Positions 1 through 60,069 of a DNA stretch of 60,069 nucleotides are shown piece by piece. How positions within the stretch are numbered: the stretch's first letter is position 1; each line of letters starts with the position of its first letter. Below the pieces are notes generated by a model, which saw only the letters and a list, made by a program, of their open reading frames with translations, was not told where the DNA came from and searched no databases. The position numbers were made by a program, and so were the translations under genes. Source of the DNA: an uncultured Methanosarcinales archaeon (GTDB lineage Archaea; Nanobdellota; Nanobdellia; Woesearchaeales; GW2011-AR9); contig CAZGQD010000007.1 of the NCBI GenBank assembly GCA_964527395.1, positions 8,654-68,722 of the forward strand, read 5' to 3'.

Positions 1-48
1 TATGAATGGATATGCTCAATTAGCAAGTTTATGATTTTCTTCTCTGTT

Positions 49-64
49 GAGTTCGCATAATGTT
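49..64 (+). repeat. GAGTTCGCATAATGTT motif copy 1 (dif/XerC half-site-like)
   Basis: Identical 16-mer also at 1282-1297, 1817-1832 and 15268-15283. This copy overlaps the ATG of ORF 60..554. Confidence 0.85.
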
Positions 65-554
65 GTTGATTGTTTTTATTGTTGCAGTTGTAGGTTTAGT
101 TATGATGTTCACAGGTGGTTCTTCTAGTGGAGTTTCAGATTCTAGCGATGATGGAGCAATTGCAGGAATGGCGGTAGCAGGAGGATATTCTGGAGCAAAA
201 GGTCCTGGTGCTAGTTATTATGCATCAAATGCAGGCACTGAGGCTTCTGAATCTAGTGATGATGAAGATCTATGTTTAGATGATTGTCTTGGAGTTGCTT
301 CTGCTGCAAGAGACGAATGTTATAGTTATGCAAATGCATTGGTAGATGAATGTCAAGAGATGGTAAATGATCTTGAATCGGCTGGAATGGAGAAAGAAGC
401 AGAAGAAACTGCAGAAAATTGTAATGATAGAGTAGATGATTGGAAAGCAAATTGTGATGCCAAATATAGCAGTAATTTAGACAATTGTTGGTCTAAATGC
501 ATCACTAATGAGGATGAAGGTGACACTGGTTGGCTTGATTGGTTAATTGAATAG
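60..554 (+). CDS. Membrane-anchored acidic Cys-rich protein, possibly 5'-truncated
   Basis: N-terminal hydrophobic stretch and eight Cys with mirror spacing 3-10-10-22-10-10-3. An in-frame TGA at 48-50 prevents upstream extension. Confidence 0.75.
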   Translation: MLLIVFIVAVVGLVMMFTGGSSSGVSDSSDDGAIAGMAVAGGYSGAKGPGASYYASNAGTEASESSDDEDLCLDDCLGVASAARDECYSYANALVDECQEMVNDLESAGMEKEAEETAENCNDRVDDWKANCDAKYSSNLDNCWSKCITNEDEGDTGWLDWLIE

Positions 555-600
555 TTAACTTTTTAAATTATTTTTCTTTTTATTCTTTGGTGATTAATTA

Positions 601-1221
601 ATGAATATGAAAAAGAAAGTTACTTTTGTTCTTCTTGCTTTGTTAGTTTTTTTGTTTTTAGTGTCTTGTCAGGAAGGAATCGTGAATATTGATGAAGAAA
701 GTATTGATTCTGGAGAAACAGTTGATATGGGAACAGAAGTGGGAGCAGTTGATTCTCAAGTTGTTGTTGATGAAGAAATAGAACCAGTTGCAGAGCCTGT
801 AGAAGAAGATGAATGTACTGTTAATTCTGATTGTGGTGACTATAAACTTTGCTTAGAAGGTGTTTGTGGGACAATTAATGATGTATATGATACACACAGT
901 ACATGTGATTCAATGTGTAACTTTAATAATGTGCTTGTAAAAACAAGTGATGGTGACGAATTTACCTTGTCTCGAGGCCAAGGAAGTTACACTGGGGCAG
1001 GTTCAATTGAATGGAAATTGCTTTCTAGTGCAGAGTATTGTCTTGGAGAAGGTGCTACACCAGTTGCAATTGAGTTAACAATGAAAAATTATGGTGAAGT
1101 TGTGCAGGAAGAAGTTATTATCTTAAATCTGGGTGAAGAAAGTAAAGTAATTACTCACCCACAAATTGAAAGAATTCAGTTTACACTTGTTGTAGAAAGC
1201 TATGATGAAACTTGTTCTTAA
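601..1221 (+). CDS. Putative lipoprotein with Cys-rich repeat
   Basis: Basic N-terminus, hydrophobic core, LVSC lipobox-like site, CTVNSDCGDYKLCLEGVC motif, acidic linker. Confidence 0.7.
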   Translation: MNMKKKVTFVLLALLVFLFLVSCQEGIVNIDEESIDSGETVDMGTEVGAVDSQVVVDEEIEPVAEPVEEDECTVNSDCGDYKLCLEGVCGTINDVYDTHSTCDSMCNFNNVLVKTSDGDEFTLSRGQGSYTGAGSIEWKLLSSAEYCLGEGATPVAIELTMKNYGEVVQEEVIILNLGEESKVITHPQIERIQFTLVVESYDETCS

Positions 1222-1281
1222 GCGATTTTTTATTTTTTTTGTTTCTTCAACTTTTATGAGCTTAATGTGATTTTCTCAGTT

Positions 1282-1297
1282 GAGTTCGCATAATGTT
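1282..1297 (+). repeat. GAGTTCGCATAATGTT motif copy 2
   Basis: Exact match. Followed by TTTGCGAA, which partly restores an inverted arm (TTCGCA...TGCGAA). Confidence 0.85.
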
Positions 1298-1311
1298 TTT
1301 GCGAAAAGTTT

Positions 1312-1755
1312 ATGAATGACTATTTGTTGTTTTTTGTAGAGGTGTTTATTTTGACAGATATGTATAGTGGTGTTGCAATTAAGGATGAAATCAAAAGTGG
1401 AAAAGTTATTCTTCATGGTACATTAGTAAAACAAGGTTCTTTTAAAGGAGCAATGCATCCACACAATGTTTTGTTTGTTTTTGAAGACAATTACAAAATT
1501 AGAAATGCTTTAGTTCAAAAAAAGAAGTATTTAGTTACTTTTGGTGAAAGGCATGCAAGACGTAGTAAATACAAGTTCAGAGGAAGAATTGACAAAGATG
1601 TTGAAGTTCCAAAAAGGAAAAAAGATCATATGGTGATTACTGTTGCTAGAAGTCATTTGCTTGAAATTATTTCATTAGATGATATGTTTAGATATGACAA
1701 ATTTTTGAAAAAGTATCTTGTTCGAGGAGCACTGGTTTCAATCAGATTCTTTTGA
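1312..1755 (+). CDS. Hypothetical basic protein (start may be ATG 1360)
   Basis: 147-aa ORF between motif copies 2 and 3, followed by a T-rich tract. No recognisable motif. Confidence 0.6.
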   Translation: MNDYLLFFVEVFILTDMYSGVAIKDEIKSGKVILHGTLVKQGSFKGAMHPHNVLFVFEDNYKIRNALVQKKKYLVTFGERHARRSKYKFRGRIDKDVEVPKRKKDHMVITVARSHLLEIISLDDMFRYDKFLKKYLVRGALVSIRFF

Positions 1756-1816
1756 ATTTTTTTCTTTTGTTCTATTTATATTAGTTAAAAAGGACAAATT
1801 CATTATTTTCTCAATT

Positions 1817-1832
1817 GAGTTCGCATAATGTT
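1817..1832 (+). repeat. GAGTTCGCATAATGTT motif copy 3
   Basis: Exact match. Preceded by ATTTTCTCAATT, similar to copy 2 (ATTTTCTCAGTT), and followed by an (AG)n tract. Confidence 0.85.
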
Positions 1833-1893
1833 TGAGACATAGAGAGAGAGAGAAGTTTGTTTTAGATAATGAAATCTATAATTAATTGTTAGT

Positions 1894-1941
1894 TCGTAGT
1901 ATACTGCGAGATTTTGTTGATTATTTCGGAATATACTGCGA
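1894..1941. promoter_or_regulatory. Two imperfect palindromes (consensus TCGCAGTATACTGCGA) upstream of the ATPase TATA box
   Basis: TCGTAGTATACTGCGA at 1894-1909 and TCGGAATATACTGCGA at 1926-1941; TATTTAAA at 1944-1951. Confidence 0.5.
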
Positions 1942-1975
1942 TATATTTAAATAGAACAGTGTTTTTTGTGATTAC

Positions 1976-3283
1976 ATGTTTAAAGAGATAATATATGACC
2001 AAAATGAACATTGGAAGGGTGAATTATATCAAACTGGTGTTAAAAGAAGCCAATTTGAGAAGATAGAACGTTTGTTAAAGCTAGATCAAGTGATAACCAT
2101 AACAGGAGTTAGAAGATGTGGTAAGTCTTTTTTGCTTAAGCAAACAATAAATCATTTAATTTCAAAAGGTGTGAGTGCAAGTAATATTTTCTTTTTGAAT
2201 TTAGAAGTTCCTGATTTGGTTTTGACTAAGAGAAATTCGAAAACTTTGCAAGATCTGTTTGATATTTATTTGAAAGAGAAAGACCCTGATGGACAGATTT
2301 ATGTGTTTTTAGATGAGATACAGTTTTTTGAAGAGTGGGAAGTATTTATTAAATCAGAATACGACAAAAGAAAAGGGAAAATTAAATTTTTTATTACAGG
2401 ATCTAATAGAATGTTGCTATCAAATAAATTTGCAACCATGCTTTCTGGAAGAGTTATAGAATTAGTTTTGTTTCCTTTTAGTTTTAAGGAATTTTTGTTT
2501 AGTGAATCATATTTTGATTTTTCTAAACAAGGGTTAGTTCATAATAGAAACAAGTTATTAAAGCACTTTGAAGATTATATGATATTAGGTGGTTTTCCTG
2601 AATTGTTGAAAATCGATGAAGATGATGAGAAATCAAAGCAAGAATTGTTGCAAAGTTACTTTAAAACTATTGTGTTTAAGGATTTGGTGCCCATTTTTAA
2701 TATCAGAGATACAAAATCCATAGAAAGTGTTGGTTTGTACTTAAATTCAAATGTGTCTAAACTTTTTAGTTATAAGAAAATTGCAAATGTGATTGGAATA
2801 AATGACAAAACAGTTAAAGAATTTTTTGAAGCTTTAGAAAAAGTGTTCTTGTTTTTTGAACTAAGAAAATATGATCGTTCACTGCAAAAACAGTTAAGGA
2901 ATGCAAAAAAAGCATATTCTATTGATACTGGACTTGCTTGGAACTTAGGTTTTCGCTTCTCCTCTGATGTTACTAGATTGCTTGAGAATTTAGTGTTTAT
3001 TGAACTAAAAAGAAGAGAATTAGATGTTTATTATCATGCTTGTAAAGGAGAGTGTGATTTTGTTATTAAAGAAGGTTTGGAAATTAGTTCTGCTATTCAA
3101 GTTTGTTACAAAATTACTCCTGAGAACAAAAAAAGAGAGATAAATGGGCTTGTTGAAGCTATGAAAAGATATGAATTGAAAGAAGGCTTGATTTTGACCT
3201 TAAATGAAGAAGAAGAGACCGTAGTTAAAGATGATTTGAAGATTAATGTTTTGCCTGTTTGGAAATGGTTATTGGTTGATTGA
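1976..3283 (+). CDS. AAA+ ATPase, AAA_14/DUF4143 type
   Basis: Walker A GVRRCGKS, Walker B VFLDEIQ, ITGS, LSGR, GGFPE, DTGL, LLEN and C-terminal ECDFV...AIQV. Confidence 0.9.
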   Translation: MFKEIIYDQNEHWKGELYQTGVKRSQFEKIERLLKLDQVITITGVRRCGKSFLLKQTINHLISKGVSASNIFFLNLEVPDLVLTKRNSKTLQDLFDIYLKEKDPDGQIYVFLDEIQFFEEWEVFIKSEYDKRKGKIKFFITGSNRMLLSNKFATMLSGRVIELVLFPFSFKEFLFSESYFDFSKQGLVHNRNKLLKHFEDYMILGGFPELLKIDEDDEKSKQELLQSYFKTIVFKDLVPIFNIRDTKSIESVGLYLNSNVSKLFSYKKIANVIGINDKTVKEFFEALEKVFLFFELRKYDRSLQKQLRNAKKAYSIDTGLAWNLGFRFSSDVTRLLENLVFIELKRRELDVYYHACKGECDFVIKEGLEISSAIQVCYKITPENKKREINGLVEAMKRYELKEGLILTLNEEEETVVKDDLKINVLPVWKWLLVD

Positions 3284-3337
3284 GAAGTATAATTAATAAA
3301 AATTAGATTTTTAAACTGTTTTGAAAATTTTGGCATA

Positions 3338-3889
3338 ATGAGAGAAAAAACTGTTAATTACAGTGAACTTAAAGGAGTTGGATTAGTTGAGAGGATGCTT
3401 TTTGATAATTATATGGAAATGTTCGATATCACTGTTGAAAAGTCATTACCTTATGTTTCTTTAGCAGCGCCAGTTATGTTTGGTTTCATGTATTCTAGTG
3501 GCGATGTAGGAGGAATTTTTGAAGAATTTTCAACAAAAAATCTAGCAAATGCATTTATTTTCAGTTCGACATCAATAATTGGTTTGAAAGATCCATTAGA
3601 GGAATACATTTACAATGGTCTTTCTGTTTTTTCTAGAAAATATGGGTACGAATTTGATGAATTAATGAGGACTGTATCTCCTGGATACCGTGATGAAGTA
3701 CAATGGCAAAAATTTTCTCCAAGATCAAAGTTTTTTTTATTAACAAAGCTACATAAGGGCAAAGCATTAGGATTAGTTGCTTTTATAGCAGCATTCTACA
3801 TAGGAACACAGTTACACATGAATATTAATAGAAGTAATTCTAGTTATCTTGGGATTGAAACTGTTGTAGAAAGTGATTTTTTTGAATAG
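3338..3889 (+). CDS. Hypothetical protein with possible C-terminal membrane helix
   Basis: 183-aa ATG ORF; hydrophobic ALGLVAFIAAFYIG segment. Confidence 0.6.
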   Translation: MREKTVNYSELKGVGLVERMLFDNYMEMFDITVEKSLPYVSLAAPVMFGFMYSSGDVGGIFEEFSTKNLANAFIFSSTSIIGLKDPLEEYIYNGLSVFSRKYGYEFDELMRTVSPGYRDEVQWQKFSPRSKFFLLTKLHKGKALGLVAFIAAFYIGTQLHMNINRSNSSYLGIETVVESDFFE

Positions 3890-3945
3890 AGTTGTTTTGT
3901 TCTTAGAAAGCTTTATATCTTCGTTTTCAGGGTTTTTTTGTTATA

Positions 3946-4647
3946 ATGATTAATGATGTGACTAAAGGTAAATTCATTGTTCTTGATGGTGGAGATGGCT
4001 CTGGAAAAGGCACGCAGCTTAAGTTGCTTTTTGATAAACTTGTTTCTGAAGGAATTAAGGTGAAAGTTGCTGATTTTCCGCAGTATGGGAAATGGTCAGC
4101 AGTGTTTGTTGAAAAGTATCTACGTGGTGAATTTGGTGGCCTAGAATCAATTGGAGCAAAGAAAGGATCGCTGTTTTATGCAATGGATAGATATGCAGCC
4201 AGTTTTGATATACGAAAATGGTTAGATGAAGGTTTTGTGGTGCTATCTAACAGATATGTTTCTGCAAATAAAGGACACCAATTGGGAAAGATTAGTGATG
4301 ATTCTCAGAAAAAGGAGTTTTTAGATTGGTTAAATGAGATGGAATATTCTATCTTAGAGATACCTAAACCAGATCTGACTTTGTTTTTGCATATGCCAGC
4401 TGCGATTGGACAGAAATTAGTTGATAAAAAAGGACACCGTGATTATGTCGGTGGAGAAAAGAGAGATATCCATGAAGCTGATATTGAGCACTTGGAGAAT
4501 GCTGAAAAAGCTTTTTTGTATTGTTTGGAACATGATTCTGTTGAAAATTGGGTCCGGATTGAATGTAGCGATAGTGAAAAACCAGATACTATTGAGTCTA
4601 TACAAGAGAAAATTTATGTGAAAGTAAAGGAATTGCTTGAGAATTGA
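3946..4647 (+). CDS. tmk: Thymidylate kinase
   Basis: FIVLDGGDGSGKGTQ P-loop, (M)DRY, NRYVSAN, KPDLTLFL. Confidence 0.9.
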   Translation: MINDVTKGKFIVLDGGDGSGKGTQLKLLFDKLVSEGIKVKVADFPQYGKWSAVFVEKYLRGEFGGLESIGAKKGSLFYAMDRYAASFDIRKWLDEGFVVLSNRYVSANKGHQLGKISDDSQKKEFLDWLNEMEYSILEIPKPDLTLFLHMPAAIGQKLVDKKGHRDYVGGEKRDIHEADIEHLENAEKAFLYCLEHDSVENWVRIECSDSEKPDTIESIQEKIYVKVKELLEN

Positions 4648-4748
4648 AGGGTTTTTTTTAGAATTTGAGCATTTTTTTTACTAGTTTATTGTTGTTATTT
4701 CTGATTTGTGACAAATTATTTATAAATAAATGGCTTTTTGAGCTAGTT

Positions 4749-5729
4749 ATGACCCTCACCACCATACTAGATGGAGTTATGCCTGTTCAGAGTGCAGCTA
4801 TTCCAAAAAATAGAATGATTTCTAAATCTGAGCGTTTGTTGGGAATTTTAAGAGGTGTTGTAAATGGTGATTTGAGGGAAAGAACACTATATTCTTTAGA
4901 TTTTACAGCAATTCCATCTTGGAAAGTCCATTTTTTATTACTCAATGCAGAAGGGTTTGATGAACACTTTGTTTCTAATGAAGCAAGAGAAGCTTTTTTT
5001 GATGAATACCATCCTGGACCAACAGCAGATAGACAGATGATTACTTCTAATTTAGGAGTTGACTTGCTTGATGGAAGATCAAATAATATTGGAAATGTTC
5101 TTACACAAGTTGAAGCTATTGCAAATGAATCTAATCGTGATGAAGACGTAATGCAAAGAGTTTCTGAGATTGTAAATGATTATTTTTCTATTGGAATCAT
5201 GGGATATTTGATGTTAAGAGAAGAAGAATGGGAAGGGCTAGGTAGAGATGATTCTGCCCTTGATTATGCCGTAAGAGCTGTAGAATACAATTCTTTGTTA
5301 GGGATGGCTGAAGGCTTCTTTAATGATTGTAAAGAATTAGGAGTTGAATTTGCACCTTTAACTAGAACAGATTGGAGATATTTGCAAGAAAGGTTTGAAA
5401 GTACTTCAATAAAAGATGTTCGAGAACTTGGATCAAAAGCAGTTGATCAAGCAATTGAAACTTATTTATCTTTGAATTGTATAAGAATGAAAAAAGGTTT
5501 TAAAGTAGATTATGAGGCTTTTGTTGGAGACATAGTGCTTGTTGAGAAATTTGCTTCAGATTTAGGACTTTCTATGATGCCTAAATTAGAATGGATAAAA
5601 AAAGATGTTTCATTGAAGATGAGAAGAGAAATTGGTAGTTCAGCTTATATGCAATTATATCAGCAAAAGAAAAGAGAGTTAGAGTTGCCAAAATTAGTTG
5701 CTGGCGTTAATTATCAGGAAGTTGCATGA
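4749..5729 (+). CDS. Hypothetical alpha-helical protein
   Basis: Long ORF (track start 4665 is TTG; ATG 4749 follows a TTTATAAA box). No motif recognised. Confidence 0.6.
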   Translation: MTLTTILDGVMPVQSAAIPKNRMISKSERLLGILRGVVNGDLRERTLYSLDFTAIPSWKVHFLLLNAEGFDEHFVSNEAREAFFDEYHPGPTADRQMITSNLGVDLLDGRSNNIGNVLTQVEAIANESNRDEDVMQRVSEIVNDYFSIGIMGYLMLREEEWEGLGRDDSALDYAVRAVEYNSLLGMAEGFFNDCKELGVEFAPLTRTDWRYLQERFESTSIKDVRELGSKAVDQAIETYLSLNCIRMKKGFKVDYEAFVGDIVLVEKFASDLGLSMMPKLEWIKKDVSLKMRREIGSSAYMQLYQQKKRELELPKLVAGVNYQEVA

Positions 5730-5785
5730 TTTTTGTTGAATTTTCATAAACAACATTTCAAATTGATTCTATAAATTAGTACTTG

Positions 5786-7417
5786 TTAAAATTCTAATGG
5801 GAATTGCATACATAATCTTTTTACTTGAGCTGCAATCTGCTGGATCTCTGGATCTAACCTTGTTGCTTCGTTGAATTCTTTGAACTTCAGATCTTTATAT
5901 TTTTCACTGATGTTCATTACTTGGTTGATCCATTGAGCAATACTTTGCATTTCTTGTTCTTTCATGCCCCTTGTAGTAATCCAAGGAGTTCCTAGTCTAA
6001 GGCCGCTTGGGTTCATAGGACTCCTTGTTTCTTGTGGAATAGTATTATAATTTGAAACAATGCCAGCATGGTCAAGAGCTCTTGCGAATTTTCTTCCTAT
6101 AACTGCTTTGTTTGTAAGGTCAATTAAGATTAAATGTTTGTCTGTTCCGCCAGAGACAATGTTAAAATTGAACTTTTGTAGTTCGTTGGCAAGGAATTGA
6201 GCGTTTTTTACTGTTTGAAATTGATCTTGTTTGAATTTATCTGTCATTGCTTCTTTTAAACCAGCTGCAATACCAGCAATACAATGATTGAATGGGCCAC
6301 CTAACAAGCCTGGAAGTACTGCTTTATTGATCTTCTTGATTAATTCTTCTTTGGCAAAGATTAGTGCTCCTCTCCCAGATCTTAATGTCTTATGAGTTGT
6401 TAGAGTTACAACGTCAGCAATACCTACTGGGCTTGGATTTGCTCCTGCACTGATTAACCCTGCTTCATGTGCGATGTCTGCTAGGTAGTAAGCTCCTACT
6501 TTGTTCGCGATTTGTCTCATTCTCTTGTAATTAATGTTTCTAGGATAAGCTGTACCGCCAGTAATGATTAGTTTTGGCTTTTGTAGAGTGGCAATTCTTT
6601 CAATTTCATCATAATCGAATTGTTTTGTTTCAGGATTGGTTTTGTATGAGACACTATTGAAAATCTTTGAGGAGATGTTAACTTTGTTTGATCCACCGTA
6701 GTAAACTGACTTTTTTGGATCTGCTGGTTTTTTAGGAGTGTAAGACCAACCGTGTGAAAGATGTCCTCCGTCTGGAAGATACATACCCATAATATAATCT
6801 CCTATTTGTAATAAGGCTAAGTACACTGCTAAGTTTGCTGTTGAGCCCGATAATGCTTGAACGTTTACAGACCAGTCTTCTGGTAGATTGAAAGCTTGTT
6901 TTGCTCTATTTATTGCTAATTGTTCAATTTGATCAATGTATTTGTTACCCTCATAGTATCTTCTTTTTACATTACCTTCAGAATATTTGTGAGCTAAGAT
7001 TGATCCTGTTGCTTGTCTTACAGCTGTTGAGAAGAAGTTTTCACTTGGGATCATAGAAAGTTTGTTTTGTTGTCTTTGTTTTTCTTGCTGGATAAGGTTG
7101 TATAGTTCAGGATCTTGAGTTTCTAGATTGTTTTTATTTGTGTTTTGGATACTTGAATTTGTTTGGATATTTATTGATTCTTGTTGTTTTTGATTTACTT
7201 GATTAAATTCGCTACTTTGGATTGCTGTGGCAGTTTGAGCCATTTGACTTACTACTTGTTCTTGATTAATTTGTGTTGGTTGAGAAACTTGTGCTTGCAT
7301 ATGTATCTGATTAGTTTGAAATTGTTGTGCTTGATTAGAATGTGGATTATGTTCTTGATTTAGCTGAGTAGCTGCATCTTTTTGAGCTTGTGCACTTTTG
7401 ATTGCTTCTTGGAACAT
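5786..7417 (-). CDS. glyA: Serine hydroxymethyltransferase with Gln-rich N-terminal extension
   Basis: IPSEN, KYSEG...RYYEG, VQALSGSTAN, GGHLSHG, ADIAH, TTHKTLR (PLP Lys), SGLRLGTP. Confidence 0.95.
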   Translation of the reverse strand: MFQEAIKSAQAQKDAATQLNQEHNPHSNQAQQFQTNQIHMQAQVSQPTQINQEQVVSQMAQTATAIQSSEFNQVNQKQQESINIQTNSSIQNTNKNNLETQDPELYNLIQQEKQRQQNKLSMIPSENFFSTAVRQATGSILAHKYSEGNVKRRYYEGNKYIDQIEQLAINRAKQAFNLPEDWSVNVQALSGSTANLAVYLALLQIGDYIMGMYLPDGGHLSHGWSYTPKKPADPKKSVYYGGSNKVNISSKIFNSVSYKTNPETKQFDYDEIERIATLQKPKLIITGGTAYPRNINYKRMRQIANKVGAYYLADIAHEAGLISAGANPSPVGIADVVTLTTHKTLRSGRGALIFAKEELIKKINKAVLPGLLGGPFNHCIAGIAAGLKEAMTDKFKQDQFQTVKNAQFLANELQKFNFNIVSGGTDKHLILIDLTNKAVIGRKFARALDHAGIVSNYNTIPQETRSPMNPSGLRLGTPWITTRGMKEQEMQSIAQWINQVMNISEKYKDLKFKEFNEATRLDPEIQQIAAQVKRLCMQFPLEF

Positions 7418-7441
7418 AATTTGCTATTTGCTCCTTTTTGT

Positions 7442-7864
7442 TTATAAGGATTGTTGGTGCTTAGAGGTTGCTTTTTGCTTGTTTAATTCTAAAAGATCCC
7501 ATTTATTACCATATAAGTCTTTGAAAACTGCAACAATACCATAATCTTCTATTCTTGGCTGCTCTAAGAAATTTATTTTGTTATTTTTTAATGTTTGATA
7601 ATCCTTTTGGAAATTGTTTGTTTGTAAAAATAAGAACACTCTGCCTCCAGTTTGATTGCCTATGAATTGTTTTTGTTCTTCATTTGCTGCTTTTGCTAAT
7701 AAAAGGCTTGTTGAATACTTATTTGGTGAGACTAAAACCCAACGTTTGCGTTCAGAGATCTTTGTGTCTTCAATTAGAGTGAAGCCAAGCTTTTTTGTGT
7801 AATAATCTATTGCTTCATCATAGTCTCTAACTAAAACTGTTACGTAGGCTATAGATTTTGACAT
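7442..7864 (-). CDS. VOC/glyoxalase family protein
   Basis: VTVLVRDYDEAIDYYTKKLGF, RWVLV, YGIVAVFKDLYGNKWDL. Confidence 0.9.
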   Translation of the reverse strand: MSKSIAYVTVLVRDYDEAIDYYTKKLGFTLIEDTKISERKRWVLVSPNKYSTSLLLAKAANEEQKQFIGNQTGGRVFLFLQTNNFQKDYQTLKNNKINFLEQPRIEDYGIVAVFKDLYGNKWDLLELNKQKATSKHQQSL

Positions 7865-7929
7865 TTGTATGAAATTTTGTTGATAGGATTTATAAAGCTG
7901 TCTTTATTATTATTATTTTTTCATTAGAT

Positions 7930-8628
7930 TTATCTTTTGCCTTCTTCAATAGAACTTTTTAGTAAACTTATTGGGACTTTATAATTATCATCTCTATGTT
8001 CTGGGTCGAATGTGGCTGAACCTGCTACAAAAAGGTTTGCACCTCCCCTAGAAGCTTGATATGCTGAAGACTGACTAGATTCACCATGTTTATAATGAAT
8101 ACCACCATCTACTTCTATATCTAAATCAGGAAATCTGTCTCTTAGATAACGTATATCTTCCAAAACTCCAGGAATGAATTTTTGGTTACCAAAACCTGGA
8201 TTTACTGTCATAAGTAATACATAATCAGCAACTTCTTCAAAGATATAATCTGCTATTGCTCTTGGGTTTGTGCCTGGATTTAATGCAACACCAGCATTAA
8301 CACCTTTTTTTTTAATTCCATTTAAAATGCCATCCAAATGCGAAGTTGTTTCACAATGTACGGAAAGATAATCAAGTCCAGTATCACAATAAGCACCAAC
8401 CCACTTATCTGGATTACTAATCATAAGATGGCCATCTAATGGGAGATCCGTAGCCTTTCTTATTTGTCTAATAAGGGGCAATCCGAAAGTTAAATTATCT
8501 ACAAAGTGACCGTCCATTACGTCCAAGTGAATCCCATCTGCGCCGCCTTGTTCAAGTCTTTCAATCTCAGAACGTAGATCTAAAAAATTTGCAGATAATA
8601 AAGATGGAAATAATTTTCTTTCAAGCAT
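7930..8628 (-). CDS. rpe: Ribulose-phosphate 3-epimerase (copy 1)
   Basis: PSLLSANF, HLDVMDGHFVDNLTFG, DGHLMI, LMTVNPGFG, IEVDGGI. Confidence 0.95.
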   Translation of the reverse strand: MLERKLFPSLLSANFLDLRSEIERLEQGGADGIHLDVMDGHFVDNLTFGLPLIRQIRKATDLPLDGHLMISNPDKWVGAYCDTGLDYLSVHCETTSHLDGILNGIKKKGVNAGVALNPGTNPRAIADYIFEEVADYVLLMTVNPGFGNQKFIPGVLEDIRYLRDRFPDLDIEVDGGIHYKHGESSQSSAYQASRGGANLFVAGSATFDPEHRDDNYKVPISLLKSSIEEGKR

Positions 8629-8650
8629 TTTTATACCTCTTGTGTTGTTG

Positions 8651-9748
8651 TTACCTGACTCTTCTTTGGGAGACTAGCTTCTTTAGGTCGCTTCCGCTGC
8701 CTTGTTGCCAATGACTCGGTCTGTTACCGTCACCTTCTAAATTGTCCCAAAAGTATTCATGGTTGTAGTAATACCAAACCTGTCTTACAGGGAACTGGTG
8801 GTATTTGAAATAAGTATAAGGAATGTCGCTTGCTCTTGTAACTGTGTCTGTTGATTCATCGTAGTAAGCACCTGCAGTTGCATCAATCACAAACCATTGG
8901 TCGTCATCTTCATCATAATATTCTACCCAAGCGTGGCCACCAACTGTACCATCAAAATCAACTAGGCCTAAAGTTACTCTTACGTTTTCAGAATCTATGC
9001 CTGAAGCAATCATTAAGGATGCCAAAGTGTTTGCTTGTTCACTACAGTCACTTGCATAATCACCAGGGCTTGGGTTAGTACTCATACTCGGAGTCTCTGT
9101 GAGGAACTCTTCAGGGTAGAACCAATACTCTACTTGGCCATTTAGAACTTCTTCTGAGACCCAAATCCAAGTTAGGGCTTCATCATAGATTGATTGTAAA
9201 TCGTTTGCTGTTTGTTCTTCTAAGTCTTGTACAGCATCGGTGTCAGGTTGAACATAAGATTGGTATGATGAAAGGATAGTAATATCACCAGGATCTTGCT
9301 GCTGTTCTTCTGCACGTTTGTTTTTTAAGTATTCTTTTAGATCTTCAATATCACTTACATCTGCGTTATCTAAGGATTTTTGGAACTTTCGGTCTCTGAT
9401 CTTTTGAGTTGTTTCGTCTTCTAGAGATTTTTCAATGTTTTCAAGTAATGTTTCTAGTTGGTTTTCATTTACAAACCTAAGCATACATTCGTTATCTCTT
9501 ACGCTTTTTATTTCTGGTACTGGTATTGTTATTTGATACACATCAAACTTTTCTGCGTCTACCTTTAGAACTGGCTCATAGTTACTTAAGTCCAATGCAT
9601 CACAAGAGTCTTGGACTTGTACATAGATTGTTTGTTCACCCTTAGTAGCTTTTTGGCTAACTGGATCTGGGCTGCATGCAGTAATCAATAGAATGATTAG
9701 TGTAAATGATAGAATTGTGAATAGTGGTTTTAGACGTTTTATGGCCAT
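8651..9748 (-). CDS. Lipoprotein with transglutaminase-like (papain-fold) domain
   Basis: LITAC lipobox; catalytic-type Cys (SDCSEQA), His (GHAWVE) and Asp (IDAT). Confidence 0.8.
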   Translation of the reverse strand: MAIKRLKPLFTILSFTLIILLITACSPDPVSQKATKGEQTIYVQVQDSCDALDLSNYEPVLKVDAEKFDVYQITIPVPEIKSVRDNECMLRFVNENQLETLLENIEKSLEDETTQKIRDRKFQKSLDNADVSDIEDLKEYLKNKRAEEQQQDPGDITILSSYQSYVQPDTDAVQDLEEQTANDLQSIYDEALTWIWVSEEVLNGQVEYWFYPEEFLTETPSMSTNPSPGDYASDCSEQANTLASLMIASGIDSENVRVTLGLVDFDGTVGGHAWVEYYDEDDDQWFVIDATAGAYYDESTDTVTRASDIPYTYFKYHQFPVRQVWYYYNHEYFWDNLEGDGNRPSHWQQGSGSDLKKLVSQRRVR

Positions 9749-9875
9749 GTTTCTTTGTTTGTTGGTTTTTGCTTAAAAAACTTTTGTACTTTGAGTTATT
9801 TTGTGTTTGTTTTGTGATAGTTATTTTAGAGTTGCTAAATCATTTTAACTGAAAATTGAGCAAAAATATATTTAT

Positions 9876-10436
9876 ATGGGTGAAAAAGTGCAAAAAACTA
9901 GAATTTCTGCGGAACAGATACAATTTGAAAGGCTTAAGGTTGACCACGATGTTTCTAATTTTGAGTCTTATGAGCAAGAATTAGTTGATTTTCTGCAAGA
10001 AGATGCTTTAGATAACCAAAAAAAGCAAATTTCGGTGACCTACTTGTGTTTTTTGAGAACAGATGAATTGATTGGTTATGTAACTTTATCAGATGATAGA
10101 ATTAAGTTAGAAGGAGGGCTTAGACAAAGATTTTTGGGAAAAGGAATCCCTTATAGAGCATTGCCTGCTTTGAAAATTGGTCGTTTATGTGTTGATAATA
10201 AGTTTATTAGAAGAGGAGTTGGGACTTTGATCATGGCCTTTGCAACAAATGTGGCCGAAAACATATTTTCAGACTATTCAGGCTGTAGGTTTGTTGTTTT
10301 GGATGCAAAAAGAAATGAAGAAAATGATGTTGTTAGGTTTTACCAGAGAATTGGGTTCAAAATTATTAGAGAAAAGAAAAAAGGCAATAGTCCAATGTAT
10401 TTAGACTTAGTTAATAACCTTAAATTTAGTATTTAG
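9876..10436 (+). CDS. GNAT acetyltransferase, TacT/AtaT-like toxin type (copy 1)
   Basis: LPALKIGRLCVD...RRGVG acetyl-CoA motif, GCRFVVLDAK, FYQRIGF. Confidence 0.85.
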   Translation: MGEKVQKTRISAEQIQFERLKVDHDVSNFESYEQELVDFLQEDALDNQKKQISVTYLCFLRTDELIGYVTLSDDRIKLEGGLRQRFLGKGIPYRALPALKIGRLCVDNKFIRRGVGTLIMAFATNVAENIFSDYSGCRFVVLDAKRNEENDVVRFYQRIGFKIIREKKKGNSPMYLDLVNNLKFSI

Positions 10437-10559
10437 GGCTTTTTTAATGAAAGCAATACGTCTTGGATCAGGATTAGTCTCCTCTTTTCTCATTTTTTCT
10501 ATGAATTTGTATGCTTCTTTGCCCCTTAAGGTAGGAGTTGCTTCAATTGGTTTTGCCAT
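10407..10559 (-). CDS. 50-aa putative antitoxin/partner peptide (copy 1), absent from the ORF track
   Basis: Manual translation MAKPIEATPTLRGKEAYKFIEKMRKEETNPDPRRIAFIKKALNTKFKVIN. 36/50 identical to copy 2, with a conserved upstream promoter-like sequence. Confidence 0.8.
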   Translation of the reverse strand: MAKPIEATPTLRGKEAYKFIEKMRKEETNPDPRRIAFIKKALNTKFKVIN

Positions 10560-10610
10560 AGTTTGTTTATAGGAAGTGTTTTTTAATAAAAGTTTCTATT
10601 GAGTAACTTT

Positions 10611-10658
10611 CTCTTGAAGATAGTAAGTTCAAACTCACCTTTGTCTTGCGTTGATTCT
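10611..10658 (-). pseudogene. Duplicated 3' fragment of folA (ESTQDKGEFELTIFK)
   Basis: 30-bp block 10629-10658 identical to 11509-11538 inside folA; the adjacent differences are synonymous. Confidence 0.9.
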
Positions 10659-10711
10659 CTGCTTTTATTGCTTTAAAACACACAATTGAGTATCTAAATT
10701 CTTTTAATGAA

Positions 10712-11281
10712 GTGACTTACAAGACTATTTTGATGGTCGAAGAAAGAACAAAAGTGAAGATCACTGTTGATCAAATACAAATTGAAGTGATCAATGAAGA
10801 TTATGATGTAACTAGGTTTAGGTCTTATGAAAATGATTTAGCTAAGTTCTTAGTTGAAGATGCACTTGATAATCAAAAACAGTTCCTATCTTTGACATTT
10901 TTGTGGTTTTTTGAAGGCAGATTGGTGTCTTATATTACCATATTAAATGATAAAATCAATCTTAAAGGAGATTTGAAAGATTTCTTTAAGCAAAAAGGCA
11001 TCCATTATGGCTCTCTTCCAGCTTTGAAAATTGGTCGTTTGTGTGTAGATGACAGATTTGTTAGAAGAGGACTTGGTAAATTAATGATTCAGTCAGCCAT
11101 TTCTATTGCTAATAAGCTAAATACTAGTTGGTCTGGGTGTAGATTCATTACGTTAGATGCAAAAAGAAACGATAATCCTAGTAAAGATCCACTCAATTTC
11201 TATAAAAAACAAGGATTTAAGGTTTTGAAAGAGAAGAATGGAAGCACTACACCAATGTTTCTTGACTTGAAACTTATTTAG
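10712..11281 (+). CDS. GNAT acetyltransferase, TacT/AtaT-like toxin type (copy 2; ATG start may be 10733)
   Basis: LPALKIGRLCVDDRFVRRGLG, GCRFITLDAK, FYKKQGF. Paralog of 9876..10436. Confidence 0.85.
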   Translation: MTYKTILMVEERTKVKITVDQIQIEVINEDYDVTRFRSYENDLAKFLVEDALDNQKQFLSLTFLWFFEGRLVSYITILNDKINLKGDLKDFFKQKGIHYGSLPALKIGRLCVDDRFVRRGLGKLMIQSAISIANKLNTSWSGCRFITLDAKRNDNPSKDPLNFYKKQGFKVLKEKNGSTTPMFLDLKLI

Positions 11282-11426
11282 GAAAATTGAACTTAATGTT
11301 TAAAGCTTCTCTGATAAATGCAATACGTCTTGGATCAGGGTTAGTTTCTTCTTTAATCATGTTTTCTATGAAACGTTTAGCATCTTCTCCTTCTAATGTA
11401 GGTGTTGCTTCAATTGGTTTTGCCAT
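11274..11426 (-). CDS. 50-aa putative antitoxin/partner peptide (copy 2), absent from the ORF track
   Basis: Manual translation MAKPIEATPTLEGEDAKRFIENMIKEETNPDPRRIAFIREALNIKFNFPK. Confidence 0.8.
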   Translation of the reverse strand: MAKPIEATPTLEGEDAKRFIENMIKEETNPDPRRIAFIREALNIKFNFPK

Positions 11427-11462
11427 AATTTGTTTATATGGTGTGTTTTTTAATAAATATTT

Positions 11463-12011
11463 CTATTGATTTGTTATTATTGTGTCTTTCTTTTTGAAAA
11501 TAGTCAGCTCAAACTCACCTTTGTCTTGCGTTGATTCTTCTTTCCAAGCGTTCCAATTAATTTCTGGGAACTTAGTGTTACCTTCATATTCATGCTTTAT
11601 AAAGGAGATGTGCATTGTGTCTGCGTATTGTTCTAAAAGTTTGTATATTTGAGCTCCACCAATGATGAAGATGTCTTTTTCGTGGGTTTTGGCTAGTTGG
11701 ATGGCTTCTTCTGGTGAGTTTGCTATCTCTAATTTCGAGCATAGCTCTCTTGACTTGGCTCTTTCATCGCCAAGTATTGCTTCATTTGTGTCTGCTTGAT
11801 TCCAGCTTCTGGAGAGAATGATATTTACTCTGTTTGGGAGAGGTCTGAACTTTTTTGGGATTGATTCGTAGGTTTTTCTACCCATGATAACTACACTATT
11901 GTTTGTTAAAAGTTTGAAGTTCTTTAAGTCTGCTGGGATGTTCCAAGGAAGTTTGTTGTCTTTACCAATGATTTTGTGGGTTTTAGTCATAGCAGCTATA
12001 ATTGAGATCAT
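11463..12011 (-). CDS. folA: Dihydrofolate reductase with internal insertion
   Basis: IIAAM...IIGKDNKLPW..PADL..FK, VIMGRKTYESI, RPLPNRVNIILSR, IFIIGGAQIY, GNTKFP. Confidence 0.95.
   Translation of the reverse strand: MISIIAAMTKTHKIIGKDNKLPWNIPADLKNFKLLTNNSVVIMGRKTYESIPKKFRPLPNRVNIILSRSWNQADTNEAILGDERAKSRELCSKLEIANSPEEAIQLAKTHEKDIFIIGGAQIYKLLEQYADTMHISFIKHEYEGNTKFPEINWNAWKEESTQDKGEFELTIFKKKDTIITNQ
11731..11801. repeat. Palindromic element copy lying in frame inside folA
   Basis: TTCGAGCATAGCTCTCT..ACTTGGC-loop-GCCAAGTAT matches the intergenic element at 53102-53143; TCGAGCA pairs with TGCTTGA at 11793-11799. Confidence 0.7.
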
Positions 12012-12079
12012 GTGTTTGAGGTTGTTTGGGTTGTTTATAAAGGTGCTTGTGGAAAAGAGGGAAATTAAAAAGATAGAAT

Positions 12080-12835
12080 TTAGTAATCTGCAAATGGATT
12101 TGGCAATGAATTAACTCTTTCTTTTTCCCTCCATCTTTGGTAAGCATTTCTTAATAAGCTAATCCCTTCATCACCTTTAAAGATTAATTCAAAATCAATA
12201 GGAAATGTTGAATTAGGGTCCCTATCTCTGAAAACATAATTGTATGTCCCTAACTCAACGTACTCCTTTTCAAAGGCAGTTTTCAATTCATCTTTGGTTA
12301 AAACGAATCTAACTAATCTCTTATAATTAGGATCATTCACAAATTCATCAGTAGTATTAAAATAACTTGTATGAACAGAATCATGCCAAAAAAGATCATG
12401 ACTTGAACCTAAATCTGAACTGCTTTCACCCCATTTTATTACTTCTTCTTCAGACAATACTCTCGTTAAAATTATTTCATCTTTAAAGTTTTCTAATAAG
12501 TACATATTTATTGGTTTTGGAGTTAAGTTTTCAATTGTTCCATTGATTTTATAGATAGAATATTGAGATTTTTTATTAGAAGTGTGAGTTCCCAAAGGTA
12601 TAAGATGGCCGTTATACTCAAGGAAACTTCTATTTCTTCTTAAAGATCTTCCAAATCTCTTTACAGTAATATCGACATGGTGGGTTCTTCTACCATGCTG
12701 AAGATCCAATAGTCTATTTCTACTGTCCCTAATTGTATCAGTTACCCAATATCTTACTATTTCTTGTGATTCAGAATTAGATACTCCAAATAAATGCCAA
12801 TTGTTATTTATTATGTCAAAAAGACTTAAACCCAT
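12080..12835 (-). CDS. Hypothetical protein between thyA and folA
   Basis: 251-aa ATG ORF. No family motif recognised. Confidence 0.6.
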   Translation of the reverse strand: MGLSLFDIINNNWHLFGVSNSESQEIVRYWVTDTIRDSRNRLLDLQHGRRTHHVDITVKRFGRSLRRNRSFLEYNGHLIPLGTHTSNKKSQYSIYKINGTIENLTPKPINMYLLENFKDEIILTRVLSEEEVIKWGESSSDLGSSHDLFWHDSVHTSYFNTTDEFVNDPNYKRLVRFVLTKDELKTAFEKEYVELGTYNYVFRDRDPNSTFPIDFELIFKGDEGISLLRNAYQRWREKERVNSLPNPFADY

Positions 12836-12888
12836 TTAACCCGTAAAAAGAGACAGTTTTTAAAAATATATCTTCAATTTGCTTTAAA

Positions 12889-13788
12889 TCAAACAGAAAT
12901 TGGAGCTTTAATAGGTGGATGAGGGTCGTAGTTCTCTACTTTGATGTCTTCGAAAGTAATGTCAAACAGATTTGTCTTGTCTTTGTTGATTGTTAGATTT
13001 GGAAGTGGTCTTGGCTGTCTTTGCAGCTGTTCTCTTGTTTGGTCTAAATGGTTCAAATATAGATGCACATCGCCGCCAGTCCAAACAAAAGTGCCTGGTT
13101 CTAAGCCGCAGTGTCTTGCAACCATAATAGTAAGAAGTGCGTAAGAAGCAATATTGAAAGGTACGCCTAAGAAGACATCGCAACTTCTTTGGTATAATTG
13201 GCAAGATAGTTTTTTGTTTGTTACATTGAATTGGAATAGGCAATGGCAAGGTGGTAAGAGCATGTTTTGGATCTGAGTTGGGTTCCAAGCACAAATAATC
13301 ATTCTTCTACTATGTGGGCTTTGTTTGATTAGTTCCAAAGTGTTTTTTAATTGGTCAACACCGTTAAAATCACGCCACTGTTTACCGTAAACAGGACCAA
13401 CATCGCCCCATTTCTTTGCGAACTCTTCGTTTGTCTTGATTTGTTCTAGATACTCTTTCATTCTTGCTTTCCAAGCTTCACTGTATTTAGGATAGAGTTC
13501 TTCCAAATTATTTTGTTTTAAGAAATTTTGATAAGGCCATTCGTTCCAAATGTTTACTTTGTTTTCCACTAAGTATTTGATGTTGGTGTCGCCCTTTATA
13601 AACCACAACAGTTCGTGTGTTATTGCTCTCATGTAAGTCTTTTTGGTAGTTAGAAGTGGAAAACCTTTGCTAAGATCAAAGCGCATCTGGTAACCAAAAG
13701 TGCCTAAAGTGCCAGTACCCGTTCTGTCTTCTTTTTTCTCGCCGTTTTCTAGGACGTGTTTAAGTAAATCTAAGTATTGTTGAACCAT
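12889..13788 (-). CDS. thyA: Thymidylate synthase, bacterial type
   Basis: [64 protein letters not shown]. Confidence 0.97.
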
Positions 13789-13914
13789 TTTTGCAGCTTC
13801 TTTAGCTTGTTTTTGAGTTTAGTATTTAAATGGATTATGGTGCTGTGGGATAGAAGTGGAAAGAGTAATATTTTTAAGAGGTTAATTTATATATTGTTTA
13901 AGGTTCGCCTAATA

Positions 13915-15216
13915 ATGGTATTTGATGCTAGTAAGTATTTGTATTCCCTTCAACACTTTGGTGTGAAGTTAGGGCTTTCGCGTATGGAGAAACTAATGTC
14001 AGTGCTTGGTGATCCTCATGCTTCTTTTGCTACAGTGCATGTGGCAGGAACAAATGGGAAAGGGTCTGTTTGTGCAATGCTGGCTTCTGTGCTTAAAGCT
14101 GCTGGGTTTAAAGTTGGGCTTTATACTAGTCCACATTTAGTTAAGTTTAATGAAAGAATTAGTGTTGTTGGTGAAGCAATTAGTGAGGAGGATTTGTCTT
14201 CTATAACTTTGTCAATTAAGGAACGTTTTAATGACAGTAAAATTACTTTTTTTGAGTTTACAACAGCTGTGGCGTTTGAGTATTTTGCTCGAGAAGGTGT
14301 TGATATTGCGATAATTGAAGTTGGACTTGGGGGTCGGCTAGATGCAACTAATGTGATTAAACCAATTGTGTCTGTGATTACTAATATTGACCTTGACCAT
14401 ACAAAAGTTCTTGGTGAAACACGTTCTGAAATTGCTTTTGAGAAAGGAGGGATCATAAAAAGTGGAGTGCCGGTTGTTTGTGGTGAACGTAACACTGAGA
14501 TAATATCTTTGTTTGAGAAGATTTGCTCTGAGAGAAGGAGTGAAATATTTTCTGTTGATTATAATTATTCTATTTTGTCGTCTACAATTCATGAGCAAAA
14601 GTTTAGTTATGGTGGTTTGGAGTTTAAGCTTTCTTTGCTTGGTGAACATCAAATAGGTAATGCCTGTATAGTGTTAAAAGTACTTGAGTTACTTAGATCT
14701 AAGGGTTTTAATGTTTCTAAAGAAGCTATTGATGTTGGGTTTGCTGCTGTAAAATGGCCTGGGCGTTTACAAGTATTGTCTGAAAAACCGTTAGTAATGC
14801 TTGATGGCGCACATAATCCTGCTGGAATGGCTAAGTTGGAGGAATTTTTGAGTGAGAAATTGTTTGCAGAGACTCCTTTTGATAAGTTAGATGAAGAAAA
14901 GGCTAAAAATCCTGCTTTTGATAGGAAAAATGTATGTGTAATTGGAATATCTACTGGTAAAGATGTTGAGTGGATCTTTGAGAAGATTTCTGAATACTTT
15001 CAATCTGTGATAATTACTGAAGCTTCACATAGAGCTATTGCTAAAGAAGAGTTGGCCGAGGTTGCTGATTACTATTTTACTGGAATTGAGATTTCTGAGA
15101 TTGGATCTGCTTTAGATTTGGCTAAAGAGAAAGTTGGAGCTGATGGGTTTGTGCTGGTTACTGGATCATTGTATGTAATTGGTGATGTTTTAGCTGGGAT
15201 TGAAGGTAAAATGTAG
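13915..15216 (+). CDS. folC: Dihydrofolate synthase/folylpolyglutamate synthase
   Basis: VHVAGTNGKGS, YTSPHL..FNERI, FFEFTT, EVGLGGRLDATN, KWPGR, LDGAHNP, VTGSLYVIG. ATG 13915 preferred over TTG 13777. Confidence 0.95.
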   Translation: MVFDASKYLYSLQHFGVKLGLSRMEKLMSVLGDPHASFATVHVAGTNGKGSVCAMLASVLKAAGFKVGLYTSPHLVKFNERISVVGEAISEEDLSSITLSIKERFNDSKITFFEFTTAVAFEYFAREGVDIAIIEVGLGGRLDATNVIKPIVSVITNIDLDHTKVLGETRSEIAFEKGGIIKSGVPVVCGERNTEIISLFEKICSERRSEIFSVDYNYSILSSTIHEQKFSYGGLEFKLSLLGEHQIGNACIVLKVLELLRSKGFNVSKEAIDVGFAAVKWPGRLQVLSEKPLVMLDGAHNPAGMAKLEEFLSEKLFAETPFDKLDEEKAKNPAFDRKNVCVIGISTGKDVEWIFEKISEYFQSVIITEASHRAIAKEELAEVADYYFTGIEISEIGSALDLAKEKVGADGFVLVTGSLYVIGDVLAGIEGKM

Positions 15217-15267
15217 TTTAGTTTTGAAAAGATCGATTAATTTGAGGCGTATTTGTGTTTCTTCTTG

Positions 15268-15283
15268 GAGTTCGCATAATGTT
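15268..15283 (+). repeat. GAGTTCGCATAATGTT motif copy 4
   Basis: Exact match, 51 nt after the folC stop, at the left edge of the lipoprotein/PP2C islet. Confidence 0.85.
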
Positions 15284-15384
15284 TGTGGTTGTGTCTGTTT
15301 CATATATGATTAACCTACAGATAGTAGTGTTTTTCGTGATTTTAACTGGTTATATTTATAAAAAAGAGCCATATTTTGAGCTTA

Positions 15385-16206
15385 ATGAGAGATTCATCAA
15401 GATTGGTTGGATTAGCTGGGTTTTTAGGAGCAGGATTAACTAGTTCTGGCTGTGGTTCAGATTGGATTATAACTAGTGCGCCGCTTTTTGCAGATAAGAC
15501 TATTGTAGAAGAATGTGCATCACTTAGTAGAATTTCTGATTACGAAGATATTTGTGCTGTGTTCGCAGATGGAGAGCAAGTAGCAGAAGATAATTGTAAT
15601 TATGGGTTTTTAGCTTCGCAAAATAGAGTTGACCAGTTCATTGATAGAGAGTTAGCTGAAGGTGAATATGAAGTTTTCCCTATTATAAGTGAAACTGAAA
15701 TTTTGACAGGCACAGGGTATTCTTCAGTAGAAGGAAGTCTAGTCAGTTTAGCAGAAAATCAAAGTGTAGATTTGGTTAAGAAAAATGTAGTAATTGGACA
15801 GCATTATGAGGAAACTTTTTTGACTTGTTCTTATGCTTGGCTAGAAGGAGAAAATGTATGTGATGAAGGCCTATATTCAAGTTCTACAAAAATAGGAATG
15901 GGTGTTGAATATAATGGAGAAGAACTTCATGAAATTGTTGATGTTTTAAGTGGAATTGGGATTTCATTGAAAAGTAATGTATTATATGATGTAGAATGGG
16001 ATTGTTTTAGAATTTATGCTGGTGCTAACTTAGAAGTAGAAAATGATTCAGGAGAAACTACTTTTTCCAATACGAGAATAGGAGAATTTGATTCTTTAGA
16101 TGCTGCTGAAACATTAACAGTTGATTTTGTTGATAGTGTTCATGATTATCATGAATTATTTGATAGCTACGTTATTAGTGGTAGTGATACTGGAAATTAT
16201 GAATAA
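15385..16206 (+). CDS. Acidic Cys-rich lipoprotein, paralog 1
   Basis: Gly-rich signal ending SSGC; CASL, GYS-x5-LVSL, CSY-x4-G-x-N-x-C, Y-x-VE-x2-C shared with paralogs. Confidence 0.8.
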   Translation: MRDSSRLVGLAGFLGAGLTSSGCGSDWIITSAPLFADKTIVEECASLSRISDYEDICAVFADGEQVAEDNCNYGFLASQNRVDQFIDRELAEGEYEVFPIISETEILTGTGYSSVEGSLVSLAENQSVDLVKKNVVIGQHYEETFLTCSYAWLEGENVCDEGLYSSSTKIGMGVEYNGEELHEIVDVLSGIGISLKSNVLYDVEWDCFRIYAGANLEVENDSGETTFSNTRIGEFDSLDAAETLTVDFVDSVHDYHELFDSYVISGSDTGNYE

Positions 16207-16312
16207 AGTGGACAATATAGTAGTGGACTTGCTGCAGGAGAATTGAACAGAGTGTCTGTTTTTAACTTATATGAATGAAAATAACAATTGAATTTAGTGA
16301 GGAATTATAAAA

Positions 16313-17074
16313 ATGACAAATAGATTAGGATTAGTTGGATTATTAGGAGCAGGGTTAAGTAGTGGGTGTGTTCCGGAATATCGTGCAGTTCCACAAATGG
16401 GATCTGTTATGGTTACAGATGAAACTATTACTGATTGTGCTTCATTATTTTTGCTAGATGATGCTGGACTTTGTGACACTTTCATTGATGATAGTACTGC
16501 AAAAGGACTGTGTCTTAATAACTATGCTGCAGCTCAAGATGAAGCATTAGGATTATTAGAATTGGCAGATACTGCTGAAGGTAGCTTAGTAGGGAGTTTA
16601 GAAGGTGAAGGTAGTTTTTCAAGTTCTCTTGGATATTCGGCTGATCAAGAGGCATTAGTTAGTTTAGATCAAGCAGAAACTGTTGATACAATTGAAAGGT
16701 TTTTTACTGTTTTTCAGAATTCTTCTGATAGTCCGTTCTTTTCTTGTAGTTACATTAAAGCAGCAGGAGGAAATGCATGTGAAGATGCAGTGTATTTAGT
16801 CTCTGCATTTGCTGGGAATGAATTTGATTCAGAATTACCATTTGGTGAACAAGGAAATGTTAGGATTGATCTAACAAGACCTTTAAATTATGTTGTTGAA
16901 GAAGGATGTTATTCTGTTTTTGATGAAGCTATGCTAAATGTGAGCCCTTCTGTTGGAGAAGCTTTTATTGGGGCTACTGAAGGGAACTTAGACAATGCTT
17001 ATCTCTTAGATGCTGAAGCAAGAACAATTTCTGCTGTTGATTTTATCTTTGCAGCAGATGTGACTTATGATTAG
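16313..17074 (+). CDS. Acidic Cys-rich lipoprotein, paralog 2
   Basis: MTNRLGLVGLLGAGLSSGC signal and the same conserved motifs; GTGAGG ribosome site. Confidence 0.8.
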   Translation: MTNRLGLVGLLGAGLSSGCVPEYRAVPQMGSVMVTDETITDCASLFLLDDAGLCDTFIDDSTAKGLCLNNYAAAQDEALGLLELADTAEGSLVGSLEGEGSFSSSLGYSADQEALVSLDQAETVDTIERFFTVFQNSSDSPFFSCSYIKAAGGNACEDAVYLVSAFAGNEFDSELPFGEQGNVRIDLTRPLNYVVEEGCYSVFDEAMLNVSPSVGEAFIGATEGNLDNAYLLDAEARTISAVDFIFAADVTYD

Positions 17075-17138
17075 AATTGATTTTATTTTTTTATTTAATT
17101 AGCACATTGAAAAAAATTGAAAAAAGTGAGTGAATGAA

Positions 17139-17927
17139 ATGGGAAATAGATTTGGATTAAATGGAGTATTAAGTTTAGGAGTATTAAGCCTTGGAATTGG
17201 TAGTGGCTGTACTCCGCCATCTTGGTATCCTTTCCCTAAAAGTGATGATTACAATTTGAGTGAAGATGTTTATGAAGGTTGTGCTTCATTATATTCACAA
17301 GAAGATATTTCTGATTTATGTGAAGCTTTTTCTTTTGGAGATGAAAATTTGAATGCTTTATGTGTTGAAAATTATGAAAATGTTCAGGAGATTGGTTTAG
17401 AGTCTTTTGAGGGAATTATTGATGAAGTGCATGACTTAGCAGCAGGAGATGTTGAGAATACAGAAAGATTAACTACCACAACAGGATATTCTCTAGAAAG
17501 GGATGCTTTTATTAGCTTAGATGAAGGAGTTTCAGTTGGACTTAAAGAAAAGGCATTTGTTTTAAATGACAATGAATTTTTTGGTGGAACATATTTTGAT
17601 TGTAGATATATTTTGCTTGATGGTGACAATGTTTGTGATAACCCAAAATATTCTAGTTCTGTCCTGTTTAGCCATAACCTTCATGGAGATCAAAGTCTTG
17701 AAGGTTTTTTAAGTGGAAAAATTGAATTTGTTCGTAATATCCAATATGTTGTTGAAGAAGAATGTTTTGATGTTTTTTATGGAGCCGAATTGAATATTAA
17801 GAGAACAGGGATGGAGAGTTTTTCTGGCAATGCAAGTGTAGGTTATGAGAGCCTTTTATATGCAGAAACAGATTTAATAGATGCAGTTGATACAGCAACT
17901 GATGTGATCATGAATTATCAGTATTAA
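17139..17927 (+). CDS. Acidic Cys-rich lipoprotein, paralog 3
   Basis: MGNRFGLNGVLSLGVLSLGIGSGC signal and the same conserved motifs. Confidence 0.8.
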   Translation: MGNRFGLNGVLSLGVLSLGIGSGCTPPSWYPFPKSDDYNLSEDVYEGCASLYSQEDISDLCEAFSFGDENLNALCVENYENVQEIGLESFEGIIDEVHDLAAGDVENTERLTTTTGYSLERDAFISLDEGVSVGLKEKAFVLNDNEFFGGTYFDCRYILLDGDNVCDNPKYSSSVLFSHNLHGDQSLEGFLSGKIEFVRNIQYVVEEECFDVFYGAELNIKRTGMESFSGNASVGYESLLYAETDLIDAVDTATDVIMNYQY

Positions 17928-17957
17928 CTTATAAATAAACTACTTTTCTATTGAATT

Positions 17958-18980
17958 ATGCAAATTTCACCATATTTTTTAAAGGACAGATTAAGTTATG
18001 AATGTTTTAGTAGGTATCAGGTTGGTTCTACATTAGTTGAAATTGCAGCTGGTTCTTTAGTTCATATTGGAAGAGAAGAGATTTTGAATCGTGATTCATT
18101 TTCGTTTGGACCAGTTATGCGTTCTGGAGAAACAAAAGGCGTCATAACAGGTGCTTTTGATGGGATGGGAACTTATTTTGAATCATTTATTGTGGCGCAA
18201 ATGGCTGCTGAGATGCTTGTAGTTTATGCATGCGAGAGAGATCAAGAGTTTGATGCTAATGAATTTATTGAAGATTATTTTGAAGAAACTGTTCCAGATA
18301 GTGTTCATTCTAGAACAATGGTTGAAAGATTGAATATTTTGGCTAGAACTAATGAAGAAATTGGACTTGATGTGCTAGTTAAAGAACATATATCGCCTGT
18401 TTTGCATGCATATCGTGAAATTGTGCAAAAAGAGTGTGGAACTACAGCTGCCTTGCAATTGCATCGTGAAGCTTGCGTGGATTTATATTTTCAAGGAGAT
18501 ACATGTAATATTTGGCGTGAAGGAAGAGAATATTTCTGGGGAGGAGAACATACTGATGCTGCTGAGGTTAAGAGATTATCTGAATATGAGAATAAATTTC
18601 CTTTGGAAAGAAGAGATGAATTAATTGGTGTGAAGAAAAGAAATATTGTTTCATATGGACTTACTTATGTTTATCCTTTTTTAGATCACCTAGAGGTTTT
18701 AAATGTGTCTGAGGCAGATATAGTTATGTCAATGACAGATGGTTTTGAAAGACTGCGTGCAGCTAGAATAAAAGAAGTCATCTCTGAGTTGGATAGAAGA
18801 GAAAGACCATTGAATATTGTTAATTCCATAATTAGGGCTGCAGGACATACTAGAAATACAGACGATAAAACTATTGTTTTGGCTAGGCGTAGTGGTCCTT
18901 TAGTTCCCGAGATTCAAGTAGCTGAAAGTCAGGAAAATAGAGAAGGGTTTTTGTCTAATTTTAGGAATATTTTTAGATGA
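17958..18980 (+). CDS. PP2C/PPM-like phosphatase, paralog 1
   Basis: NRD, AFDGMG, CGTT, FQGD, MTDG, DDKT correspond to the PPM metal-binding motifs. Confidence 0.75.
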   Translation: MQISPYFLKDRLSYECFSRYQVGSTLVEIAAGSLVHIGREEILNRDSFSFGPVMRSGETKGVITGAFDGMGTYFESFIVAQMAAEMLVVYACERDQEFDANEFIEDYFEETVPDSVHSRTMVERLNILARTNEEIGLDVLVKEHISPVLHAYREIVQKECGTTAALQLHREACVDLYFQGDTCNIWREGREYFWGGEHTDAAEVKRLSEYENKFPLERRDELIGVKKRNIVSYGLTYVYPFLDHLEVLNVSEADIVMSMTDGFERLRAARIKEVISELDRRERPLNIVNSIIRAAGHTRNTDDKTIVLARRSGPLVPEIQVAESQENREGFLSNFRNIFR

Positions 18981-19128
18981 AGGATACTGTAAAAAAGGGT
19001 TTTTTGATCATTTTGGTGGTTTTTTAGGTCGATTAATTGTTTGATAGTGATCAATTGATTGTTTCTTTAATTTGCTACACCTATTGTAGTAGATCTTGTT
19101 TATACTAAGTTTTGTTTTAGTTTGTTTT

Positions 19129-20271
19129 ATGCCAATAACAACAACAAACAATGTCGGAAGACGAAATTATGGGCTTTTAGGAAGCTATGAAGTGGGTTTG
19201 ACAACAATTGATATTGCAGCAAGTTCAGCTGTGAACACAAAATATGGCGATGATCTCAATCGCGATGCATTATATTTTGGACCAGTAATACGTTCTGGAG
19301 AAACAGTTGGAGTAATTGGAGGAGTTTTTGATGGGATTGGAGCAGCTGTAGAATCTGCGAGTGCCTCTAGAATGGCAGCCGCTATGCTAGGAGTATACGC
19401 AAGTGAACGTGGTTCAAGTAATGCTATACGTTTTTTGTGTCCATATTTTAAGAAATTTAGTCCGCGTGATGCTCATATTCAAACTATGATGATGAAGGTT
19501 GATGAACTTGGACGTACTACTAATGATGTTTCGCTTGGTGATTTATCAAGAGAATTTATTCGACCAGTGTTGGTTGCATATAAAGCATTGACTGAAGCTA
19601 CAACAGGAAAGAGGAGTAGTTGTGGAACAACTTCGGCATTACAGTTTCATACTGAAAATGACACATCATTATATTTTCAAGGTGATGCTGGGAATATCTG
19701 GCGAAGGAAAGGAGATTACTTGTGGGGAGGTGAACATTCATTAGTTGCACTTCAACAAGGATTATTTCCAAAGCAACAAGAGTTACCTTTAGGTTTAAGA
19801 GACAAATTAATGTTTTTACCAGGCAGAAATAGAATTTTTTCTAGTGCAGGAGGATTTCATCCATATACTGAAAGTCTTGAAGCAGTAACAGTAGCTGAAA
19901 CTGATTTAATTATGTCAATGACAGATGGTTTGGAGAAAATTGGTAGTGGCAATATGAAACGAATGGCAGATGAACTTGGAGATGGAGTGACAGTTAACAA
20001 TTTAGCTGAAAAATTAATGGAAGCTGCAAGATTAAGTGGAAATACAGATGATAAAACTGTTTTAGTTGCACAAAGACGCGTAAGATCTGCTCCTGCTTCA
20101 AAGACGTTGGCAGCAGCATTACGTCCTACTCCAAAATATGTTCATAGTAGAAATGGGTCTGGAGTTTTCACAGGTATGATTGCAAATGCAGGAAGAGTTG
20201 GTGGCCCAAGAGGTGTTAAACCTGTTGGAGTTTCCCGTCCTACAGATTCTGGTGGCTATATCGGAGTTTAG
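19129..20271 (+). CDS. PP2C/PPM-like phosphatase, paralog 2, with low-complexity C-terminal tail
   Basis: NRD, VFDGIG, CGTT, FQGD, MTDG, DDKT; shares FGPVxRSGET and GGEH with paralog 1. Confidence 0.75.
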   Translation: MPITTTNNVGRRNYGLLGSYEVGLTTIDIAASSAVNTKYGDDLNRDALYFGPVIRSGETVGVIGGVFDGIGAAVESASASRMAAAMLGVYASERGSSNAIRFLCPYFKKFSPRDAHIQTMMMKVDELGRTTNDVSLGDLSREFIRPVLVAYKALTEATTGKRSSCGTTSALQFHTENDTSLYFQGDAGNIWRRKGDYLWGGEHSLVALQQGLFPKQQELPLGLRDKLMFLPGRNRIFSSAGGFHPYTESLEAVTVAETDLIMSMTDGLEKIGSGNMKRMADELGDGVTVNNLAEKLMEAARLSGNTDDKTVLVAQRRVRSAPASKTLAAALRPTPKYVHSRNGSGVFTGMIANAGRVGGPRGVKPVGVSRPTDSGGYIGV

Positions 20272-20375
20272 ATGAGGATAGTTCTTTTTATTTTCTTGAT
20301 TTTTCTTTATTCTGTGTTTATTGATTGTTTATTGATTATTTGTTAGTTATTGGTTTGTATTTTAGGTTCTTTGTC

Positions 20376-21722
20376 CTATTCGCTTCTTAGACTAGTTGCA
20401 GGATCTTGATTTGCTGCTTTTCTAGCTGGTAAATAGCCGCAAAGTACTCCGAACAATGCTGATGAGATGATTATAATTGCTAAGAAGAAGTAATTTATCT
20501 CAATAATAAATAGGTTTGGAGCTACAAAATTTAGGAAAGCGTATTCTAAGGATTTTGCAAAACTTATTCCAATAATTACTCCAATTAATCCACCAATCAG
20601 ACCGAAAATAGCACTTTCTGTTAAGAATAAGGTTAAGATTTGCCATTTTTTTGCTCCTACAGCTTTAAGAACACCGATTTCTCTTCTTCTTTCTAAAACT
20701 GCTGTAAACATAGTGTTCATAATACCAACACCACCTACGAAAAGACTGATTGCTGCTATTCCTACCAATACTGCTGAAACTGCTGTTAAAATTGCTTCAA
20801 ATGAAGCTGCCATCTGCTGCGTTGTTTGAATCTCAAAGTCTTCTTTATTTTCTTCTAGATCTCTGTGTTTTCTAAGTTCTTTTGTAATTTTATCTTTTAT
20901 ATTGGTTAGATCTTCACCTGTTTCAACTTCAGCTATGATGAAACCTAACTCTTCTTTTTTGTGATTGAATATTTCCCAATATGTTTCTATTGGTATACTA
21001 ATACTTCTATCATCAATAGAATTTCCTATCGCTTGCCAAAAGCCAACTGCTTTGAATTCATGACCTTGAATGGCGATTTTGTCTCCTAATTCCACGTTTT
21101 TTTCGAACAAATTACTTCTTAAGTAGTCTTGAGCTAAAACAGCTTTGTATTTGTCGCCTTTTTCTATTGCTCTACCGCTTGCTAACCTGAAATTTTGTCC
21201 TTCACCAATTAGTTCTCTGGCTTCTGGGTCATCATCGCTACCGTAAACTAAGAAATATCTTGTTTTGTCATTGTATTCGATGGCCCCTGTTGTGTAAATG
21301 AAACCGGCAGTTCTTTTTACACCCAAGGTCTTTTCAACTATTTCTTTATCGTCAGTGGTGAGAGGAGTTGCTGTTTGTGAGAGGCCTGCAGTAAGAGCGC
21401 TTCCTTTTGGGTTTATAAATAAAATGTCTGAACCTAATGTGTCAAGTTGGGCTGAAAGAGCTGTTTTTAAACCCATGCCGATTAATAAAAGAGAAACTAT
21501 TGCTAGGACTCCTATAATAATTCCAAACAAAGTTAGCCAACTTCTCTTTTTTCTTTGTCTTAGTTGTTTTGTGACAAGAGCGAAATAGTCTTTGAATAAT
21601 GCAAACTTTGTGTCAAAAGTAGATTTACTGTTTCTTGAATTGTTAGAAGCAATTTTTTTTACTGAATCTAGGTTTTTTTGAGCTTTTTTCTTTGGTTTTG
21701 ATTGGTGGTTTTGATTCTTCAT
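20376..21722 (-). CDS. ABC transporter permease, MacB/FtsX type
   Basis: RSWLTLFGIIIGV, GGVGIMNTM..AVLERRREIGVLKAVGA, PARKAA..DPA.SLRSE. Confidence 0.9.
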   Translation of the reverse strand: MKNQNHQSKPKKKAQKNLDSVKKIASNNSRNSKSTFDTKFALFKDYFALVTKQLRQRKKRSWLTLFGIIIGVLAIVSLLLIGMGLKTALSAQLDTLGSDILFINPKGSALTAGLSQTATPLTTDDKEIVEKTLGVKRTAGFIYTTGAIEYNDKTRYFLVYGSDDDPEARELIGEGQNFRLASGRAIEKGDKYKAVLAQDYLRSNLFEKNVELGDKIAIQGHEFKAVGFWQAIGNSIDDRSISIPIETYWEIFNHKKEELGFIIAEVETGEDLTNIKDKITKELRKHRDLEENKEDFEIQTTQQMAASFEAILTAVSAVLVGIAAISLFVGGVGIMNTMFTAVLERRREIGVLKAVGAKKWQILTLFLTESAIFGLIGGLIGVIIGISFAKSLEYAFLNFVAPNLFIIEINYFFLAIIIISSALFGVLCGYLPARKAANQDPATSLRSE

Positions 21723-22924
21723 TTTCGCATCGCCTCCACTGGAGTGATCATGCTCGCTTCATTACTAGGAAAATAACCACTAAGAGCACCAATTATAGTT
21801 GAAAGTAATGTTAATGTGATTAAAAGGATTGGAGAGATATTTATTTGGACCAAATTAATTGACAACTGAGTGATTAAGACATATTCTATCAAAAGAGCGA
21901 TTGATGAACCGATAATTATCCCAAAAACTCCTCCAATAAAGCCCAAAATGGCACTCTCAGTTAAAAAAAGGTTTTTTATGTCAGATCTTTTTGCTCCAAT
22001 TGAACGAAGAATGCCTATTTCATTGGTTCTTTCTACTACATTTGTATACATTGTGTTCATAATGCCTACGCTGCCAACGAACAAAGCTATTGATGCTATA
22101 CCTACTAGAACACCTTGAAGAACTATGATTATACTGTTAAGAGTATTCAAAAGGTTTTGAGGACTTTCTACTGAGAAATCTTCACTTCCTTTTTTAACAG
22201 CCCTAATATCTCTTAACTCATCTTCTATTTTTGGGATTAATTTGTTTAATTCTTCAGTTGTTTGGACAATGATTGCATCATAATCCTGATCTATTTGAAG
22301 GATTGATCTTAATGTTTCTTCAGGGATTATTATAGCGTCATCTTTTTGAGGGTTACCAGTTGATTCAAAAATGCCTGAAACTTCTAACTCTTGATTTTCT
22401 ACCAAGATTTTGTCTCTAAGTCCTACTCCTTTGTCAAAGGAGCTTATTGCAATGTTTTTACCAATTGTTATTTCAAAACTGTCTTTTTTTGGAAGTCTTC
22501 CTTTTTCTAAATGATAGTCCATAGCTTCAAGTACTAGGTCTAGTTCAGTTTGATCTTCAGGAATACTAGCAATAGGGACGTTTTTTACTTCTTCTTCATA
22601 TTCTATGTTTGTAAGCCTGATCAATCTTCCGACAACTAAGTTTGCTCCATTGATTTTTTGAATCTTTTCTTTATCTTTGATTGTTAGTGGCATAGAAACT
22701 GCTGTTCCAGGTGGACCAAAACCAGCAGTAGCTGCAGTGATTATGATTTTGTCTGAACCTAAACTAGCAAATTCTTGCTCAATTCCACTTTTTATGCCAC
22801 TAGTGATTAGAATAAGAGTTATAACTGAAGCTATTCCAATTGTGATAGCAAAAACTGTTAAGAAGAGCCTTAGTTTACGTTTAAATATGTTCTTGATGAT
22901 GAATTTAAAGAAATCTGCTCTCAT
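21719..22924 (-). CDS. ABC transporter permease, MacB/FtsX type
   Basis: RLFLTVFAITIG, GSVGIMNTM..NVVERTNEIGILRSIGA, ITPVEAMR; 4-nt stop/start overlap with the next permease. Confidence 0.9.
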   Translation of the reverse strand: MRADFFKFIIKNIFKRKLRLFLTVFAITIGIASVITLILITSGIKSGIEQEFASLGSDKIIITAATAGFGPPGTAVSMPLTIKDKEKIQKINGANLVVGRLIRLTNIEYEEEVKNVPIASIPEDQTELDLVLEAMDYHLEKGRLPKKDSFEITIGKNIAISSFDKGVGLRDKILVENQELEVSGIFESTGNPQKDDAIIIPEETLRSILQIDQDYDAIIVQTTEELNKLIPKIEDELRDIRAVKKGSEDFSVESPQNLLNTLNSIIIVLQGVLVGIASIALFVGSVGIMNTMYTNVVERTNEIGILRSIGAKRSDIKNLFLTESAILGFIGGVFGIIIGSSIALLIEYVLITQLSINLVQINISPILLITLTLLSTIIGALSGYFPSNEASMITPVEAMRK

Positions 22925-22935
22925 GTTTTGAGCAC

Positions 22936-24282
22936 CTACCTTTTTGATCTCTTATTATTGTTACTACTTTTGTTCTTAGTTGAATCATGTTTATTTCCAT
23001 TATCTTTTTTTGAGTCTTTTTTCTTTGGCAAATACTTCTTTTTGTAGTAATAATAAGCACCTGCAATTATAGCAATTAAAAAGATAAATGAGAAGATTGA
23101 CCTTTTTTTGGCAATGCCTAAAGAGACTGCTTCTGATCTTGAGTAAACTGGCAGAGTAACTTGAAAATCTTGAGTAACTTCATTGTTTAAAGAGTCCAAA
23201 TATGTTAATTGTACGTTTAAGTTTGTGTCTTTTCTGGAGTTTACAGTTAAAGTAATTGTTTCAGATTCAGTATCGTCTCTGTCGATATCACCAATGTAAA
23301 AACTTTGTTGTGAGTTAAGAACTTTATAGTTTTCTGAATCTAGTAACGTGATTGTTGCTGATTTAATTTCACCAAGGCCTTTGTTAGCAATTTCTAAAGT
23401 AATTTCGCCAGTTTTTTGTCCTTTCCAAATATTTGTTTTTGATACTTGTACATCAATGTCTAAGTTTGAACCTACTAAAATTGTTAAGTATTCTTTCTCA
23501 CTGTAACTTGTACCTGTGTTATCTTCATAATCTAATGTGAGTGGGACTTTATAAAGGCCTGGCTCTGTTGTAGGGTCTGTGTAAATTTTGTAATGAAGAC
23601 CAATACTTTCATCTGCGCTTAGTGTTCCAATAGTTTTCTTTGAACTTGATTGGTAAGCAGCAAAAGGAGTTGTGTCTGCTGAAAAATCTAAACTTGCACT
23701 AATTGATTTTAAGATTGAGTCTGCTTTGTTTTGGATGGTGAGGATTAAAGCTGCTTCTTGACCTGGAAGTACTGGCATAGGATCAAATTCAACTGAACTG
23801 ATATCAAGTTGGGCACTGTATGTACTTATATCTACTGTCAAAGTTGTTTTTGATGAACCTTCATAACCCTCTACAATTACGTATACATCAAATTCAGCAT
23901 CACCTTCAACTGCTTCATCTGAAACTAAAAGTTCGAATTCTGCTTCTTTTGAAAAGTCTGTACCACTTTTAAGGCTACCAAGATTAATTTCTGTTTCACC
24001 ATAAGCTTCTAAAGGGTAACTTGGATCAATTGTGACTTTTACATCACCAGTTATAGTTTCACCTATGTTTTCTATTTGTAAATCAATTGTGACCACATCA
24101 CCTGGTTCTACAGGGTCAGGATCTTGGCTAAGAAGAGAAACTGTAAAATCATTATCTTGCAAAGCAGCTAGAGCAGTTGTGCTTAAAAGAGTCGTAATTA
24201 TTATGATTGTAACTAATGTAAATAGAGTAGATTTGTTGAAGTTTTTCACCTTGCCATCACCTTGTTTAAAAGAATAAAACAA
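22936..24282 (-). CDS. COG1361-like S-layer domain protein
   Basis: Signal peptide, QDPDPVEPGD repeats of Ig-like character, C-terminal TM helix and basic tail; typical neighbour of archaeal MacB-type permeases. Confidence 0.8.
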   Translation of the reverse strand: MFYSFKQGDGKVKNFNKSTLFTLVTIIIITTLLSTTALAALQDNDFTVSLLSQDPDPVEPGDVVTIDLQIENIGETITGDVKVTIDPSYPLEAYGETEINLGSLKSGTDFSKEAEFELLVSDEAVEGDAEFDVYVIVEGYEGSSKTTLTVDISTYSAQLDISSVEFDPMPVLPGQEAALILTIQNKADSILKSISASLDFSADTTPFAAYQSSSKKTIGTLSADESIGLHYKIYTDPTTEPGLYKVPLTLDYEDNTGTSYSEKEYLTILVGSNLDIDVQVSKTNIWKGQKTGEITLEIANKGLGEIKSATITLLDSENYKVLNSQQSFYIGDIDRDDTESETITLTVNSRKDTNLNVQLTYLDSLNNEVTQDFQVTLPVYSRSEAVSLGIAKKRSIFSFIFLIAIIAGAYYYYKKKYLPKKKDSKKDNGNKHDSTKNKSSNNNKRSKR

Positions 24283-24309
24283 CCTTTATTAAGGTAATGG
24301 TTTTGTGTA

Positions 24310-24744
24310 TTAACAAGGATTCTGAAATTCAGCAATTATCTCTAAATATTCTTTTTTTTGTTCAAGGATGATTTTTTGTGCTGGACAATCAGAATTATCA
24401 GTTATTTCATCACATTTTATTGAATTCTTATAGTATGTTGACGGTTCTATTTTTACAATCCAACCTTTTTCTGTTTTTTCTATTAGTAAATCACTTTGAT
24501 TTAACTCATGTCCTTTGTTGTGATAATATTCAATTGTAAGATCCATTGCTTCTTCAGATGATTGAATTGTACCAACTATTGTGCCTACTTTTTCTTGGAT
24601 TGAACAAGAACCATAACCTGATGTTTCATCTATTTCTTGGATAATTACTATTGCAGATGTTATTAAAATTAATATAAATATTGAAATAGTCATTATTTTG
24701 ATTATTTTTTTAAATTGAAATTTTGGTTTTTTATTTTTGTTCAT
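24310..24744 (-). CDS. Hypothetical membrane-anchored protein
   Basis: Basic N-terminus, one TM helix, four Cys. Confidence 0.6.
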   Translation of the reverse strand: MNKNKKPKFQFKKIIKIMTISIFILILITSAIVIIQEIDETSGYGSCSIQEKVGTIVGTIQSSEEAMDLTIEYYHNKGHELNQSDLLIEKTEKGWIVKIEPSTYYKNSIKCDEITDNSDCPAQKIILEQKKEYLEIIAEFQNPC

Positions 24745-24765
24745 TTTTAAGACTCTCTAGACAGT

Positions 24766-25155
24766 TCATTTTATTGGTTGTCTTAATATTGTTTTAAGTT
24801 TTTCTGGAGCGGTTTTTCGTGGATCAGAGAGATATATCTCATGATGAAAGCCATTTTCAGTGAAACTATTTTGCTTAATGAAATCTTTCATCTTTTGAAT
24901 AGTTTTTTCTTCTTCTGAATAAGGACCTATATGCATTACTTGAACACAGCTACCTTCATTTAATGTTTCAAATTTAATTTTGTTAATAAGAAGTAATGCT
25001 TTCTTCTTTATAACAGAAGTCTTTGCTGATTCTATTGCTTCTTTTGAGACTGATTTTGGCATACGGATCATGAGTTTCCAATACCATTCTGACCTTGGTA
25101 CTTTTAAAGCAGGCTTCTTTGACTTTACCCACCAAAGCCCTTCTAGTTTTGGAAC
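24766..25155 (-). pseudogene. N-terminally truncated GyrI-like small-molecule binding protein
   Basis: VPKLEGLWW, CVQVMHIGPYSEE, HHEIYLSDPRKTAPEKLKTILRQP are intact, but sequence upstream of VPK is the antisense of the DHH gene. Confidence 0.75.
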
Positions 25156-26258
25156 TTGCTGTAGCTCACCATAGAGATGCTGATGGGCTTTGTTCAGCAG
25201 CAATTTTGTCTAAGCATTGTTTAGATAATGGATATTCTTTATTAGATGATATTGATTTTTATTCCGTGAACAATACCAAACGTAATCTTGTGCCTGAGCA
25301 AGAAGCTGTATTGCTTAATAGTGGTATTAAAACACTTGTATGTACAGACTTTGCAACAAGAGATATTGAACAAATTGTCAGATTGATTGGGAGAGGCATC
25401 TATTTTGCAGTAGTTGATCATCATGATTACTCTACTGGGCTTTTGGAAAATGCTTCACTTCTGATAAACTCAAATATGTTGAATTTGCATACTGGAAGTG
25501 AATCTGGGCATCATGAGGGTGCAGCAGGTGACTTAATGCATAGATTAGTGGGTGGAAGTCATACTCAATGGCTATCTCAAGTAGCTTTGTGTGGTGATTT
25601 AATACCTGGAGATTATGCTTCTGGTGTAAAAAGGACTGCTGATATCTTGAATATAGTTGGTTTGGCACGTAAGAAAAGTGAGACTATTCAAGAAATTGAT
25701 CTTATGTGTAGAAAACTTATTGGATATTTGGTTGAAGCGAATGCTGCAGATGGGTTCATGGGACTTTTTAATTCTGATAGTAGATTAAGGGAGAGATATT
25801 TTGAAGTAGAATCTGCTGTAAATGATGAAGTAGATAAATTGCATTCTTTAGAGAGATATGCTGGTTCTTTAGACATGCTTGTAGATGAAAATAAACTCTC
25901 AAATGGCAATTATAGGATAATAAAAGGACAAGACAAAGATGCTGAAGACTTTACTGTAGTTGTTCATGGCTACTGTGAAGGAAAATATGATGTTATCGAA
26001 CAAGTACTAAAGAGGCATATGCCTAGTATAAAAACAGATAATATCACTTTTGTTTTATATTCTCAAGATTGTGAAAATCCAGATAAAGTTGAGTTTAGAG
26101 TGTATAACAACTGTCCTGATGAGGTAGATTGTGCTTTTATTAGTAGCACGCTTGGAGGAGGAGGACATAAGAACAGAGCTGGCGCTACAACATATGAAGA
26201 AGGTTTAGGTATTGTTGAAAAAGCAGTGAATATGGTTCTTGAAGCCTATAGAACATGA
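25149..26258 (+). CDS. DHH/DHHA1 phosphoesterase (probable TTG start; promoter apparently lost)
   Basis: HHRDADG, TDF, VVDHH and C-terminal GGGGHKNRAGA. Confidence 0.8.
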   Translation: MELAVAHHRDADGLCSAAILSKHCLDNGYSLLDDIDFYSVNNTKRNLVPEQEAVLLNSGIKTLVCTDFATRDIEQIVRLIGRGIYFAVVDHHDYSTGLLENASLLINSNMLNLHTGSESGHHEGAAGDLMHRLVGGSHTQWLSQVALCGDLIPGDYASGVKRTADILNIVGLARKKSETIQEIDLMCRKLIGYLVEANAADGFMGLFNSDSRLRERYFEVESAVNDEVDKLHSLERYAGSLDMLVDENKLSNGNYRIIKGQDKDAEDFTVVVHGYCEGKYDVIEQVLKRHMPSIKTDNITFVLYSQDCENPDKVEFRVYNNCPDEVDCAFISSTLGGGGHKNRAGATTYEEGLGIVEKAVNMVLEAYRT

Positions 26259-26353
26259 AAACATGGATTCTGTTTGATGATTTACTAAATTAATAAGTAT
26301 TTTAATTATTGTAATTGACTTAAGTTATTAATTTGATCTAATTGGCTTTTTTT

Positions 26354-27097
26354 ATGTTTGGCAGATTAAAACAGTCTATTGACAAAGTAGTTAACTTAGC
26401 TTTTTGCACTGGTTTGTTAGTTGGTTCTCCTACTGTTGAAGCTAGTGAAGGATGGGGTGCAGTATTACCAGCAGTTGTTTTACCTAAAGAAGAAAATCCT
26501 TATTTATCATTATGGGCAGGAGCTGGATCAACGGTTTATAATAATGAAGAAAGAGGTAAAAATATTAAATTTTACTTCACTTCAAACCTTAATGCAGTTC
26601 CAAAAGAGGATGTAGATACAAAAGGAGTGAGGAATGTTTCCTTTGATATTGAAGAGTTTTCTGTTAGACCCAGGTTAAAAGCAGAGTTAATTTCTTTATT
26701 AGAAGGAGATGTTAAATTAGGAAGTATTACGAAATATGAAATTAGAAGTAACAAAGAAGATAATGTGCGTTCAGGTATTTACTGTGAAAGTTCTGCATTA
26801 AAAAACAATAGATCAATCTTTAAGTTTTATCTAGTTGACTCTGAAAATCCAGAAATGCAGGCAACTTTTTATTCAGTACAGCAGCTATTTGATGGTAAAA
26901 TTGCTCCAAGTTTATACATTTTAAGTACAAAATCAAGAGATTCTGATGAAGGTTATTTCTATGGGGAGATTTCTCTGGAGGTTAAAATTGGAGATAACTC
27001 AAGTACTGTTTCATTATATGGACAAGAACAATATTATGCTGATTTTAGTGGTAATACATACCAGCGTCCACTTTTTGGTCTGAAAAAAAGATTTTAA
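26354..27097 (+). CDS. Secreted beta-strand-rich hypothetical protein
   Basis: Signal-like N-terminus ending VEA, alternating aromatic/aliphatic strands, C-terminal GLKKRF. Confidence 0.6.
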   Translation: MFGRLKQSIDKVVNLAFCTGLLVGSPTVEASEGWGAVLPAVVLPKEENPYLSLWAGAGSTVYNNEERGKNIKFYFTSNLNAVPKEDVDTKGVRNVSFDIEEFSVRPRLKAELISLLEGDVKLGSITKYEIRSNKEDNVRSGIYCESSALKNNRSIFKFYLVDSENPEMQATFYSVQQLFDGKIAPSLYILSTKSRDSDEGYFYGEISLEVKIGDNSSTVSLYGQEQYYADFSGNTYQRPLFGLKKRF

Positions 27098-27149
27098 TAG
27101 TATGTTTAACGGAACTAATATAAGTTAGACTAGTTTGTTTGTAATTATT

Positions 27150-27827
27150 ATGGGTGAATTGTATAAGTTAGTTGATGTTCACAAGAACTTTGATCTTGGT
27201 ACTGTTGTAGTTCGTGTTCTCAAAAAGATTAGTTTAGTTATAAAAAAAGGTGAGTTTGTAGCAATCACAGGAGCTTCTGGAAGTGGGAAAAGTACTCTTA
27301 TGAATTTGCTTGGAATGCTTGATGTGCCTTCTAATGGGAACATCTATTTTGAATCTGAAGATGTTTCTAAGCTTAGTGATGATGATTTAGCTGTGATTCG
27401 TGGTAAGAAAGTAGGGTTTATTTTTCAACAATTTCAATTGATTTCTACACTTACTGCACTTGAGAATGTGGCATTGCCACTATTGTTTCAAGGAATTGCT
27501 AAAGAAGATAGGTTGGAAAAGGCATCTGCACTTCTTGATTCTGTTGGGCTTTCTGATAGAATGCATCATAAGCCAAGTGAGTTATCAGGTGGGCAGCAAC
27601 AACGTGTAGCTATCGCGCGTGCGCTTGTGAATGATCCAGAAGTGATACTTGCAGATGAGCCTACTGGTAATCTTGATTCAGTAACTGGTCGTGAGATTAT
27701 GAATATGCTGCTTGATTTCAATAAAAAAGGAAAAACAATAATATTGATTACGCATGACAAAGAGCTTGCTTCTTTCGCTAGGAGAGGGATCTTCCTTAAG
27801 GATGGCCTTGTCCATAGAGACTCGTGA
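27150..27827 (+). CDS. ABC transporter ATP-binding protein, LolD/MacB type
   Basis: GASGSGKST, IFQQF, LSGGQQQRVAIARAL, ILADEPTGNLD, ITHD. Confidence 0.95.
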   Translation: MGELYKLVDVHKNFDLGTVVVRVLKKISLVIKKGEFVAITGASGSGKSTLMNLLGMLDVPSNGNIYFESEDVSKLSDDDLAVIRGKKVGFIFQQFQLISTLTALENVALPLLFQGIAKEDRLEKASALLDSVGLSDRMHHKPSELSGGQQQRVAIARALVNDPEVILADEPTGNLDSVTGREIMNMLLDFNKKGKTIILITHDKELASFARRGIFLKDGLVHRDS

Positions 27828-29019
27828 ATGCAGTTAATCTCTGTCTTAATTGAGCTTCTTGTTCTGGTTTAAAACTTGAAGCGCTAATTCTAAGCATATC
27901 TGTCTGACCAAATGGTCTTCCAGGGCTTGTAATAATTCCAACTCTTGCTAAGTTATGCATAAGCTGTCCTCCGTTGTCGTATGCTTCGTGTTTTGCTCCT
28001 AGATACATTGCTCCTTGAGGTGTTAATTTTTTTCCTTGGAGGTCTGTGAAACCTGCTTTGCTGAATGCTTCTGCCAGAATTCCTAGTCTATTTGCGTACG
28101 CTGCTGCTATGCTGTGTAATCCTTGGTAACCAGTTTCTCTATCTGCTTTAAGCATTTTTGCTGCTGCAAATTGTGTTAATCTATCAGGGTGAACAGTTGA
28201 TCTGATTCTAGCTCCAATAGCAGGTGCTACTAATTTGTCTGGAAGGATCATGTAACCGTGCCCTCTAACTCCAGCTAAACCATAGATTTTTGTTAAAGAA
28301 CCTATTGCAATTCCTGTATTTTTATTATGTGCTATAATAGAAGATCTGTTGCCTTCTGGCCTCATAGAAAGATAAGTTTCATCCATAATAGTTGGCATAA
28401 TTCTTAATCTTCTTAGATCTTGATCCGCTATGGTTTCTCCAGATGGGTTTGATGGACTTGAAGCTACAACTAAACTAGGGTGTGCTCTTAAGGCTTCATC
28501 TAAAGTTTTTGGAAAAATTAGTCTTTTACCATTTAAACTTTCTTCCATTTGATCTTTTGTGCAAGAAAAATAAGGTGTTAGAATCGCTGCTGGCCTGTCA
28601 CAGATTTTTGGTCTTAGTAATTGTAAGGCTAGCTGCATTGAATGCATAGCACCTGCTGTAATAACTACATTGTTTGGATTTACTTCATGTCCAGTTTGAT
28701 TTTGATAAAGTTGGGCTATTTCTGTTCTTAGTTCTTCATTACCTTGCCATTCACCTGCGGGGTATTCCAAAAGCATTGCTGTTTTTAGTGCACCTTTTTG
28801 ATAACTATCTATCAATTCTTGTTTTAATCTACTTGGTAAAAGTGATGAATCTGGATTTCCAATATCTAACCTTGTTAGTTGGTCTGCTTTTGGGTGATTT
28901 GAAGCTAAGGCGCCAACTCTTTCTGGACCTAAGCTGTTTGGTCTTGGAAATATTTTATTTGGGTTTGGGATAATTATTTGCTTGTCACTTAGATCTACCA
29001 TCTCTTCTAAATCTGCCAT
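27796..29019 (-). CDS. PLP-dependent aminotransferase class I/II, divergent
   Basis: LDIGNPD, NVVITAGA, SPSNPSG, MDETY, GSLTKIYGLAGVRG, SPGRPFG...LRIS. Confidence 0.8.
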   Translation of the reverse strand: MADLEEMVDLSDKQIIIPNPNKIFPRPNSLGPERVGALASNHPKADQLTRLDIGNPDSSLLPSRLKQELIDSYQKGALKTAMLLEYPAGEWQGNEELRTEIAQLYQNQTGHEVNPNNVVITAGAMHSMQLALQLLRPKICDRPAAILTPYFSCTKDQMEESLNGKRLIFPKTLDEALRAHPSLVVASSPSNPSGETIADQDLRRLRIMPTIMDETYLSMRPEGNRSSIIAHNKNTGIAIGSLTKIYGLAGVRGHGYMILPDKLVAPAIGARIRSTVHPDRLTQFAAAKMLKADRETGYQGLHSIAAAYANRLGILAEAFSKAGFTDLQGKKLTPQGAMYLGAKHEAYDNGGQLMHNLARVGIITSPGRPFGQTDMLRISASSFKPEQEAQLRQRLTAFTSLYGQGHP

Positions 29020-29322
29020 TTTATTTTTTTCTCCTTCATTTTGCTTTTAAAGATGACTGTACTAGAATGGCCAACTTAGAATTCTGTTCTTTGATCTTGT
29101 TTTTGTTATTATATTTATTATTTTTGTTTAGAAGAATAAGATGACCAATGTGGGGCTCTAGCCAAATAGAAAAAAGAAGCTTATGAAACTTGTGAATCTG
29201 TTTGATTCTTGCTTGCTTAATCCTATTTTCATCTTAAATTGGAGTTTTTATTGAGATGTTTATAAATTATGTGACACAAATTGGAAATTGAACAACATAA
29301 ATTGGAAATAGAAATATTAAAA

Positions 29323-29718
29323 TTATTTTAGAATTATGTATAAAGCTACTAGTTCTAAAACAAGCATTGCTGCGCAGAAGACTCTGAATCTGTCTCTGTT
29401 GACTTTAGCAAAATAATCCATCATGAATTTTAATACTTTGTCTGAAAAGAACAGAAAACTTGTGAAGATTACAAGCATTGTGTAACCTGCGACAAACCAT
29501 TGTGCTAATGTAAGATTTGAGAGAAATGAAACGTAGATCATGAATAATGCTAATACTCCAATTATTCCTATTCTCCAAGCTTTGTTTTCTAAGTATAATT
29601 TGCTAAAAGGGTTTTTTTTATAATTTAGAAGTGTTTTTGGTGACACTATACCTATTATCATTTTTGCTGCACCTAATGCTAAGAGAACTACTGCTGTATA
29701 ATCTGTTATTGTTGCCAT
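29323..29718 (-). CDS. Small multi-pass membrane protein
   Basis: Four hydrophobic segments in 131 aa. Confidence 0.7.
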   Translation of the reverse strand: MATITDYTAVVLLALGAAKMIIGIVSPKTLLNYKKNPFSKLYLENKAWRIGIIGVLALFMIYVSFLSNLTLAQWFVAGYTMLVIFTSFLFFSDKVLKFMMDYFAKVNRDRFRVFCAAMLVLELVALYIILK

Positions 29719-29756
29719 GATGTAGGGATTATTTTTTTGTTTATAAATTGTTGTTT

Positions 29757-29914
29757 TTCTTGCGACATCTGTAGATGTGTCCGCGATGTCCCATACTTGG
29801 AAATCTTTTGATTCGTGAAAATTATTTTTATTTTTAGACGCAAAAATTTTAGTTTTTGCATTTCCTGTCGCAGAAACTTTTGTTTCTGCATCTTGGGACT
29901 TTGCTGCGCATAAG
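29757..29914. repeat. Multi-hairpin intergenic palindromic element
   Basis: ACATC/GATGT, GCAAAAA/TTTTTGC, GCAGAAAC/GTTTCTGC and GTCCCA/TGGGAC stems; part matches the reverse complement of 32147-32183. Confidence 0.65.
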
Positions 29915-29968
29915 TTTTTGTTTTTGGGGTTTAGTAATATTAATAAATGATTAAGTTGTTTTTTAGGT

Positions 29969-30718
29969 ATGGTTGATTATGTTTTGTATATTTTTGTTTT
30001 CTTAATAGGATTTATTTCTAGTTTAGTTGGAACAATTGGAGGAGCAGGTGGTCTTTTATCTATACCTTTTTTGATGTTTGTTGGTCTTCCACCACAAATT
30101 GCTATTGCTACAAACAAATTTGGTTCGCTTGGCCGTAGTTTTGGTGCAATTCCGAAGTTCTTTAAAGAGAAAAAAATAAATTGGAAGTATGTTCCCCCCT
30201 TTATTGCAATAAATATTGTTGGGGCAGTGATTGGAGCTAATTTACTTATAAGTATTAATGAAGAATTACTTACAAAGATAGTAGGGTTTATTATCTTACT
30301 TGTATTGCCATTTTTGTTCTTTAAAAAAGATATTGGAACTGTAAAAAAGAAGGTTTCAGCAAATAAGGAAAGAATTGGTTTTTTTATGTATTTTCTTGTT
30401 TCTATCTTTGCTGCATTTTTTGGAGGAGGAAGTGGAACCTTTATTTTTTATGTTCTTATGATTTTCTTTGGATTTACTATCATTGAAGCAAATGGAACTG
30501 ATCAATTCCCTGCACTTGTGCTTTCTATATCAGCTATTGTGGTTTTTGCAATAAATGGAATTATTGATTATGTTCTTGGTTTCTTTATGTTACTTGGAAT
30601 GCTTTTTGGTGGTTATACAGGTGCTAGACTTGCTATTAAAAATGGAAATGGATGGACAAAGAAGGTTTTTGGGATAATTGTTGCTTTTGCAGCTATTAAG
30701 TTGTTGTTTTTTGGTTAG
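29969..30718 (+). CDS. TauE/SafE (TSUP) family membrane transporter
   Basis: GGAGGLLSIPFL..VGLPPQIAIATNK, FFGGGSGTF, eight TM helices. Confidence 0.9.
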   Translation: MVDYVLYIFVFLIGFISSLVGTIGGAGGLLSIPFLMFVGLPPQIAIATNKFGSLGRSFGAIPKFFKEKKINWKYVPPFIAINIVGAVIGANLLISINEELLTKIVGFIILLVLPFLFFKKDIGTVKKKVSANKERIGFFMYFLVSIFAAFFGGGSGTFIFYVLMIFFGFTIIEANGTDQFPALVLSISAIVVFAINGIIDYVLGFFMLLGMLFGGYTGARLAIKNGNGWTKKVFGIIVAFAAIKLLFFG

Positions 30719-30747
30719 ACTGGAGATATTTTGGGGGATTGAAGTTT

Positions 30748-32034
30748 ATGGATAATGAAGTGAATGTTTCTAAAGAAGAAAAAGAAAGTATAATAGGTGT
30801 TTCTGAGAACCGTGTTGAGACTGTTTTTGATGAAAGCAAGTCAGTATCAGATAAGCCTAAGCTTTATGAGAATGAAGAAGAATCTATTGAATTTAAAGCT
30901 TCTAGTAAGAAAAGTGGAAATTTTAGCTCAAAGGATGCTAGTTCAAAAAAAGTAGATAGATATTATGTTTTGAAAAAGATTATATTGCTAGTAATTGTAA
31001 CATATTTCTTTTTACTGAGTATCAAACTTATGGGTGGGTCATTTAAGCTGTTTGGGAGAGAGTTTGCTGAACAATTGATTAGTTATACTGCAAATCCAAT
31101 TGTAGGATTATTTATTGGAATTTTAGCAACATCTCTGGTACAAAGTTCATCTGTAACCACATCAGTGATTGTTGGTTTGACAGCAAGTGGGGCTTTGACA
31201 GTGGCAGGAGCAGTTCCGATGATAATGGGAGCAAATATAGGTACAAGTATTACAAATACAATTGTCTCTCTTGGTCATATTACTAAGAAATCTGAATTTA
31301 AAAGGGCCTTACAAGTTGCAACAGTGCACGATTTCTTTAATTTTATAGTGGTTTTGGTCTTATTTCCTTTAGAAATGTTGTTTCATCCGCTTGAGAAAAT
31401 GGCATCTTACTTTACTACATTGATACTTGGAGCAAATGTAGGGTTGACTTTTTCTAGTCCGCTTGATTATATTGTAAAACCAGTGGCAAAATGGATCCAA
31501 CATGGACTTGGAGATAATGCGATTGTGGTATTGCTTATTTCAATTGTGATGATTTATACATCTCTTCGTTATTTTGTAAAAATAATTAAACCACTTGCTG
31601 AGACAGAATTTAAGACTTTATTGCAAGATCATTTTTTTAGAACTCCACTTATGAGTTTTTTTGTGGGTCTTTTTTTGACAATTGTAGTTCAAAGTTCCTC
31701 AGTTTCTACATCATTGGCTGTTCCTATAGCAGGAGTTGGACTTGTGGGCTTAACTAGACTTTATCCTTATATCTTGGGAGCTAACGTTGGTACTACTTTT
31801 ACTGCGCTGCTGGCTTCAGTTGTGACTGGGTCTCCTCTAGCTGTGACTGTTGCGTTAGAACATTTCTTTTTCAATTGTATTGGTTCAGCTATGATGTACC
31901 CATTGCGAGCAATACCACTTAGAATGTCAGTTTGGCTGTCTGATATGGCAATGAAATCTAGGTTTGTGCCATTTGTTTACATTGGAGTTGTGTTTTATGC
32001 GTTGCCATCGTTTGTGATATTTGTGCTGCACTGA
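30748..32034 (+). CDS. Na+/phosphate cotransporter (NptA-like)
   Basis: Two repeats: LVQSSSVTTS/IMGANIGTSIT and VVQSSSVSTS/ILGANVGTTFT. Confidence 0.9.
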   Translation: MDNEVNVSKEEKESIIGVSENRVETVFDESKSVSDKPKLYENEEESIEFKASSKKSGNFSSKDASSKKVDRYYVLKKIILLVIVTYFFLLSIKLMGGSFKLFGREFAEQLISYTANPIVGLFIGILATSLVQSSSVTTSVIVGLTASGALTVAGAVPMIMGANIGTSITNTIVSLGHITKKSEFKRALQVATVHDFFNFIVVLVLFPLEMLFHPLEKMASYFTTLILGANVGLTFSSPLDYIVKPVAKWIQHGLGDNAIVVLLISIVMIYTSLRYFVKIIKPLAETEFKTLLQDHFFRTPLMSFFVGLFLTIVVQSSSVSTSLAVPIAGVGLVGLTRLYPYILGANVGTTFTALLASVVTGSPLAVTVALEHFFFNCIGSAMMYPLRAIPLRMSVWLSDMAMKSRFVPFVYIGVVFYALPSFVIFVLH

Positions 32035-32140
32035 TAGTTTAATTCTTTTTTCTACCTTTTTTGTTTTTTGTTGGTTTTTTAGGTTTTTTTGTTTTTAATA
32101 ATAAGAATTATGAGTTTGATTTTTTTTAAAAAGAAAATAA

Positions 32141-32437
32141 AATGAAAATGCAAGAAAATCAAAGATTTTCTGCATAGGAAATGTTTCATTTCCTTATGTC
32201 TAAAAATCAAGCATCCCAATCGGAGCAGAGCTCCAGGGTACATGAAAATAAGATTATTTTCAGTACTGAAAAGCTATGCTTTTCATGTATTCCTTGATTT
32301 TTTGCTTCGCACCGACATTTTCTTTCATGCTTAAAAACTAAGAGTTTTTAGCACATAAAAAAGCGTTGCTTTTTTAATGTTAGTTTTTTATTTTAGTCGA
32401 TGCAAAGCATCGGGGTATTAGACCCATAAAAAACTAA
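32141..32437. repeat. Chain of nested short-loop hairpins (structured DNA/RNA element)
   Basis: GAAAATC-AAA-GATTTTC, GGAAATG-TTT-CATTTCC, GGAGC-AGA-GCTCC, GAAAAGC-TAT-GCTTTTC, CGATGC-AAA-GCATCG and enclosing stems AAAAATCAAG/CTTGATTTTT, TACATGAAA/TTTCATGTA. Confidence 0.75.
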
Positions 32438-32451
32438 TAAAATGACAATTG

Positions 32452-33033
32452 TTATTTCAAAGCCCAAAGTATTGCCTTTAATTGAGGCTCTAAATCATTA
32501 ATATCTGTGCAGTGAATTGTGTGAATTCCTAAGTCTTTTGCTGCTTGAATGTTTATCTCTCTGTCGTCTATAAAAAGACAATCTTCTGGTTTTTCACCTA
32601 TTGTTTTTAAAGCAAGCTCAAATGTTTTTTTGTATGGTTTCATAGTACCTATTTCACTTGAGAACATAACATGGTCAAAAAATGAAAGGTTGTTATTTTG
32701 TTTTATGTATTCAGTTTTGAAATGCATTTGGTCTGAGAGGATGGCTGTTTTGTAGTTTTTTGATAGTTCTTTTGCTAAATCAAATCCTTTCCAGGCTGGA
32801 ATTTCTGTCAATGCACGTTTTATTTCGTCACCAGGGATATGGAAATCTGCTTCCATCATAGTTATGAATCTAGTGTAATCTTTACTTTCTGAATTCTCTT
32901 TTTCATATTTTCCAATCTTATTTTTTAGTTTTTGATAGTTTGAGCCAAATATCTGTGATAATTTTCTTGCTGCAGGTTCTGTATCTGCTGGAGCTAATAC
33001 GCCACCCCAATCAAATATTATTGCTTTTACCAT
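32452..33033 (-). CDS. HAD-IA family phosphatase
   Basis: IIFDWGGVL, AILSD, MKP, LFIDDR..N..AA..LGI. Confidence 0.9.
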   Translation of the reverse strand: MVKAIIFDWGGVLAPADTEPAARKLSQIFGSNYQKLKNKIGKYEKENSESKDYTRFITMMEADFHIPGDEIKRALTEIPAWKGFDLAKELSKNYKTAILSDQMHFKTEYIKQNNNLSFFDHVMFSSEIGTMKPYKKTFELALKTIGEKPEDCLFIDDREINIQAAKDLGIHTIHCTDINDLEPQLKAILWALK

Positions 33034-33120
33034 GGTTTTTGCCTCTTTTTGCTTTTTTTGAATAGTTTATTAAAGGTCATTTTTCTTTCTTTGTTAATTC
33101 ACATTACTTGATTTTTTAAT

Positions 33121-34143
33121 TTAAGCAGCATCCCTTCTATTGAAGACATTGCCCATAAATTCATCATTTGACATATCCTTCAAGCTATCTGAAAGTTGAA
33201 CTGCTTCACCATACCTTGTGTTATCTCTCTCTTGGCAACGGATATTAAAGTGTGCAAATCTCCAGATAGAAATGACAGCAGCAGCATGGGAAGCGCCTAA
33301 ACGTAACAATTGTCTTTCTCTATCTTCTAGAGGTCTTACACTTTCATATCCTCTTACTAAGGCTTGTACTTTTTGATAATTTATCTCTCCATTATCTCTA
33401 CATGCACCAATTGCAGTTTGACCTATATCAAAGATATTTTTTCCATGGTAAGCACTTTCAAAGTCAATAATTCCAGAGATCTCATATTTGTCAAAAATTG
33501 CGTTATCTGCCCATAAATCACCATGAGTAATCCCATTTGGAAGCTCGTTTGGCAATGCCTCTTTGAAATACCTGTGTGCTTGATCTAACCATCCGATGAA
33601 TTTATGGTTAACACCTTCCAATTTTGGCCGATATGTCTCGTAGCCAAAAGGATGAATATCCCTTAGGAAACCAGGTACTTCAATTTGATGAAGTCTAGCC
33701 ATTGTTGCACCCAATTGTTCAAGGTTTTGTTGTGACAAATCTTCAATTGTTTGTCCTTCAAGGTATGATAAAACCATCAGTGGTTTCCCATCATATTCTA
33801 TCACTCTTTGACTTTGAGCTGTAACTGGTTTTTGGCACGGAAAGCCATTTTTGTATAAATGTTCTGTTAGTCTTACTACAGTATCAGCTTCAGTCATTGT
33901 TTGATCATCACAAATCCTTAAAACAAATCTGTTCCCTTGTGTCTTATATTTGGTGTCGACTGTTCCTGCTCTTGCTGTGATAATATAATTTGAGTTTCTT
34001 AAACCTTCTTTTACAGGTTTTGCTGATATTATATCCAAATCAAATCTTTTTGCAATTCTAATTATTTCTTCTAAACTTAGTCTTGTATGTACTGCCATGT
34101 GAAATCTTTGTTTGATTTTGTCGTTTAACATTTTCACTAACAT
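33121..34143 (-). CDS. APH/type II homoserine kinase-like phosphotransferase
   Basis: GLRNSNY, VLRI, HGDLWADN (Brenner motif), IIDF, FDIG. Confidence 0.85.
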   Translation of the reverse strand: MLVKMLNDKIKQRFHMAVHTRLSLEEIIRIAKRFDLDIISAKPVKEGLRNSNYIITARAGTVDTKYKTQGNRFVLRICDDQTMTEADTVVRLTEHLYKNGFPCQKPVTAQSQRVIEYDGKPLMVLSYLEGQTIEDLSQQNLEQLGATMARLHQIEVPGFLRDIHPFGYETYRPKLEGVNHKFIGWLDQAHRYFKEALPNELPNGITHGDLWADNAIFDKYEISGIIDFESAYHGKNIFDIGQTAIGACRDNGEINYQKVQALVRGYESVRPLEDRERQLLRLGASHAAAVISIWRFAHFNIRCQERDNTRYGEAVQLSDSLKDMSNDEFMGNVFNRRDAA

Positions 34144-34168
34144 TTGTTTGCAATTTTTTTTGAAATTG

Positions 34169-34349
34169 AAGGAAATTTAGAAAATTCCTACTCCCACACC
34201 TAAAGGAGTGGGATTCTACGGAATTTTTAATCTAAATTCCTTATAAATTGAAAATTTATGGGACCCAAAAATTCAAAAAGAATTTTTAAGGTTCCAGCAA
34301 ATGATCCCTTCAATTCATCCCAGACTTAAAAGACTGGGATTTCTTGAAG
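34169..34349. mobile_element. Non-autonomous IS200/IS605-like remnant (PATE/MITE)
   Basis: Two GC-richer hairpins with TAAA in the loop: TCCCAC-ACCTAAAGGA-GTGGGA and ATCCCAG-ACTTAAAAGA-CTGGGAT flanked by TTC, as at IS200/IS605 ends. No tnpA or tnpB. Confidence 0.55.
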
Positions 34350-34391
34350 AGTTCATTTAATTTTATTATTTGATCTGGTTTTATTTGTTGT

Positions 34392-35063
34392 TTACTTATC
34401 ATCTAATTCTGGAGCTGTACTGCTGGCGAAAAATGGTAATACTTTGCTCTCTGCCTTTCTTAGATGCTCTCGATATGTCATCCTTGAAACTTTCATATAT
34501 TTTGCAAGGTCTTGTAGATGTATCTTTTGTGGGAATTCATAATAACCAAACTCTACTGCAAGATCAAATGCTCTTTTTTGTTTACTTGACAATTTTGGCA
34601 TAATTCTAGGATAAAAGATGTCTCTTGCTTTTTCTTCTCTTAATTTTAGAATTTTAACTTCTCCTACTTGCTTTGAATTGTTATAAAATTCTATCAATTT
34701 CTCTCTGTTCCATGAAGCCAAGTGCCAATACTCGTAGCCATTTTCATGCAAAAGTGGTTCTACTAAGAAAAGTTCTCTTGAAAATTCGTTTGTGATATGT
34801 TTATCTTTTTTTGGAACCCTTGAATGAGTAATTAATTGGCTGCCCATATCTTCTGTTCTAATCACTCTTTTGTCAGCTTTCATCTCTTTGATGAACCTTT
34901 TGATTCTGTCTTCCTTACCTATTGGAATCATTAGAGTGCTATAATAGAAATTAGTATTGTCTTCGTGAAATGCTAGTACATGTGCAATTACTTTGATCTT
35001 ACCATCTTGCAGCTTTGATAAAATAAAGCAATCGTGTTTTATCTTGAATTTTCCTATCCACAT
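34392..35063 (-). CDS. HTH-10 (bacterio-opsin activator-type) transcriptional regulator
   Basis: C-terminal LSSKQKRAFDLAVEFGYYEFPQKIHLQDLA...VSRMTYREHLRKAE. Confidence 0.9.
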   Translation of the reverse strand: MWIGKFKIKHDCFILSKLQDGKIKVIAHVLAFHEDNTNFYYSTLMIPIGKEDRIKRFIKEMKADKRVIRTEDMGSQLITHSRVPKKDKHITNEFSRELFLVEPLLHENGYEYWHLASWNREKLIEFYNNSKQVGEVKILKLREEKARDIFYPRIMPKLSSKQKRAFDLAVEFGYYEFPQKIHLQDLAKYMKVSRMTYREHLRKAESKVLPFFASSTAPELDDK

Positions 35064-35105
35064 TTTTATCGCTTCTTTGTTTTTTTGGGTTTTGCTAGTA
35101 ATTTT

Positions 35106-35160
35106 GCTTTGCTTTGTTTTGTTTTGTTTTGTTGTTTTTTGTTGTTTTTTGTTGTTTTTT
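35106..35160. repeat. Simple sequence repeat (GCTTT)2(GTTTT)3(GTTGTTTTTT)3
   Basis: Read directly from the sequence, 40-100 nt upstream of the HTH-10 start codon. Confidence 0.85.
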
Positions 35161-35242
35161 GAAAGTTTATTTTTTTATTAGTAGGAGTAATTTCTTCTTT
35201 TTTATTGGTTTAAAGTTCAAAGAATTCAACAAAAAAGAAACA

Positions 35243-35389
35243 TTAGGCAGCTAGCCAGGATGGTCTTCGGATTGGAGAAAAATGAAATTTTGTGCAAGAA
35301 CTGTTTAAAAGTGAATTATTGTTGTTATTGTTGTTACTATTATTAAATTTTATTAATTTTAATTTGAGATTAGGTTTATCTTTTTTCAT
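35243..35389 (-). CDS. 48-aa Asn-rich small ORF, absent from the ORF track
   Basis: MKKDKPNLKLKLIKFNNSNNNNNNNSLLNSSCTKFHFSPIRRPSWLAA, preceded by AGGTGA ribosome site. Confidence 0.4.
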   Translation of the reverse strand: MKKDKPNLKLKLIKFNNSNNNNNNNSLLNSSCTKFHFSPIRRPSWLAA

Positions 35390-35539
35390 TAGGGTTTCAC
35401 CTGCTTTTGTAAAGTCTAGTCAGTATTTAAGACAACTGACATAAAATAAGGTAAAATCTACTAAAATAACATATTTTGCCCAACATATGTTGGTTAATCT
35501 TGTAGAGGATTGGTTTTTTAAGTGATTTTTAGCTTCTTT

Positions 35540-36064
35540 TTAATTGCTTTTTAGATCATTTCTTAACTGAGTTATAGTCTTTTTTAGTAAAGGATGTTGT
35601 AATTCTGGAGCAATTTCATTCAATGGACCTAAAACAAAGCTGCGTTTATGTAGTCTTGAATGTGGAATTATTAGGTCTTTTTTGTTAATTATTTGATTCT
35701 TGTAGAAAAGAATGTCTAAATCAATGGTTCTTGGACCGTTTTTTATTGTTTTTATTCTTTTTAGTTTTTTTTCTATGCCTTTTGTGACTTTTAGTAGCTG
35801 ATCTGGACTTAGATTTGTGTTAATTTCTATTACGCAATTAAGAAAATTATCTTGATTAATGTATCCTACTGGTTTTGTTTTGATGATTGTTGAAATTTTT
35901 GTTATTTTTGTGTATTCTTTTAGAAGAGAAATGGCTTTATTGATATTTTCTTGTTTGTTACCTAAATTTGATCCTAGTGAAATATAAATTGAATTGTTAT
36001 TTTGGTTTGATTTTGGTTGTTTTTGTTGTTCTTTTATACTATTGACCATTTTAACTTGCTTCAT
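35540..36064 (-). CDS. folK: 2-amino-4-hydroxy-6-hydroxymethyldihydropteridine pyrophosphokinase
   Basis: IYISLGSNLG, QDNFLNCV, GPRTIDLDIL, IIPHSRLHKRSFVLGPL. Confidence 0.95.
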   Translation of the reverse strand: MKQVKMVNSIKEQQKQPKSNQNNNSIYISLGSNLGNKQENINKAISLLKEYTKITKISTIIKTKPVGYINQDNFLNCVIEINTNLSPDQLLKVTKGIEKKLKRIKTIKNGPRTIDLDILFYKNQIINKKDLIIPHSRLHKRSFVLGPLNEIAPELQHPLLKKTITQLRNDLKSN

Positions 36065-36700
36065 TGTAACCCATTGGAACTAAGCTGCCTCTATTGAGAC
36101 CTTCTGCACCTAATTGTGCTTTTAGTATTTGGACCTCTTCTAATGCACTGATTCCTTGATCATTATTACCATGATATATCTCTAGAAGTGGTACATCTTG
36201 ATATGCAGCTATACCGTCTTCTTCAGCTACTTTTATCAAAGCTGTTTTTGCACCAATTCCATGCTCAGCTGATGGTACACCACCTAATCCTATTGCTCTC
36301 TTGATCAATCTACCTTGAACTTTTCTTGCTTTTTCGTATGTTGCTTCATTGTTTAAGAGATTGTAGTGCATATGGCCTGTGAATGGATGTCCAATCTCTA
36401 CACCATATTCTTCATTGAGCCCTTCAAATCCTTGTTCTTGGCAGAAGCTTGCGTAATCTTGTAGTTGTTCTAGCTACACCTAAAATCCCTTGATTATCTC
36501 CTTCTAGGTTAGTTCTGTTTTTACCGTCTTTTAAATTGTATACTTGTGCTGCTTCTTTCTTCAACAAAATCCATAGCATCTTGGTAGCTTTTGAAGAACA
36601 GCATTCCTGCCCAAACATCTGCTGTGTTTTTTGGACTTCTTTTTGGAAGAGTTCTAAAACCAGCATATTGATCTTTATTTGTGATAATTCTTATGTGGTT
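36051..36700 (-). pseudogene. Frameshifted remnant of an FAD-linked oxidase (GlcD/D-lactate dehydrogenase-like C-terminal domain)
   Basis: GHMHYNLL and GGVPSAEHGIG in one frame (open back to a stop at 36474-36476); IIT...LPK...MLFFKSYQDAMDFV in a separate upstream segment of that frame without a start codon; the intervening segment reads best in another frame. Confidence 0.65.
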
Positions 36701-36800
36701 GTTGGGATTAGCTTATTTATAAAGAGATTGGTTGTTTAGTAGGTTTTTTTAAGGTTTTATAGTTGATTTTGGTAATTTATTAGTGGTTTTTAGTTTTTTT

Positions 36801-37466
36801 CTATTCAATGACAATCACTTCGCCATCTCTTAAGGTTTTGAACTTGATATTGTTATCTTTGCAAAATTGTACCTCTTTGTTGATGTCTTTGCTTTCAGGA
36901 TGATCTGATTGGTAATGTGGCAAAATAAGGTAATCTAATAGGTCTAGGCCTTCCCAAATTGTTTCTTGTTTTTCTTCTTTATTTGCTTCTTTGTGTGTGT
37001 TTTTATTGGTTTTTATGTAAGGATTTATATTTGGGTTGTCAACTATCTGTAGTCCTTTGAGGCTAGGAGCTAAGATACAAATGCCTGCACTGTAACCTGC
37101 GTAAACGAAATTTGTTTTGGATTTGTCGTCTTTAAAGCTTTTTATTATATTGTCAAAACCACTGAGTTTCATTGCTTGCCTTAAAATAAATGTATTGCCA
37201 CCTCTGACCCATACGCCCGCTACTGTGTTTAGGAATTGTTTTAGTTCTGCTTTTTTGTTGAAGTAGTCCTTTAAGTTTAGTGTGACTGGTTCTAGGTCTA
37301 AAGCTGCTAGGTTCTCTTTGTTTCTATTGATGCTTTCGCTTATTTCTTCATCTGTTTTGTAATCGATCGCATTAGGAATGATTGCTATCTTTTTGTTTGT
37401 TTTGAAGAAAAAAGCTAGTATTTGTCCTTTATTTCCTATTTTGTATGATGACAAGTAGAATTTCAT
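36801..37466 (-). CDS. Peptidase S51 (dipeptidase E-like)
   Basis: VWVRGGNTFIL, YAGYSAG nucleophile elbow, ILPHY. Confidence 0.9.
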   Translation of the reverse strand: MKFYLSSYKIGNKGQILAFFFKTNKKIAIIPNAIDYKTDEEISESINRNKENLAALDLEPVTLNLKDYFNKKAELKQFLNTVAGVWVRGGNTFILRQAMKLSGFDNIIKSFKDDKSKTNFVYAGYSAGICILAPSLKGLQIVDNPNINPYIKTNKNTHKEANKEEKQETIWEGLDLLDYLILPHYQSDHPESKDINKEVQFCKDNNIKFKTLRDGEVIVIE

Positions 37467-37556
37467 TTTGTTTGATTTGGTTTTTTTAGGTCTATTTGTT
37501 TATTATGTTTTGTTTGTTTAATAAGGTGTCGTTTGTGTTTACTTTTTTTATTTTGT

Positions 37557-38030
37557 TTATTTTGTACTTGGTGATTTGTATCTTGAAACTGAAAAACCTC
37601 CTTCTGGAACTATTCTTCTAGCATCTGCCACTATTCTGTTAAAATCACCATTGTAATCTCTTAAATCTGCTTTAACTGTGTAAGTTATACAATGTTTTTC
37701 TGTATCTATTGGTTTTTGAGCACCACAAAAGCTTACTTTTGTTAAAACATCATAACTATTACCATCTTCGTTTATTCTTTGGCTTCCATTGAATGTGAAC
37801 CTATACCTTATATCATTTCCATTAGCGTCTTTGTCGTTTACAAAACCACTTATACTTATCCCTTTTGACCTTGGACTTTGAAAAACAGAATATGGCTCTC
37901 CTTCAATACCAATTGTACCAGGAGGAGTTGAGTTTCTTTGAGAGTACCCCACTGCGCCAATTCCCAATGCTACTAATGCTCCGACTGTTGCAATTGGGGC
38001 AGCACTCTTCAATATTTTACTTAAACTCAT
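37557..38030 (-). CDS. Secreted or membrane-anchored hypothetical protein
   Basis: N-terminal hydrophobic helix, one Cys pair. Confidence 0.6.
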   Translation of the reverse strand: MSLSKILKSAAPIATVGALVALGIGAVGYSQRNSTPPGTIGIEGEPYSVFQSPRSKGISISGFVNDKDANGNDIRYRFTFNGSQRINEDGNSYDVLTKVSFCGAQKPIDTEKHCITYTVKADLRDYNGDFNRIVADARRIVPEGGFSVSRYKSPSTK

Positions 38031-38371
38031 ATTAAAGCGCTTTTTGCAATTGATTGTTTTTATAGTTTTCTTTTTATTTATAAATGAAGATATATATTTG
38101 CATATGGTTGATCTAGAAAAGAAGAATTTTGCTTTTTATTATGATAATTGATTAGTTATCACAACAGCAATGCATATGAATAAAGCAATCTACCTTCTTT
38201 GCACAATTATTTATTCCATGACATGAAGCGCAATGGCCGTAATCAGTTCTGTGTTCAGCTAACATATGTAGGTTTTTCATTTATAAGATATATAAGTGTA
38301 TAGTATATACAATACAGGACATATTATTAATTTATTCAATATTATTTTAATATATTAAATTGATGCAAATT

Positions 38372-39139
38372 CTATATTAGGAGTAAACCGTACATCAATA
38401 GAATTCCTAAGATGAAAATGCTAAAATGTAAGGTTGACTTCGCCAAATCTTCTTCTTTTTTTAGTTCAGGAATCAAATCTGAAGCCGCAATGTAAATGAA
38501 GCCACCTGCTGCAATTGGTAGAAGAAAGCCTAAAGCTTTTTCAATGTGGTTTGATAATAAGTAACCTAAAATACCACCTAAAACTGCCATTGCTGCAGTG
38601 ACAAAGTTTAGAAGAAGGGCTTTAGATTTGTTATAACCACCATAAACTAACACTCCAAAGTCAGAAATCTCTTGAGGGATCTCGTGTAAAGCTACAGCAA
38701 TTGTAGTTGTAATACCTAAACCAGTATCAGCTACGAAAGCTACAGCAATAATTAAACCGTCAATAAAATTGTGGATACCATCCCCAACAAGGTTCATTAT
38801 AGCAAATGATTCTACCTTGTTTGCCTTTTTGCCTGTTTTTTTGTGATGATGAGGTTTGTGGCAGTGGTGCCAATGTAGTACTTTTTCAACTAAAAAAAAT
38901 ATACTAAAACCTATAAGAACAAATATGAAAATTTTGATGTTTCCACCTTGTTCTGCTAAAGCTTCTGGGATTAAATGTAAAAAAGCTCCACCAATCATAG
39001 ATCCTGCTGATAAAGCAACTAGGAACAAAAGCATTTTTTGAAGTAATTTTTCTTTAAAACCTAAGGTGAATATTGCTAAAAGAGCCAAAACGCTCAAAGA
39101 TAGGGTTGCGATCATTATTTGTAAGAAAGTTGAGACCAT
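38372..39139 (-). CDS. ZIP family metal transporter
   Basis: HLIPEA, His-rich loop HWHHCHKPHHH, GDGIHNFIDG, LHEIPQEISDFG, YIAASDLIPE. Confidence 0.95.
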   Translation of the reverse strand: MVSTFLQIMIATLSLSVLALLAIFTLGFKEKLLQKMLLFLVALSAGSMIGGAFLHLIPEALAEQGGNIKIFIFVLIGFSIFFLVEKVLHWHHCHKPHHHKKTGKKANKVESFAIMNLVGDGIHNFIDGLIIAVAFVADTGLGITTTIAVALHEIPQEISDFGVLVYGGYNKSKALLLNFVTAAMAVLGGILGYLLSNHIEKALGFLLPIAAGGFIYIAASDLIPELKKEEDLAKSTLHFSIFILGILLMYGLLLI

Positions 39140-39248
39140 GGTTTGAATGTTATTAATCTCCTTTATAAAGGTTGTTTTTTGTCTTTTATAAATGCCAATT
39201 TATTTGTAGTTCAGAAGCGAAATCTTTATGAATTTAACCTATTGAATT

Positions 39249-40022
39249 TTGGCCATGGAAGATAAAAAAGCATGTATTGTATGGTTTTGTGAACATCCTG
39301 ATGAAAGCGTTGTTTGTCGAGCACTAAAAGCAGGACTTGGTGATGAGAAAGGCGAATCTATTTATAAACTACTTTGTGAAAATCAAGCTAAATTGCTACG
39401 TGAAGCTGGTTTCCCAGTGATTATATGTTTCAAAGGCGAATCTAGGCAAGCAGACATGATTAATTGGTTTGGACCAAAGTACCAATATCAATTACTTGGT
39501 GACAAAATTTTGTCTGAAGAAGTTGAAAATGTGCTATATCATTGTTTTAGTAAAGGATTTCATTTTGTAACTGCAGTGTTTGAGATTATGCCACAGCTAA
39601 CATTTAGCACATTTGAAGAAGTATTGGCTAAACTAGAAGAGTTTGATACTGTCTTAGGATCAACAGGACAAGGATATGTTGGTTTGTTTGCAATATATAG
39701 GCCATCTTTTAAATTGTCTATGATCCAAAATGTTGATTTCAATTCTGAATTATCACATATGCAAATTTGGGAGAATATTCGTAAGGCTAAAATGTGTGTT
39801 GATATTTTGCCAGATATGCTTGCTGTGCGTAACCATTTTGATTATGAAGCGCTTAGTGTAGCACCACCAATGCCAGAAATTAGTGCTACTGAAGAATCAG
39901 TTGAAGCTGCTGTTGCAGTAGATTCAGAGAGTTCAGGTTCATCTTTTGCAGATGGTGCTGAGAAAGTTAATAATACTCAAGAACCGTTTGTTGTTTCGGA
40001 TGCTGGTGGAGAGGAAGAGTGA
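39249..40022 (+). CDS. Degenerate DUF2064/TIGR04282 glycosyltransferase-like protein with acidic tail
   Basis: Spacing of YQYQLLGDK..SEEV, MPQL...FEE....L..FDTVLG resembles the family, but the usual KTRL, IGSD and DVD motifs are replaced. Confidence 0.5.
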   Translation: MAMEDKKACIVWFCEHPDESVVCRALKAGLGDEKGESIYKLLCENQAKLLREAGFPVIICFKGESRQADMINWFGPKYQYQLLGDKILSEEVENVLYHCFSKGFHFVTAVFEIMPQLTFSTFEEVLAKLEEFDTVLGSTGQGYVGLFAIYRPSFKLSMIQNVDFNSELSHMQIWENIRKAKMCVDILPDMLAVRNHFDYEALSVAPPMPEISATEESVEAAVAVDSESSGSSFADGAEKVNNTQEPFVVSDAGGEEE

Positions 40023-41594
40023 TTATCTTTTATTTTTTTTAAATGGTTTAGAACTGTTTCTTGGTTTACTGTTTGATTTGGATCTGCTGTTGCCTTTACC
40101 ATAAGTTTTCTTTTTGTCAGATCGATTTCCTCTTTTGAAAGGTTTTGAATTAGTTCTTGATTTGCTGTTTGATCTGGATCTTCTTTTATTATTAGAACTT
40201 TTATTCTCATAATCTTTAAGAGTTTTTTTCTGTCTTCTAAAGCCATTGTCTTTGAATGGCTTGCCTCTTGACTTCTCTTTAATACCAGTCATAGATACTC
40301 TTTCTGACCTGTTATCTGATCTGTTATCTCTTTTGAAAGGTTTGCTTTTGGAATTTGACCTAGACTTAGTATCTGACTTATTATTGAACTTGTTATCAGA
40401 TCTATCATCTCTTTTGAATGGTTTGCCTCTTGATTTCTCTTTGCTGCTGTAGTTAGATCTGCTATTGGTTTTATTGTCTCTAAAATGTTTAGATCTGTTG
40501 TCATTTGATCTATCTTTACTAAAGGTCTTTGAAGGTCTTTGTTTTGATCCTGACCTTGAATTTTGTCTTGAATTTGTCTTTGATTTAATCATTTTTTTAG
40601 TAGATCCAGTAGTTTCTTTAAATTTATTGGATTCTTTAGATCCTTTAGATTCTGTATTATTTTCTTTCTTGTTTTGCTTTTCTTTACTCACTCTTTTACC
40701 TTTAGCAATCTCTTTGTCAACTTTGATAGCTTTTTTACCCCTAGGGAAAACTACCCGTACTGGCTTTTTTCCATCACTAACTTTAGGGCTTCTCTTGAAA
40801 CCTCGCTCTTTTGTAGATTTAGTTCTGTAATGCTTTGAGTCTTTCTTTTCTCTTCTGAAAGTTTTTTTCTTTTTTTCATGCTCATTGATTTGTGAAAGTG
40901 ATATTTTTGATGTTTCTTGGAAGATCTTTTCCTTCTCGTACTCTTTTAAATGTCGCCATTTACCTGCTTTTAGGCTTCTTAATTCTAATCTACCAACTTT
41001 GATCCTTTCTAAGCTAGTTACCATGAAACCTATCTTTCGCATCATACGTCTAATGATTCTGTTCTTTCCCTCATGGATTGTGATTCTAATTACACTGTGT
41101 TTTACTTTGCTTACTTTTGCTGGTGAAGTTAGACCATCATCTAATTTTATACCAGTTTCAATCTTTCTTATTTGTTCTTTACTGATTTTACCATTTAGTT
41201 TAACTAAGTAAGTTTTGTCTATTTCTTTACTTGGATGAGCAATACTGTTAGCAAAATCACCATCATTTGTTAAAAGAAGAAGTCCGCTGGTGTTTAGATC
41301 TAGTCTACCTATTGGAAAGATTCTTTCAGAAATATTGATGCAATCCATAACAGTAGAATATTTTTGGTCCCTAAGTGCTGTAACGCAATTCATTGGTTTA
41401 TTAAGCATAATATAGATTTTTTTTTCTTGTTTGATGATTTTACCATCTACTTCGATCTTGTCTTTAATACCCGCCTTATCGCCAATATTGATAGTTTTGT
41501 TATTGACTTTGACCTTACCTTTCATGATAAGTTCTTCAGCTCTTCTTCTTGAGCAAAAGCCTGAGTTTGAAAGGATTTTCTGAACACGTTCCAT
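40023..41594 (-). CDS. RsuA/RluB-type pseudouridine synthase with long basic repetitive tail
   Basis: S4 domain (RVQKILSNSGFCSRRRAEELI), LNKP, PIGRLDLNTSGLLLLTNDG, IHEGKNRIIRRM. Confidence 0.9.
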   Translation of the reverse strand: MERVQKILSNSGFCSRRRAEELIMKGKVKVNNKTINIGDKAGIKDKIEVDGKIIKQEKKIYIMLNKPMNCVTALRDQKYSTVMDCINISERIFPIGRLDLNTSGLLLLTNDGDFANSIAHPSKEIDKTYLVKLNGKISKEQIRKIETGIKLDDGLTSPAKVSKVKHSVIRITIHEGKNRIIRRMMRKIGFMVTSLERIKVGRLELRSLKAGKWRHLKEYEKEKIFQETSKISLSQINEHEKKKKTFRREKKDSKHYRTKSTKERGFKRSPKVSDGKKPVRVVFPRGKKAIKVDKEIAKGKRVSKEKQNKKENNTESKGSKESNKFKETTGSTKKMIKSKTNSRQNSRSGSKQRPSKTFSKDRSNDNRSKHFRDNKTNSRSNYSSKEKSRGKPFKRDDRSDNKFNNKSDTKSRSNSKSKPFKRDNRSDNRSERVSMTGIKEKSRGKPFKDNGFRRQKKTLKDYENKSSNNKRRSRSNSKSRTNSKPFKRGNRSDKKKTYGKGNSRSKSNSKPRNSSKPFKKNKR

Positions 41595-41715
41595 AATAAG
41601 TGGATTTCTTAGTTGTTTTATAAAGCTGCTTGTTAATTAGCTACCTATAACTATATTCTTTACAATATATATGTTTAAAAGAGAAATTTTCTTGCTTTTC
41701 ATTGGTGATTTAATA

Positions 41716-42708
41716 ATGGCACAAAATGATAGAATTACATGGACTCCATTGGGAATACCTTCTGTACATTTAGGAATTATGTATACTAATCCAAATATTG
41801 TTACAGGTGGAAGTGTAGGTAGAATGGAGAACTTGGCTTATAGGAACCTTGTTGGAGTTGTAACCGAAGAGAATAAAGGAAGAAGATTTCAAACTTTTCA
41901 TGGGACTTATATCAGAGATGGCCATAAGTTGCCAGTAACTGCTTTTGCAACAGGAATGGGAACTTCAAGTGCATCATTGACACTACCAGAAATTGCTGAA
42001 GCAAGAAAAATGCCTGAAAGTGGAATATATGGGAATGGTGAGCCAGTAAATCCTGCTGAAATTGAAGCTATGGTAAATCCTTACCATGAAAAGATGAGAT
42101 TAGTTAGAATTGGTACAGCAGGTGCTTTACAAAAAGGAATTAATGTTGGGGATTTGGTTGTAGCAACAGAAGCTAGAAGTTATGCTGCAGTTGCTAAGTT
42201 TTTAATGGGTGTTGAGTATGATCCTAGACTTAATCATGCTTTTGTTTCTGCTTTAGAAACAAGAGCAAGAGAACATCAACTTGATTGGCATGAGGTTCAT
42301 AAAGGCCCTATCAAGATTGTTCCTGAGGCATATATACATAATAAAACTGTACCTTTTGTAGACCATGGAGACATGGTTGCTGTTTCTATGGAAACTAGCG
42401 CACTTAAAGCTTATTGTGATCTATTAAGTAGAAGAGGAATAAATCCAGATCTACCTATTGAAGTAAGACAAGATCTTGCTGAAAATCTACCACAAAGAGA
42501 TATGCTAGGTGTGACTCTTCTTTCTGTTAGTGATAATCCACTAGAAGGACATGTAGATATGGGGAATTATAAAGGAGTGAAAGAGCCTCAAGTTGAAGAA
42601 GTACAATTTAGGGTGGCACTTGATGCTTTGATGGATATGCATCTTGCTGATTTTAAGAGAGATTTGGTGGGAGGACCTGAACTTCCTGAAATTGAAAAAA
42701 GGCGTTAA
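41716..42708 (+). CDS. Nucleoside phosphorylase (PNP/UDP family), divergent
   Basis: ATGMGTSSA, VRIGTAGAL, GDLVVA, VSMETSAL, LSVSDN; GGTGA ribosome site. Confidence 0.8.
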   Translation: MAQNDRITWTPLGIPSVHLGIMYTNPNIVTGGSVGRMENLAYRNLVGVVTEENKGRRFQTFHGTYIRDGHKLPVTAFATGMGTSSASLTLPEIAEARKMPESGIYGNGEPVNPAEIEAMVNPYHEKMRLVRIGTAGALQKGINVGDLVVATEARSYAAVAKFLMGVEYDPRLNHAFVSALETRAREHQLDWHEVHKGPIKIVPEAYIHNKTVPFVDHGDMVAVSMETSALKAYCDLLSRRGINPDLPIEVRQDLAENLPQRDMLGVTLLSVSDNPLEGHVDMGNYKGVKEPQVEEVQFRVALDALMDMHLADFKRDLVGGPELPEIEKRR

Positions 42709-42742
42709 CTTTTTAATCTCTTTTCTTTTTTCTTTTCTTATT

Positions 42743-43141
42743 ATGGGTAGACGAATTCCGAAACGTTATGGTAAATCTGGTAATGCCACATGTCCTTTTT
42801 GTGGAGCTATGGCGATTGCTAAGAATGAAGATGGACTTTCTGTGTGTATTGCACATAAACTAAGTAAACAAAAATTTGATGAGGTCAAATGTGATTGTGG
42901 ATCATGGCTCGAGATACGTGATGGTAAGTTTGGGATGTATTTTAACTGTTTAAATTGTGGGAATATCAATTATGAGAAAGGTATGGCTATGAAAGACAAA
43001 CAAGATGCTGCTAAAGCTAAAGAGCCTAAGAAAAAACAAGTTAAATTGCCTGCTCGTAAGAAAATATATGAAAGACGTAGCCAGTATACTGGAAAACAAG
43101 AAATTGTGATTAGTAGTAGAGACTTTGAATGGTTTGATTGA
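42743..43141 (+). CDS. Small Zn-ribbon protein
   Basis: CPFC, CxxH, CDC and CLNC pairs; topoisomerase Zn-ribbon-like GKFGMYFNC. Confidence 0.75.
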   Translation: MGRRIPKRYGKSGNATCPFCGAMAIAKNEDGLSVCIAHKLSKQKFDEVKCDCGSWLEIRDGKFGMYFNCLNCGNINYEKGMAMKDKQDAAKAKEPKKKQVKLPARKKIYERRSQYTGKQEIVISSRDFEWFD

Positions 43142-43242
43142 TACCGTTTGGTAGTAGAAAGTACTATAAAAGTTAAATTTTCTTTATTTTTGTGCTTAAT
43201 TTGTCGAAGCCTTTTTAAAAAAAGTGTATAAAATCTGCTTTT

Positions 43243-43821
43243 ATGGAAGAATTTCAAAAAGATTTATTTTATAGTGCTGATGAACTTATTTTACCAGGAG
43301 CTGTATATGTTCCTCTTGGAGCTACAATAGCAGATACAGAATATTTGGTAGGAGTTATGCTTGGATTTGATCCTAAAAAAGGATTTTGTCATTTGCATCA
43401 AAGAGTTTCTCAAGGAGAAAATGATGCTTTGCAAGGGGAGACAAAAGGGGATTTTGAAAGAGTTTATTCTGGTCCAATTAAAGCTATGTCAGTTCAAAAA
43501 TTGTTTAGTGTTGAAAGATCCAATATTGCAACAACGATGTATGATGAATGTCCTTCTCCAAATAATAGAAGAATAAAACGATTATGTAAATTTGCACCAG
43601 TTGCACTTACAATTAGAAGATATCATAAAGCTGAAGTTTTTGTAGAATTAGAAGAAAGAGCAAGGAGTTGGCCAAGATGGAAATTTCTTGTGAAAAAGAA
43701 AGAAGATTATAGAAGAAGATTATTAGTTGAAAATGGCCAAGAAGTAAGTGTATTGAAAGATAGGTTTTCTGATAGACCAGTTAGTTTAGATGAATTCTTT
43801 GGTGGTTTGTACTGTAATTGA
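43243..43821 (+). CDS. Hypothetical protein
   Basis: 192-aa ATG ORF following a TATA-like site. Confidence 0.6.
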   Translation: MEEFQKDLFYSADELILPGAVYVPLGATIADTEYLVGVMLGFDPKKGFCHLHQRVSQGENDALQGETKGDFERVYSGPIKAMSVQKLFSVERSNIATTMYDECPSPNNRRIKRLCKFAPVALTIRRYHKAEVFVELEERARSWPRWKFLVKKKEDYRRRLLVENGQEVSVLKDRFSDRPVSLDEFFGGLYCN

Positions 43822-43840
43822 TTAATTTTCTATACTTTTA

Positions 43841-44794
43841 TTATTTGCCTTTTTTATTGTTTAGTTTGTGACCACCAAACTCATTTCTTAGAAGATTTAT
43901 GACTTTACCACGATAGTTTGGTTTTGTTCTTGACTCTAACCTTTCTTTGATTGCCCCTCTTATGGCGTGAGCATGAATTTTCATTCTCTTTGCTTCGTCT
44001 ACAGTCCAATTTGCTTCAGATTTTACTGTTCTTCCTGCAGCTTTTCCACCTTGACCAGCAGAACCAGAAACATCTTTTAGGGCTTTTCCGTGTTTTTTTA
44101 GACCATTTAGTAGCCAGCTGATTAGTCTTGATTCAATAACACTGCCATTGTTGTATACACTTGCTGCTTTTTCTAAGTCTAATTTATAATTTGATTTTTT
44201 GAGGATATGGAAACCTTCAGCTATTGATTCCATAATCCCATATTCGATACCATTGTGTACCATTTTTACATAATGGCCAGCACCAGCACCTTCAAAATGT
44301 TCTAAACCACCTTTCACGCAAATACTTTGTAAGAGAGGTTTGATATAATTGTAGTTCTGTTTTTTGCCACCAACCATCATACATGAACCATCTCTTGCGC
44401 CAGCTGGACCTCCAGATACTCCTATGTCTATGAAATTGATTTTCTTTTTTGCTAAGAGTTTTGACATTTGTTTTGAATCTTTATAAAATGAGTTACTTCC
44501 ATCAATTACGATGTCACCTTTGTTTAGTTGGTCTTTTAGATTTTTTATTGTGTCTTTTGTAACTTTTCCAGCTGGGAGCATGACCCAGATGATTCTTTTT
44601 TTGTTGCTTGGGAGTTTTTTTACTAGATCTGCTATAGAGTTTGATGTTATGGCACCTTTTCTTTTGGCTTTTTGCATTGGAGCTGTTGATCTGTTGTGAA
44701 CTATGACTTTGTGTTTTTTTTCTAATAGGTTGTAAACCATATTTAGACCCATTTTACCAAGGCCAATGTATCCTAAAGTGAATTTCTTTGCCAT
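43841..44794 (-). CDS. gnd: 6-phosphogluconate dehydrogenase, short form
   Basis: YIGLGKMG, VMLPAG, IDGSNS, GVSGG..GA, AGHYVKMVHNGIEY, LRNEFGGH. Confidence 0.95.
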   Translation of the reverse strand: MAKKFTLGYIGLGKMGLNMVYNLLEKKHKVIVHNRSTAPMQKAKRKGAITSNSIADLVKKLPSNKKRIIWVMLPAGKVTKDTIKNLKDQLNKGDIVIDGSNSFYKDSKQMSKLLAKKKINFIDIGVSGGPAGARDGSCMMVGGKKQNYNYIKPLLQSICVKGGLEHFEGAGAGHYVKMVHNGIEYGIMESIAEGFHILKKSNYKLDLEKAASVYNNGSVIESRLISWLLNGLKKHGKALKDVSGSAGQGGKAAGRTVKSEANWTVDEAKRMKIHAHAIRGAIKERLESRTKPNYRGKVINLLRNEFGGHKLNNKKGK

Positions 44795-44845
44795 TTTTTT
44801 TCATCTCTTTTTTTTGTTATTATAATATTATTAAAATTCTGTTTA

Positions 44846-46330
44846 TTAATCTTCAATGTCGTCGTACAAAATGCTGACATCTTCCAAACAACTTTGTTCT
44901 AAAGTACAAGATATCAAACAGTCTTCCGTTAGATCTGTTTTTTGTTCTTCATCTCCATTGAAACCACATTCTTCGTCACAATTGTCAATAATATCGTTTG
45001 AACACTCTTTGATTGTGTCAGGATCAATTATATTTATTTGCTCTTCTATGGAAGACCCTTCTCCTAGTAAGTCAAATGCATTTTTATATGCTACTTTTTC
45101 TTGGTCTGCTTGATCAAATCCAGCAATCACAAATCTTGCTATCTCAACTGCCTTATCATAAACTTCATTATCATATGCATATTCAGGTCCTGTTTCTGTA
45201 CCCCACATGACTTTGTTTGCTACTTCGTCAACAATTGGCTTATAATCTTTAATAGCATCAGCAATTATTTGATCTTCTTTATTGTTAATGTCACTAAAAA
45301 AGTTCTCTTTTGCCTTTTGAACTGAATCACCTTGGTATTTATAAAGCAAATCCATCCCATCTAAATGAATAATATGTGCTGTGTCCATGCTGAAATAAAG
45401 GTTTTTGTGATCTTTTAGTAAATTTATTAATTCTGATCTTCCATCTTTTAGATCTTGTCTATACATATGAATTATGAAAATTGTGTCTGGAAATTGATTT
45501 AGGATGTTTTCTAAATCATCTAATTTTGATGCTACTGGATGAAACAAAACAAACATATTATTGTCGTCTGCTATTTGGAAAAGTGATAAAACGTCTTTAT
45601 TATCGTGAGTTACTGACCACTCTTGTGTTTCAATCTCACCTAAACCTTGAATAAATTGAGTATTAGTTGTTTCTTTTGTCTTTGTTAGAATCGTTTTGTA
45701 CCAATTTGTTAATTCATCACCCAAGTAATCTTCCATCTCGTCTCCTGGGATCCCTGGATTTGTGAATGCGACAATTCTTTTAGGATATTTCTGGATAGCA
45801 TTAATAGCTCTTCCAAGATCACTGTTTGTTGTTAGGATGTCTGTTGTATCTTCATTATCTCCATCATCCTGGGTAGTATACCCTGCTTCTATGCCAAACA
45901 TCCCTAAAGCTGCAATAATTCCATTTCTATCCATGTTTTTGATAACTTGATCAATGTCTCTACTACCTATTTGTTCAGATGTAGCATATAATGGTCCGTT
46001 GTAAGCTCCTTCATAAGTTAATTGTGGTTGGATAATCCCTAAACTTTCTTCTTTTGGTAATTGAGTTGTTTCTTTAGAATCCTCAGAGAAATCTTCCTCT
46101 GTAGCAATAGGTTCTTCAGAGTTATTTGTGGCCTTTTCTGTTATTTGCGTTGTTTGTGATCCTATTATTTCTGTTGCTTGATCTGAATCTTCTGGATTTT
46201 CTGAGTGCTCTGTATCTTTTGTATCTTCTGTGTTAAAGGTTTCTGTTGTCATTTGATCTGTGCAAGATACTAATAAAAATAGAATTGTGAATATGAAAAT
46301 AAGAAAGATTTTTGTAATTTTTGGTTTCAT
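44846..46330 (-). CDS. Lipoprotein with amidohydrolase-like TIM-barrel domain
   Basis: LLVSC lipobox, acidic linker, GLGEIE, VLFHP, FIIHM, YFSMD, MWGTE; Cys-rich C-terminus. Confidence 0.6.
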   Translation of the reverse strand: MKPKITKIFLIFIFTILFLLVSCTDQMTTETFNTEDTKDTEHSENPEDSDQATEIIGSQTTQITEKATNNSEEPIATEEDFSEDSKETTQLPKEESLGIIQPQLTYEGAYNGPLYATSEQIGSRDIDQVIKNMDRNGIIAALGMFGIEAGYTTQDDGDNEDTTDILTTNSDLGRAINAIQKYPKRIVAFTNPGIPGDEMEDYLGDELTNWYKTILTKTKETTNTQFIQGLGEIETQEWSVTHDNKDVLSLFQIADDNNMFVLFHPVASKLDDLENILNQFPDTIFIIHMYRQDLKDGRSELINLLKDHKNLYFSMDTAHIIHLDGMDLLYKYQGDSVQKAKENFFSDINNKEDQIIADAIKDYKPIVDEVANKVMWGTETGPEYAYDNEVYDKAVEIARFVIAGFDQADQEKVAYKNAFDLLGEGSSIEEQINIIDPDTIKECSNDIIDNCDEECGFNGDEEQKTDLTEDCLISCTLEQSCLEDVSILYDDIED

Positions 46331-46331
46331 C

Positions 46332-47774
46332 TTATAATATCCAATCTACTTTGTTTTGTTTAGACCATTGTTTTAGGTCCTTTGGTTCAGTTGCTTTCTT
46401 TTTGTAAATATGGAGTTTTTGTTTCTTCTTGGTTTTTTGGATTTTGTCAATCAATTTCCAAGAATGCTCTATTTCATCACTGTTTACAAAGTGAGATTGG
46501 TCACCTTCAATCATGTCTGTTAAGATTGTTTGATAAGATTCAATTGTATTGATACCAAAATGAAGGTCTTCTTTGAAAGTTAATTTTACAGGAGTTACTT
46601 GATCATGAGAGTTTGGAATTTTACTGTTTAAGTGAAAATGAACCTCATTTTTTGGATGGATGTTGATTGATAGGTGGTTTGGTTCTCTTGGGCAAGTATC
46701 AAGAAGGCATTTTACTCTTTTGAAAATAATGTTTATTCTGGTTTTTTTGTTTTTTAGGGCCTTACCTGATCTTACATATAAAGGAGTGTTTTTCCATCTT
46801 CTACTTTTGCTTTTTAGTTTGATTACAGCAAATGTATCTGTGCTTGAATTATTGTTTTTGGCTTCTTTTTTATAGCCCTGATATTGAGCAAAAAAACTCT
46901 CATCTATTTCAAGAGATCCTAGGAAATTTGATTTTTTGTTTCTAATTTCGTTTCCTTTCAATGATTTAGGTGCATCCATACAGGTTAATGCTAATAATTG
47001 AAGTGCATGATTTTGAATTACATCTTTTATAGCACCTTGACTATCATAAAATGCAGCTCTGCCTTGGATATCAATGTCTTCATCTATAATTACTTGGACA
47101 TGATCCACATGGTTGTAGTTCCAAAGTGGTTCTAGAATGATGTTGGTGAACCTTAGAAGGGCTATGTTTGAAACTAACTCTTTTTCTAAATAATGGTCGA
47201 CCCTGTAGATATTTTGTTCTGTGAAAGATTTCTTTAGAGCTTTATTTATTGCTTTTGCTGTGCTATAATCTTCACCGAAAGGTTTTTCCAAGGCAATCCT
47301 AGACCAAGGCTCTTTTGATTTTGTTTTTTTTGATTTTTTCTTATGCCTAATTGAACCTGCATTTTTTAGATATTTAGCAATTATCTTGTAGTATTGAGAA
47401 TATGTTGCCAAATAGAACAATCTATTTCCTTTAAGTTTAAGTTTTTCTTCTTGTCTTGAAATTGCTCTTTCAAGTTTGATAAAGTCTCCTTGATTGTTAA
47501 AGTCAATTTGATGATATGTTGAGTTGTTCTCAAGTTTAGTCCAAACAGATTTGTTTATTTTCTTAGATTTGATGAATTTTTTTGCTTTTGATAGAATTTG
47601 ATTTGATTTGAATAGTGTATGGCCAGTTAAGATTAAAGTGAATTTATTGATTTTTTTTTCTTTGATTAAATTGTATATTGCAGGGATTATTTTTCTTTTT
47701 GTTAAATCACCACTACCACCCATAATTACAAAAGTTACATCCTCTTGTTTGTTATTAAGCACCATCAGTTTCAA
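46332..47774 (-). CDS. zwf: Glucose-6-phosphate 1-dehydrogenase
   Basis: GGSGDLTKRKIIPA, LEKPFG, YRVDHYLEKE, IKDVIQNH, RWKNTPLYVRSGK. Confidence 0.95.
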   Translation of the reverse strand: MKLMVLNNKQEDVTFVIMGGSGDLTKRKIIPAIYNLIKEKKINKFTLILTGHTLFKSNQILSKAKKFIKSKKINKSVWTKLENNSTYHQIDFNNQGDFIKLERAISRQEEKLKLKGNRLFYLATYSQYYKIIAKYLKNAGSIRHKKKSKKTKSKEPWSRIALEKPFGEDYSTAKAINKALKKSFTEQNIYRVDHYLEKELVSNIALLRFTNIILEPLWNYNHVDHVQVIIDEDIDIQGRAAFYDSQGAIKDVIQNHALQLLALTCMDAPKSLKGNEIRNKKSNFLGSLEIDESFFAQYQGYKKEAKNNNSSTDTFAVIKLKSKSRRWKNTPLYVRSGKALKNKKTRINIIFKRVKCLLDTCPREPNHLSINIHPKNEVHFHLNSKIPNSHDQVTPVKLTFKEDLHFGINTIESYQTILTDMIEGDQSHFVNSDEIEHSWKLIDKIQKTKKKQKLHIYKKKATEPKDLKQWSKQNKVDWIL

Positions 47775-47835
47775 TGAATTAAAATGGCTTTATAAAAGTT
47801 AGTTTTTGGGGAACACAACAAGAGAAAAAAGAAAA

Positions 47836-48051
47836 TTATAATGTAAATAACATTACAATTAGCCAGATAAAGCTGAAAAAGATACTGAAAATTGTTCCAA
47901 TAATCAAGCCTGGGATGATACCATATCCGTAGATTGCAAATGCTCGTTTCATGAAACTATCTGAGTTTAACCAACCCATATAGCTATAAGTATCTTCGTT
48001 TGGGTTGTTTGTTTTGTGTGTCTTAGTTGCTTTATTTGTTTTAGTTGCCAT
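47836..48051 (-). CDS. Small membrane protein
   Basis: 71 aa with a C-terminal hydrophobic segment. Confidence 0.6.
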   Translation of the reverse strand: MATKTNKATKTHKTNNPNEDTYSYMGWLNSDSFMKRAFAIYGYGIIPGLIIGTIFSIFFSFIWLIVMLFTL

Positions 48052-48104
48052 AATGTGTATTTTTGAATAGCTGTTTTTAAAGGTTTATGTTTAGAATTGG
48101 TGTT

Positions 48105-48860
48105 TTAAGCATCTTTGCTTTGTTTCCACTTTTCTAAGAAATGTTCTTTTAACATAACGCTAAAAGCTGGAGATTCTATCCAAAATGAAAGATAATCTTC
48201 ATAATCACTTATTTGTGGACGTCCAATTGTGATTCTGCCTAGCTTTTCGTCCATTGAAGAGAACCTAATGCTCCTTTGTTCATCTTTTGGGAAAAAACGA
48301 ACCTTTGCACCCAAATCTTTCCATTTTTTTATGATATTTTCTCTGCCTTTAACTTTGTGGATTAGAAATCTTACATCTACACCCCTTCTTATAGCAGATT
48401 TTACTAGTCTTGCACTTCTAGGATGATAATTAAAGCCACCACTAAAAGAATAGATATATTTTTGAGATTTCTCTGATGCAAACTGCAACATTCTGATGAT
48501 TTGATCTTTGCCTTTCATTACTGTAGCTATATCTTGTTCATTTTTTATTCCATGTTTGATCATTTCTTGGAGTTTATTTACTGCAATCTGCATTTTTGAG
48601 ATAGTTTCTTGCTTTTCTTCAATATCTTGTTGTAATTTCTCAGTATTAATGATCTTGTATATCCTTGGAGTTAAATCTAAACTGCCAATATAACCACGCT
48701 CAGCTAGTCTGATCAAACTTTCATACACTTTGTTTTTAGCAATGCCAGTTCTTTTTGAGATTGTTCTAGCTGGAGATGGACCAAGATTTAGTAAAGTTAG
48801 GTATACTTGAGAGTCATATTTTGTGAATGATAATTCAGTTAATAGTTTTTTTATTTCCAT
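48105..48860 (-). CDS. TrmB family transcriptional regulator
   Basis: N-terminal wHTH (LSFTKYDSQVYLTLL...ISKRTGIAKNKVYESLIRLAERG) plus effector domain. Confidence 0.9.
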   Translation of the reverse strand: MEIKKLLTELSFTKYDSQVYLTLLNLGPSPARTISKRTGIAKNKVYESLIRLAERGYIGSLDLTPRIYKIINTEKLQQDIEEKQETISKMQIAVNKLQEMIKHGIKNEQDIATVMKGKDQIIRMLQFASEKSQKYIYSFSGGFNYHPRSARLVKSAIRRGVDVRFLIHKVKGRENIIKKWKDLGAKVRFFPKDEQRSIRFSSMDEKLGRITIGRPQISDYEDYLSFWIESPAFSVMLKEHFLEKWKQSKDA

Positions 48861-48976
48861 TTTGTGTATAGGTTCAGTTATTATTGCTTTGTAGGGGGCC
48901 TAGTGTTGCTCAAAAGGACTTTTGGTACTAACTGGAGTCCTTTTAATATAAATATAACTGTGTTGATGTATGATTT

Positions 48977-49384
48977 ATGGTAAAAGAAAATGTTAATTTT
49001 AGGGTAGCTGCTAAGGCATTTATCCTAAACAAAAATAGAGAAATGCTTCTGATTAGAAGAAGACTGAATGATGTAATGAAACCTGGGATCTGGGAAATAC
49101 CTGGTGGAAGAATGGATCCTGGAGAAAATCCGTTTATTGGTTTGAAACGTGAAGCTAAAGAGGAGGTTGATTTAGATATTGATATCAAAAAGCCTTTTTC
49201 AGTAAAACATTTTGACAGATCAGATGGACAAACAATCACAATGATCTGTTTTGAATGTTATTCTGCCAATAAAGATGTTAAGTTAAGTGAAGAACATATA
49301 GATTTTGGCTGGTTTGCATTAGAAGAAGCAAAAGAGAAGATTACTCCATTTTTGAAAAATGAAGTTGAGACTTTAATTAGTTGA
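48977..49384 (+). CDS. NUDIX hydrolase
   Basis: WEIPGGRMDPGENPFIGLKREAKEEV Nudix box, VKLSEEH. Confidence 0.92.
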   Translation: MVKENVNFRVAAKAFILNKNREMLLIRRRLNDVMKPGIWEIPGGRMDPGENPFIGLKREAKEEVDLDIDIKKPFSVKHFDRSDGQTITMICFECYSANKDVKLSEEHIDFGWFALEEAKEKITPFLKNEVETLIS

Positions 49385-49433
49385 TGTCTTCAAAATGTTT
49401 AATTTTTTCTTTTTCTGGGATAGATATATACTC

Positions 49434-49513
49434 ATCCGTAACTATTTTTTATAACTTGGTTACGGATTCGAGACACAGTTCCGTAAGAAAAAGTTCCACT
49501 TTCTACTTACGGA
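49434..49513. promoter_or_regulatory. Array of four alternating TCCGTAA/TTACGGA heptamers
   Basis: Copies at 49435-41, 49460-66, 49480-86 and 49507-13, directly before a TATA-like site. Confidence 0.55.
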
Positions 49514-49546
49514 CCAGTATATAATAAATCAGTTTTTTGAGCTTTT

Positions 49547-50023
49547 ATGAAAGAACCGTTATTGATTAGAGGACATCATCTTGACGCTCTTCATGTAGTC
49601 GCTTTGTTAGGTATTGATAGTCCTGGACTTCAATTTTATATTTTTTCATATACTCCAAAAATACATCAGTATAAACTTGCTACACTTAGACAAGTTGTTG
49701 AGAATCCAGATATGTCTGTAAAAATTATTGGTTCTTTAGATTATTTATGTGAGCATGACTGTCCTAATTTAAAACCTTCTTGTTCAGATGAGTTAAATGT
49801 AGCAATTGATAAATATGCTGCAGAAAAAAAGTATGATTTTGAAGTTGGTAAGGTTTATGATGCTGGATTTTTAGTTGATTCACTTAGAGCAATGGATTAT
49901 AAATCACTTCAAGGAGATATACCAGCAACCTTAGTTGATAGTCAGAATGAGCCTAGTTATGTAGCTCCAATTGTGCCTAGATTTTTTCCACGATTGAGAA
50001 GCTTATTGAATAGAATTTGGTAG
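49547..50023 (+). CDS. DUF1284-like putative metal-binding protein
   Basis: IRGHHL, DYLC...CP....C pattern. Confidence 0.6.
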   Translation: MKEPLLIRGHHLDALHVVALLGIDSPGLQFYIFSYTPKIHQYKLATLRQVVENPDMSVKIIGSLDYLCEHDCPNLKPSCSDELNVAIDKYAAEKKYDFEVGKVYDAGFLVDSLRAMDYKSLQGDIPATLVDSQNEPSYVAPIVPRFFPRLRSLLNRIW

Positions 50024-50193
50024 TATAGTTACAAATGGAACTAGTGGATACTCTCGGATCTTGAATACGGGGACTTGGCCTGTTGGGAGATAGGAAGTAT
50101 GTCCACAATATTTTTTGAATTTTATGGTGGACACACAAATATGAGTGTGTTCATTATATTGAATACTAGCTTGTGACTATCAAATACCTTCGT

Positions 50194-50215
50194 GGTTTCC
50201 AGTATAATGGAAACC
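50194..50215. promoter_or_regulatory. Inverted repeat GGTTTCCA-GTATAA-TGGAAACC abutting the TATA box
   Basis: Perfect 8-bp arms; TTTATAAA at 50216-50223. Confidence 0.6.
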
Positions 50216-50244
50216 TTTATAAATAGAGTGAGTTTGATAGTTAT

Positions 50245-51480
50245 ATGGAAGAAGAAACAATAGTGAATGTTCTCAAACTATGGAATCTTTGGGAGAGTGA
50301 TATTGATACAGGAATCACAAGAACTAAGTATATTCAAGAGATTTATCCATATTTAGAAAGAAAGGAAGTTTTGGTTTTAAAAGGAATTAGGCGTTCTGGA
50401 AAATCAACATTAATGCAGCAATTAATGAAAAAATTGATGAAAAAAGATAAAGTTAATGTTAAACAGCTACTTTACCTTAATTTAGAAGATCACAACTTTG
50501 CCCAAAATTTGAAAATTTCTTTATTTGATGAGGTTCTTAATGCTTATATGAATCATACAAATAATAAGGAAAAAACTTACTTTTTTATAGATGAAATTCA
50601 AAAAATTCCTGGATGGGAAAGGTGGATTAGGACAAATTATGACCTTAAAGAGAATATTAAATTTGTTGTTTCTGGTTCATCTGCTTCTTTACTCTCAAAA
50701 GAACTTTCTACACTATTAACAGGAAGGAACTTATCATTTGTGATAAGGCCACTTTCGTACAATGAAGTGATTATTTTTGATAAAAAGATCTCAGTTCAAG
50801 AATATTTGCAGTTCGGTGGCTTTCCAGAAGTAGTATTAGAAAAATCTGATAAGAAAAAATTGAAGATTCTCCAACAATATTTTGATGACATTATTCATAA
50901 AGATATCATTGATAGGCATGAAATCAGAAATACAAAACAATTATTGAATTTAGCTCGTTATTTAGTAAGCACTGCAGGGGCAAAGGTGAGTATAAACAAA
51001 TTATCTAAAACATTTGGGATTTCTAAAGATGCTATTTCTAATTACATTAATTACATGATTGATGCTTATCTTCTATTTGAAGTGCCTTTTTTTTCTTTCT
51101 CAGCTAAAGTTAAACACGATGTGGCAAGATTGCCTAAACTTTATGTTTTGGATAATGGTTTGATTAATGTTGTTGATGTAAAATACTCCAAAAATGAAGG
51201 ACAAATGTTTGAAAACACGGTTTTAGTGAAATTATTAGAGAATAATAATGAAGTGAGTTATTGGTCTGATGCAAAATCAGAAGTGGATTTTGTTGTTCAA
51301 GGTAAAGCTATTAATGTTACAGCAACAGATAAGATTCCACCAAGAGAATGGAAAGGTCTGGAGGAATTTGAGAAGAAACATAAACTATTTTCATTAATAT
51401 TAGTCACTAAGTCCACAAACAAAGAAAATAACATCTCTTTGAAAAAATTTCTTGAAGAAAACATTATTTCTGAAAGATAA
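50245..51480 (+). CDS. AAA+ ATPase, AAA_14/DUF4143 type (copy 2)
   Basis: GIRRSGKST, FFIDEIQ, VSGSS, LTGR, GGFPE, LDNGL, FEN, SEVDFV. Confidence 0.9.
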   Translation: MEEETIVNVLKLWNLWESDIDTGITRTKYIQEIYPYLERKEVLVLKGIRRSGKSTLMQQLMKKLMKKDKVNVKQLLYLNLEDHNFAQNLKISLFDEVLNAYMNHTNNKEKTYFFIDEIQKIPGWERWIRTNYDLKENIKFVVSGSSASLLSKELSTLLTGRNLSFVIRPLSYNEVIIFDKKISVQEYLQFGGFPEVVLEKSDKKKLKILQQYFDDIIHKDIIDRHEIRNTKQLLNLARYLVSTAGAKVSINKLSKTFGISKDAISNYINYMIDAYLLFEVPFFSFSAKVKHDVARLPKLYVLDNGLINVVDVKYSKNEGQMFENTVLVKLLENNNEVSYWSDAKSEVDFVVQGKAINVTATDKIPPREWKGLEEFEKKHKLFSLILVTKSTNKENNISLKKFLEENIISER

Positions 51481-51494
51481 AATAGTTTGATAGA

Positions 51495-53012
51495 TTATTG
51501 GTCTGTGAGTACATAACTATTGTTTATGCTTAGAATTAGCTTCTGTGGGCTTTGGTTTGAGTCTAGATCCTTGTTTTCTAGGTCTTGTCTTGCTTTATTC
51601 TTGTTCTTTCCTATTGTTAGTAGAATTGCTGTGTCTGAGTTTGTGATGAGGGACTTTGTTGCAGTCATTCTTAGTTTTGGTGGCTTTGGTGAGTCTTTTA
51701 CTATGCTAAAATATTTACCCTTTGCCTGATTGACTTTGTTTGGGAACAATGATGCAATATGGCCGTCCTCGCCAGAACTTAAAATAGCAATATCAATCTT
51801 GCCGCCTAGTTTCTTAAGTTTGTTTGAGTAGCTATTGATTCCGTAGTTTGCTTTAGTTTTGTCTGGAACAAAAGGATGGATGTTCTCTTCTGGGAGTTTT
51901 CCTTCTTTGATTAGTGGTTTTAAGAGGATGTCGTATGCTTGTTTGAAGTTGCTGTTTTTGTTTGTGATTGGAAGAAGTCTTTCATCTAACATGAAAATAT
52001 GGACGTCTTTCCAGGCAATTTTGGCTTTCTTTAGCCGTTTAAGTAAAGGGATTACTGTATTTCCGCCAACAAAGCCCAAAATTACCTTGGTTTGGCCTAA
52101 ATCGGGAGAAATGAGCTTCTTTTGGCTTAAATAGGTAATTTTGAGCTCCTTTTTTGATTTAAAGGTCATTTTTGCCTGCTTTTGACTTCTAGCGGTCAAA
52201 ATTGGCTGCTTTTTGGAAAAGGAGGCAGTTTTGGTCTTCTTTTGGTCTAAATCAGCAATTTTGGCCTTCTTTATCGATTTAATTCTGCTCTCAATTAACT
52301 TGCTTGCCTTCTCATATAAAGTGCTTTTCTTTGCTTTGATGGTCCTTCTGTTTGTTTCCTTTTCTAGAATGTAATTGGCAGCATCTAAGAAATCTGTTGC
52401 TACATGGATCTTTGATTTGATGCTGCTTTTGCCTCTTGATTCTCTTGATTTATTGAATTTGTTTAGTTTTTGAAGTTCTTCACCTTCGTTTTTGAAAGGA
52501 ATTAAGATGCCAGTACCTTTGGCGTTGATAGCTGTTTGGACATCTGCTAGTCTATCACCAATAACATAGATATTGACATCTTTTCTCTTAAGATGGGTTT
52601 GTTTTAGAGCATCGTAGACCATGCCTGGATGAGGTTTTCTGCAATGTGAATCTTTTACAAGGCTTTTGATGTATTTTCTGTCTTTGTGGGTCTTTACGTA
52701 ATGTTTGTTTGTGTGAGGACAAAAGATGTAGCCTTTTATTTTTGCGCCTTTGCTATTTAGTCTGTTTGTGACTTCCTCGCATACTTTGTCTGCCCGCTGT
52801 GGAGTTAGAAGTTTGAAGTCTTTAATAGCAACACCAGTTTGATTACTAATCATATAGATATGGGCGTTTGGGAGAGTGTTTAAGAGTTTTAAACCTTTAA
52901 TGACGTTTGGTAAGAACTTTAGTTTCTTTTTCCAACTGTTAGTTTTACCTAGATAGTATTTGTCATCATAAATGAGAGTTCCATCTCTATCAATGCAGAT
53001 TAGCGTTTCCAT
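51495..53012 (-). CDS. pgl: Fusion of GmhB/HisB-like HAD phosphatase and 6-phosphogluconolactonase
   Basis: N-terminal IDRDGTL, ISNQTG, CPH, CRKP.PGM, IGDR..DV; C-terminal VGGNT, FMLDERL, GEDGHIASLFP, PKPPKLRMT. Confidence 0.85.
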   Translation of the reverse strand: METLICIDRDGTLIYDDKYYLGKTNSWKKKLKFLPNVIKGLKLLNTLPNAHIYMISNQTGVAIKDFKLLTPQRADKVCEEVTNRLNSKGAKIKGYIFCPHTNKHYVKTHKDRKYIKSLVKDSHCRKPHPGMVYDALKQTHLKRKDVNIYVIGDRLADVQTAINAKGTGILIPFKNEGEELQKLNKFNKSRESRGKSSIKSKIHVATDFLDAANYILEKETNRRTIKAKKSTLYEKASKLIESRIKSIKKAKIADLDQKKTKTASFSKKQPILTARSQKQAKMTFKSKKELKITYLSQKKLISPDLGQTKVILGFVGGNTVIPLLKRLKKAKIAWKDVHIFMLDERLLPITNKNSNFKQAYDILLKPLIKEGKLPEENIHPFVPDKTKANYGINSYSNKLKKLGGKIDIAILSSGEDGHIASLFPNKVNQAKGKYFSIVKDSPKPPKLRMTATKSLITNSDTAILLTIGKNKNKARQDLENKDLDSNQSPQKLILSINNSYVLTDQ

Positions 53013-53076
53013 CTTTTAGTTAGGGTTTAGTGATTCTTTTGTTACTTGAAAAGCTAGATTTGTTTTCTTTTATGTA

Positions 53077-53250
53077 AGAAGAAGGCACAATCAGACTTTA
53101 GTTCGAGCAGAGCTCTCTCAACTTGACTATTCGTCAAGTATCGCAGGTGTGTCCACTTCGCTGTGATTTTGCTCCTGTTGGTCACAAAATGCTCGTTGCT
53201 AAAGTCTTGTTTTGAATAACATTGCCAGTGAGGGGACTGTGCCTTCTTCT
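53077..53250. repeat. Multi-branch intergenic palindromic element
   Basis: Outer 12-bp IR AGAAGAAGGCAC/GTGCCTTCTTCT; inner AGACTTTAG/CTAAAGTCT, CGAGCA/TGCTCG, GAGC-AGA-GCTC, ACTTGAC/GTCAAGT. Confidence 0.8.
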
Positions 53251-53315
53251 CTTGAGTAAGATGCTGTGGATGATGAGTTGTTGGATGTTCTGTTGGTTGA
53301 TTATGTGTAAGTTAG

Positions 53316-53975
53316 TTAGGTGAATGTGCTTAGGAGTTTTTTTGGGTTTTTGGATTTGGTTAGGGCAGAAGCAATTAGGACTCCTTTGCAGCCTAAGGCT
53401 TTTGCTTCTAGGTAGTCGCTGTTGTCGTGGATGCCAGCGCCGCAAATGGGGATTGTTTTTGTTTTGCTTAGGAGCTTTGTGAATTCTTTTAGCTGCTTTG
53501 TGTTGTGTTTGGTGATTGAAGTTTTAGTACCAATGATTTTTGGATCTTCGAATGCCATATATGTCGGTCTTAATTTTTTGTATTTTTTTACTTCACTGAT
53601 GCTTTTTACGCAGAGGATGCTTTTTAGCTTATGTTTCTTGCAGTCTTTTATAGCCTGTTTTATTTCTTCTTCTTTTAATTGATGTTCAGAATGGTTAATT
53701 ATTGTTCCTTTTGCGCCAGCAGCTTTGATTGCTTCTGCAATTATGTAGCCTGTTGCTCTATTAGTTCTATTGCTTTGATCAATGTGTTGAGCGAAAATTG
53801 TGATGTTGCTCTTCTTTTTGAGTTTGCTTTTTATGTAGTATATGTCAGTAGCAGATACACAGACTATTATTTTTTTAGGTTTGGGAGTCTTTTTGTTTGG
53901 TGTTGATTCTAGCTTCTTTATGAAATTTAGGGCTTTTGTGCCATGAAAGTAGTTTTTTAAGTTGATGATTATCAT
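53316..53975 (-). CDS. tpiA: Triosephosphate isomerase, archaeal type
   Basis: INLKNY, FAQHID, TIINHSEH, AFEDP..IGT, CGAGI, GVLIASA. Confidence 0.9.
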   Translation of the reverse strand: MIIINLKNYFHGTKALNFIKKLESTPNKKTPKPKKIIVCVSATDIYYIKSKLKKKSNITIFAQHIDQSNRTNRATGYIIAEAIKAAGAKGTIINHSEHQLKEEEIKQAIKDCKKHKLKSILCVKSISEVKKYKKLRPTYMAFEDPKIIGTKTSITKHNTKQLKEFTKLLSKTKTIPICGAGIHDNSDYLEAKALGCKGVLIASALTKSKNPKKLLSTFT

Positions 53976-54008
53976 TTTGTGTGTATCTGGTTTACATTTT
54001 GTTTCGTT

Positions 54009-54779
54009 TTACTTGTTGAAAATTATTTCTCTGATTTTTTTTGCTCTTTTGATTGGATCTTTACTTTGCCAAATGTTTCTACCAATAGCAAGTCCTGCTC
54101 CGCCAGCGTTTAGTATATCTTTGATGTTCTTTTTTAGAGATTTGTCATCAGTTTTGACTCCGCCAGCAATAACTACCTTTGCTTTTCCAGCACATTGTAC
54201 TGCCCATTTTAGAGCTTTTGCGTTTCCAGGATAGTGAACTTTGATGATATCAGCTCCGAGTTCAAGGCCTACTCTAGTTGCATAAGCTAGCATCTCATTC
54301 TTGTTTCTTTTAGTTGCGTCTTTACCCCTAGGATAGATCCATGCAATAACAGGAATGTTCTTTTTGTGTGCTTCTGTTTGAATCTTTGAGAATCTGGATA
54401 ACATAGATGCTTCATGTTTGCTTCCAATGTAAATTGTGTATCCTACTGCTGCTGCACCTAGTTTGATTGCTTCTTTTACAGTGCACAGTTGTTTTGAAAG
54501 TGGTTCACCTTGATAGATATTAGTTTTACCATTTAGTTTTACTATCAGTGGTATCTTTGATTTTTTTATTTCAGATTTGTATTTTTCTGCAATACCTTTT
54601 TGGAAGACAATTCCTGTGAATTTTCCTTTTTTTGCTATGTTGATGATATAGTTTGGGTCTGCTTGCTCCTTTGTTTTGAAGTCTGCTGGACCATGCTCTA
54701 GACCTTGATCGTCTGCTAAGAAGAGTGCTTTACCTTTTTTAAGAAGTTTTTTTAGATTAGAATCTAGTTTATTTACCAT
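54009..54779 (-). CDS. fba: Class I fructose-bisphosphate aldolase (DhnA family)
   Basis: LADDQGLEHGP, IVKLNGKT, AVGYTIYIGS, WIYPRG, RVGLELGADIIKV, GLAIGRNIWQ. Confidence 0.9.
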   Translation of the reverse strand: MVNKLDSNLKKLLKKGKALFLADDQGLEHGPADFKTKEQADPNYIINIAKKGKFTGIVFQKGIAEKYKSEIKKSKIPLIVKLNGKTNIYQGEPLSKQLCTVKEAIKLGAAAVGYTIYIGSKHEASMLSRFSKIQTEAHKKNIPVIAWIYPRGKDATKRNKNEMLAYATRVGLELGADIIKVHYPGNAKALKWAVQCAGKAKVVIAGGVKTDDKSLKKNIKDILNAGGAGLAIGRNIWQSKDPIKRAKKIREIIFNK

Positions 54780-54862
54780 CTTTAGTAGCACATCTTTATT
54801 AATTGATTAAAAAGGAAGAGAATTTGCTTTATAAATGTGGGGGTTTTGTTGGTAGAGTTTGG

Positions 54863-56782
54863 TCATTTAAGCAATCCTTTAGCAGCTTTCACAATAGCCT
54901 TTACATTAATCTTCTTATCTTCTAAAAGCTCATCACCACTGCCGCTGTGAGGAATACCTTCAACGCATAAGGTTTTGACTACAATTCTGTGGCTTGTGAT
55001 CTTTTGATGTTTAGCTTCGTTAGCTGCAATAGTTGCAATTTTGTGGCCAATCATCTCTCCAATACCGCCAGCATCGAAGTGATCTTCAGTTACAATAACT
55101 TTGCCACCATGTTTTAGAATAAAATCGTGAAGTTTTTTACCGTTTAATGGTTGTACACAGTAAAGGTCAATCACTGCAGCGTTGATTCCTTGTTTTTTTA
55201 GTTGCTTAGCTGCTTTAAGGGACTCGTGAAGCGTGATTCCAGCTCCGATTAATGTTATTTGATCTTGTTTGCTTTGCTTTAGAACTTTGAAGTCACCTAT
55301 TTTGAATTCTTCAGTTTTTTTGTATAAAATGGGTGTTTTTGGCCTACTTGTTCTAATATATTTGATGCCTTTGATACTTGGACATTGATTTACTAACTTT
55401 TCTGTGGAAACTGCGTCACTTGGGTAGAAAACTGTGGCGTTTGGGAGGGCTCTCATCATTGCTAAGTCTTCTAAAGCCATTTGTGAAGCGCCGTCAGATC
55501 CGATTGAAACACCTGCGTGAGATCCACAAAAAGTTATGTCTGCGCTAGAAAGTGCTGCCATTCTTATTTGGTCGTGTGCTCGGGAGAGGAATGCTGCGAA
55601 TGTAGAAGCGAAAACAATGTGGCCTTTTTTAGACATGCCTAAAGCAATACTAGCCATGTTTTGTTCTGCTATGAATGTTTCTATGAACTGGTCTGGGTTT
55701 TTTTCTTTAACTTTGTTTGAGAAAGTTGAATTACTTACTTCAGCATCAATTGCAACTACGTTTTTGTTGTCATTTGCTAATCTTGCAAGTGCCTCACCAT
55801 ATGCTTGCCTTGTAGCTATGATTTGGTCTTCTTTAAAGTCACAACAGCCAGTTATTTTTGTTGTTTTTGGAATTTTTAAGCTAGTTTTGCTTCTTTTTGG
55901 AGATTGAATGCTTACTTTTGGCATCTTTATTGGGCCTATTTCTTTTAGAGCCTTTTTCATTAGTTCCTCACTTAATGGTTTTCCATGCCAATTGTCCTTG
56001 TTTGCGATTTCTTTGAAACCTTGACCTTTGAAAGTTTTTGCAATAATCATTGTAGGTTTGTCATCAGTGTTTTTTGCTTTTTCAATAAATTTGTTGATTT
56101 CTTCAATATTGTGGCCATCTATAACTATGCAGTTCCAGTTAAAACCTTCAAATCTCTTTTTGTAACTGTTTGCATCATGACCAAGCATAGTTTCTCCTCT
56201 TTGGCCAAGTCTGTTTAAGTCTACTATTGCAATTAAATTGCTAAGTTTGTAATAGTCTGCTAGTTGAAGTGCTTCATAGATTGATCCTTCAGCTACTTCA
56301 CTGTCTCCAAGCATAACATAAGTTTTGTAGTCTCTTTTTTGCATCTTTGCTGCTAGAGCCATACCTACACCTACACTTAGTCCTTGGCCTAAAGAACCTG
56401 TTGCAACTTTGATCCAGTCTAAGGAATTTGGCATTGGGTGTCCTTCTAAAGGAGAGCTGAGTTTTCTTAGGGAAAGGAGATCTTCGTTGATGCATCCTGC
56501 GTGTTGCAGAGCTGAATATAGAATAGGTGCTGCGTGACCTTTTGATAAAATGAATTCATCGTTATCTGGATCTTTACTGTCTTTTGTGTTATAATTCATG
56601 TGTTTGAAAAAGAGTGCTGACATTATCTCTGCGCATGACATGCATGAACTTGGATGACCACTTTTAGCTGCTGTAGTCATTTTAATTGAATCTGCTCGCA
56701 TTATGTTTGCTATAATTTGTAATTTTTTGTTATCTACCATGTTTGAATCAACCTTGAATTTATTTTTTATTACTAAATCCAT
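54863..56782 (-). CDS. tkt: Transketolase, single chain (alternative start ATG 56740)
   Basis: SGHPSS, LSKGHAAP, LEGHP, ATGSLGQG, LGDSE..EG, HGKP, FIAEQNM, SHAGVSIG.DG.SQM, YIRTSR, EDH. Confidence 0.95.
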   Translation of the reverse strand: MDLVIKNKFKVDSNMVDNKKLQIIANIMRADSIKMTTAAKSGHPSSCMSCAEIMSALFFKHMNYNTKDSKDPDNDEFILSKGHAAPILYSALQHAGCINEDLLSLRKLSSPLEGHPMPNSLDWIKVATGSLGQGLSVGVGMALAAKMQKRDYKTYVMLGDSEVAEGSIYEALQLADYYKLSNLIAIVDLNRLGQRGETMLGHDANSYKKRFEGFNWNCIVIDGHNIEEINKFIEKAKNTDDKPTMIIAKTFKGQGFKEIANKDNWHGKPLSEELMKKALKEIGPIKMPKVSIQSPKRSKTSLKIPKTTKITGCCDFKEDQIIATRQAYGEALARLANDNKNVVAIDAEVSNSTFSNKVKEKNPDQFIETFIAEQNMASIALGMSKKGHIVFASTFAAFLSRAHDQIRMAALSSADITFCGSHAGVSIGSDGASQMALEDLAMMRALPNATVFYPSDAVSTEKLVNQCPSIKGIKYIRTSRPKTPILYKKTEEFKIGDFKVLKQSKQDQITLIGAGITLHESLKAAKQLKKQGINAAVIDLYCVQPLNGKKLHDFILKHGGKVIVTEDHFDAGGIGEMIGHKIATIAANEAKHQKITSHRIVVKTLCVEGIPHSGSGDELLEDKKINVKAIVKAAKGLLK

Positions 56783-56803
56783 TATTTTGTTGTTATTTTG
56801 TTG

Positions 56804-57475
56804 TTATTTTATCAAGTCTCTTAATTTCCTGATATCTTCTTTAATATTATTGCTTTTTTGTAGGAATGAACCCACTACGAACATGTTTGCTCCTGCTTTG
56901 GCTGTTCTTTCTATTGTTTTGTTGTTCATGCTACCATCAGCTTGAATGTTTAGATTTGGATACTTTTTTCTGATTCTAGTTATTTTCTTTAGAGTGTCTT
57001 TTTGGAACTTAGCACCATATTGGCCAGGGATTACAGTCATAACTACTAGTTTGTCTAATTGGTTTAAGTCCCCTACTTTGTTTTCTAGCTCTTCTAAAGA
57101 TGTGTTTGGGTTGATTGCTATTCCTACACTTTTGTTTTTGTTTTTGATGTATTTAATTAGGGCTTTTGCTTCATTAGTTGCTCCTGTTACCTTTGTTGCT
57201 TCAATATGAAAAGAGATGTGATCTACATGATTTATGTTGGTTTTAATCCATGTTTTAGGGTCATTCACCATAATATGTGCAGAGATATTATGATTAGGAT
57301 AAGTTTTTTTTAGATATAATTGGTTTAAGTTGAAGTTTAATGATTCGTTACTTACGAACCTTTTGTCCATAATGTCTAAATGGATGTGAGTGGCATGATC
57401 TTTAACCTTGTTTATGACATTTGTGAATTCGTCTTTATCTTTGGCAATGATTGAGGGTAGAATTATTTTTTTCAT
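56804..57475 (-). CDS. rpe: Ribulose-phosphate 3-epimerase (copy 2, divergent)
   Basis: ILPSII, HIHLDIMD..FV, AHIMV..P, SFHIE, VMTVIPG.YG, IQADGSMN, FVVGS. Confidence 0.88.
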   Translation of the reverse strand: MKKIILPSIIAKDKDEFTNVINKVKDHATHIHLDIMDKRFVSNESLNFNLNQLYLKKTYPNHNISAHIMVNDPKTWIKTNINHVDHISFHIEATKVTGATNEAKALIKYIKNKNKSVGIAINPNTSLEELENKVGDLNQLDKLVVMTVIPGQYGAKFQKDTLKKITRIRKKYPNLNIQADGSMNNKTIERTAKAGANMFVVGSFLQKSNNIKEDIRKLRDLIK

Positions 57476-57531
57476 GTTTATACCTTGAAAGTTATCTTTA
57501 AAACTGATTTATTTTAATGATTCTATTTATT

Positions 57532-57996
57532 TCATTCTATTTGTTTTACTCTTCTAACATGTCTTTCTTCAGTTGAGGAGTCTGTTGTTAGGAAAACAGT
57601 TGCAATCTTTTTGGCGTTATCTAAAGTTAGATTTGATTCTGAGAGACATAGGATGTTACAAGCATTATGAATTCTGCTGCTTTTAGCATCTTTAATATTG
57701 TTGATATTGGCTGCTCTAATGCCTTTTGCCTTATTTGCAGCAATACACATGCCTATTCCAGAACCACAGATAAGAATTCCAAATGAGTTTTTGTTAGTTT
57801 TTACTTTGTTTGTTAGTTTTTTAGCATAGATTGGATAATCATCTGACTTTTCGTATGTATTTGGACCTAAATCAGTTATGTTGTATTTGTTTTCTTTATC
57901 TAAGAACTTCTTGATTTGTCCCTTTAGTTTGAAGCCAGCATGATCTGAAGCTATGAAAACTATTGTTTCTGTTGGTTCTTTGCTGCTTTTTGCCAT
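57532..57996 (-). CDS. rpiB: Ribose-5-phosphate isomerase B
   Basis: IASDHAGF, DDYP, ILICGSGIGMCIAANK..GIRAA, HNACN, RH.RRV. Confidence 0.95.
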   Translation of the reverse strand: MAKSSKEPTETIVFIASDHAGFKLKGQIKKFLDKENKYNITDLGPNTYEKSDDYPIYAKKLTNKVKTNKNSFGILICGSGIGMCIAANKAKGIRAANINNIKDAKSSRIHNACNILCLSESNLTLDNAKKIATVFLTTDSSTEERHVRRVKQIE

Positions 57997-58041
57997 TGCT
58001 TTTCTCTTATTCTTATAAGTGAGTACAGTATTAAATGTTTT

Positions 58042-58962
58042 TTACTCTACAATAGGTTTGATCTCTTGTTTGAATACTTTTGAAATATCTTTGCAGTATT
58101 GTTCAATATTGTTCTTGAACCATTGTGGATGTGCTGATTGTATCTTTCCTATGATGTAATATGAAATAGCCATCATACTTGCATAATTTGCATCTTTTGG
58201 CAGTGGAATATGTAATCTATTTTCTGGTTTTCCGAAGATTTTGTTCTCTTTTCCGAAAGAAATGAAAAGTTCTTTATCATCTGAGACTACAGTTGTTGCA
58301 TGCTTGATATATTCAAAAGTTTCAATGTCTCTAGCAATCTTTCTACCGAATAATTCTATGAATTTTATGTTTAGAAGTCTTATTATGCCTACGAATTCAG
58401 TTGGGATGATTAAATAGTACTTTTTGTATTGTTTGAAGTTTGGTAAGTTTACTTTGTCTGTGTTTGTTTTGATGTGTTTAAGAATGGCTTTTGGATCTTC
58501 TTTAGTTAAACCTAAAATAGGACCCAAGTAAGTTGAAGTATTATATGTATAAGGCTCTTTGTTTTTAGGGAACAGATATGTTTGGTCTGCGAACTCTTTT
58601 GCAGGAGCATTTTTGTTGTTTGTGATTAAGATTACTTGCTTTTTTGCTTGTTTTGCTTTCTTTGCTATAATTGGAGCATGCTTTTTACCGCTGGCAGAGA
58701 AAAGAACTACTGTTTTGATGTTTTTTAGAGTCTTTAGCTTTTGATCGATGCTTGATTCATCTGCTGATTGTGCGTTAGGAAAGACGATTTTTGCTGTAGC
58801 TACTGCGTTACCAGAACCTGCGATTAGGATATTGTCTTTAGGAACATTGGTTTTTGGTAGTTTTGCTTCTTGGAATAGTTCTAGCGCTGCTAAGACGCAT
58901 GTATCTAAAGAGGGAATGTTCTTTAGAGTGAATTTTTGCATGATTTCTTGGTTTGATTTCAT
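58042..58962 (-). CDS. Double-SIS-domain sugar-phosphate isomerase-like protein
   Basis: IAGSGNA, LFSASG, LITN in SIS1; IKFIELFG...ETFEYIKHA resembles the GlmS/PGI-PMI SIS2 motif. Confidence 0.6.
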   Translation of the reverse strand: MKSNQEIMQKFTLKNIPSLDTCVLAALELFQEAKLPKTNVPKDNILIAGSGNAVATAKIVFPNAQSADESSIDQKLKTLKNIKTVVLFSASGKKHAPIIAKKAKQAKKQVILITNNKNAPAKEFADQTYLFPKNKEPYTYNTSTYLGPILGLTKEDPKAILKHIKTNTDKVNLPNFKQYKKYYLIIPTEFVGIIRLLNIKFIELFGRKIARDIETFEYIKHATTVVSDDKELFISFGKENKIFGKPENRLHIPLPKDANYASMMAISYYIIGKIQSAHPQWFKNNIEQYCKDISKVFKQEIKPIVE

Positions 58963-58991
58963 TTTGTAAGTTTATTTTCAGGTGTTGAGCA

Positions 58992-59804
58992 TTACTTTGT
59001 AAGTTCAACATACTCCTTAACTATATCTGCTGTGAACTTTTCCATACCTTCGTATGTCTTTTCATGTTTAAGCATGTCTTTGATAACTTTTAGAGGCAAA
59101 GTTGCTACTTGAGATCCACATTTGGCTGCTTCCCTAACCTGTCGAGTATTTCTTAGGCTTGCTGCTAGTACTTCTGTCTTTAAGTTGTATTGTTTTAGAA
59201 GTGTTACACAATTCCAGATTAAATCTACTCCAGAGATGATACCATTATCTGAAAGTTCTTTACCTTTTTTGTCTGTTAAGCCATCAGCATCAAAGTGATC
59301 TGTCTTTTGGAATTTTACTTGATTATTTAGTCTGATATAATCATCAATTCTTCCAGCAAATGGGCTTACGTACGTAGCTCCTGCTTTAGCTGCTAATAAG
59401 GCTTGCTCAGGAGTGAAAATTAGAGTACAGTTAGTTTTGATCTTTAATCTTGTTAGTTCTTTGATTGCTTTGATTCCATCAAAATGAGTTTCATCATGAT
59501 CAGCAAAGGCAGGATTGATAGGTATTTTGATAACAACGTTTTTAGCAACTTTGTTGAATAGTTTGTGAAGTGCTTTTCCTTGTTTAATCATACCATCTGC
59601 AGTGATTTCAGTTACTTCTAGCGATACAGGAGTTCCTTTAGCTATCTTTAGAATTGTTGTAATATACTCTTTAATATCTACATCTACATGTTTTTCTACT
59701 GCTTTTTTAAGAAGACTTGGATTTGTTGTAACACCGTCTGCAATACCCCATTCGTATGCTTGCTCGATTTCATCAATGTCAGCACTATCAATAAAAATTT
59801 TCAT
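58992..59804 (-). CDS. tal: Transaldolase (TalC/FSA family)
   Basis: IFIDSAD, GVTTNPSL, VSLEV, VIKIP, TNCTLIF, YVSPFAGRIDD, LAASLR. Confidence 0.93.
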   Translation of the reverse strand: MKIFIDSADIDEIEQAYEWGIADGVTTNPSLLKKAVEKHVDVDIKEYITTILKIAKGTPVSLEVTEITADGMIKQGKALHKLFNKVAKNVVIKIPINPAFADHDETHFDGIKAIKELTRLKIKTNCTLIFTPEQALLAAKAGATYVSPFAGRIDDYIRLNNQVKFQKTDHFDADGLTDKKGKELSDNGIISGVDLIWNCVTLLKQYNLKTEVLAASLRNTRQVREAAKCGSQVATLPLKVIKDMLKHEKTYEGMEKFTADIVKEYVELTK

Positions 59805-59861
59805 TAACCATCACCTAGTCTTTGAGAGAAATTTTAAGTTTATAAATTTAGGGGTTTTGTG

Positions 59862-60014
59862 GGCACTGTCCTAAATCCTGCCTTCGGCTCGGGGCGAGGC
59901 TGAAGAGGCTCTTCTCCACGTTCGTTCGTACCTCACTCAGGTCAAATGATAAAGCTCTAATGAATAAGATCTCTTTCTGCGATCGACGCCCCCGAATAGA
60001 TTTAGGACAGCGCC
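59862..60014. repeat. GC-rich multi-branch palindromic element upstream of the tal promoter
   Basis: Perfect 12-bp IR CTGTCCTAAATC/GATTTAGGACAG; inner TCGGGGCG/CGCCCCCGA, GCC-TTC-GGC, GAAGA-GGC-TCTTC. Confidence 0.8.
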
Positions 60015-60069
60015 GGTTTTGTGTTCTTTATTTTGAATTTTAAGTAATATCTTCTCTGAAGATTTATAA

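Follow-up and report, generated by a model that had tools for sequence, protein, structure and literature searches.

The window, as we call the whole stretch of 60,069 nucleotides analysed here, comes from a marine DPANN (Woesearchaeota-like) archaeon and carries the 16-mer GAGTTCGCATAATGTT four times in exact form, at 49, 1282, 1817 and 15268, always on the + strand (copies c1–c4; Table 1), reproducing the positions given in a preliminary description of this DNA. No further near-match with up to three mismatches was found in the 60-kb window, and 0 of 100 shuffles reached four matches (mean, 0.59). The conserved stretch around the 16-mer spans about 29 nt (ATTTTCTCAGTTGAGTTCGCATAATGTTT), over which the copies are 79–100% identical to the reference. 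As had been noted, the right flanks differ: similarity among the copies stops abruptly after TGTT, and the left flanks are fuzzily alike, that of c3 forming a 10-bp palindrome (CTCAATTGAG). The same description had placed copies 2–4 at 50–60 nt past a stop codon; we measured 60, 61 and 51 nt. The gene upstream of c1 ends 14 nt ahead of the motif, as seen only on the longer contig L062, which belongs to the same strain and reaches 8 kb left of the window. An in-register second arm was found in none of c1–c4. The partial second arm TGCGAA reported for copy 2 is indeed present, at 1300–1305, and lies 3 nt too near the first arm, out of register; the reported 12/14 match to the Escherichia coli dif arm is likewise correct.

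For the 164-aa gene behind c1, the ATG within c1 serves as the start codon only where a 104-nt segment is missing, which consists of a 97-nt insert and the 7-nt repeat TTGTTTT (70–76). The form with the insert has its own TATA box; it accounted for roughly half the population in run X1 and was the sole form seen in X3 and X5. The 206-aa gene that follows matched L066 13766–14407 and L070 12690–13325 by blastp, with 49% and 47% identity, respectively. Each of these orthologues lies about 3 kb downstream of xerA, with no half-site near it. The 206-aa gene is conserved, syntenic and vertically inherited, and not a foreign cassette. Copies c2 and c3 enclose a 535-bp segment with an ORFan gene whose likely start is TTG 1351, behind a GAGGTG Shine–Dalgarno sequence. 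We found no homologue of its product among 5.8 billion proteins and no Pfam or PHROG match, and its AF2 model was uninformative. To the right of c3, the AAA_14/DUF4143 ATPase gene, with its own TATA box 27 nt ahead of the ATG, and the 183-aa gene have no counterpart at the relatives' loci. The c3–c4 interval comprises 13.4 kb of conserved core genes (folate and thymidylate). In relatives, FolC is followed by DHFR-262aa-CARDB-FtsX-FtsX; here, synteny with L060 and L061 breaks at c4, and the first gene to the right of c4 has its own leaderless promoter (TATA box, 15352–15363). Copy c1 is also at a synteny break, with novel genes to its left. The window contains several tandem gene duplications, and no plasmid- or virus-like gene was found near any copy.

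Table 1 Features of the dif-like array and its surroundings (window positions, except where contig L062 is named)
Feature	Position	Strand	Description
Complete dif site	L062 3078–3105 (window -4947 to -4920)		11-6-11 site, TGTTCGCATAA-TGTTGA-TTATCCGTACT
xerA	L062 5405–6235		276-aa product; 1.8 kb ahead of window start
Gene left of c1	stop 32–34 (on L062)		396 aa
c1, one-armed dif copy	37–65	+	T-rich/CTC..GAG flank 37–48; arm AGTTCGCATAA 50–60; TGTTG (central-region start) 61–65; no second arm
Secreted/membrane protein	60–554	+	164 aa; Cys-rich, acidic
Gene between c1 and c2	601–1221	+	206 aa
c2, one-armed dif copy	1270–1305	+	behind the 206-aa gene (stop ends 1221)
c2–c3 segment	1298–1816	+	one ORFan gene (called at 1312–1755, 147 aa)
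c3, one-armed dif copy	1805–1833	+	28/29 (97%) identical to c2; preceding stop ends 1755
Right of c3	1976–3889	+	AAA_14/DUF4143 ATPase gene and 183-aa gene; lineage-specific
FolC	13915–15216	+	core gene directly left of c4
c4, one-armed dif copy	15256–15284	+	most diverged flank (TGTTTCTTCTTG); behind FolC (stop ends 15216)
Right of c4	15385–20271	+	five lineage-specific surface/lipoprotein genes, including two tandem paralogue pairs

Within 6 kb left of the window, L062 carries xerA together with two further direct copies of the 14-nt core GTTCGCATAATGTT and one inverted copy (GGTTCGCATAA). Only the complete site has two inverted arms of about 11 bp around a central region, with 8 of 11 arm positions symmetric. 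This intact dif is intergenic, between convergent genes, and lies 5 kb left of c1 with xerA in between. It is the second of six direct copies; all six direct 14-mers are confined to the 21 kb surrounding dif and xerA, the rest of the sequence (45 kb) being free of them. The copy s1 and dif bracket a 101-aa ORF over 501 bp, and s1, like c2, retains an out-of-register remnant of a second arm. The neighbourhood of dif is repeat-rich, with units of 80–140 nt at L062 1886–3756. GC and GTTG/GTTC skews over 14–23 kb per locus gave no consistent sign change at dif of the kind that would mark a replication terminus, gene orientation dominating the signal. The xerA product scored 241 bits against the NCBIfam equivalog model XerA_Arch (NF040815; cut-off, 220). 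Its best solved structure was Pyrococcus abyssi XerA (PDB 4a8e; E, 1e-51), and alignment to that protein showed the RHSFATH, LLGHS and catalytic-tyrosine motifs to be kept.

Five related genomes each carry one canonical dif, AGTTCGYATAA-TGTATA-TTATNCG..., 3–8 kb upstream of xerA. The left arm and start of the central region, AGTTCG(C/T)ATAA-TGT, recur in these five and here, and GTTCG.(A/C)TAATGT is invariant among the six aligned sites upstream of xerA. Because the five relatives have a canonical dif in this position, the 16-mer can be equated with a true dif left arm and central start: the comparison shows it to be the left arm (AGTTCGCATAA), where XerA is predicted to bind, followed by the five bases (TGTT and one more) that open the central region of the lineage's own dif. 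The preliminary reading of the 16-mer as a Xer-type half-site, which proposed looking for a xerA gene and a full 28-bp two-arm site, is thus strongly supported, as both are present on L062 and the complete dif recurs in five relatives. We are confident in this in silico identification of a linked xerA–dif module in a Woesearchaeota-like clade.

The flanked one-armed motif has a patchier distribution than dif itself. Its T-rich CTC..GAG left flank is missing from the true dif sites, and we found the motif in one of six related lineages (L068); in L066, L070, L071, L072 and L073/L074 it was absent out to about 10 kb from xerA. In L068, whose XerA is just 63% identical, the exact 16-mer occurs with a similar flank (TTCTCTGAGAGTTCGCATAATGTT), although that genome's own dif central region is TGTATA, not TGTT. 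Flanked one-armed copies stand there at 8914 and 13395, and L068 gave 10 hits compared with 1.4 expected. So patchy a distribution suggests that an att site has spread horizontally. All six flanked copies (c1–c4 and the two of L068) lie 14–68 nt past a same-strand stop, directly behind a T-rich tract. Distinct from them is a half-site on the opposite strand, kept in four genomes 30–45 nt upstream of the xerA start and against a TATA-like box (L062 5352–5361; L071 9971; L072 9970; L068 9998). From its position, it is probably a XerA autoregulatory site.

Copies c1–c4 are pseudo-dif sites. Lacking the second arm, none of them has room for the pair of XerA monomers that complete exchange needs at each site; today they probably still bind a XerA monomer and are recombinationally dead or nearly so. 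The four copies probably mark DNA insertion driven by XerA, either as scars or as landing pads. Our preferred explanation, held with middling confidence, is more specific: c1–c4 would be hybrid junctions of the att type that strand exchange by XerA left behind, comparable to those of the elements that exploit Xer recombinases in bacteria (IMEX). XerA on the left arms would exchange one strand pair at the border between arm and central region, one partner being DNA that bears a one-armed dif mimic and the other a true site or a half-site already in place; bacterial IMEX are inserted by this route. Such junctions explain why the copies are 100% identical up to TGTT and then abruptly lose similarity, why all are directly oriented, why they carry an element-type left flank absent from true dif and why c2 and c3 are near-identical around the 535-bp ORFan segment, our first candidate for an inserted module. 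The explanation is favoured by the identity of dif in six genomes, the XerA motifs, the clustering of 14-mers and the sharp right boundary, as well as by the arm remnants in s1 and c2, the patchy occurrence in L068, the synteny breaks at c1 and c4, and the c2/c3 and s1/dif pairs.

Several observations weaken the att-type explanation, and some of them limit the earlier proposal that the copies are relic junctions delimiting small gene cassettes. That proposal is favoured by the c2/c3 pair around its ORFan, the s1/dif pair around the 101-aa ORF and the place of c4 at a synteny break. It does not extend to the whole array: some copy-to-copy intervals are not cassettes, since the gene between c1 and c2 is syntenic in two relatives without half-sites (L066 and L070) and the c3–c4 interval holds core genes. 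Moreover, the intact dif is second of six copies, whereas simple IMEX growth predicts it at the 3' end of a direct array, and plasmid- or virus-like genes are absent nearby. As for the suggestion that strains would differ by presence or absence of genes with breakpoints at the motif, the available metagenome contigs, which hide rare forms, contained no presence/absence variants, empty sites or circle junctions. The sole polymorphism beside a copy, the 104-nt indel, has a 7-nt microhomology and lies off the predicted crossover, which counts against att-type exchange.

The main rival, which we consider possible but on balance unlikely, is that selection keeps the one-armed sites for XerA binding with a host function other than recombination. 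They might be operators through which XerA represses or insulates neighbouring genes, roadblocks that aid termination of the upstream gene, or terminus landmarks like the SMC-unloading XerD half-sites of Bacillus subtilis. The half-site at the xerA promoter in four genomes suggests that one-armed sites are used as XerA operators, and the shared placement of the six flanked copies behind stops and T-rich tracts, the identity of four copies over 16 nt, the recurrence of the same 16-mer alongside a XerA of 63% identity and the clustering near dif, in L068 as well as here, are all consistent with selected binding; in bacteria, XerD is known to act near dif in ways other than recombination (cited in PMC11840125). 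However, absence of the motif near xerA in five of six related lineages would be odd for a conserved host function, the orthologous intergenic regions in L066 and L070 have no site, and the distances to predicted downstream TATA boxes vary. Binding alone also leaves the conserved TGTT and the flank bases beyond the 11-nt arm unexplained.

Three further alternatives were weighed. Neutral leftovers of local duplications in the dif region, or chance repeats, would suit the repeat-rich surroundings of dif and the tandem gene duplications in the window, but we consider this very improbable: shuffles never gave four copies, sequence on either side of the 29 nt is unrelated with no duplicated block visible, relics would not stay identical at 16 of 16 positions in four copies amid randomised flanks, and the same 16-mer occurs in a distant genome (L068). 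Also very improbable, in our judgement, is a coincidental likeness to dif, the motif being instead a common promoter, leader or start-codon element or an operator for some transcription factor that has no link to XerA. An ATG at motif positions 12–14 does open ORF 60–554 at c1 and a 54-codon ORF at c4, weak A/T-rich TATA-like stretches lie 22–32 nt upstream of it, and leaderless mRNAs, with the TATA box some 27 nt ahead of the ATG, are in use in this genome. Yet the same ATG opens only 8 codons at c2 and 4 at c3, is missing from the L068 copy at 8914 and is used as a start for a single gene in a single allele only, since at c1 it is in frame only without the 104-nt segment and the insert form, the sole one in other samples, has its own TATA box. 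The true downstream genes of c3 and c4 have canonical TATA boxes 70–114 nt further on, so that the distance from motif to predicted TATA box is not fixed (about 12 to 114 nt), and the motif coincides with the arm of two-arm dif sites that were located independently in six genomes. The RNA runs contained none of this locus's sequence. We give least credence to attC-like sites of an integron-type cassette array or to transposon or MITE ends moved by another enzyme. Direct same-strand repeats past stop codons, with ORFans between some of them, resemble such arrays; GTTGAGT in c1 and c2 fits the integron core GTTRRRY, and XerA scores 211 bits on the integron-integrase model TIGR02249. That score is below the IntI cut-off of 265, however, and the match is split into two stretches of a protein of only 276 aa. 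The repeat is just about 29 nt long, with no conserved hairpin or inverse core (eight DNA folds, on both strands, gave z from -1.2 to +1.6 against shuffles and no common structure), and we found no terminal inverted repeats, target duplications or nearby transposase.

The genomes of DPANN archaea are tiny, change fast and abound in ORFan genes for surface proteins, and to our knowledge gene gain in them is poorly understood; bacterial IMEX carry toxin and resistance genes. The locus provides a dif site and a linked xerA–dif module in a Woesearchaeota-like clade, the site being strikingly near bacterial dif, and the array of one-armed copies may record XerA-mediated insertion of small gene modules. 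A bolder extension, which we think unlikely though worth stating, is that XerA and one-armed dif mimics form an integron-like platform for gene capture in some DPANN archaea. Small circular modules, each with one ORFan gene and a terminal T-rich-CTC..GAG-AGTTCGCATAA-TGTT site, would enter dif or earlier half-sites through a single pair of strand exchanges and spread horizontally among lineages, building a variable xerA–dif gene neighbourhood. If so, archaeal XerA would here gain its first known elements of the IMEX type, none having been reported in the literature searched. If the sites are instead selected XerA-binding landmarks, they would be a first hint of roles for archaeal XerA outside recombination.

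Dimer resolution by archaeal XerA at dif is known in Pyrococcus, Thermococcus and Thermoplasma (PMC2958812, PMC3646895, PMC8371274). The present locus shares with those systems the single XerA, the intergenic 28-bp dif with two 11-bp inverted arms (TAA end, TTA start) around a 6-bp spacer and, as in some archaea, the linkage of xerA and dif as a module (PMC5357621). It differs in that the clade's AGTTCGCATAA-TGTATA-TTAT fits bacterial dif far better than Thermococcus kodakarensis TTTTGATATAATGTACCTTATATGACAA does, its arm and spacer sharing 19–21 nt with sites on bacterial inovirus prophages, and in that dif, normally single-copy, is here surrounded by five one-armed copies. The pdif modules of Acinetobacter (PMC6449649, PMC7399989) resemble the array in being small, of one to three genes, and bounded by Xer-type sites, with many sites per replicon. 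By contrast, pdif sites are complete two-arm XerC/XerD sites that alternate in (inverse) orientation on plasmids, whereas the chromosomal sites described here have one arm each, all point the same way and depend on a single recombinase. Karaboja et al. 2021 reportedly showed that XerD-binding half-sites near the Bacillus subtilis terminus unload SMC. A role for XerD in SMC unloading is cited in PMC11840125. Those half-sites consist of a single Xer arm and lie grouped in the dif region, as here, and XerD occupies them without recombining them. The candidate sites here differ in being missing from most related genomes and co-oriented on both sides of dif. Integron cassettes with attC are similar in being co-oriented single-gene ORFan units in series, with a recombination sequence closing each unit, and their IntI is related to XerA; here, however, attC hairpins and an IntI-specific domain are absent and the common sequence is a dif arm.

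The IMEX at bacterial dif, for example TLCphi/CTXphi in Vibrio cholerae, the gonococcal genetic island and Legionella LME-1 (PMC9226527, PMC9765430), use attP sites with a non-canonical arm and form arrays of hybrid sites (PMC9226527), and integration of LME-1 leaves one intact and one modified dif behind (PMC9765430). Compared with these, the segments here are tiny (0.5–1.2 kb) and lack genes for replication or virions, core genes occupy some of the intervals, and the intact dif is not at the array end. In common with the model proposed for the locus described here, such elements without their own integrase use the host Xer, XerL being an example with a single recombinase; one arm of attP is non-canonical; and direct arrays of hybrid, poorly recombining dif-like sites accompany one intact dif. 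In the same way, the c2/c3 (535 bp) and s1/dif (501 bp) segments carry no recombinase gene of their own and are flanked by direct dif-like sites.

We found that the 16-mer GAGTTCGCATAATGTT occurs exactly four times in the window (c1–c4), always on the + strand, with no extra match at up to three mismatches. At least four copies arose in none of 100 shuffles, confirming that the repeat described at the outset is real. It reaches leftwards to a total of about 29 nt (reference ATTTTCTCAGTTGAGTTCGCATAATGTTT, to which the copies are 79–100% identical); c2 and c3 agree at 28 of 29 nt and differ at a single base. On the right side, similarity is lost abruptly past TGTT. The flanked one-armed motif can be written generically as TTCTY-N(1-4)-GAGTTCGCATAA. 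A short (GA)n tract, agagagagagaga, directly follows c3 at window 1841–1853.

A contig from the same strain, L062 (Ga0105016_1001527), overlaps the window with 100% identity and extends 8,025 nt further left (L062 position = window + 8025). It carries xerA, whose product passes the NCBIfam XerA_Arch equivalog cut-off (241 bits versus 220) and has P. abyssi XerA as its closest structure (4a8e, E 1e-51), with the RHSFATH, LLGHS and catalytic-Tyr motifs aligned. When we scanned this genome for 11-6-11 sites with TAA-N6-TTA and an arm symmetry of at least 8/11, a single motif-bearing site was found, 2.3 kb upstream of xerA and flanked by convergent small genes (full sequence TGTTCGCATAATGTTGATTATCCGTACT). 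XerA orthologues in related DPANN are 62–66% identical, and each related locus has one canonical dif, 2.7–8 kb upstream of xerA. Alignment of the clade's dif sites resolves the 16-mer into G, the perfect clade-consensus arm AGTTCGCATAA and TGTT(N), with which the central region begins. c1–c4 are one-armed duplicates of the XerA target. The preliminary description had proposed a Xer-type half-site and suggested looking for a xerA gene and a full 28-bp site; both are present on L062, and the half-site is an arm of the lineage's own dif.

Coordinates of dif-related features around xerA and in XerA-based related loci
Feature	Locus	Position	Window position	Sequence or remark
c1	window		49	exact 16-mer
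c2	window		1282	begins 60 nt past stop codon (1221)
c3	window		1817	begins 61 nt past stop codon (1755)
c4	window		15268	begins 51 nt past stop codon (15216)
Inverted copy	L062	2099		GGTTCGCATAA
Degenerate copy	L062	2448		
Direct copy s1	L062	2578		core GTTCGCATAATGTT
Direct copy	L062	3079		core GTTCGCATAATGTT
Complete dif	L062	3078–3105		TGTTCGCATAA-TGTTGA-TTATCCGTACT; includes the direct copy at 3079
xerA, 276-aa tyrosine recombinase	L062	5405–6235	−2620 to −1790	XerA_Arch profile
Dif-arm half-site	L062	5352–5361	−2673 to −2664	TTATCCGAAC, opposite strand to xerA
xerA-promoter half-site	L071	~9961–9971		
xerA-promoter half-site	L072	~9960–9970		
xerA-promoter half-site	L068	~9988–9998		
Tail-to-tail dif arms	L062	2090–2125	−5935 to −5900	TTATGCGAACC-12 nt-GGTTCTGCAAT
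Region around dif	L062	1800–3800	−6225 to −4225	mostly non-coding, repeat-rich
Repeat units, 80–140 nt	L062	1886–2026, 2642–2723, 3502–3642, 3720–3756		hairpin-like cores AAAAAGCC(N)GGCTTTTTT
dif	L070			AGTTCGCATAA-TGTATA-TTATACGTAAT
dif	L071			AGTTCGCATAA-TGTATA-TTATCCGAAGT
dif	L072			AGTTCGTATAA-TGTATA-TTATGCGTAGT
dif	L068			GGTTCGCCTAA-TGTATA-TTATGCGGAGT
dif	L066			GGTTCGTATAA-TGTATA-TTACGAGCCGT

The one-armed copies cluster around the xerA–dif module: adding the L062 copies to c1–c4 gives six direct 14-mers in 21 kb around xerA, and the other 45 kb of the window has none. The tail-to-tail arms on L062 reverse the usual arm arrangement. As a pointer to the replication terminus, GC and GTTG/GTTC skews gave no consistent change of sign at dif over the 14–23 kb covered per locus, gene orientation dominating the signal. 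The repeats around dif recall the sequences that surround dif and are conserved in Thermococcales. For another marine relative, three independent assemblies (L073, L074 and L075) break at their position 1, about 4.4 kb upstream of xerA and where dif is expected, suggesting that the dif region contains repeats or differs between strains.

The window has a GC content of 33% and encodes folate/thymidylate and pentose-phosphate enzymes, TrmB and many family-less proteins; no tRNA or Rfam family was found in it. The nearest FolC homologues are 52–59% identical, the named ones including 'archaeon' and 'Candidatus Woesearchaeota archaeon'. The same strain is present in several marine metagenomes, with a depth of 30–50x in some samples, and RNA runs contain 0% of the sequence. 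Tmk (3946–4647) is inverted relative to SHMT. The end of a GNAT acetyltransferase gene and its downstream region are duplicated (10400–10658 and 11267–11538, 78–93% identical), each duplicate with a 50-codon antisense ORF from gene finders. An intergenic T-rich, microsatellite-like tract, (TTTTG/TTGTT)n, lies at 35108–35179.

The idea that the copies are relic junctions delimiting small gene cassettes held only in part. In its favour, c2 and c3 enclose 535 bp with a single gene, for whose 147-aa product neither homologues (among 5.8 billion proteins) nor Pfam or PHROG matches were found (AF2 model pLDDT 33), and s1 and the complete dif enclose 501 bp with one 101-aa ORF. Furthermore, c4 is the exact point of a synteny break: in the FolC-based relatives L060 and L061, FolC is followed by DHFR-262aa-CARDB-FtsX-FtsX, whereas here FolC leads into c4, then five surface-protein genes specific to the lineage, then an FtsX-FtsX-CARDB block that is inverted relative to FolC (20376–24282). 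The relatives' loci lack counterparts of the two genes that precede c1 (a minus-strand gene of 164 aa and one of 396 aa) and of the two that follow c3 (the AAA_14 ATPase gene and one of 183 aa), and the small genes around the sites have no Pfam, NCBIfam or PHROG matches. By contrast, between c1 and c2 lies a 206-aa gene with orthologues (47–49% identical) in L066 and L070, where they sit about 3 kb downstream of xerA without half-sites around them, and the 13.4 kb from c3 to c4 hold core genes (Tmk, SHMT, Rpe, DHFR, ThyA and FolC) that are syntenic in relatives. Moreover, successive insertion of a one-armed attP into dif would be expected to leave the intact dif at the 3′ end of the array, but it is the second of six direct copies. 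Gene presence or absence between strains with breakpoints at the motif, a proposed check, was not seen in metagenome contigs, which hide rare forms and contained no joints, empty sites or alternative contexts; the count of other contexts recovered just c2, c3 and c4 and is insensitive to copies like c1. No strain variants were found at c4. The block that follows c4 opens with a gene at 15385 whose product has a lipoprotein-like signal with SSGC at its end; two tandem paralogue pairs (253/265 aa and 340/391 aa), of unknown function, occupy 16313–20271.

Metagenome unitigs contain a second allele at window 70–76, beside c1, that is longer by 97 inserted nt and the 7-nt repeat TTGTTTT. The insert runs from AGTTAATTTTATATATCAATTTT to AGTAACTATCTTATTGCAG, with about 55 nt in the middle unread; its start, AGTTAATTTTATATAT, is a TATA box, and it parts ORF 60–554 from the motif ATG, which is in frame with this ORF in one allele only. 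The depths of the two forms were 28.5 and 25.2 in metagenome run X1 (approximately 50:50) and 30.2 and 8.6 in X2, whereas X3 and X5 showed the insert form alone. A Xer crossover is not the source of this indel, given its length of 104 nt, which is not divisible by three, and the microhomology at its breakpoints.

Searches of 185,579 species genomes, JGI metagenome contigs and IMG/VR returned only single matches to the 16-mer, without a common flank; the window's own contigs were not among these matches, so the collections are uninformative on the rest of this genome. The exact 16-mer in 13 IMG/VR viral contigs (L042–L059) is an unrelated coincidence, lying in one conserved coding context in which third codon positions vary (ctggtg.gt.tt.tc.ta.cGAGTTCGCATAATGTTcca). 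L060 and L061 have neither the motif nor an equivalent repeat, and in L066, L070, L071, L072 and L073/L074 no flanked one-armed motif lies closer to xerA than about 10 kb. L068, a 665-kb contig with a 63% identical XerA, has 10 matches to GTTCGCATAA at up to one mismatch (1.4 expected). Two have a similar left flank, ttcttctcggaGAGTTCGCATAAaactaa (8914) and gttctctgaGAGTTCGCATAATGTTcc (13395), and the latter has the exact 16-mer, although the central region of the L068 dif is TGTATA. This T-rich/CTC..GAG flank is absent from true dif sites. All six flanked copies (c1–c4 and the two in L068) sit 14–68 nt past the stop codon of a same-strand gene. In four genomes, a half-site on the strand opposite to xerA precedes the start of that gene by 30–45 nt and abuts a TATA-like box; it probably serves XerA autoregulation.

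c1–c4 are not complete dif sites: a second arm in register is absent, and the arm remnants are out of register (TGCGAA in c2, 3 nt too close; GTGAACC in s1, 4 nt too close). From their sequence, they should be incapable of canonical two-arm recombination. That the motif is a promoter or transcription-factor site, named in the preliminary description as a promoter or operator at a fixed distance from transcription starts, is a minor alternative contradicted by direct tests: its ATG is no conserved start codon, opening just 8 codons at c2 and 4 at c3, and each of the genes downstream of c3 and c4 is preceded by a TATA box of its own, 114 and 70 nt further on. These boxes lie about 27 nt ahead of the ATGs of the AAA_14 ATPase (1976) and lipoprotein (15385) genes, which indicates archaeal leaderless promoters. 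Just 5′ of the ATPase TATA box, two direct repeats, (T/A)ATACTGCGA(G/T)AT, 32 nt apart at window 1914–1972, look like an operator; the region upstream of an AAA_14/DUF4143 paralogue (50245–51480) is unrelated. Nor does the motif encode a protein C terminus (..FSVEFA*) or form a TAATG coupling junction, as the gene upstream of c1 stops at 32–34 in another frame. An integron or transposon, also a minor candidate, is contradicted by the lack of attC-like folding, the DNA folds of both strands being no better than those of shuffles and sharing no common structure; neutral duplication, equally minor, likewise conflicts with direct tests.

Two readings carry more weight. One, which we put at about an even chance, is that c1–c4 are hybrid att-type junctions. 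XerA would exchange strands at the border of arm and central region with partner DNA bearing a one-armed dif mimic, and by the logic of bacterial IMEX, mobile elements exploiting the host Xer recombinase, the products would be such junctions. In bacterial IMEX, attP often has a non-canonical arm, and arrays of hybrid sites are left (PMC9226527; PMC9765430). Such exchange would explain why similarity ends sharply on the right, why all copies are direct, why c2 and c3 form a pair around an ORFan and why s1 and c2 retain out-of-register arm remnants, as well as the element-type flank and the patchy spread among lineages. The array order and the core genes between copies are not accounted for and would need extra steps, either later rearrangements or insertion into pre-existing half-sites. 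The main rival, that the sites are maintained as putative XerA-binding elements, draws on the xerA-promoter half-site conserved in four genomes and on the regular placement after stop codons, but the motif is missing from most relatives, and we consider this rather unlikely. The one-armed dif array is testable with purified XerA, which would bear on the hybrid-junction and binding-element readings.

Archaeal XerA/dif, bacterial IMEX, pdif modules and XerD half-sites are already known; the literature searched contains no description of a DPANN dif, of archaeal arrays of one-armed dif copies or of elements that exploit XerA. The clade's dif sites match the architecture of published archaeal dif, whose most conserved feature is TAA-N6-8-TTA, as in the T. 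kodakarensis site TTTTGATATAA-TGTACC-TTATATGACAA (PMC11840125; PMC2958812; PMC8371274). The earlier comparison with E. coli dif was sound: many bacterial dif or IMEX sites have the same arm and spacer as the clade's. In IMG/VR, the scan for the full clade dif matched 33 contigs with GTTCGYATAATGTATATTA, followed in nearly all by the bacterial XerD arm (TGTTAAAT; TTATGTTAAAT). Two of them were checked as candidate archaeal IMEX, and both are bacterial phages: one is an inovirus encoding Zot and secretin, the other encodes an amidase. Thermococcales dif is much less close to the clade's dif than bacterial sites are, which have 19–21 consecutive bases (GTTCGYATAATGTATATTAT) in common with the dif of L066, L068, L070–L072 and L062. 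The clade's right arm pairs palindromically with its left arm and is not a XerD arm.

Follow-up and report, generated by a model that had tools for sequence, protein, structure and literature searches.

Two small ORF/GNAT modules and a duplicated gene end downstream of folA in a marine DPANN archaeon

The folA locus and its repeated 3' end

In the window (the whole stretch of DNA analysed, 60,069 nt), which comes from a marine DPANN archaeon, an intact folA gene is followed by two units, each composed of a small ORF and a GNAT gene. Unit 2 lies next to folA and unit 1 beyond it. The features are listed from folA outwards, in window positions.

11463..12011, minus strand: folA, dihydrofolate reductase, 182 aa, intact (Pfam DHFR_1, E 3e-45; homologues in Woesearchaeota/Nanoarchaeota)
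11509..11538, minus strand: functional copy of the 30-nt core, within folA (codons ESTQDKGEFE); the proposed insert has its right-hand joint here (exact repeat)
11463..11508, minus strand: incoming folA tail, ending in LTIFKKKDTIITNQ and a stop, the present working 3' end of folA (alignment)
11427..11462, minus strand: 36-nt spacer upstream of small2, carrying a TATA-like box (TTTATTAAAAAA) (alignment)
11274..11426, minus strand: small2, 50-aa antitoxin-like protein (family match)
10733..11281, plus strand: GNAT2, 182 aa from ATG, with a GTG at 10712 also possible (Pfam Acetyltransf_1/7)
10659..10732, plus strand: GNAT2 upstream region; its left end, 10658|10659, would be the non-homologous joint of the insert (alignment)
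10629..10658, minus strand: 30-nt core, displaced copy (exact repeat)
10583..10628, minus strand: remainder of the displaced resident folA tail (LTIFKRKLLNRNFY and a stop), frameshifted relative to L003 (alignment)
10407..10559, minus strand: small1, the resident small ORF (comparison with L003)
9876..10436, plus strand: GNAT1, 186 aa (Pfam)

The sequence TCAAACTCACCTTTGTCTTGCGTTGATTCT is repeated exactly at 10629-10658 and 11509-11538, 880 nt from start to start, as found in a repeat search of the window. Identity extends 0 nt beyond the block on either side, and by our own arithmetic the chance expectation of a 30-nt exact repeat in 60 kb is about 1e-9. A looser repeat of 45 nt at 93% covers 10614-10658 and 11494-11538, and no third copy of the core is present on either strand of the window with up to 5 mismatches allowed. 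In the folA frame the displaced copy translates as ESTQDKGEFELTIFK, and ESTQDKGEFELTIF(K) is read from both copies. Four differences separate them (GAA/GAG, CTT/CTG, ATC/ATT and AAG/AAA), 4/4 synonymous and 4/4 located 3' of the block, and 5' of the block (in the folA sense) identity is 7/22, a random level. The earlier note had reported the block 880 bp apart, the displaced copy in the folA frame with its four synonymous differences and the sharp stop of homology 5' of the block, all of which were reproduced (30/30 identity in the block).

The synonymy of the four differences is in itself weak evidence (rough P about 0.15 under plain duplication), since selection would in any case screen changes arising in the functional copy. 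The contrast between an unchanged core and changed neighbouring codons (0/9-10 vs 4/6 in the adjoining tail) is the stronger signal, with a P of about 0.006 for an unchanged core at 40% change per codon. Both copies differ at 5/30 positions from a diverged relative, L003, yet equal each other. A core with 0/30 positions diverged, against about 40% of conserved codons changed elsewhere in the unit, marks a recombination joint.

The incoming tail is 50% identical to the displaced tail, with indels, and 61% identical to L003, and the displaced remainder is 73% identical to the L003 tail. Past FK, the displaced tail is shorter than that of L003 because of an indel whose length is not divisible by three; this puts its TAG out of frame, so that the tail is read to a later stop (KRKLLNRNFY) and is a dead fragment. 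The unit 2 spacer is 83% identical to that of unit 1 and 64% to that of L003, and the unit 1 spacer is 75% identical to L003. The box TTTATTAAAAAA may be the promoter of small2, and similar A/T boxes are found upstream of small ORFs at other loci. Homology between the GNAT2 and GNAT1 upstream regions is limited to about 10685-10711. The region 3' of folA is a variable spot, with a tight thyA-folA-glyA operon kept by distant relatives.

The small ORF/GNAT pair

The small ORF and the GNAT are a conserved pair, adjoining in most of the more than 100 loci fetched from archaea and bacteria, and the pair is present in Nanoarchaeota, Micrarchaeota, Bacteroidales, Firmicutes and viral contigs. Gene order is convergent in Woesearchaeota and co-directional, the small gene preceding the GNAT, in Micrarchaeota, Bacteroidales, Myxococcales and Paenibacillus. 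At the folA locus, GNAT2 converges on small2 with a 3' overlap of 8 nt and GNAT1 on small1 with an overlap of 30 nt; convergent overlapping order, as in Woesearchaeota, is unusual for such pairs. Orphan small genes persist after GNAT loss at L003 and L008, and small1 has 92% amino acid identity to the small ORF directly 3' of folA in L003. The 'peptide' and GNAT that the earlier note placed in the insert are both present, but the peptide is more than an incidental passenger, being the GNAT's conserved partner and, as in L003, already the native neighbour of folA.

The GNAT carries the acetyl-CoA motif RRGxG and an FY motif, and its top 8 PDB sequence matches are all AtaT or KacT (E 1.7e-6 to 3e-4, residues 13-169). 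Among solved structures its closest counterparts by sequence are these tRNA-acetylating toxins, and it is putatively toxic. The small2 family comprises 39 clusters at 65-79% identity in Nanoarchaeota, and the 50-aa protein has no match in Pfam, NCBIfam, PADLOC or PDB sequences, or in Foldseek against PDB. Its AF2 model (pLDDT 83) has an extended N-terminus and a two-helix hairpin, and a ribbon-helix-helix dimer is possible. The pair has the appearance of a toxin-antitoxin system in which the small protein would neutralise the GNAT. If so, the 50-aa protein, which is not DUF1778, represents a new family of partners for AtaT/KacT-like GNATs. PADLOC defence-system models gave no match, and no paper on GNAT toxin-antitoxin pairs in DPANN was found in the literature.

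Origin of the second unit

GNAT1 and GNAT2 are about 48-49% identical to each other, vs 57-70% to GNATs at other loci: GNAT1 is 57-63% identical to those of L018, L005, L052 and L015, and many GNATs from other contexts are 60-70% identical to GNAT2. The two are sisters in 0/200 bootstrap trees, and in 127/200 GNAT1 clusters with genes from other genomes, at other loci. Among codons for identical amino acids, the proportion changed between the units is 45% in the GNAT, 34-44% in the small ORF and 4/6 in the tail. Over the tail, spacer and small ORF, unit 1 clusters with L003 at 73-87% and unit 2, at 61-80%, falls outside that pair, while the core is the same in both units and 83% identical to L003. 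L003 is a single diverged relative giving the 'before' state (1.1 kb, 70% identical in DHFR). Its order is folA-small-lipoprotein, with folA directly followed by the small1-like ORF, no second unit and no GNAT1 (window positions 9809-10406 are missing there).

Since the GNATs are never sisters and L003 has a single unit, unit 2 (10659-11538) appears to be a later insertion, stacked in front of the resident unit. The earlier note had argued for this stacking, for an insertion of the folA-proximal 880 bp with a foreign folA tail, small ORF and GNAT that kept folA intact, and against a decayed tandem duplication. All three points were supported; a plain decayed duplication was rejected on the strength of the GNAT tree, of the contrast in synonymous sites and of a three-way comparison that includes L003. 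It had also suggested looking for variation downstream of folA, which is seen in so far as L003 has the small ORF only, without the insert; the case in which relatives all carry both copies was not encountered in this one relative. The circle or donor fragment it proposed was right as to the foreign tail, but the donor looks like the corresponding folA-small-GNAT locus in a diverged relative rather than a generic element, the tail, 36-nt spacer and start of the small ORF being homologous to the resident ones.

Recombinase, integrase and transposase families were found neither in the 880-bp unit nor among 57 window ORFs, as the earlier note had stated for the window. The scan covered 40 ORFs by Pfam and 17 genes with precomputed Pfam, among them all but 8 of the ORFs of at least 120 aa, and 13 of the scanned ORFs had no Pfam match. 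A transposon or IS was rejected: no inverted repeats pair the unit ends, the scanned ORFs include no recognisable transposase, and the 30-45 nt that are repeated belong to the coding sequence of the target gene. A tRNA target was likewise rejected, the window having no tRNA genes, and Rfam gave no match in 9000-12500. The attL/attR proposal in the earlier note held for the geometry, as identical direct repeats bracket the insert, one of them inside the intact 182-aa folA. Support did not extend to true att sites: an integrase, an empty site in the same population, a circle junction, a third core and recombination-site structure were not found. Of the checks it had proposed, a search for a circular junction or empty site gave no such joints in the assembled contigs of six runs (contigs drop rare forms), and the 30-nt core was found nowhere else in the window, in 119 fetched loci other than the strain's own contigs, or in viral contigs.

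Repeats flank the module family in other genomes as well. Direct repeats of at least 60 bits are found at 5/38 module loci vs 0/240 control positions (Fisher P about 4e-5, our own arithmetic). In some cases the flanking repeat duplicates the 3' end of a gene, which is folA, an HD_4 gene (L107) or PCMT (L106/L076), the last with a weaker repeat of 40 bits; three different targets argue against one site-specific enzyme. Viral contigs have no Woesearchaeota-type GNAT, only distant co-directional relatives (L107-L110), and for the phage-borne case megablast in 'phages' gave no empty site.

The insertion is best explained, with moderate confidence, by homology-driven stacking of module 2 from a diverged folA-small-GNAT locus onto the resident unit. 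The resident distal unit would be the displaced tail, small1 and GNAT1, and the proximal unit (10659-11508 plus one 30-bp block) would be a later arrival from the equivalent locus in a diverged relative, in the form of a linear fragment or of a circle that had looped out. One in-register homologous crossover within the 30-bp stretch of the last beta-strand codons of folA, and one non-homologous joint at 10658|10659, would amount to a Campbell-type or homology-facilitated illegitimate insertion, apparently with no dedicated recombinase. Such an event would leave the attL/attR geometry, a folA with a working foreign tail, and the old tail moved 880 bp off and decaying. The donor looks allelic, because the insert has a folA tail and its 36-nt spacer shares 83% identity with that of the resident unit; modules elsewhere share nothing upstream but the A/T box. 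Stacking rather than replacement might be expected because loss of the resident module would free its toxin, so that only recombinants keeping both modules survive. The donor locus itself (folA then small2-GNAT2) was not found among the fetched loci: the closest GNAT2 relatives (66-70%) are all elsewhere, four of them having been placed in contexts other than folA, and no folA-tail-like sequence precedes small ORFs at other loci. A Campbell crossover also needs the donor core to equal the recipient core despite neighbours that are 20-50% divergent. Luck, heteroduplex correction or selection that maintains the core as a site of recombination would be needed, and the last of these would favour a site-specific element.

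Such an element would use the 30-bp core as its att site and depend on a recombinase whose gene lies elsewhere in the genome. The unit of 880 bp would excise as a circle and re-integrate into folA with a replacement tail, in the manner of CIME-like elements, which are flanked by att sites but have no integrase. In its favour, the identical core, the diverged arms and the sharp outer boundary together look like classical attL/attR sites, and the core is identical while about 40% of synonymous sites elsewhere in the unit are changed. Two modules also share the landing spot, and repeats of 41-45 nt with a 22-23-nt exact part bracket the family members at L115/L116 and L022. However, no integrase is encoded in the unit or the 57 ORFs examined in the 60-kb window, the contigs of six runs contain no alternative forms, no third core lies left of unit 1, and DNA folding finds no dyad or hairpin in the core. 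The repeats around the module family, moreover, lie in different genes, have different sequences and carry the exact part in either orientation, and the spacer and small-ORF start of the insert are homologous to the resident locus. A site-specific element is considered unlikely. Also unlikely is a module that is itself a mobile cassette, self-contained and recombinase-less, in archaea, bacteria and phages alike. It would excise as a loop between two copies of a gene end and enter the same gene of another cell via short homology, always with a replacement tail, with addiction forcing newcomers to stack. Its sites would be folA in this archaeon, an HD-domain gene (viral contigs) and pcm (rumen Bacteroidales), and, in other Nanoarchaeota, a position beside hicB and one within a TA array.

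A tandem duplication of folA tail, small ORF and GNAT that took place long ago at this site, with the 30-nt block made identical again by a short gene-conversion tract from the working folA, would fit the similar synonymous divergence of GNAT, small ORF and distal tail (34-67%, as for one date) and a spacer in which the two units resemble each other a little more than unit 1 resembles L003. The GNAT tree and the many relatives of GNAT2 elsewhere speak against it. With unit 2 outside the pair formed by unit 1 and its L003 orthologue, the duplication would have to be older than the split from L003, where only one unit is present, and a non-functional tail fragment should not stay recognisable so long; this history is held to be improbable. 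An integron-type cassette array (CALIN), with the repeats as attC sites, is very improbable. Integrons and CALINs do occur in Archaea including Nanoarchaeota, with TA genes and acetyltransferases as common cargo (PMC9668308), and TA pairs at L022 are separated by repeated spacers. However, neither repeat region forms an attC-like imperfect hairpin on either strand (z-scores 0.05-1.24; 94-180/200 shuffles fold as well), no intI was detected next to the array by the Pfam scan of the 57 window ORFs, the repeat is a piece of folA coding sequence, and each unit is two convergent genes that seem to have their own promoters. Faulty assembly, or the collapse of two strain haplotypes, which the earlier note had raised against itself, is barely credible. 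Scaffold L002 diverges from the window at 10695 and runs for only a further 87 nt; this end has no match elsewhere in the window and is probably chimeric, as its second half is GC-rich, unlike the 33% GC genome. The structure is shared by the JGI (L004), ENA (L001) and Logan assemblies, from six runs and two studies, the first two agreeing at 99.8-100%. A 29.8-kb Logan contig spans it without differences at depths of 53x (X1) and 30x (X2), even over both joints, and short contigs from X3-X6 cross both junctions. The 30-nt repeat is shorter than the 31-letter words of Logan. Collapse was rejected on this agreement of six runs and three independent assemblies.

Movement of chromosomal toxin-antitoxin pairs is poorly understood, as is the gain of accessory genes by DPANN archaea, with their tiny genomes and few recognisable mobile-element genes. 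The folA locus is a clean example in which both joints are readable to the base, and the end of an essential gene appears to have been swapped for a foreign one while an accessory cassette was added without loss of function. Together with the excess of flanking repeats at module loci, some of them duplicated gene ends, it yields a testable hypothesis that toxin-antitoxin pairs spread by 'tail replacement'.

Comparison with known systems

Integrase-less, att-flanked elements that accrete in tandem at the 3' end of a housekeeping gene are known as CIMEs beside ICEs, for example ICESt1 at fda. As in CIMEs, direct repeats bracket the folA insert, one inside the 3' end of a core gene, a replacement gene end is supplied, units are stacked in tandem and no recombinase lies inside the unit. 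In contrast to CIMEs, the folA unit is only 0.88 kb, has an archaeal host and no known partner integrase or excision, and is homologous to its resident neighbour (spacer and small ORF); related modules also land in different genes. Homology-facilitated illegitimate recombination and Campbell-type single-crossover insertion are general mechanisms that need no dedicated enzyme. The folA locus shares with them one in-register homologous joint, one non-homologous joint and a duplicated anchor, but the anchor is unusual in being only 30 nt long and perfectly identical beside 20-50% divergence. This mechanism is not known to have been demonstrated in DPANN archaea.

Among GNAT/DUF1778 type II toxin-antitoxin systems are AtaRT, KacAT, TacAT and ItaRT (PMC9177977, PMC7595197). 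The module resembles them in GNAT size, in having AtaT and KacT as the best solved relatives over nearly its full length, and in tight pairing with a small protein, which is upstream and co-directional in the bacterial and Micrarchaeota relatives. It differs in that the 50-aa partner has no DUF1778 or other Pfam match, and that the Woesearchaeota genes are convergent with overlapping 3' ends rather than an operon. In Microcystis aeruginosa, a ParDE-like TA pair lies between two identical 152-bp direct repeats just downstream of MaOC1 (PMC7935541). There too a TA-type pair directly follows a gene and is bracketed by direct repeats, but that pair is bacterial and of another TA family, its repeats are outside coding sequence and have inverted repeats within them, and no gene tail is replaced. 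Archaeal integron cassettes and CALINs (PMC9668308) are likewise small, promoter-bearing accessory units stacked at one place, often with TA genes or acetyltransferases. Unlike these, the folA units have no attC structure or intI, and their repeat is coding sequence of the target gene.

The folA repeat and its surroundings

The 30-nt block in the 3' end of folA (11509-11538) has an exact copy at 10629-10658, at a spacing of 880 nt, and no third copy was found in the window with up to five mismatches allowed. Around this core the repeat lengthens to 45 nt at 93% identity. Both copies encode ESTQDKGEFELTIFK in the folA frame, and their four differences are all synonymous and all 3' of the block; 5' of the block, identity falls to 7/22. 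Compared with the tail in the nearest relative, the displaced copy is out of frame after FK and is thus a dead fragment. The 880-bp period carries two genes, a GNAT and a 50-aa ORF. Below, unit 1 is the displaced tail with small1 and GNAT1, and unit 2 the folA-proximal 880 bp with small2 and GNAT2.

Genes of the folA locus
9876-10436, plus strand, GNAT1, acetyltransferase
10407-10559, minus strand, small1, 50-aa ORF converging on GNAT1, 3' ends overlapping
10733-11281, plus strand, GNAT2, acetyltransferase
11274-11426, minus strand, small2, 50-aa ORF converging on GNAT2, 3' ends overlapping
11463-12011, minus strand, folA, dihydrofolate reductase (DHFR), 182 aa (Pfam DHFR_1, E 3e-45)

Judged by its DHFR relatives, the source appears to be a marine Woesearchaeota-like DPANN archaeon (genome GC about 33%). 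Its DHFR has 182 aa vs 153-165 aa in relatives, the additional length coming from an internal insertion (about WNQADTNEAILGDERAKSRELCSKLE) and an extended C-terminal tail. In distant Woesearchaeota (L117:2056-4712), thyA, folA and glyA form a tight operon in that order. In the window counterpart (5786-13788), a 251-aa ORF of unassigned function (12080-12835) lies between thyA and folA, and the two modules, a transglutaminase-like lipoprotein gene, rpe and a glyoxalase gene lie between folA and glyA. As the folA-glyA gap now holds about 4 kb of extra genes, the region downstream of folA is a variable spot. Elsewhere in the window, a 26-29-nt motif between genes (TTCTCAGTTGAGTTCGCATAATGTTT) has four plus-strand copies (37-65, 1270-1298, 1805-1833 and 15256-15284), and two pairs of tandem paralogous genes (16313-17927 and 17958-20271) are about 76-85% identical in patches. 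Pfam gave no matches for the second pair (340 and 391 aa).

The repeat structure is present in Logan contigs from six runs. One of 29.8 kb, at depths of 53x and 30x, covers it with zero differences, short contigs cross each joint, and the JGI and ENA assemblies are concordant. An assembly product is therefore ruled out.

Separate ancestry of the two units

GNAT1 and GNAT2 share 48-49% identity, whereas each reaches 57-70% with GNATs from unrelated loci of other genomes, and 0/200 bootstrap trees place the two as sisters. At the nearest diverged relative (L003, a 1.1-kb locus), the DHFR is 70% identical to that of the window, and directly after folA comes a small ORF 92% identical to small1, then the transglutaminase-like lipoprotein gene found after unit 1 in the window. 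Neither a GNAT nor a second unit is present at this locus.

Identity by segment (unit 1 vs L003; unit 2 vs L003; unit 1 vs unit 2)
30-nt core: 83%; 83%; 100%
Distal folA tail: 73%; 61%; 50%
36-nt spacer: 75%; 64%; 83%
Small ORF, codons 1-40: 87%; 80%; 79%
Small ORF, codons 41-51: 85%; 64%; 67%

By these comparisons unit 1 groups as the orthologue of L003, whereas unit 2 falls outside the two in its distal tail and small ORF. The core clearly departs from this pattern, being the same in both units, each of which matches L003 at 83%. The spacer is slightly closer between units (6 vs 9 differences in 36 nt), which is not significant. Codons for the same residue differ between units at 45% in the GNATs, 34-44% in the small ORFs and 4/6 in the distal tail, and at 0/9-10 in the core; with 40% change per codon, the chance of a core free of differences would be about 0.006. 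This contrast points to a single recent origin for the core and two old origins for everything 3' of it, the signature of a recombination joint. Positions 10659-11538 are thus an insertion, which would have separated the folA body from the resident tail by a foreign tail, small2 and GNAT2. In-place duplication of the units is contradicted by GNAT ancestry, the L003 comparison and the segment-by-segment comparison.

The earlier note had excluded a decayed duplication and proposed a foreign insert that restored folA and stacked a second cassette in front of the first. These claims hold.

The small-GNAT module and its flanking repeats

The small ORF is a real gene, whose family comprises 39 clusters in Nanoarchaeota (65-79% identity), and a homologous GNAT adjoins it at nearly all fetched loci. 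In Woesearchaeota-type genomes (L005, L012, L015-L018, L052, L113-L116) the two are always convergent, with a 3' overlap of 8-40 nt (window 10407-10436 and 11274-11281; L005, L015, L113-L115) that suggests antisense coupling. The same pair is a co-directional operon in bacteria and Micrarchaeota, with small directly upstream of GNAT in Micrarchaeota, Bacteroidales, Myxococcales, Paenibacillus, other Firmicutes and four viral contigs. Small ORFs without a GNAT (L003, L008-L011) resemble orphan antitoxins, which likewise persist alone.

The best solved relatives of GNAT2 (residues 13-169, E 2e-6 to 3e-4) are all type II toxin-antitoxin (TA) GNAT toxins, namely AtaT (6AJN, 6GTQ and others) and KacT (5ZGN), and both GNATs retain the FY motif and the acetyl-CoA motif RRGxG. 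For the small protein, Pfam, NCBIfam, PADLOC and PDB gave no matches. In its AlphaFold model (pLDDT 83), a two-helix hairpin comes after an extended N-terminus; Foldseek gave no matches to the model. In our interpretation the pair is a TA-like module, predicted to act like AtaRT/KacAT, whose partner protein is of a new kind and lacks the DUF1778 that marks membership of that group.

In the 500 nt on each side of every distinct small-GNAT module, direct repeats of at least 60 bits flank 5/38 modules, vs 0/240 random positions in the same loci (Fisher P about 4e-5).

Direct repeats around small-GNAT modules
Window: 45 nt, 93% (30 exact), 880 nt apart; folA 3' end duplicated
L115/L116: 44 nt, 91-93% (23 exact), 896 nt apart; sequence beside hicB, bracketing a GNAT2-like module
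L022: 41 nt, 93%; spacer, in an array shared with a MazEF pair
L107-L109 (viral contigs): 161 nt, 96%; 3' part of an HD_4 gene
L030: 118 nt, 91.5%; two gene-less tail fragments
L106/L076 (weaker, 40 bits): 24-32 nt, 91-96%; PCMT gene tail

The L115 repeat (757-800 and 1653-1696; same in L116) holds a small GGAGA…TCTCC stem, and a hicB-like gene lies just upstream of the module. In L107 (3477-3637 and 4806-4966; also L108 and L109; IMG/VR) the HD_4 duplication flanks a co-directional small-GNAT pair adjoined by a HicB gene, and the 89 nt directly after the GNAT (4717-4805) recur at 7163-7251. In rumen Bacteroidales (L106:3885-3916 and 4713-4744; L076:637-660 and 1465-1488) the repeats flank a small-GNAT pair, and the duplicated end of the protein-L-isoaspartate methyltransferase gene reads …FKFVPMLKEIGND. 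In a Nanoarchaeales MAG (L022:3700-5800), the module and a MazF/MazE pair stand in a row with A/C-rich repeated spacers between them (3731-3868, 4899-4953 and 5609-5796), an arrangement that resembles a cassette array lacking known attC sites.

Proposed route of insertion and known systems

The insert does not look like a generic element: homology to the resident locus extends over its folA tail, its small-ORF start and its 36-nt spacer (83% to the resident spacer), whereas modules elsewhere have only an A/T-rich box in common upstream of the small ORF. Most simply, the donor would have been the corresponding folA-small-GNAT locus in a diverged relative. Its DNA would have joined through a single homologous crossover, in register, within the 30-bp stretch plus a non-homologous joint at 10658/10659, the incoming DNA being either a looped-out circle (single crossover) or a linear fragment (homology-facilitated illegitimate recombination). 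Replacing the resident module would take away its antitoxin, so perhaps only recombinants keeping both modules were viable, hence stacking.

The main weakness of the donor-locus reading is that a single crossover requires cores that were identical beforehand or heteroduplex-corrected, and this keeps alive the rival that the core is a true att site. The attL/attR geometry of the earlier note does fit the insert, but its att/circle mechanism is unproven. No recombinase was found in the 880-bp unit or, as that note had stated for the window, among the 57 window ORFs with Pfam information (13 without any match; 8 ORFs lie outside that set). No alternative junction was found in assembled contigs, no third core left of unit 1, in other fetched loci or in viral contigs, no hairpin or dyad in the repeat, and no Rfam family in 9000-12500. 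A 99.6%-identical scaffold (L002:4457-4543) departs from the window at 10695, in the GNAT2 promoter region, and stops 87 nt later. Its end is probably chimeric, as the final 47 nt are GC-rich, although it could conceivably be an alternative junction. A true att site seems unlikely. Across modules, the duplicated targets vary, and the exact stretch sits at one or the other end of the repeat; a general homology-based route accounts for this better than one site-specific enzyme would, and the family might, more speculatively, spread habitually by tail replacement.

Integrons with TA and acetyltransferase cassettes occur in Archaea (PMC9668308); the window locus, however, lacks their attC sites. 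For TA pairs fenced by repeats there is a precedent in the literature: a ParDE-like pair downstream of a Microcystis gene lies between 152-bp direct repeats (PMC7935541). The locus varies two known kinds, gene-end-targeting insertion and the GNAT toxin-antitoxin pair, here in a DPANN archaeon and with a new partner protein, and would gain in significance if the tail-replacement route proves general.

Follow-up and report, generated by a model that had tools for sequence, protein, structure and literature searches.

The dihydrofolate reductase (DHFR) gene of this archaeon probably carries a hairpin repeat module that was inserted as DNA into a tolerant loop of the enzyme and that acts like a Rickettsia palindromic element (RPE) or an intragenic MITE. 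The module exists in multiple copies, is optionally nested in a larger element, occupies sites that are empty in a sister lineage and leaves the DHFR reading frame intact. All positions refer to the window, the complete 60,069-nt stretch of DNA that was analyzed, and the features are collected in Table 1.

Table 1. Positions of the features discussed in the text.
Feature	Position	Strand	Details
DHFR gene	11463..12011	-	intact ORF hosting the insert, 182 aa; Pfam DHFR_1 E=3e-45
Putative repeat-derived segment (module copy) inside DHFR	11725..11780	+	weaker likeness to the intergenic copy up to ~11797
hpA of DHFR module	11737-11747		GAGC-ATA-GCTC
hpB of DHFR module	11753-11775		ACTTGGC-loop-GCCAAGT; arms 11753-11759 / 11769-11775
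91-nt MITE	49427-49517		14-bp inverted ends ATACTCATCCGTAA / TTACGGACCAGTAT; two CCGTAA hairpins; TA/ATAT flanks
HAD/6-phosphogluconolactonase gene	51495..53012	-
Spacer between TIM and HAD/6-phosphogluconolactonase genes	53013..53315	.	303 nt; holds the 176-nt element
Composite hairpin element F1	53076..53251	+	176 nt; closing stem AAGAAGAAGGCACAATC / GACTGTGCCTTCTTCT
Intergenic module	53103..53142	+	40 nt, TCGAGCAGAGCTCTCTCAACTTGACTATTCGTCAAGTATC; nested in the 176-nt element
Intergenic counterpart of hpB	53121-53127 / 53133-53139		ACTTGAC/GTCAAGT
Triosephosphate isomerase (TIM) gene	53316..53975	-

Dihydrofolate reductase has an enlarged loop

The DHFR and TIM encoded in the window have their closest database relatives, at ~50% identity, in entries labeled Woesearchaeota, Nanoarchaeota or Pacearchaeota, which places the window in a marine, Woesearchaeota/Nanoarchaeota-like DPANN archaeon. 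In this DHFR, 30 aa separate LSR (of NIILSR) from SPEEA, against mostly 12–16 in homologs (18 aligned), close to the difference given in the initial annotation. An ortholog alignment, proposed there as a check on presence or absence, marks the insert as lineage-specific. The closest ortholog (P0002, 165 aa, from Tara contig L001) is 75% identical in amino acids and its loop after NIILSR is a net 14 aa, or 42 nt, shorter; the insert is missing from this protein and from every other DHFR ortholog aligned. Exact placement of the indel is impossible against a sister DHFR of 75% identity, which we count against the insertion reading. Two further assemblies of the same species (L002 and L003) contain an identical insert, and it is unchanged among independent assemblies from several samples.

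The module copy lies in frame, contains no stop codon and leaves the reading frame intact. Read on the minus strand, it corresponds to about A78–I96 (AILGDERAKSRELCSKLEI). The AlphaFold model of the enzyme has a mean pLDDT of 86.4 with a confident core, while residues ~71–93 have low pLDDT and are predicted to form two short helices between strands 62–66 and 94–97. The same loop is gapped by HMMER against Bacillus anthracis DHFR, the best solved relative. The insert is thereby modeled in the surface loop that links the NIILS and LEIA strands, off the conserved core. The insert-bearing form of the enzyme is assumed to be expressed.

Two further features of this locus were noted. At DHFR residue 44 (window 11882), the ENA assemblies L002 and L003 have Cys in place of the nearly invariant Gly of VIMGRKT (G to T), either a polymorphism or an assembly error. 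Next to DHFR, window 10407–11538 holds two tandem pairs, each combining a 50-aa ORF with a GNAT acetyltransferase, with ~79% identity over 219 nt. These look like duplicated toxin–antitoxin-type modules; a Pfam search with the 50-aa proteins gave zero matches.

The insert matches a hairpin module in intergenic DNA

The DHFR stretch 11734–11780 can be aligned to 53102–53143 in the spacer between the TIM and HAD/6-phosphogluconolactonase genes. TTCGAGCATAGCTCTCT (11734–11750) and TTCGAGCAGAGCTCTCT (53102–53118) are identical at 16 of 17 positions, the 7-bp hairpins of the two copies differ by one compensatory change (G-C to A-T), and beyond this hairpin both copies share GTAT-Y-GC. A looser alignment stretches the likeness to about 11797 and 53158. 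In fold prediction both hairpins of the DHFR copy form (z = −3.5). Four copies of the mini-hairpin RAGCAKAGCTY are present where 0.3 would be expected, one in DHFR, one in the intergenic copy and two in an island at 32.2 kb.

Compared with the rest of the window, the 51-nt insert scored 21.0. Dinucleotide shuffles of the insert had a mean of 12.7 (sd 1.15) and a maximum of 17, so that none of 400 reached 21. Among random 51-nt segments of the window, 7 of 400 did so, all seven lying in stretches that a self-comparison of the window identifies as repeated. Significance against shuffled sequence, on which the initial annotation had staked the match, is therefore established, and both the 16/17 identity and the compensatory hairpin change that it described were observed again. 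Its closing stem, TCGAGCA/TGCT(T/C)G in both copies, did not hold up. The intergenic CGAGCA finds its partner in TGCTCG at 53191–53196, ~50 nt beyond the hairpin and with two more hairpins enclosed; in the DHFR copy AGCA/TGCT alone can pair, and the predicted fold lacks this stem.

The intergenic copy is an optional part of a composite element

The intergenic sibling had been taken for a stand-alone copy. It is instead one module, 40 nt long, within a composite element of 176 nt. The element has a G+C content of about 45–48%, compared with 33% for the window, and fold z-scores of −4.5 on the plus strand and −6.7 on the minus strand. The 303-nt spacer that holds the element is identical in five assemblies of this species.

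A third, diverged copy of the 176-nt element is found past the end of the window region on the same JGI contig (L030 ~951–1092, minus strand), flanked by a 2-hydroxyacid dehydrogenase gene and an HhH-GPD glycosylase gene. This copy lacks exactly 53103–53142 (TCGAGCAGAGCTCTCTCAACTTGACTATTCGTCAAGTATC), the part in common with DHFR. At the same junction in another contig, a loose end, '...CATCAGACTTAGT', meets 53143 directly. Since both the L030 copy and this junction are without the module, the family has two tiers, a 176-nt composite and a 40-nt module that the composite can carry or lack and that is found in other places as well, DHFR among them.

The two full copies (intergenic and L030) allow covariation to be followed. 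Nine pairs are altered on both sides, six of them in the 16-pair closing stem and three in a distal hairpin, and every cell is paired, compared with 37–52% when the partners are slid. The closing stem measures 16–17 bp and differs in sequence between copies; the motifs AAATGCTCGTT and ATTGCCAGTGAGGRGAC are kept. Terminal inverted repeats are absent from the 40-nt module, and the one definable module junction, between the intergenic and L030 copies, shows no target-site duplication. The absence of both is counted against the insertion reading. Searches of the window and L030 with nhmmer and blastn, using single copies and two-copy profiles, yielded nothing beyond these copies.

The HhH-GPD glycosylase gene is called from a start codon (TTG at L030 1021, or 1024 in the gene table of the record) that lies inside the third copy, and the ~30 predicted N-terminal residues of the glycosylase (L030 1021–1113) may be repeat-derived. 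We consider a later Met (...ILMQQ...) the likelier start.

Further copies track the sequencing depth of the genome

Logan contigs of four marine metagenome runs were matched to both loci with an 80% likeness threshold. Depth in the flanks of the intergenic locus is ~51 in run X2 and 32 in X3 (SRR8062323), and the summed depth over 53086–53250 climbs to as much as about 915 and 497, respectively. This excess stems from many other contigs of 2–14 kb that match in part, with 2–18 differences, and whose depths (50–56 in X2, 28–32 in X3) equal that of this genome. A 51-nt unitig covering 53091–53141 has a depth of 161 versus ~51 in the flanks.

The DHFR insert behaves similarly. Summed depth rises over it from 53 to 334, and other same-depth contigs match 11725–11778 at 80–97% identity. 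One 58-nt unitig (depth 167) differs from the insert at 1 of 32 positions and another contig has four differences over 11728–11773. Loose ends at 11725, 11728 and 11730 on one side and at 11760, 11773 and 11778 on the other indicate at least three flanking contexts for the module. Across window 1–20000, depth clearly exceeds the baseline of ~53 in a single bin, that of DHFR (69). Depths of 58–60 in two thymidylate synthase bins come from low-depth contigs of 80–90% identity, taken to be the same gene in other organisms.

Copy number is about 6 for the module and about 18 for the core of the 176-nt element, in contigs that track the depth of the genome over four samples; these figures are estimates, as the other copies are seen only through unitig depth, the coordinates of pieces and loose ends of 30 nt. 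'Same genome' here means matching depth, except for the L030 copy, which is physically linked. Together, the same-depth contigs in four runs and the linked copy bear out the proposal of a palindromic family with several copies.

Pattern scans added no copies. Fourteen matches in metagenome contigs had neither hairpin nor flank likeness, and the scan missed the known JGI contig and is thus powerless for this organism; three bacterial matches in genome contigs, a collection without the source genome, were due to chance. Three scans of viral contigs (module, core motifs and 91-nt MITE) gave no matches.

Both sites are empty in a sister lineage

In a sister lineage (L026–L028, TIM 74% identical), a single base separates the TIM stop codon from the ATG of the HAD/6-phosphogluconolactonase gene. 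The spacer is therefore 1 nt, compared with 303 nt in the window. One of these contigs, L028, and the contig with the insert-less DHFR, L001, come from the same assembly (ERZ909154). Because the sister DHFR is without the insert and the sister spacer measures 1 nt, both sites occupied in the window are empty in the closest relative. From these empty sites we infer that the module/176-nt family is mobile. No presence/absence polymorphism of this family was seen within the population.

The window contains other small repeats

A 91-nt MITE elsewhere in the window has a summed depth of ~95-fold in X2. Most of its copies are at least 95% identical, and half of the matched contigs are at least 99% identical. 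The site is filled in the window and in L009 and empty in L007, L008 and L010; the empty-site form is also found in a same-depth contig in X1–X3, which skips 91 nt. The element looks recently active. Its filled and empty alleles indicate that the genome holds an active small element, which we count in favor of the insertion reading. Two other length differences among these contigs were rejected as repeat modules, a 31-nt 'insert' in L010, which is a run of N, and a 49-nt gap in L008, which is a stretch without a hairpin.

A depth survey of the whole window located other intergenic repeat islands at 29.8, 32.1–32.4, 34.2, 35.1, 49.4 and 59.9 kb. The islands at 32035–32451, 34144–34391 and 29810–29898 are built of small hairpin modules, and other same-depth contigs skip units of 36–128 nt within them. 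Another GC-rich structured repeat, ~150 nt long, occupies 59866–60012. It has a closing stem of 16 bp (GGCACTGTCCTAAATC / GATTTAGGACAGCGCC) and a depth of up to ~17-fold, and in another contig it adjoins a piece of the 176-nt element in opposite orientation. The run at 35100–35160 is a simple TTTG/TTGTTTTT repeat that matches thousands of contigs (bin depth ~6000); it was rejected as an element because it is low-complexity sequence.

Window 52117–52282 encodes a lysine-rich linker (aa ~244–299 of the product of gene 51495..53012) that leads from the HAD phosphatase domain to the 6-phosphogluconolactonase domain and has ~3-fold depth. Its DNA forms a long imperfect palindrome on the plus strand only (z = −3.6 versus −0.8), and similar sequence abuts repeat elements in other contigs. 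The linker may be a second repeat-derived coding piece. Two other proteins are longer than their domains need: an RluA-type pseudouridine synthase of 523 aa (40023..41594), with internal DNA repeats at 40037–40442, and a serine hydroxymethyltransferase (SHMT) ORF (5786..7417) with ~97 residues before the Pfam domain.

Peptide relatives, mobilizing enzymes and RNA families

When the 35-aa insert region was searched by phmmer against 1.84 billion representative proteins, no other protein carrying the peptide emerged; the sensitivity of this search is limited by the short query and by a library of representatives at 50% identity. P0241 and P0242 were rejected as relatives, being unrelated tandem-repeat proteins that score by summed weak matches. 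The proposal that a palindrome writes peptide into enzymes of this archaeon is accordingly borne out for DHFR only. DHFR is the one coding insertion demonstrated, and this is counted against the insertion reading.

The mobilizing enzyme that had been suggested, a HUH-type RAYT/TnpA or another, did not turn up. No HUH, RAYT, TnpB or other transposase was found in ~70 kb of the genome, covered as window ORFs of at least 120 aa and the gene tables of L002, L007 and L030; we count this, too, against insertion. Rfam 15 scans at gathering and E-value thresholds gave no matches in the window and nothing above chance level in 52950–53400, and a tRNA scan found none. GTGGATGATGAGTTGTTGGA (window 53266–53287) resembles the C-box end of archaeal C/D sRNA models (sR30, 15.9 bits against a threshold of 38), and no D box was seen.

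Discussion

We favor the reading in which the DHFR segment is a copy of a two-hairpin module, ~44–56 nt long, from a dispersed, non-coding, multi-copy repeat system. The DHFR gene would have acquired the module at the DNA level, once the sister lineage had split off. One possible route is mobilization in trans by an enzyme encoded elsewhere in the genome; another is recombination or template switching between hairpin repeats. It may then have been retained because it was stop-free by chance, kept the frame and sat in a tolerant surface loop. The hairpins and their compensatory changes would, on this account, mirror a constraint on nucleic-acid structure and not on the peptide. How the module moves we infer from its ends: the lack of inverted ends and of a target duplication points away from a cut-and-paste DDE route and towards structure-specific single-strand transposition or recombination/template switching between hairpins.

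A more far-reaching version of this account, doubtful enough that we offer it as speculation, would make the two-hairpin module of 40–50 nt a mobile unit in its own right, smaller than typical described MITEs, and would have the remodeling of loops and linkers be routine in reduced DPANN genomes. Its insertion into other repeats and coding DNA would involve neither inverted ends nor target duplication, and the unit would be recognized by its structure, through template switching or a single-strand enzyme of the HUH type. The surface loops of enzymes and the linkers between their domains would then be reshaped routinely, with the hairpin-rich linker of the HAD/6-phosphogluconolactonase fusion as a second case.

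The 176-nt element and the modules could alternatively be paralogous functional RNAs or cis-acting RNA structures rather than selfish DNA, for example mRNA-stabilizing or processing hairpins co-transcribed with the flanking genes, with the DHFR fragment gained once by ectopic recombination or templated repair. This is unlikely but deserves weight, given a G+C content above that of the window and single-stranded motifs that are kept while the stems covary. The consensus fold is also better on the gene-sense strand (−33 versus −23.5 kcal/mol), where two G-U pairs would become A-C mismatches on the opposite strand, and all three copies have the same orientation relative to the transcription of neighboring genes, although three of three is not significant. 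Covariation of the two arms, however, is equally expected for subfamilies with terminal inverted repeats. No Rfam family matched, the TIM/HAD junction of the sister lineage does without the element, and partial copies with mosaic presence and absence of modules are typical of repeats and not of RNA genes.

Removal of the segment at the RNA level, as an archaeal bulge-helix-bulge intron or a bypassed stretch, would restore a normal DHFR and would suit a hairpin-rich segment whose net length is a multiple of three. We regard it as very improbable, as the predicted fold has no bulge-helix-bulge joining both junctions, the segment is open in frame and forms a surface excursion in the AlphaFold model, and this module is also known from intergenic DNA and from within another repeat. 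The lowest probability of all goes to the idea that a variable DHFR loop and an intergenic hairpin unrelated to it are alike by chance, or through an assembly artifact. By our own estimate a 16/17 match alone is expected several times per 60 kb, and the length of this DHFR loop varies in other lineages, but the score was reached by none of the 400 shuffles, more copies exist at 80–97% identity and independent assemblies from several samples share an identical insert. The shuffle test and the further copies already refute this explanation.

The inserted-repeat reading invites comparison with known systems. RPEs lie in frame in housekeeping enzymes, measure ~100–150 bp and include dozens of coding copies (Ogata et al. 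2000, 2002, summarized in PMC10969869). Like them, the archaeal family is a dispersed palindromic repeat with one copy in frame at a tolerated surface site of a housekeeping enzyme, with its remaining copies intergenic and no transposase associated. It differs from RPEs in its archaeal host, in the shorter inserted piece (~44–56 nt), in having one coding insertion against dozens, in the absence of a detected peptide common to several proteins and in a module that also nests in a larger repeat. The likeness that we describe is one of features; full RPE membership, in which many genes share the encoded peptide, is not shown.

Among prokaryotic MITEs, the family has parallels in being small, non-coding, multi-copy and mostly intergenic, and the closing stem of the 176-nt element resembles a long terminal inverted repeat. 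Unlike MITEs, the 40-nt module has neither terminal inverted repeats nor a target duplication, no parent insertion sequence was identified for element or module, and the 176-nt closing stem varies by compensatory changes, where conservation would be expected of an end bound by a transposase. The REP/BIME, REPIN-RAYT, BOX, ERIC and Correia families are described mainly in bacteria. They share with the archaeal repeats short hairpin units in variable intergenic mosaics, stems kept by compensatory change and insertion without target duplication. In contrast to REP/REPIN sequences, the module has no GTAG or CGTC head by eye, and no RAYT accompanies it in ~70 kb.

The repeat family and its host group, a DPANN archaeon, are new, and the phenomenon is real and of a known kind. 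DPANN genomes, including a Woesearchaeota genome, are reported to be among the most MITE-dense in archaea (PMC11602168), so that MITE-rich DPANN genomes are already on record; what is added is an archaeal case with empty-site support and a single coding insertion. Such repeats affect metagenome assembly, since contigs break at them, and gene calling, as one copy may lengthen a predicted N-terminus. The intergenic DNA of this genome is a mosaic of small hairpin modules that are gained and lost between copies and strains. If the favored reading is correct, the DHFR gene would provide an example, from a reduced DPANN archaeon, of an essential enzyme incorporating selfish hairpin DNA, a process documented mainly for Rickettsia, and would bear on the origin of new protein loop and linker sequence.

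What the first reader, a model, noticed from the sequence alone, without database searches (positions are those of the whole stretch)
15268..20271. Islet of three lipoproteins and two atypical PP2C phosphatases, with no kinase
Seen: five co-directional genes start right after a dif-like motif copy. Both phosphatases retain PPM metal motifs (NRD, FDG.G, GTT, GD, TDG, DDKT). They also share non-canonical features: FGPVxRSGET, a long helical insert between FDG and GTT, GGEH, and DDKT in place of DN.T. Known: PP2C genes in prokaryotic TerY-P and related defence or signalling loci normally sit beside a Ser/Thr kinase and a vWA protein; neither is here. Inference: a new module, either a surface-receptor/phosphatase signalling unit or host-directed effectors of an episymbiont. 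Linkage of the two gene types may be coincidental.
Basis: partly seen in the sequence, partly recalled or inferred. Interest (0 to 1): 0.62.

Follow-up and report, generated by a model that had tools for sequence, protein, structure and literature searches.

The report
Divergent PP2C phosphatases beside orphan lipoproteins
An uncultured marine, probably DPANN-type, archaeon carries three fast-evolving surface lipoprotein genes next to two very divergent PP2C-type phosphatase genes, all real and intact, but nothing shows that they work together as a new signalling or defence module.

Summary
Five co-directional intact genes lie at 15385-20271. Three are paralogous acidic, Cys-rich proteins with a lipobox. 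Two are paralogous cytoplasmic proteins, 41% identical.

The two are PP2C/PPM-fold by remote homology: hhalign gives 81-85% probability (P about 1e-5), and all five metal-binding Asp residues align. They fall below Pfam thresholds and lack the canonical phosphate-binding Arg and general-acid His.

Both families are near-orphans. HMMER against 1.84 billion representatives found only the genes themselves and two short Tara fragments. One fragment keeps the lipoprotein-to-phosphatase adjacency.

The host is probably an archaeon. TATA boxes sit at -28 to -30 of start codons across the window. LP1, PPa and PPb each have one, so the phosphatases probably have their own promoters.

No protein kinase, vWA protein, STAS protein or defence hit is present. 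Orphan PP2C genes are common, so the missing kinase is not diagnostic.

The "dif-like" motif has four same-strand copies and only one conserved arm. It is not dif.

Verdict: a new divergent PPM subfamily next to a lineage-specific lipoprotein array. Functional coupling is unproven. Interest is moderate to low.

The parts
15256..15284 (+). Copy 4 of a 29-nt repeated upstream motif (TTCTCnGTTGAGTTCGCATAATGTTT; invariant core GAGTTCGCATAATGTT). The other copies are at 37-65, 1270-1298 and 1805-1833.
   Evidence: four + strand copies against 0 expected in shuffles. Only one arm is conserved and the sequences downstream diverge. This is not a dif site. It is possibly a shared regulatory element.
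15355..15365 (+). TATA-like box (TTTATAAAAAA) about 30 nt upstream of the LP1 ATG
   Evidence: TATA-like hexamers peak at -28 to -30 of start codons across the window (9-11 of 47 genes).
15385..16206 (+). LP1: putative lipoprotein, 273 aa, acidic (pI about 4), 7 Cys
   Evidence: lipobox FLGAGLTSSGC with Cys23. Paralog of LP2 and LP3. No Pfam, NCBIfam or PDB hit.
16313..17074 (+). LP2: putative lipoprotein, 253 aa
   Evidence: lipobox GLLGAGLSSGC with Cys19. An SD-like GTGAGG lies 8 nt upstream and there is no -30 TATA, so it is probably co-transcribed with LP1.
17139..17927 (+). LP3: putative lipoprotein, 262 aa
   Evidence: lipobox GVLSLGIGSGC with Cys24. An SD-like GTGAGTG lies upstream.
17928..17940 (+). 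TATA-like box (CTTATAAATAAA) at -29 of the PPa ATG
   Evidence: The same arrangement (ATTTATAAAT about 25 nt before the ATG) is kept upstream of the PPa ortholog fragment in L006.
17958..18980 (+). PPa: divergent PP2C/PPM-fold protein, 340 aa, no signal peptide
   Evidence: hhalign to bona fide PP2Cs. D46, D68-G69, D181, D261-G262 and D302 align with PstP D25, D38-G39, D118, D191-G192 and D229.
19099..19109 (+). TATA-like box (GTTTATACTAA) at -30 of the PPb ATG. It is preceded by T-runs after the PPa stop (18990-19030).
19129..20271 (+). PPb: divergent PP2C/PPM-fold protein, 380 aa, with a basic Gly/Pro/Arg-rich C-terminal tail (pI 9.2)
   Evidence: sub-threshold hits to PP2C_2 (E=0.02, N-terminal half), SpoIIE (E=0.05, C-terminal half) and NCBIfam Stp1_PP2C_phos (E=4e-5).

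Best explanation
The region holds two adjacent, lineage-specific tandem gene families in an uncultured marine archaeon, probably DPANN-like.

(1) LP1-LP3 are fast-evolving, acidic proteins, probably disulfide-bonded (six conserved Cys). They would be exported by Sec and anchored to the membrane through a lipobox cysteine, presumably by the archaeal AliA/AliB route. They are most likely transcribed as one unit from a leaderless promoter upstream of LP1.

(2) PPa and PPb are cytoplasmic members of a very divergent branch of the PPM/PP2C superfamily. They keep the binuclear (and third) metal site, so they most likely hydrolyse phospho-Ser/Thr (possibly Tyr) on proteins phosphorylated by kinases encoded elsewhere in the genome. 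Each is transcribed from its own promoter.

The active site is remodelled. The canonical phosphate-binding Arg is acidic, the Glu before the first Asp is an invariant Arg, the general-acid His is Tyr or Ala, and DNxT is DDKT.

Shown: the genes, their paralogy, the lipobox, the PP2C homology and residue mapping, the promoter layout, the narrow distribution, and one conserved adjacency. Inferred: lipidation, catalytic activity, substrates, and any functional link between the two families.
For: - Genes and paralogy.
- Lipobox rule met, acidic, Cys-rich. Lipobox proteins are prevalent in DPANN (PMC12462473).
- PP2C homology by sequence. All best Pfam and NCBIfam hits of PPb are PP2C models and they are collinear. 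The top PDB profile hit is Stp1.
- PP2C homology by profile. hhalign of the family against 18 bona fide PP2Cs gives 81-85% probability, P 1.2e-5 to 6e-6. At low MAC threshold it covers query 25-310 against template 2-235. The score is 46.5 against 14.8 +/- 3.0 (maximum 26.7) for 100 column-shuffled templates.
- Motif alignment. Unsupervised MAFFT aligns all catalytic motifs.
- Structure. The AF2 model (pTM 0.66) hits only PP2C structures: Stp1, PstP, SpoIIE, PPM1A/B and HAB1, with 109 hits at E<1e-3.
- Selection and integrity. dN/dS is 0.19-0.36 for PPa against the Tara fragments. The locus is unchanged at 53x.
- Adjacency. It is kept in L006: an LP-family C-terminus (E=4e-13) lies 60 nt upstream of a PPa ortholog that is 72% identical.
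- Archaeal host and promoter layout. TATA peak at -28 to -30; archaeal-type TIM, class I aldolase/ADH synthase, TrmB and HTH_10.
Against: - No experimental or RNA evidence. Metatranscriptomes from the same studies hold nothing.
- Neither PP protein reaches a curated family threshold, and PPa alone hits nothing.
- The useful AF2 model was made from an alignment seeded with true PP2Cs, so its fold is partly circular. The unseeded model was useless at pLDDT 35.
- Loss of the canonical Arg and His could mean low activity, a different substrate, or a pseudo-enzyme.
- The lipobox is non-canonical at -3 (S or G rather than L/V/I) and the h-regions are weakly hydrophobic.
- The archaeal assignment is indirect, because the window has no rRNA, tRNA or ribosomal protein gene.
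- Conserved adjacency rests on a single 594-bp contig.
Confidence: 0.6

Rival explanations
1. One reading: the lipoproteins and phosphatases form one functional unit. This would be a surface sensor or receptor set coupled to cytoplasmic PP2C output, a new kinase-less signalling module.
For: - The genes are tightly packed and co-directional.
- The adjacency is kept in a relative whose synonymous sites are saturated.
- Both families are tandemly duplicated and restricted to the same narrow lineage.
- Only a 30-nt gap without a T-run separates LP3 from PPa.
Against: - Lipid-anchored proteins have no transmembrane or cytoplasmic part to signal through, and no transducer gene is present.
- PPa and PPb have their own -29/-30 TATA boxes, and there are T-runs after LP2 and PPa.
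- The LPs evolve far faster than PPa: 22-35% against 72% identity in the same relative.
- There is only one independent instance of the adjacency.
- No homologs elsewhere allow a co-occurrence test.
Confidence: 0.15
2. PPa and PPb have the PP2C fold but are not protein Ser/Thr phosphatases. They would be pseudo-phosphatases or scaffolds, or hydrolases acting on a non-protein phospho-substrate.
For: - The phosphate-binding Arg (PstP R20) is Glu or Asp.
- The general-acid His (PstP H43) is Tyr or Ala.
- The NED Glu is an invariant Arg, and DN is DD.
- The flap-equivalent region 194-246 is unalignable and of low confidence.
- The family is too divergent for HMMER to link to any of the many PP2Cs.
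Against: All five metal-binding Asp residues plus GTT and DG are invariant across both paralogs and in the fragments where covered. That conservation is not expected for a dead enzyme. Purifying selection acts on PPa.
Confidence: 0.2
3. The phosphatases, the lipoproteins, or both are host-directed effectors or adhesins of an episymbiont.
For: - The lineage-specific, tandemly duplicated, fast-evolving acidic surface proteins fit a host-contact role.
- The host looks like a small-genome, low-GC, orphan-rich archaeon.
Against: - PPa and PPb have no signal peptide or TM segment.
- No secretion system is nearby.
- The episymbiotic lifestyle is not established by anything in the window.
- For the LPs, an adhesin role is possible but untested.
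Confidence: 0.07
4. The region is a defence or stress islet related to the TerY-P triad or another PP2C-containing defence system, inserted at a Xer/dif-like site.
For: PP2C proteins occur in TerY-P triads (established knowledge). A repeated motif resembling the XerC arm of dif (9 of 11 bases) precedes the islet.
Against: - No vWA/TerY protein, kinase, recombinase or tRNA.
- No PADLOC or PHROG hit.
- No viral relative.
- GC content is like the flanks.
- No variant lacking the islet appears in the metagenome contigs.
- The motif has four same-orientation copies and no second arm.
Confidence: 0.03

Closest known systems
Bacterial PPM/PP2C Ser/Thr phosphatases of the Stp1/PstP/tPphA type (Pfam PF13672 PP2C_2, PF00481; NCBIfam NF033484)
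   Same: - Collinear motifs, with all metal-binding Asp residues aligned: PstP D25, D38, D118, D191, D229.
- GTT and DG motifs are present.
- Single-domain cytoplasmic protein.
- These are the best profile, PDB and Foldseek matches.
   Different: - Scores are below every curated threshold.
- R20 becomes E or D, E24 becomes R, H43 becomes Y or A, and DN becomes DD.
- There is a helical insert of about 33 residues between motif 2 and GTT.
- An extra FGPVxRSGET hairpin and a WGGEH motif are present.
- The flap region is divergent.
- There is no adjacent Hanks kinase or FHA protein.
SpoIIE/RsbU/RsbX-type PP2C phosphatases (Pfam PF07228) of partner-switching systems
   Same: They have the PP2C fold with reduced or altered N-terminal motifs and are not paired with Hanks kinases. 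The SpoIIE profile and the 5mqh/5ucg structures are among the best hits.
   Different: No STAS-domain substrate or anti-sigma kinase is nearby. The host is probably an archaeon, which has no sigma factors. The SpoIIE hit is far below threshold (14 bits against 25).
Thermoplasma volcanium PPM, the only archaeal PPM characterised as of the 2016 review PMC5007285
   Same: It is an archaeal, single-domain, metal-dependent PPM without a dedicated kinase neighbour (literature).
   Different: That enzyme has 218 residues and, according to the review, all the essential motifs. PPa and PPb are 340 and 380 residues with remodelled motifs. No detectable sequence link was found by HMMER.
Archaeal lipobox proteins (AliA/AliB-dependent lipoproteins; PROSITE PS51257)
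   Same: An N-terminal basic residue, a short h-region and [STAG][SG]GC with Cys at position 19-24. Such proteins are reported as prevalent in DPANN and Euryarchaeota.
   Different: The -3 position is S or G rather than L/V/I, and the h-region is Gly/Leu-rich. The mature domains have no known relatives. No AliA or AliB gene can be checked in this window.
TerY-P triad (vWA TerY + PP2C + Ser/Thr kinase)
   Same: Only that it contains a PP2C-fold protein.
   Different: No vWA protein and no kinase are present, the PP2C is duplicated, and there is no PADLOC hit.

Membership tests
PPM/PP2C phosphatase superfamily | Scores above the curated threshold of a PP2C family model (Pfam PF00481, PF13672 or PF07228; NCBIfam NF033484) | tested here: not met
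   PPb: PP2C_2 14.9 bits (cut-off 24), SpoIIE 14.0 (cut-off 25), Stp1_PP2C_phos 23.2 (cut-off 230). PPa: no hit at E<=1.
PPM/PP2C phosphatase superfamily | Significant profile-profile homology to bona fide PP2C catalytic domains over the whole domain | tested here: met
   hhalign gives 81-85% probability, P 1.2e-5 to 6e-6. The alignment is collinear, 25-310 against 2-235. The score is 46.5 against a shuffled-template mean of 14.8 (sd 3.0, maximum 26.7, n=100). The reversed template gives P=0.11.
PPM/PP2C phosphatase superfamily | Metal-coordinating aspartates (PstP D25, D38 with G39, D118, D191, D229; equivalent to PP2Calpha D38, D60, D239, D282) | tested here: met
   D46, D68-G69, D181, D261-G262 and D302 are conserved in PPa and PPb and lie in nearly invariant columns with 18 PP2Cs. 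They are also kept in fragments P0003 and P0004 where covered.
PPM/PP2C phosphatase superfamily | Phosphate-binding Arg (PstP R20 / PP2Calpha R33) and general-acid His (PstP H43 / PP2Calpha H62) | tested here: not met
   The aligned positions are E41 in PPa and D in PPb for the Arg, and Y73 in PPa and A in PPb for the His. An invariant R45 replaces the Glu of NED. The roles assigned to these residues come from established knowledge of the PP2Calpha and PstP structures.
PPM/PP2C phosphatase superfamily | PP2C alpha-beta-beta-alpha sandwich fold | tested here: inconclusive
   The unseeded AF2 model failed at pLDDT 35. The model from an alignment seeded with PP2Cs has pLDDT 60 and pTM 0.66 and matches only PP2C structures, with TM up to 0.63 on the target. 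That result is partly circular.
PPM/PP2C phosphatase superfamily | Mn2+/Mg2+-dependent phosphoprotein phosphatase activity | not testable with these tools
   This needs expression and a pNPP or phosphopeptide assay.
Prokaryotic membrane lipoproteins (lipobox, PROSITE PS51257) | Signal peptide with K or R in the first 7 residues, no charged residue in the 6 positions before [LIVMFWSTAG](2)-[LIVMFYSTAGCQ]-[AGS]-C, and Cys at position 15-35 | tested here: met
   LP1 Cys23, LP2 Cys19 and LP3 Cys24 all match. The stricter [LVI] at -3 is not met (S, S, G).
Prokaryotic membrane lipoproteins (lipobox, PROSITE PS51257) | Lipid modification of the Cys, and presence of the modifying enzymes (archaeal AliA/AliB or bacterial Lgt/LspA) | not testable with these tools
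   No such gene was seen in the 60-kb window, and the rest of the genome is not available.
TerY-P triad or other PP2C-containing defence loci | A vWA (TerY) protein and a Ser/Thr kinase adjacent to the PP2C | tested here: not met
   No Pkinase or vWA domain appears in the Pfam scans of the window ORFs or in the precomputed calls within 10 kb either side. There is no HRDxKxxN or G-loop motif in any ORF of 50 aa or more, and no PADLOC hit.
Partner-switching PP2C (RsbU, SpoIIE) | A STAS-domain substrate and an anti-sigma kinase in the locus | tested here: not met
   None is found among the neighbours.
dif / Xer recombination site | A single-copy 28-bp site with two inverted 11-bp arms around a 6-bp spacer | tested here: not met
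   There are four same-strand copies within 15.3 kb. Only the left part, GAGTTCGCATAATGTT, is conserved, and the sequence where the right arm would lie differs in every copy.

The most novel reading that the evidence does not exclude
PPa and PPb represent a previously unrecognised, archaeon-specific branch of the PP2C fold with a re-engineered active site: Arg next to the first metal Asp, no general-acid His, and DDKT. This branch would act in a conserved partnership with a rapidly diversifying set of lipid-anchored surface proteins. One possibility is that it resets phosphorylation of a surface-biogenesis or host-contact pathway in a DPANN episymbiont. That would make the islet a lineage-specific, kinase-independent surface/phosphatase module.
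Probability: 0.12. Interest if true: 0.6.

Novelty: new variant of a known kind. Interest (0 to 1): 0.3.

Why it matters
PPM phosphatases are rare and almost unstudied in archaea. Only one had been characterised as of the 2016 review PMC5007285. Protein phosphorylation in DPANN archaea is essentially unexplored.

A PP2C branch that keeps the metal site but swaps the phosphate-binding and general-acid residues would show how much change the PP2C catalytic mechanism tolerates. It may also point to a different substrate class.

The lipoprotein array adds candidates for DPANN cell-surface or host-contact proteins.

As it stands, the locus is an annotation gain: two hypothetical proteins become divergent PP2C-fold proteins and three become putative lipoproteins. 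It is not evidence of a new system.

Tried and rejected
1. Homolog searches. The word-index searches of 5.8 billion proteins returned only self hits plus a same-population fragment, for both PPa and the LP profile. The HMMER profile search of 1.84 billion representatives returned only PPb itself and two Tara fragments. GTDB genomes, JGI metagenome contigs (two pattern sets) and IMG/VR gave nothing. A broad gene-neighbourhood test was therefore impossible.

2. AF2 on the two-paralog alignment was useless, with pLDDT 35.

3. A single-sequence PDB search with PPb gave only spurious centrin hits. The LP profile against PDB gave nothing.

4. Expression. No RNA run holds the locus and no metatranscriptome contig maps to it.

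5. Sigma-70 promoter and intrinsic-terminator scans found no more than the shuffled controls. They were superseded by the archaeal TATA analysis.

6. Mobile-islet reading. There is no tRNA, no Rfam hit, no GC shift and no islet-less variant.

7. The apparent length variation of LP3 in contigs L002 and L003 is only scaffold gaps (runs of N) at a short repeat.

8. The APH-family ORF at 33121-34143 was considered as a cognate kinase. It resembles homoserine kinase (ThrB_alt) more than a protein kinase and lies 13 kb away.

9. The 'archaeon' MAG with the best transketolase match (60%) has 49% GC and is not syntenic, so it does not identify the lineage.

Full report
**Observation**

The finding's coordinates hold five co-directional, intact ORFs on the + strand. 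Their starts come from ATG codons and from independent gene calls on an identical metagenome contig:

| Gene | Coordinates | Length |
|---|---|---|
| LP1 | 15385-16206 | 273 aa |
| LP2 | 16313-17074 | 253 aa |
| LP3 | 17139-17927 | 262 aa |
| PPa | 17958-18980 | 340 aa |
| PPb | 19129-20271 | 380 aa |

LP1-3 are paralogs with 29-31% identity and 46 invariant columns. They share the N-terminal GLxGxLGAGLxSSGC and six further conserved Cys. All three meet the PROSITE PS51257 lipobox rule, with Cys at position 19-24. They are very acidic (pI about 4) and have no other hydrophobic segment.

PPa and PPb are paralogs, 41% identical over 307 residues, E=3e-74. Neither has a signal peptide or TM segment. 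No further paralog of either family lies in the window.

**Are the two proteins PP2C?**

Curated models do not call them. PPb scores 14.9 bits on PP2C_2 (N-terminal half), 14.0 on SpoIIE (C-terminal half) and 23.2 on NCBIfam Stp1_PP2C_phos (E=4e-5). All are below their cut-offs. PPa hits nothing. The weak hits are nonetheless all PP2C models and are collinear.

The family profile consists of the two paralogs plus two fragments. Its best PDB hit is Stp1 of S. agalactiae, with SMTDG aligned on SDGL and NTDDKT on GLDNIT.

I then built an independent PP2C alignment. It started from PstP and tPphA, whose sequences were verified against PDB 2cm1 and 2j82. It was extended to 18 bona fide PP2Cs.

- hhalign of the family against this alignment gives 81% probability and P=1.2e-5 over 161 columns.
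- With the template trimmed to the catalytic domain it gives 85% and P=6e-6.
- At low MAC threshold the alignment runs collinearly over query 25-310 and template 2-235.
- 100 column-shuffled templates score 14.8 +/- 3.0 (maximum 26.7) against 46.5 for the real one.

Unsupervised MAFFT of all 22 sequences places the catalytic motifs in shared, nearly invariant columns. D46, D68-G69, G161-T162-T163, G180-D181, D261-G262 and D302..T305 correspond to PstP D25, D38-G39, GTT, D118, D191-G192 and D229..T232.

AF2 on the two-sequence alignment failed with pLDDT 35. AF2 on the 22-sequence alignment gave pLDDT 60 and pTM 0.66. That model matches only PP2C structures: Stp1, PstP, SpoIIE, PPM1A/B, HAB1 and PppA, with 109 hits at E<1e-3. 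This last result is partly circular, because the alignment contained true PP2Cs.

I conclude that the PP2C fold and metal site are well supported.

The same alignment shows real departures from the canonical site:

- The phosphate-binding Arg (PstP R20) is Glu or Asp.
- The Glu of NED is an invariant Arg.
- The general-acid His of DGMGGH is Tyr or Ala.
- DN is DD.
- About 33 extra helical residues lie between motif 2 and GTT.
- The flap-equivalent region (194-246) is unalignable and of low confidence.

The functional roles of these residues come from established knowledge of PP2Calpha and PstP. Activity is therefore likely but not assured.

**Distribution**

Both families are close to orphans.

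- The word-index search of 5.8 billion proteins found only self hits for PPa. For the LP profile it found self plus a same-population fragment.
- A full HMMER profile search of 1.84 billion cluster representatives found only PPb itself and two fragments, P0003 (171 aa) and P0004 (83 aa). Both come from short contigs of one Tara Oceans assembly.
- Scans of GTDB genomes, JGI metagenome contigs and IMG/VR found nothing.
- Identical copies of the locus occur on several marine metagenome contigs. They reach 53x in one run, without variants.

The 594-bp Tara contig L006 is informative. It carries the C-terminus of an LP-family protein (E=4e-13 to the LP profile, both Cys kept). This is followed after 60 nt, including a TATA box, by the start of a PPa ortholog that is 72% identical. 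The LP-to-PP adjacency therefore survives in a relative whose synonymous sites are saturated (dS>1).

PPa is under purifying selection, with dN/dS 0.19-0.36. The neighbouring LP has diverged to 22-35% identity. The genes are not decaying, and the lipoproteins evolve much faster than the phosphatases.

**Host and transcription**

The window has no tRNA or rRNA. Several features indicate a low-GC archaeon with many bacterial-type metabolic genes, consistent with a marine DPANN-like lineage. This is an inference.

- An archaeal-type 219-aa TIM scores above the cut-off of NF003302.
- An archaeal class I aldolase/ADH-synthase-type protein, TrmB and HTH_10 regulators are present.
- TATA-like hexamers, typically CTTTATAAA, peak sharply at -28 to -30 of start codons. 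At each of those offsets, 9 to 11 of the 47 genes carry one. This is the signature of archaeal promoters driving leaderless mRNAs.

Lipobox proteins are reported as prevalent in DPANN (PMC12462473).

Within the islet, LP1, PPa and PPb each have such a box at -30, -29 and -30. LP2 and LP3 instead have SD-like GTGAGG and GTGAGTG just upstream. T-runs follow LP2, PPa and PPb. The likely units are LP1-LP2(-LP3), PPa and PPb. The phosphatases do not need the lipoprotein promoter. No RNA data exist to test this.

**Context and the 'no kinase' argument**

The flanks are folC upstream and, downstream on the opposite strand, two MacB/FtsX permeases and a CARDB protein.

No Hanks kinase, vWA, FHA or STAS protein appears in any scanned ORF or in the motif scan. 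The only kinase-fold ORF, at 33121-34143, resembles homoserine kinase. There are no PADLOC or PHROG hits.

However, PP2C genes without adjacent kinases are common, as in RsbU, RsbX, SpoIIE and many actinobacterial PPMs (established knowledge). Absence of a kinase is not evidence of a new module.

**The 'dif-like' motif**

The sequence at 15270-15288 belongs to a 29-nt element with an invariant 16-mer, GAGTTCGCATAATGTT. It has four + strand copies, at 37, 1270, 1805 and 15256, against 0 expected. The sequence downstream, where a second Xer arm would lie, differs in every copy. It has no match in IMG/VR.

It is not dif. It precedes accessory or secreted genes and may be a shared regulatory element. 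The genes it precedes are the Cys-rich acidic ORFs 60-554 and 601-1221, ORF 1312-1755, an AAA_14/DUF4143 ATPase, and LP1.

**Verdict**

On interpretation, the 'atypical PP2C' and 'lipoprotein' calls are supported. The 'new module', 'effector' and 'defence' readings are not.

The best description is two adjacent lineage-specific tandem families in a marine archaeon. One is a fast-evolving lipid-anchored surface protein array. The other is a highly divergent PPM/PP2C subfamily with a remodelled active site.

The adjacency is conserved at least once, but the phosphatases have independent promoters. The phosphatases rate as a new variant of a known kind. Interest is modest.

Noticed in passing
window 37-65, 1270-1298, 1805-1833, 15256-15284 (+): A 29-nt repeated element with an invariant 16-mer, GAGTTCGCATAATGTT. 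There are four same-strand copies, each upstream of accessory or secreted-protein genes. In copy 1 the ATG inside the motif starts ORF 60-554. It may be a shared regulatory site. It is not dif.
   Followed up: partly
whole window; e.g. 15355, 17929, 19099, and upstream of 40023-41594(-) and 50245-51480(+): TATA-like boxes, often CTTTATAAA, peak sharply at -28 to -30 of start codons (9-11 of 47 genes at each offset). This indicates archaeal promoters with leaderless mRNAs. Internal operon genes instead show GTGAGG-like SD sequences.
   Followed up: partly
window 60-554 and 601-1221 (+): Two more acidic (pI about 4), Cys-rich (8-9 Cys) exported orphan proteins. ORF 601-1221 has a canonical lipobox, LVSC. 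They are unrelated in sequence to LP1-3 but lie downstream of motif copy 1.
   Followed up: partly
window 10278-10658 vs 11132-11538: A segmental tandem duplication with about 860-bp spacing covers the 3' part of two paralogous GNAT acetyltransferase genes (9876-10436, 10712-11281) and the sequence after them. A 45-nt stretch that is 93% identical to the 3' end of the DHFR gene (11494-11538) recurs at 10614-10658, apparently as a remnant.
   Followed up: no
window 5786-7417 (-): Serine hydroxymethyltransferase with an N-terminal extension of about 95 residues, rich in Gln and Asn and of low complexity, ahead of the SHMT domain (Pfam match begins at residue 98).
   Followed up: no
window 54863-56782 (-) and neighbours 43841-59804: An oxidative and non-oxidative pentose-phosphate gene set: G6PD, a 6PGL-HAD fusion, 6PGDH, transketolase, transaldolase, RpiB and Rpe. 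The transketolase is bacterial-like. Its best GTDB hits are an unclassified archaeon MAG (60%, not syntenic, 49% GC), then Melainabacteria and CPR at about 50%. This suggests inter-domain transfer.
   Followed up: partly
window 1976-3283 (+) and 50245-51480 (+): Two AAA_14/DUF4143 (STAND-like) ATPase paralogs. The first lies downstream of motif copy 3.
   Followed up: no
window 40109-40436 within 40023-41594 (-): Three imperfect 49-nt direct repeats lie inside the long C-terminal extension of an RluF/RsuA-like pseudouridine synthase. That protein is 523 aa, whereas the catalytic part ends near residue 280.
   Followed up: no
window 20050-20271 (PPb C-terminus) and 18940-18980 (PPa C-terminus): PPb ends in a basic tail of about 65 residues, rich in Gly, Pro and Arg and probably disordered. 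PPa ends in a predicted amphipathic helix (GFLSNFRNIFR) that could be a membrane-association element. The tails are not conserved between the paralogs.
   Followed up: no
L002 about 1157-1167 and L003 about 1133-1142 (window 17147-17187): The apparent length differences of LP3 on two other contigs are scaffold gaps (runs of N). They fall at the short GVLSL-GVLSL repeat in the signal peptide and are not biological variation.
   Followed up: yes
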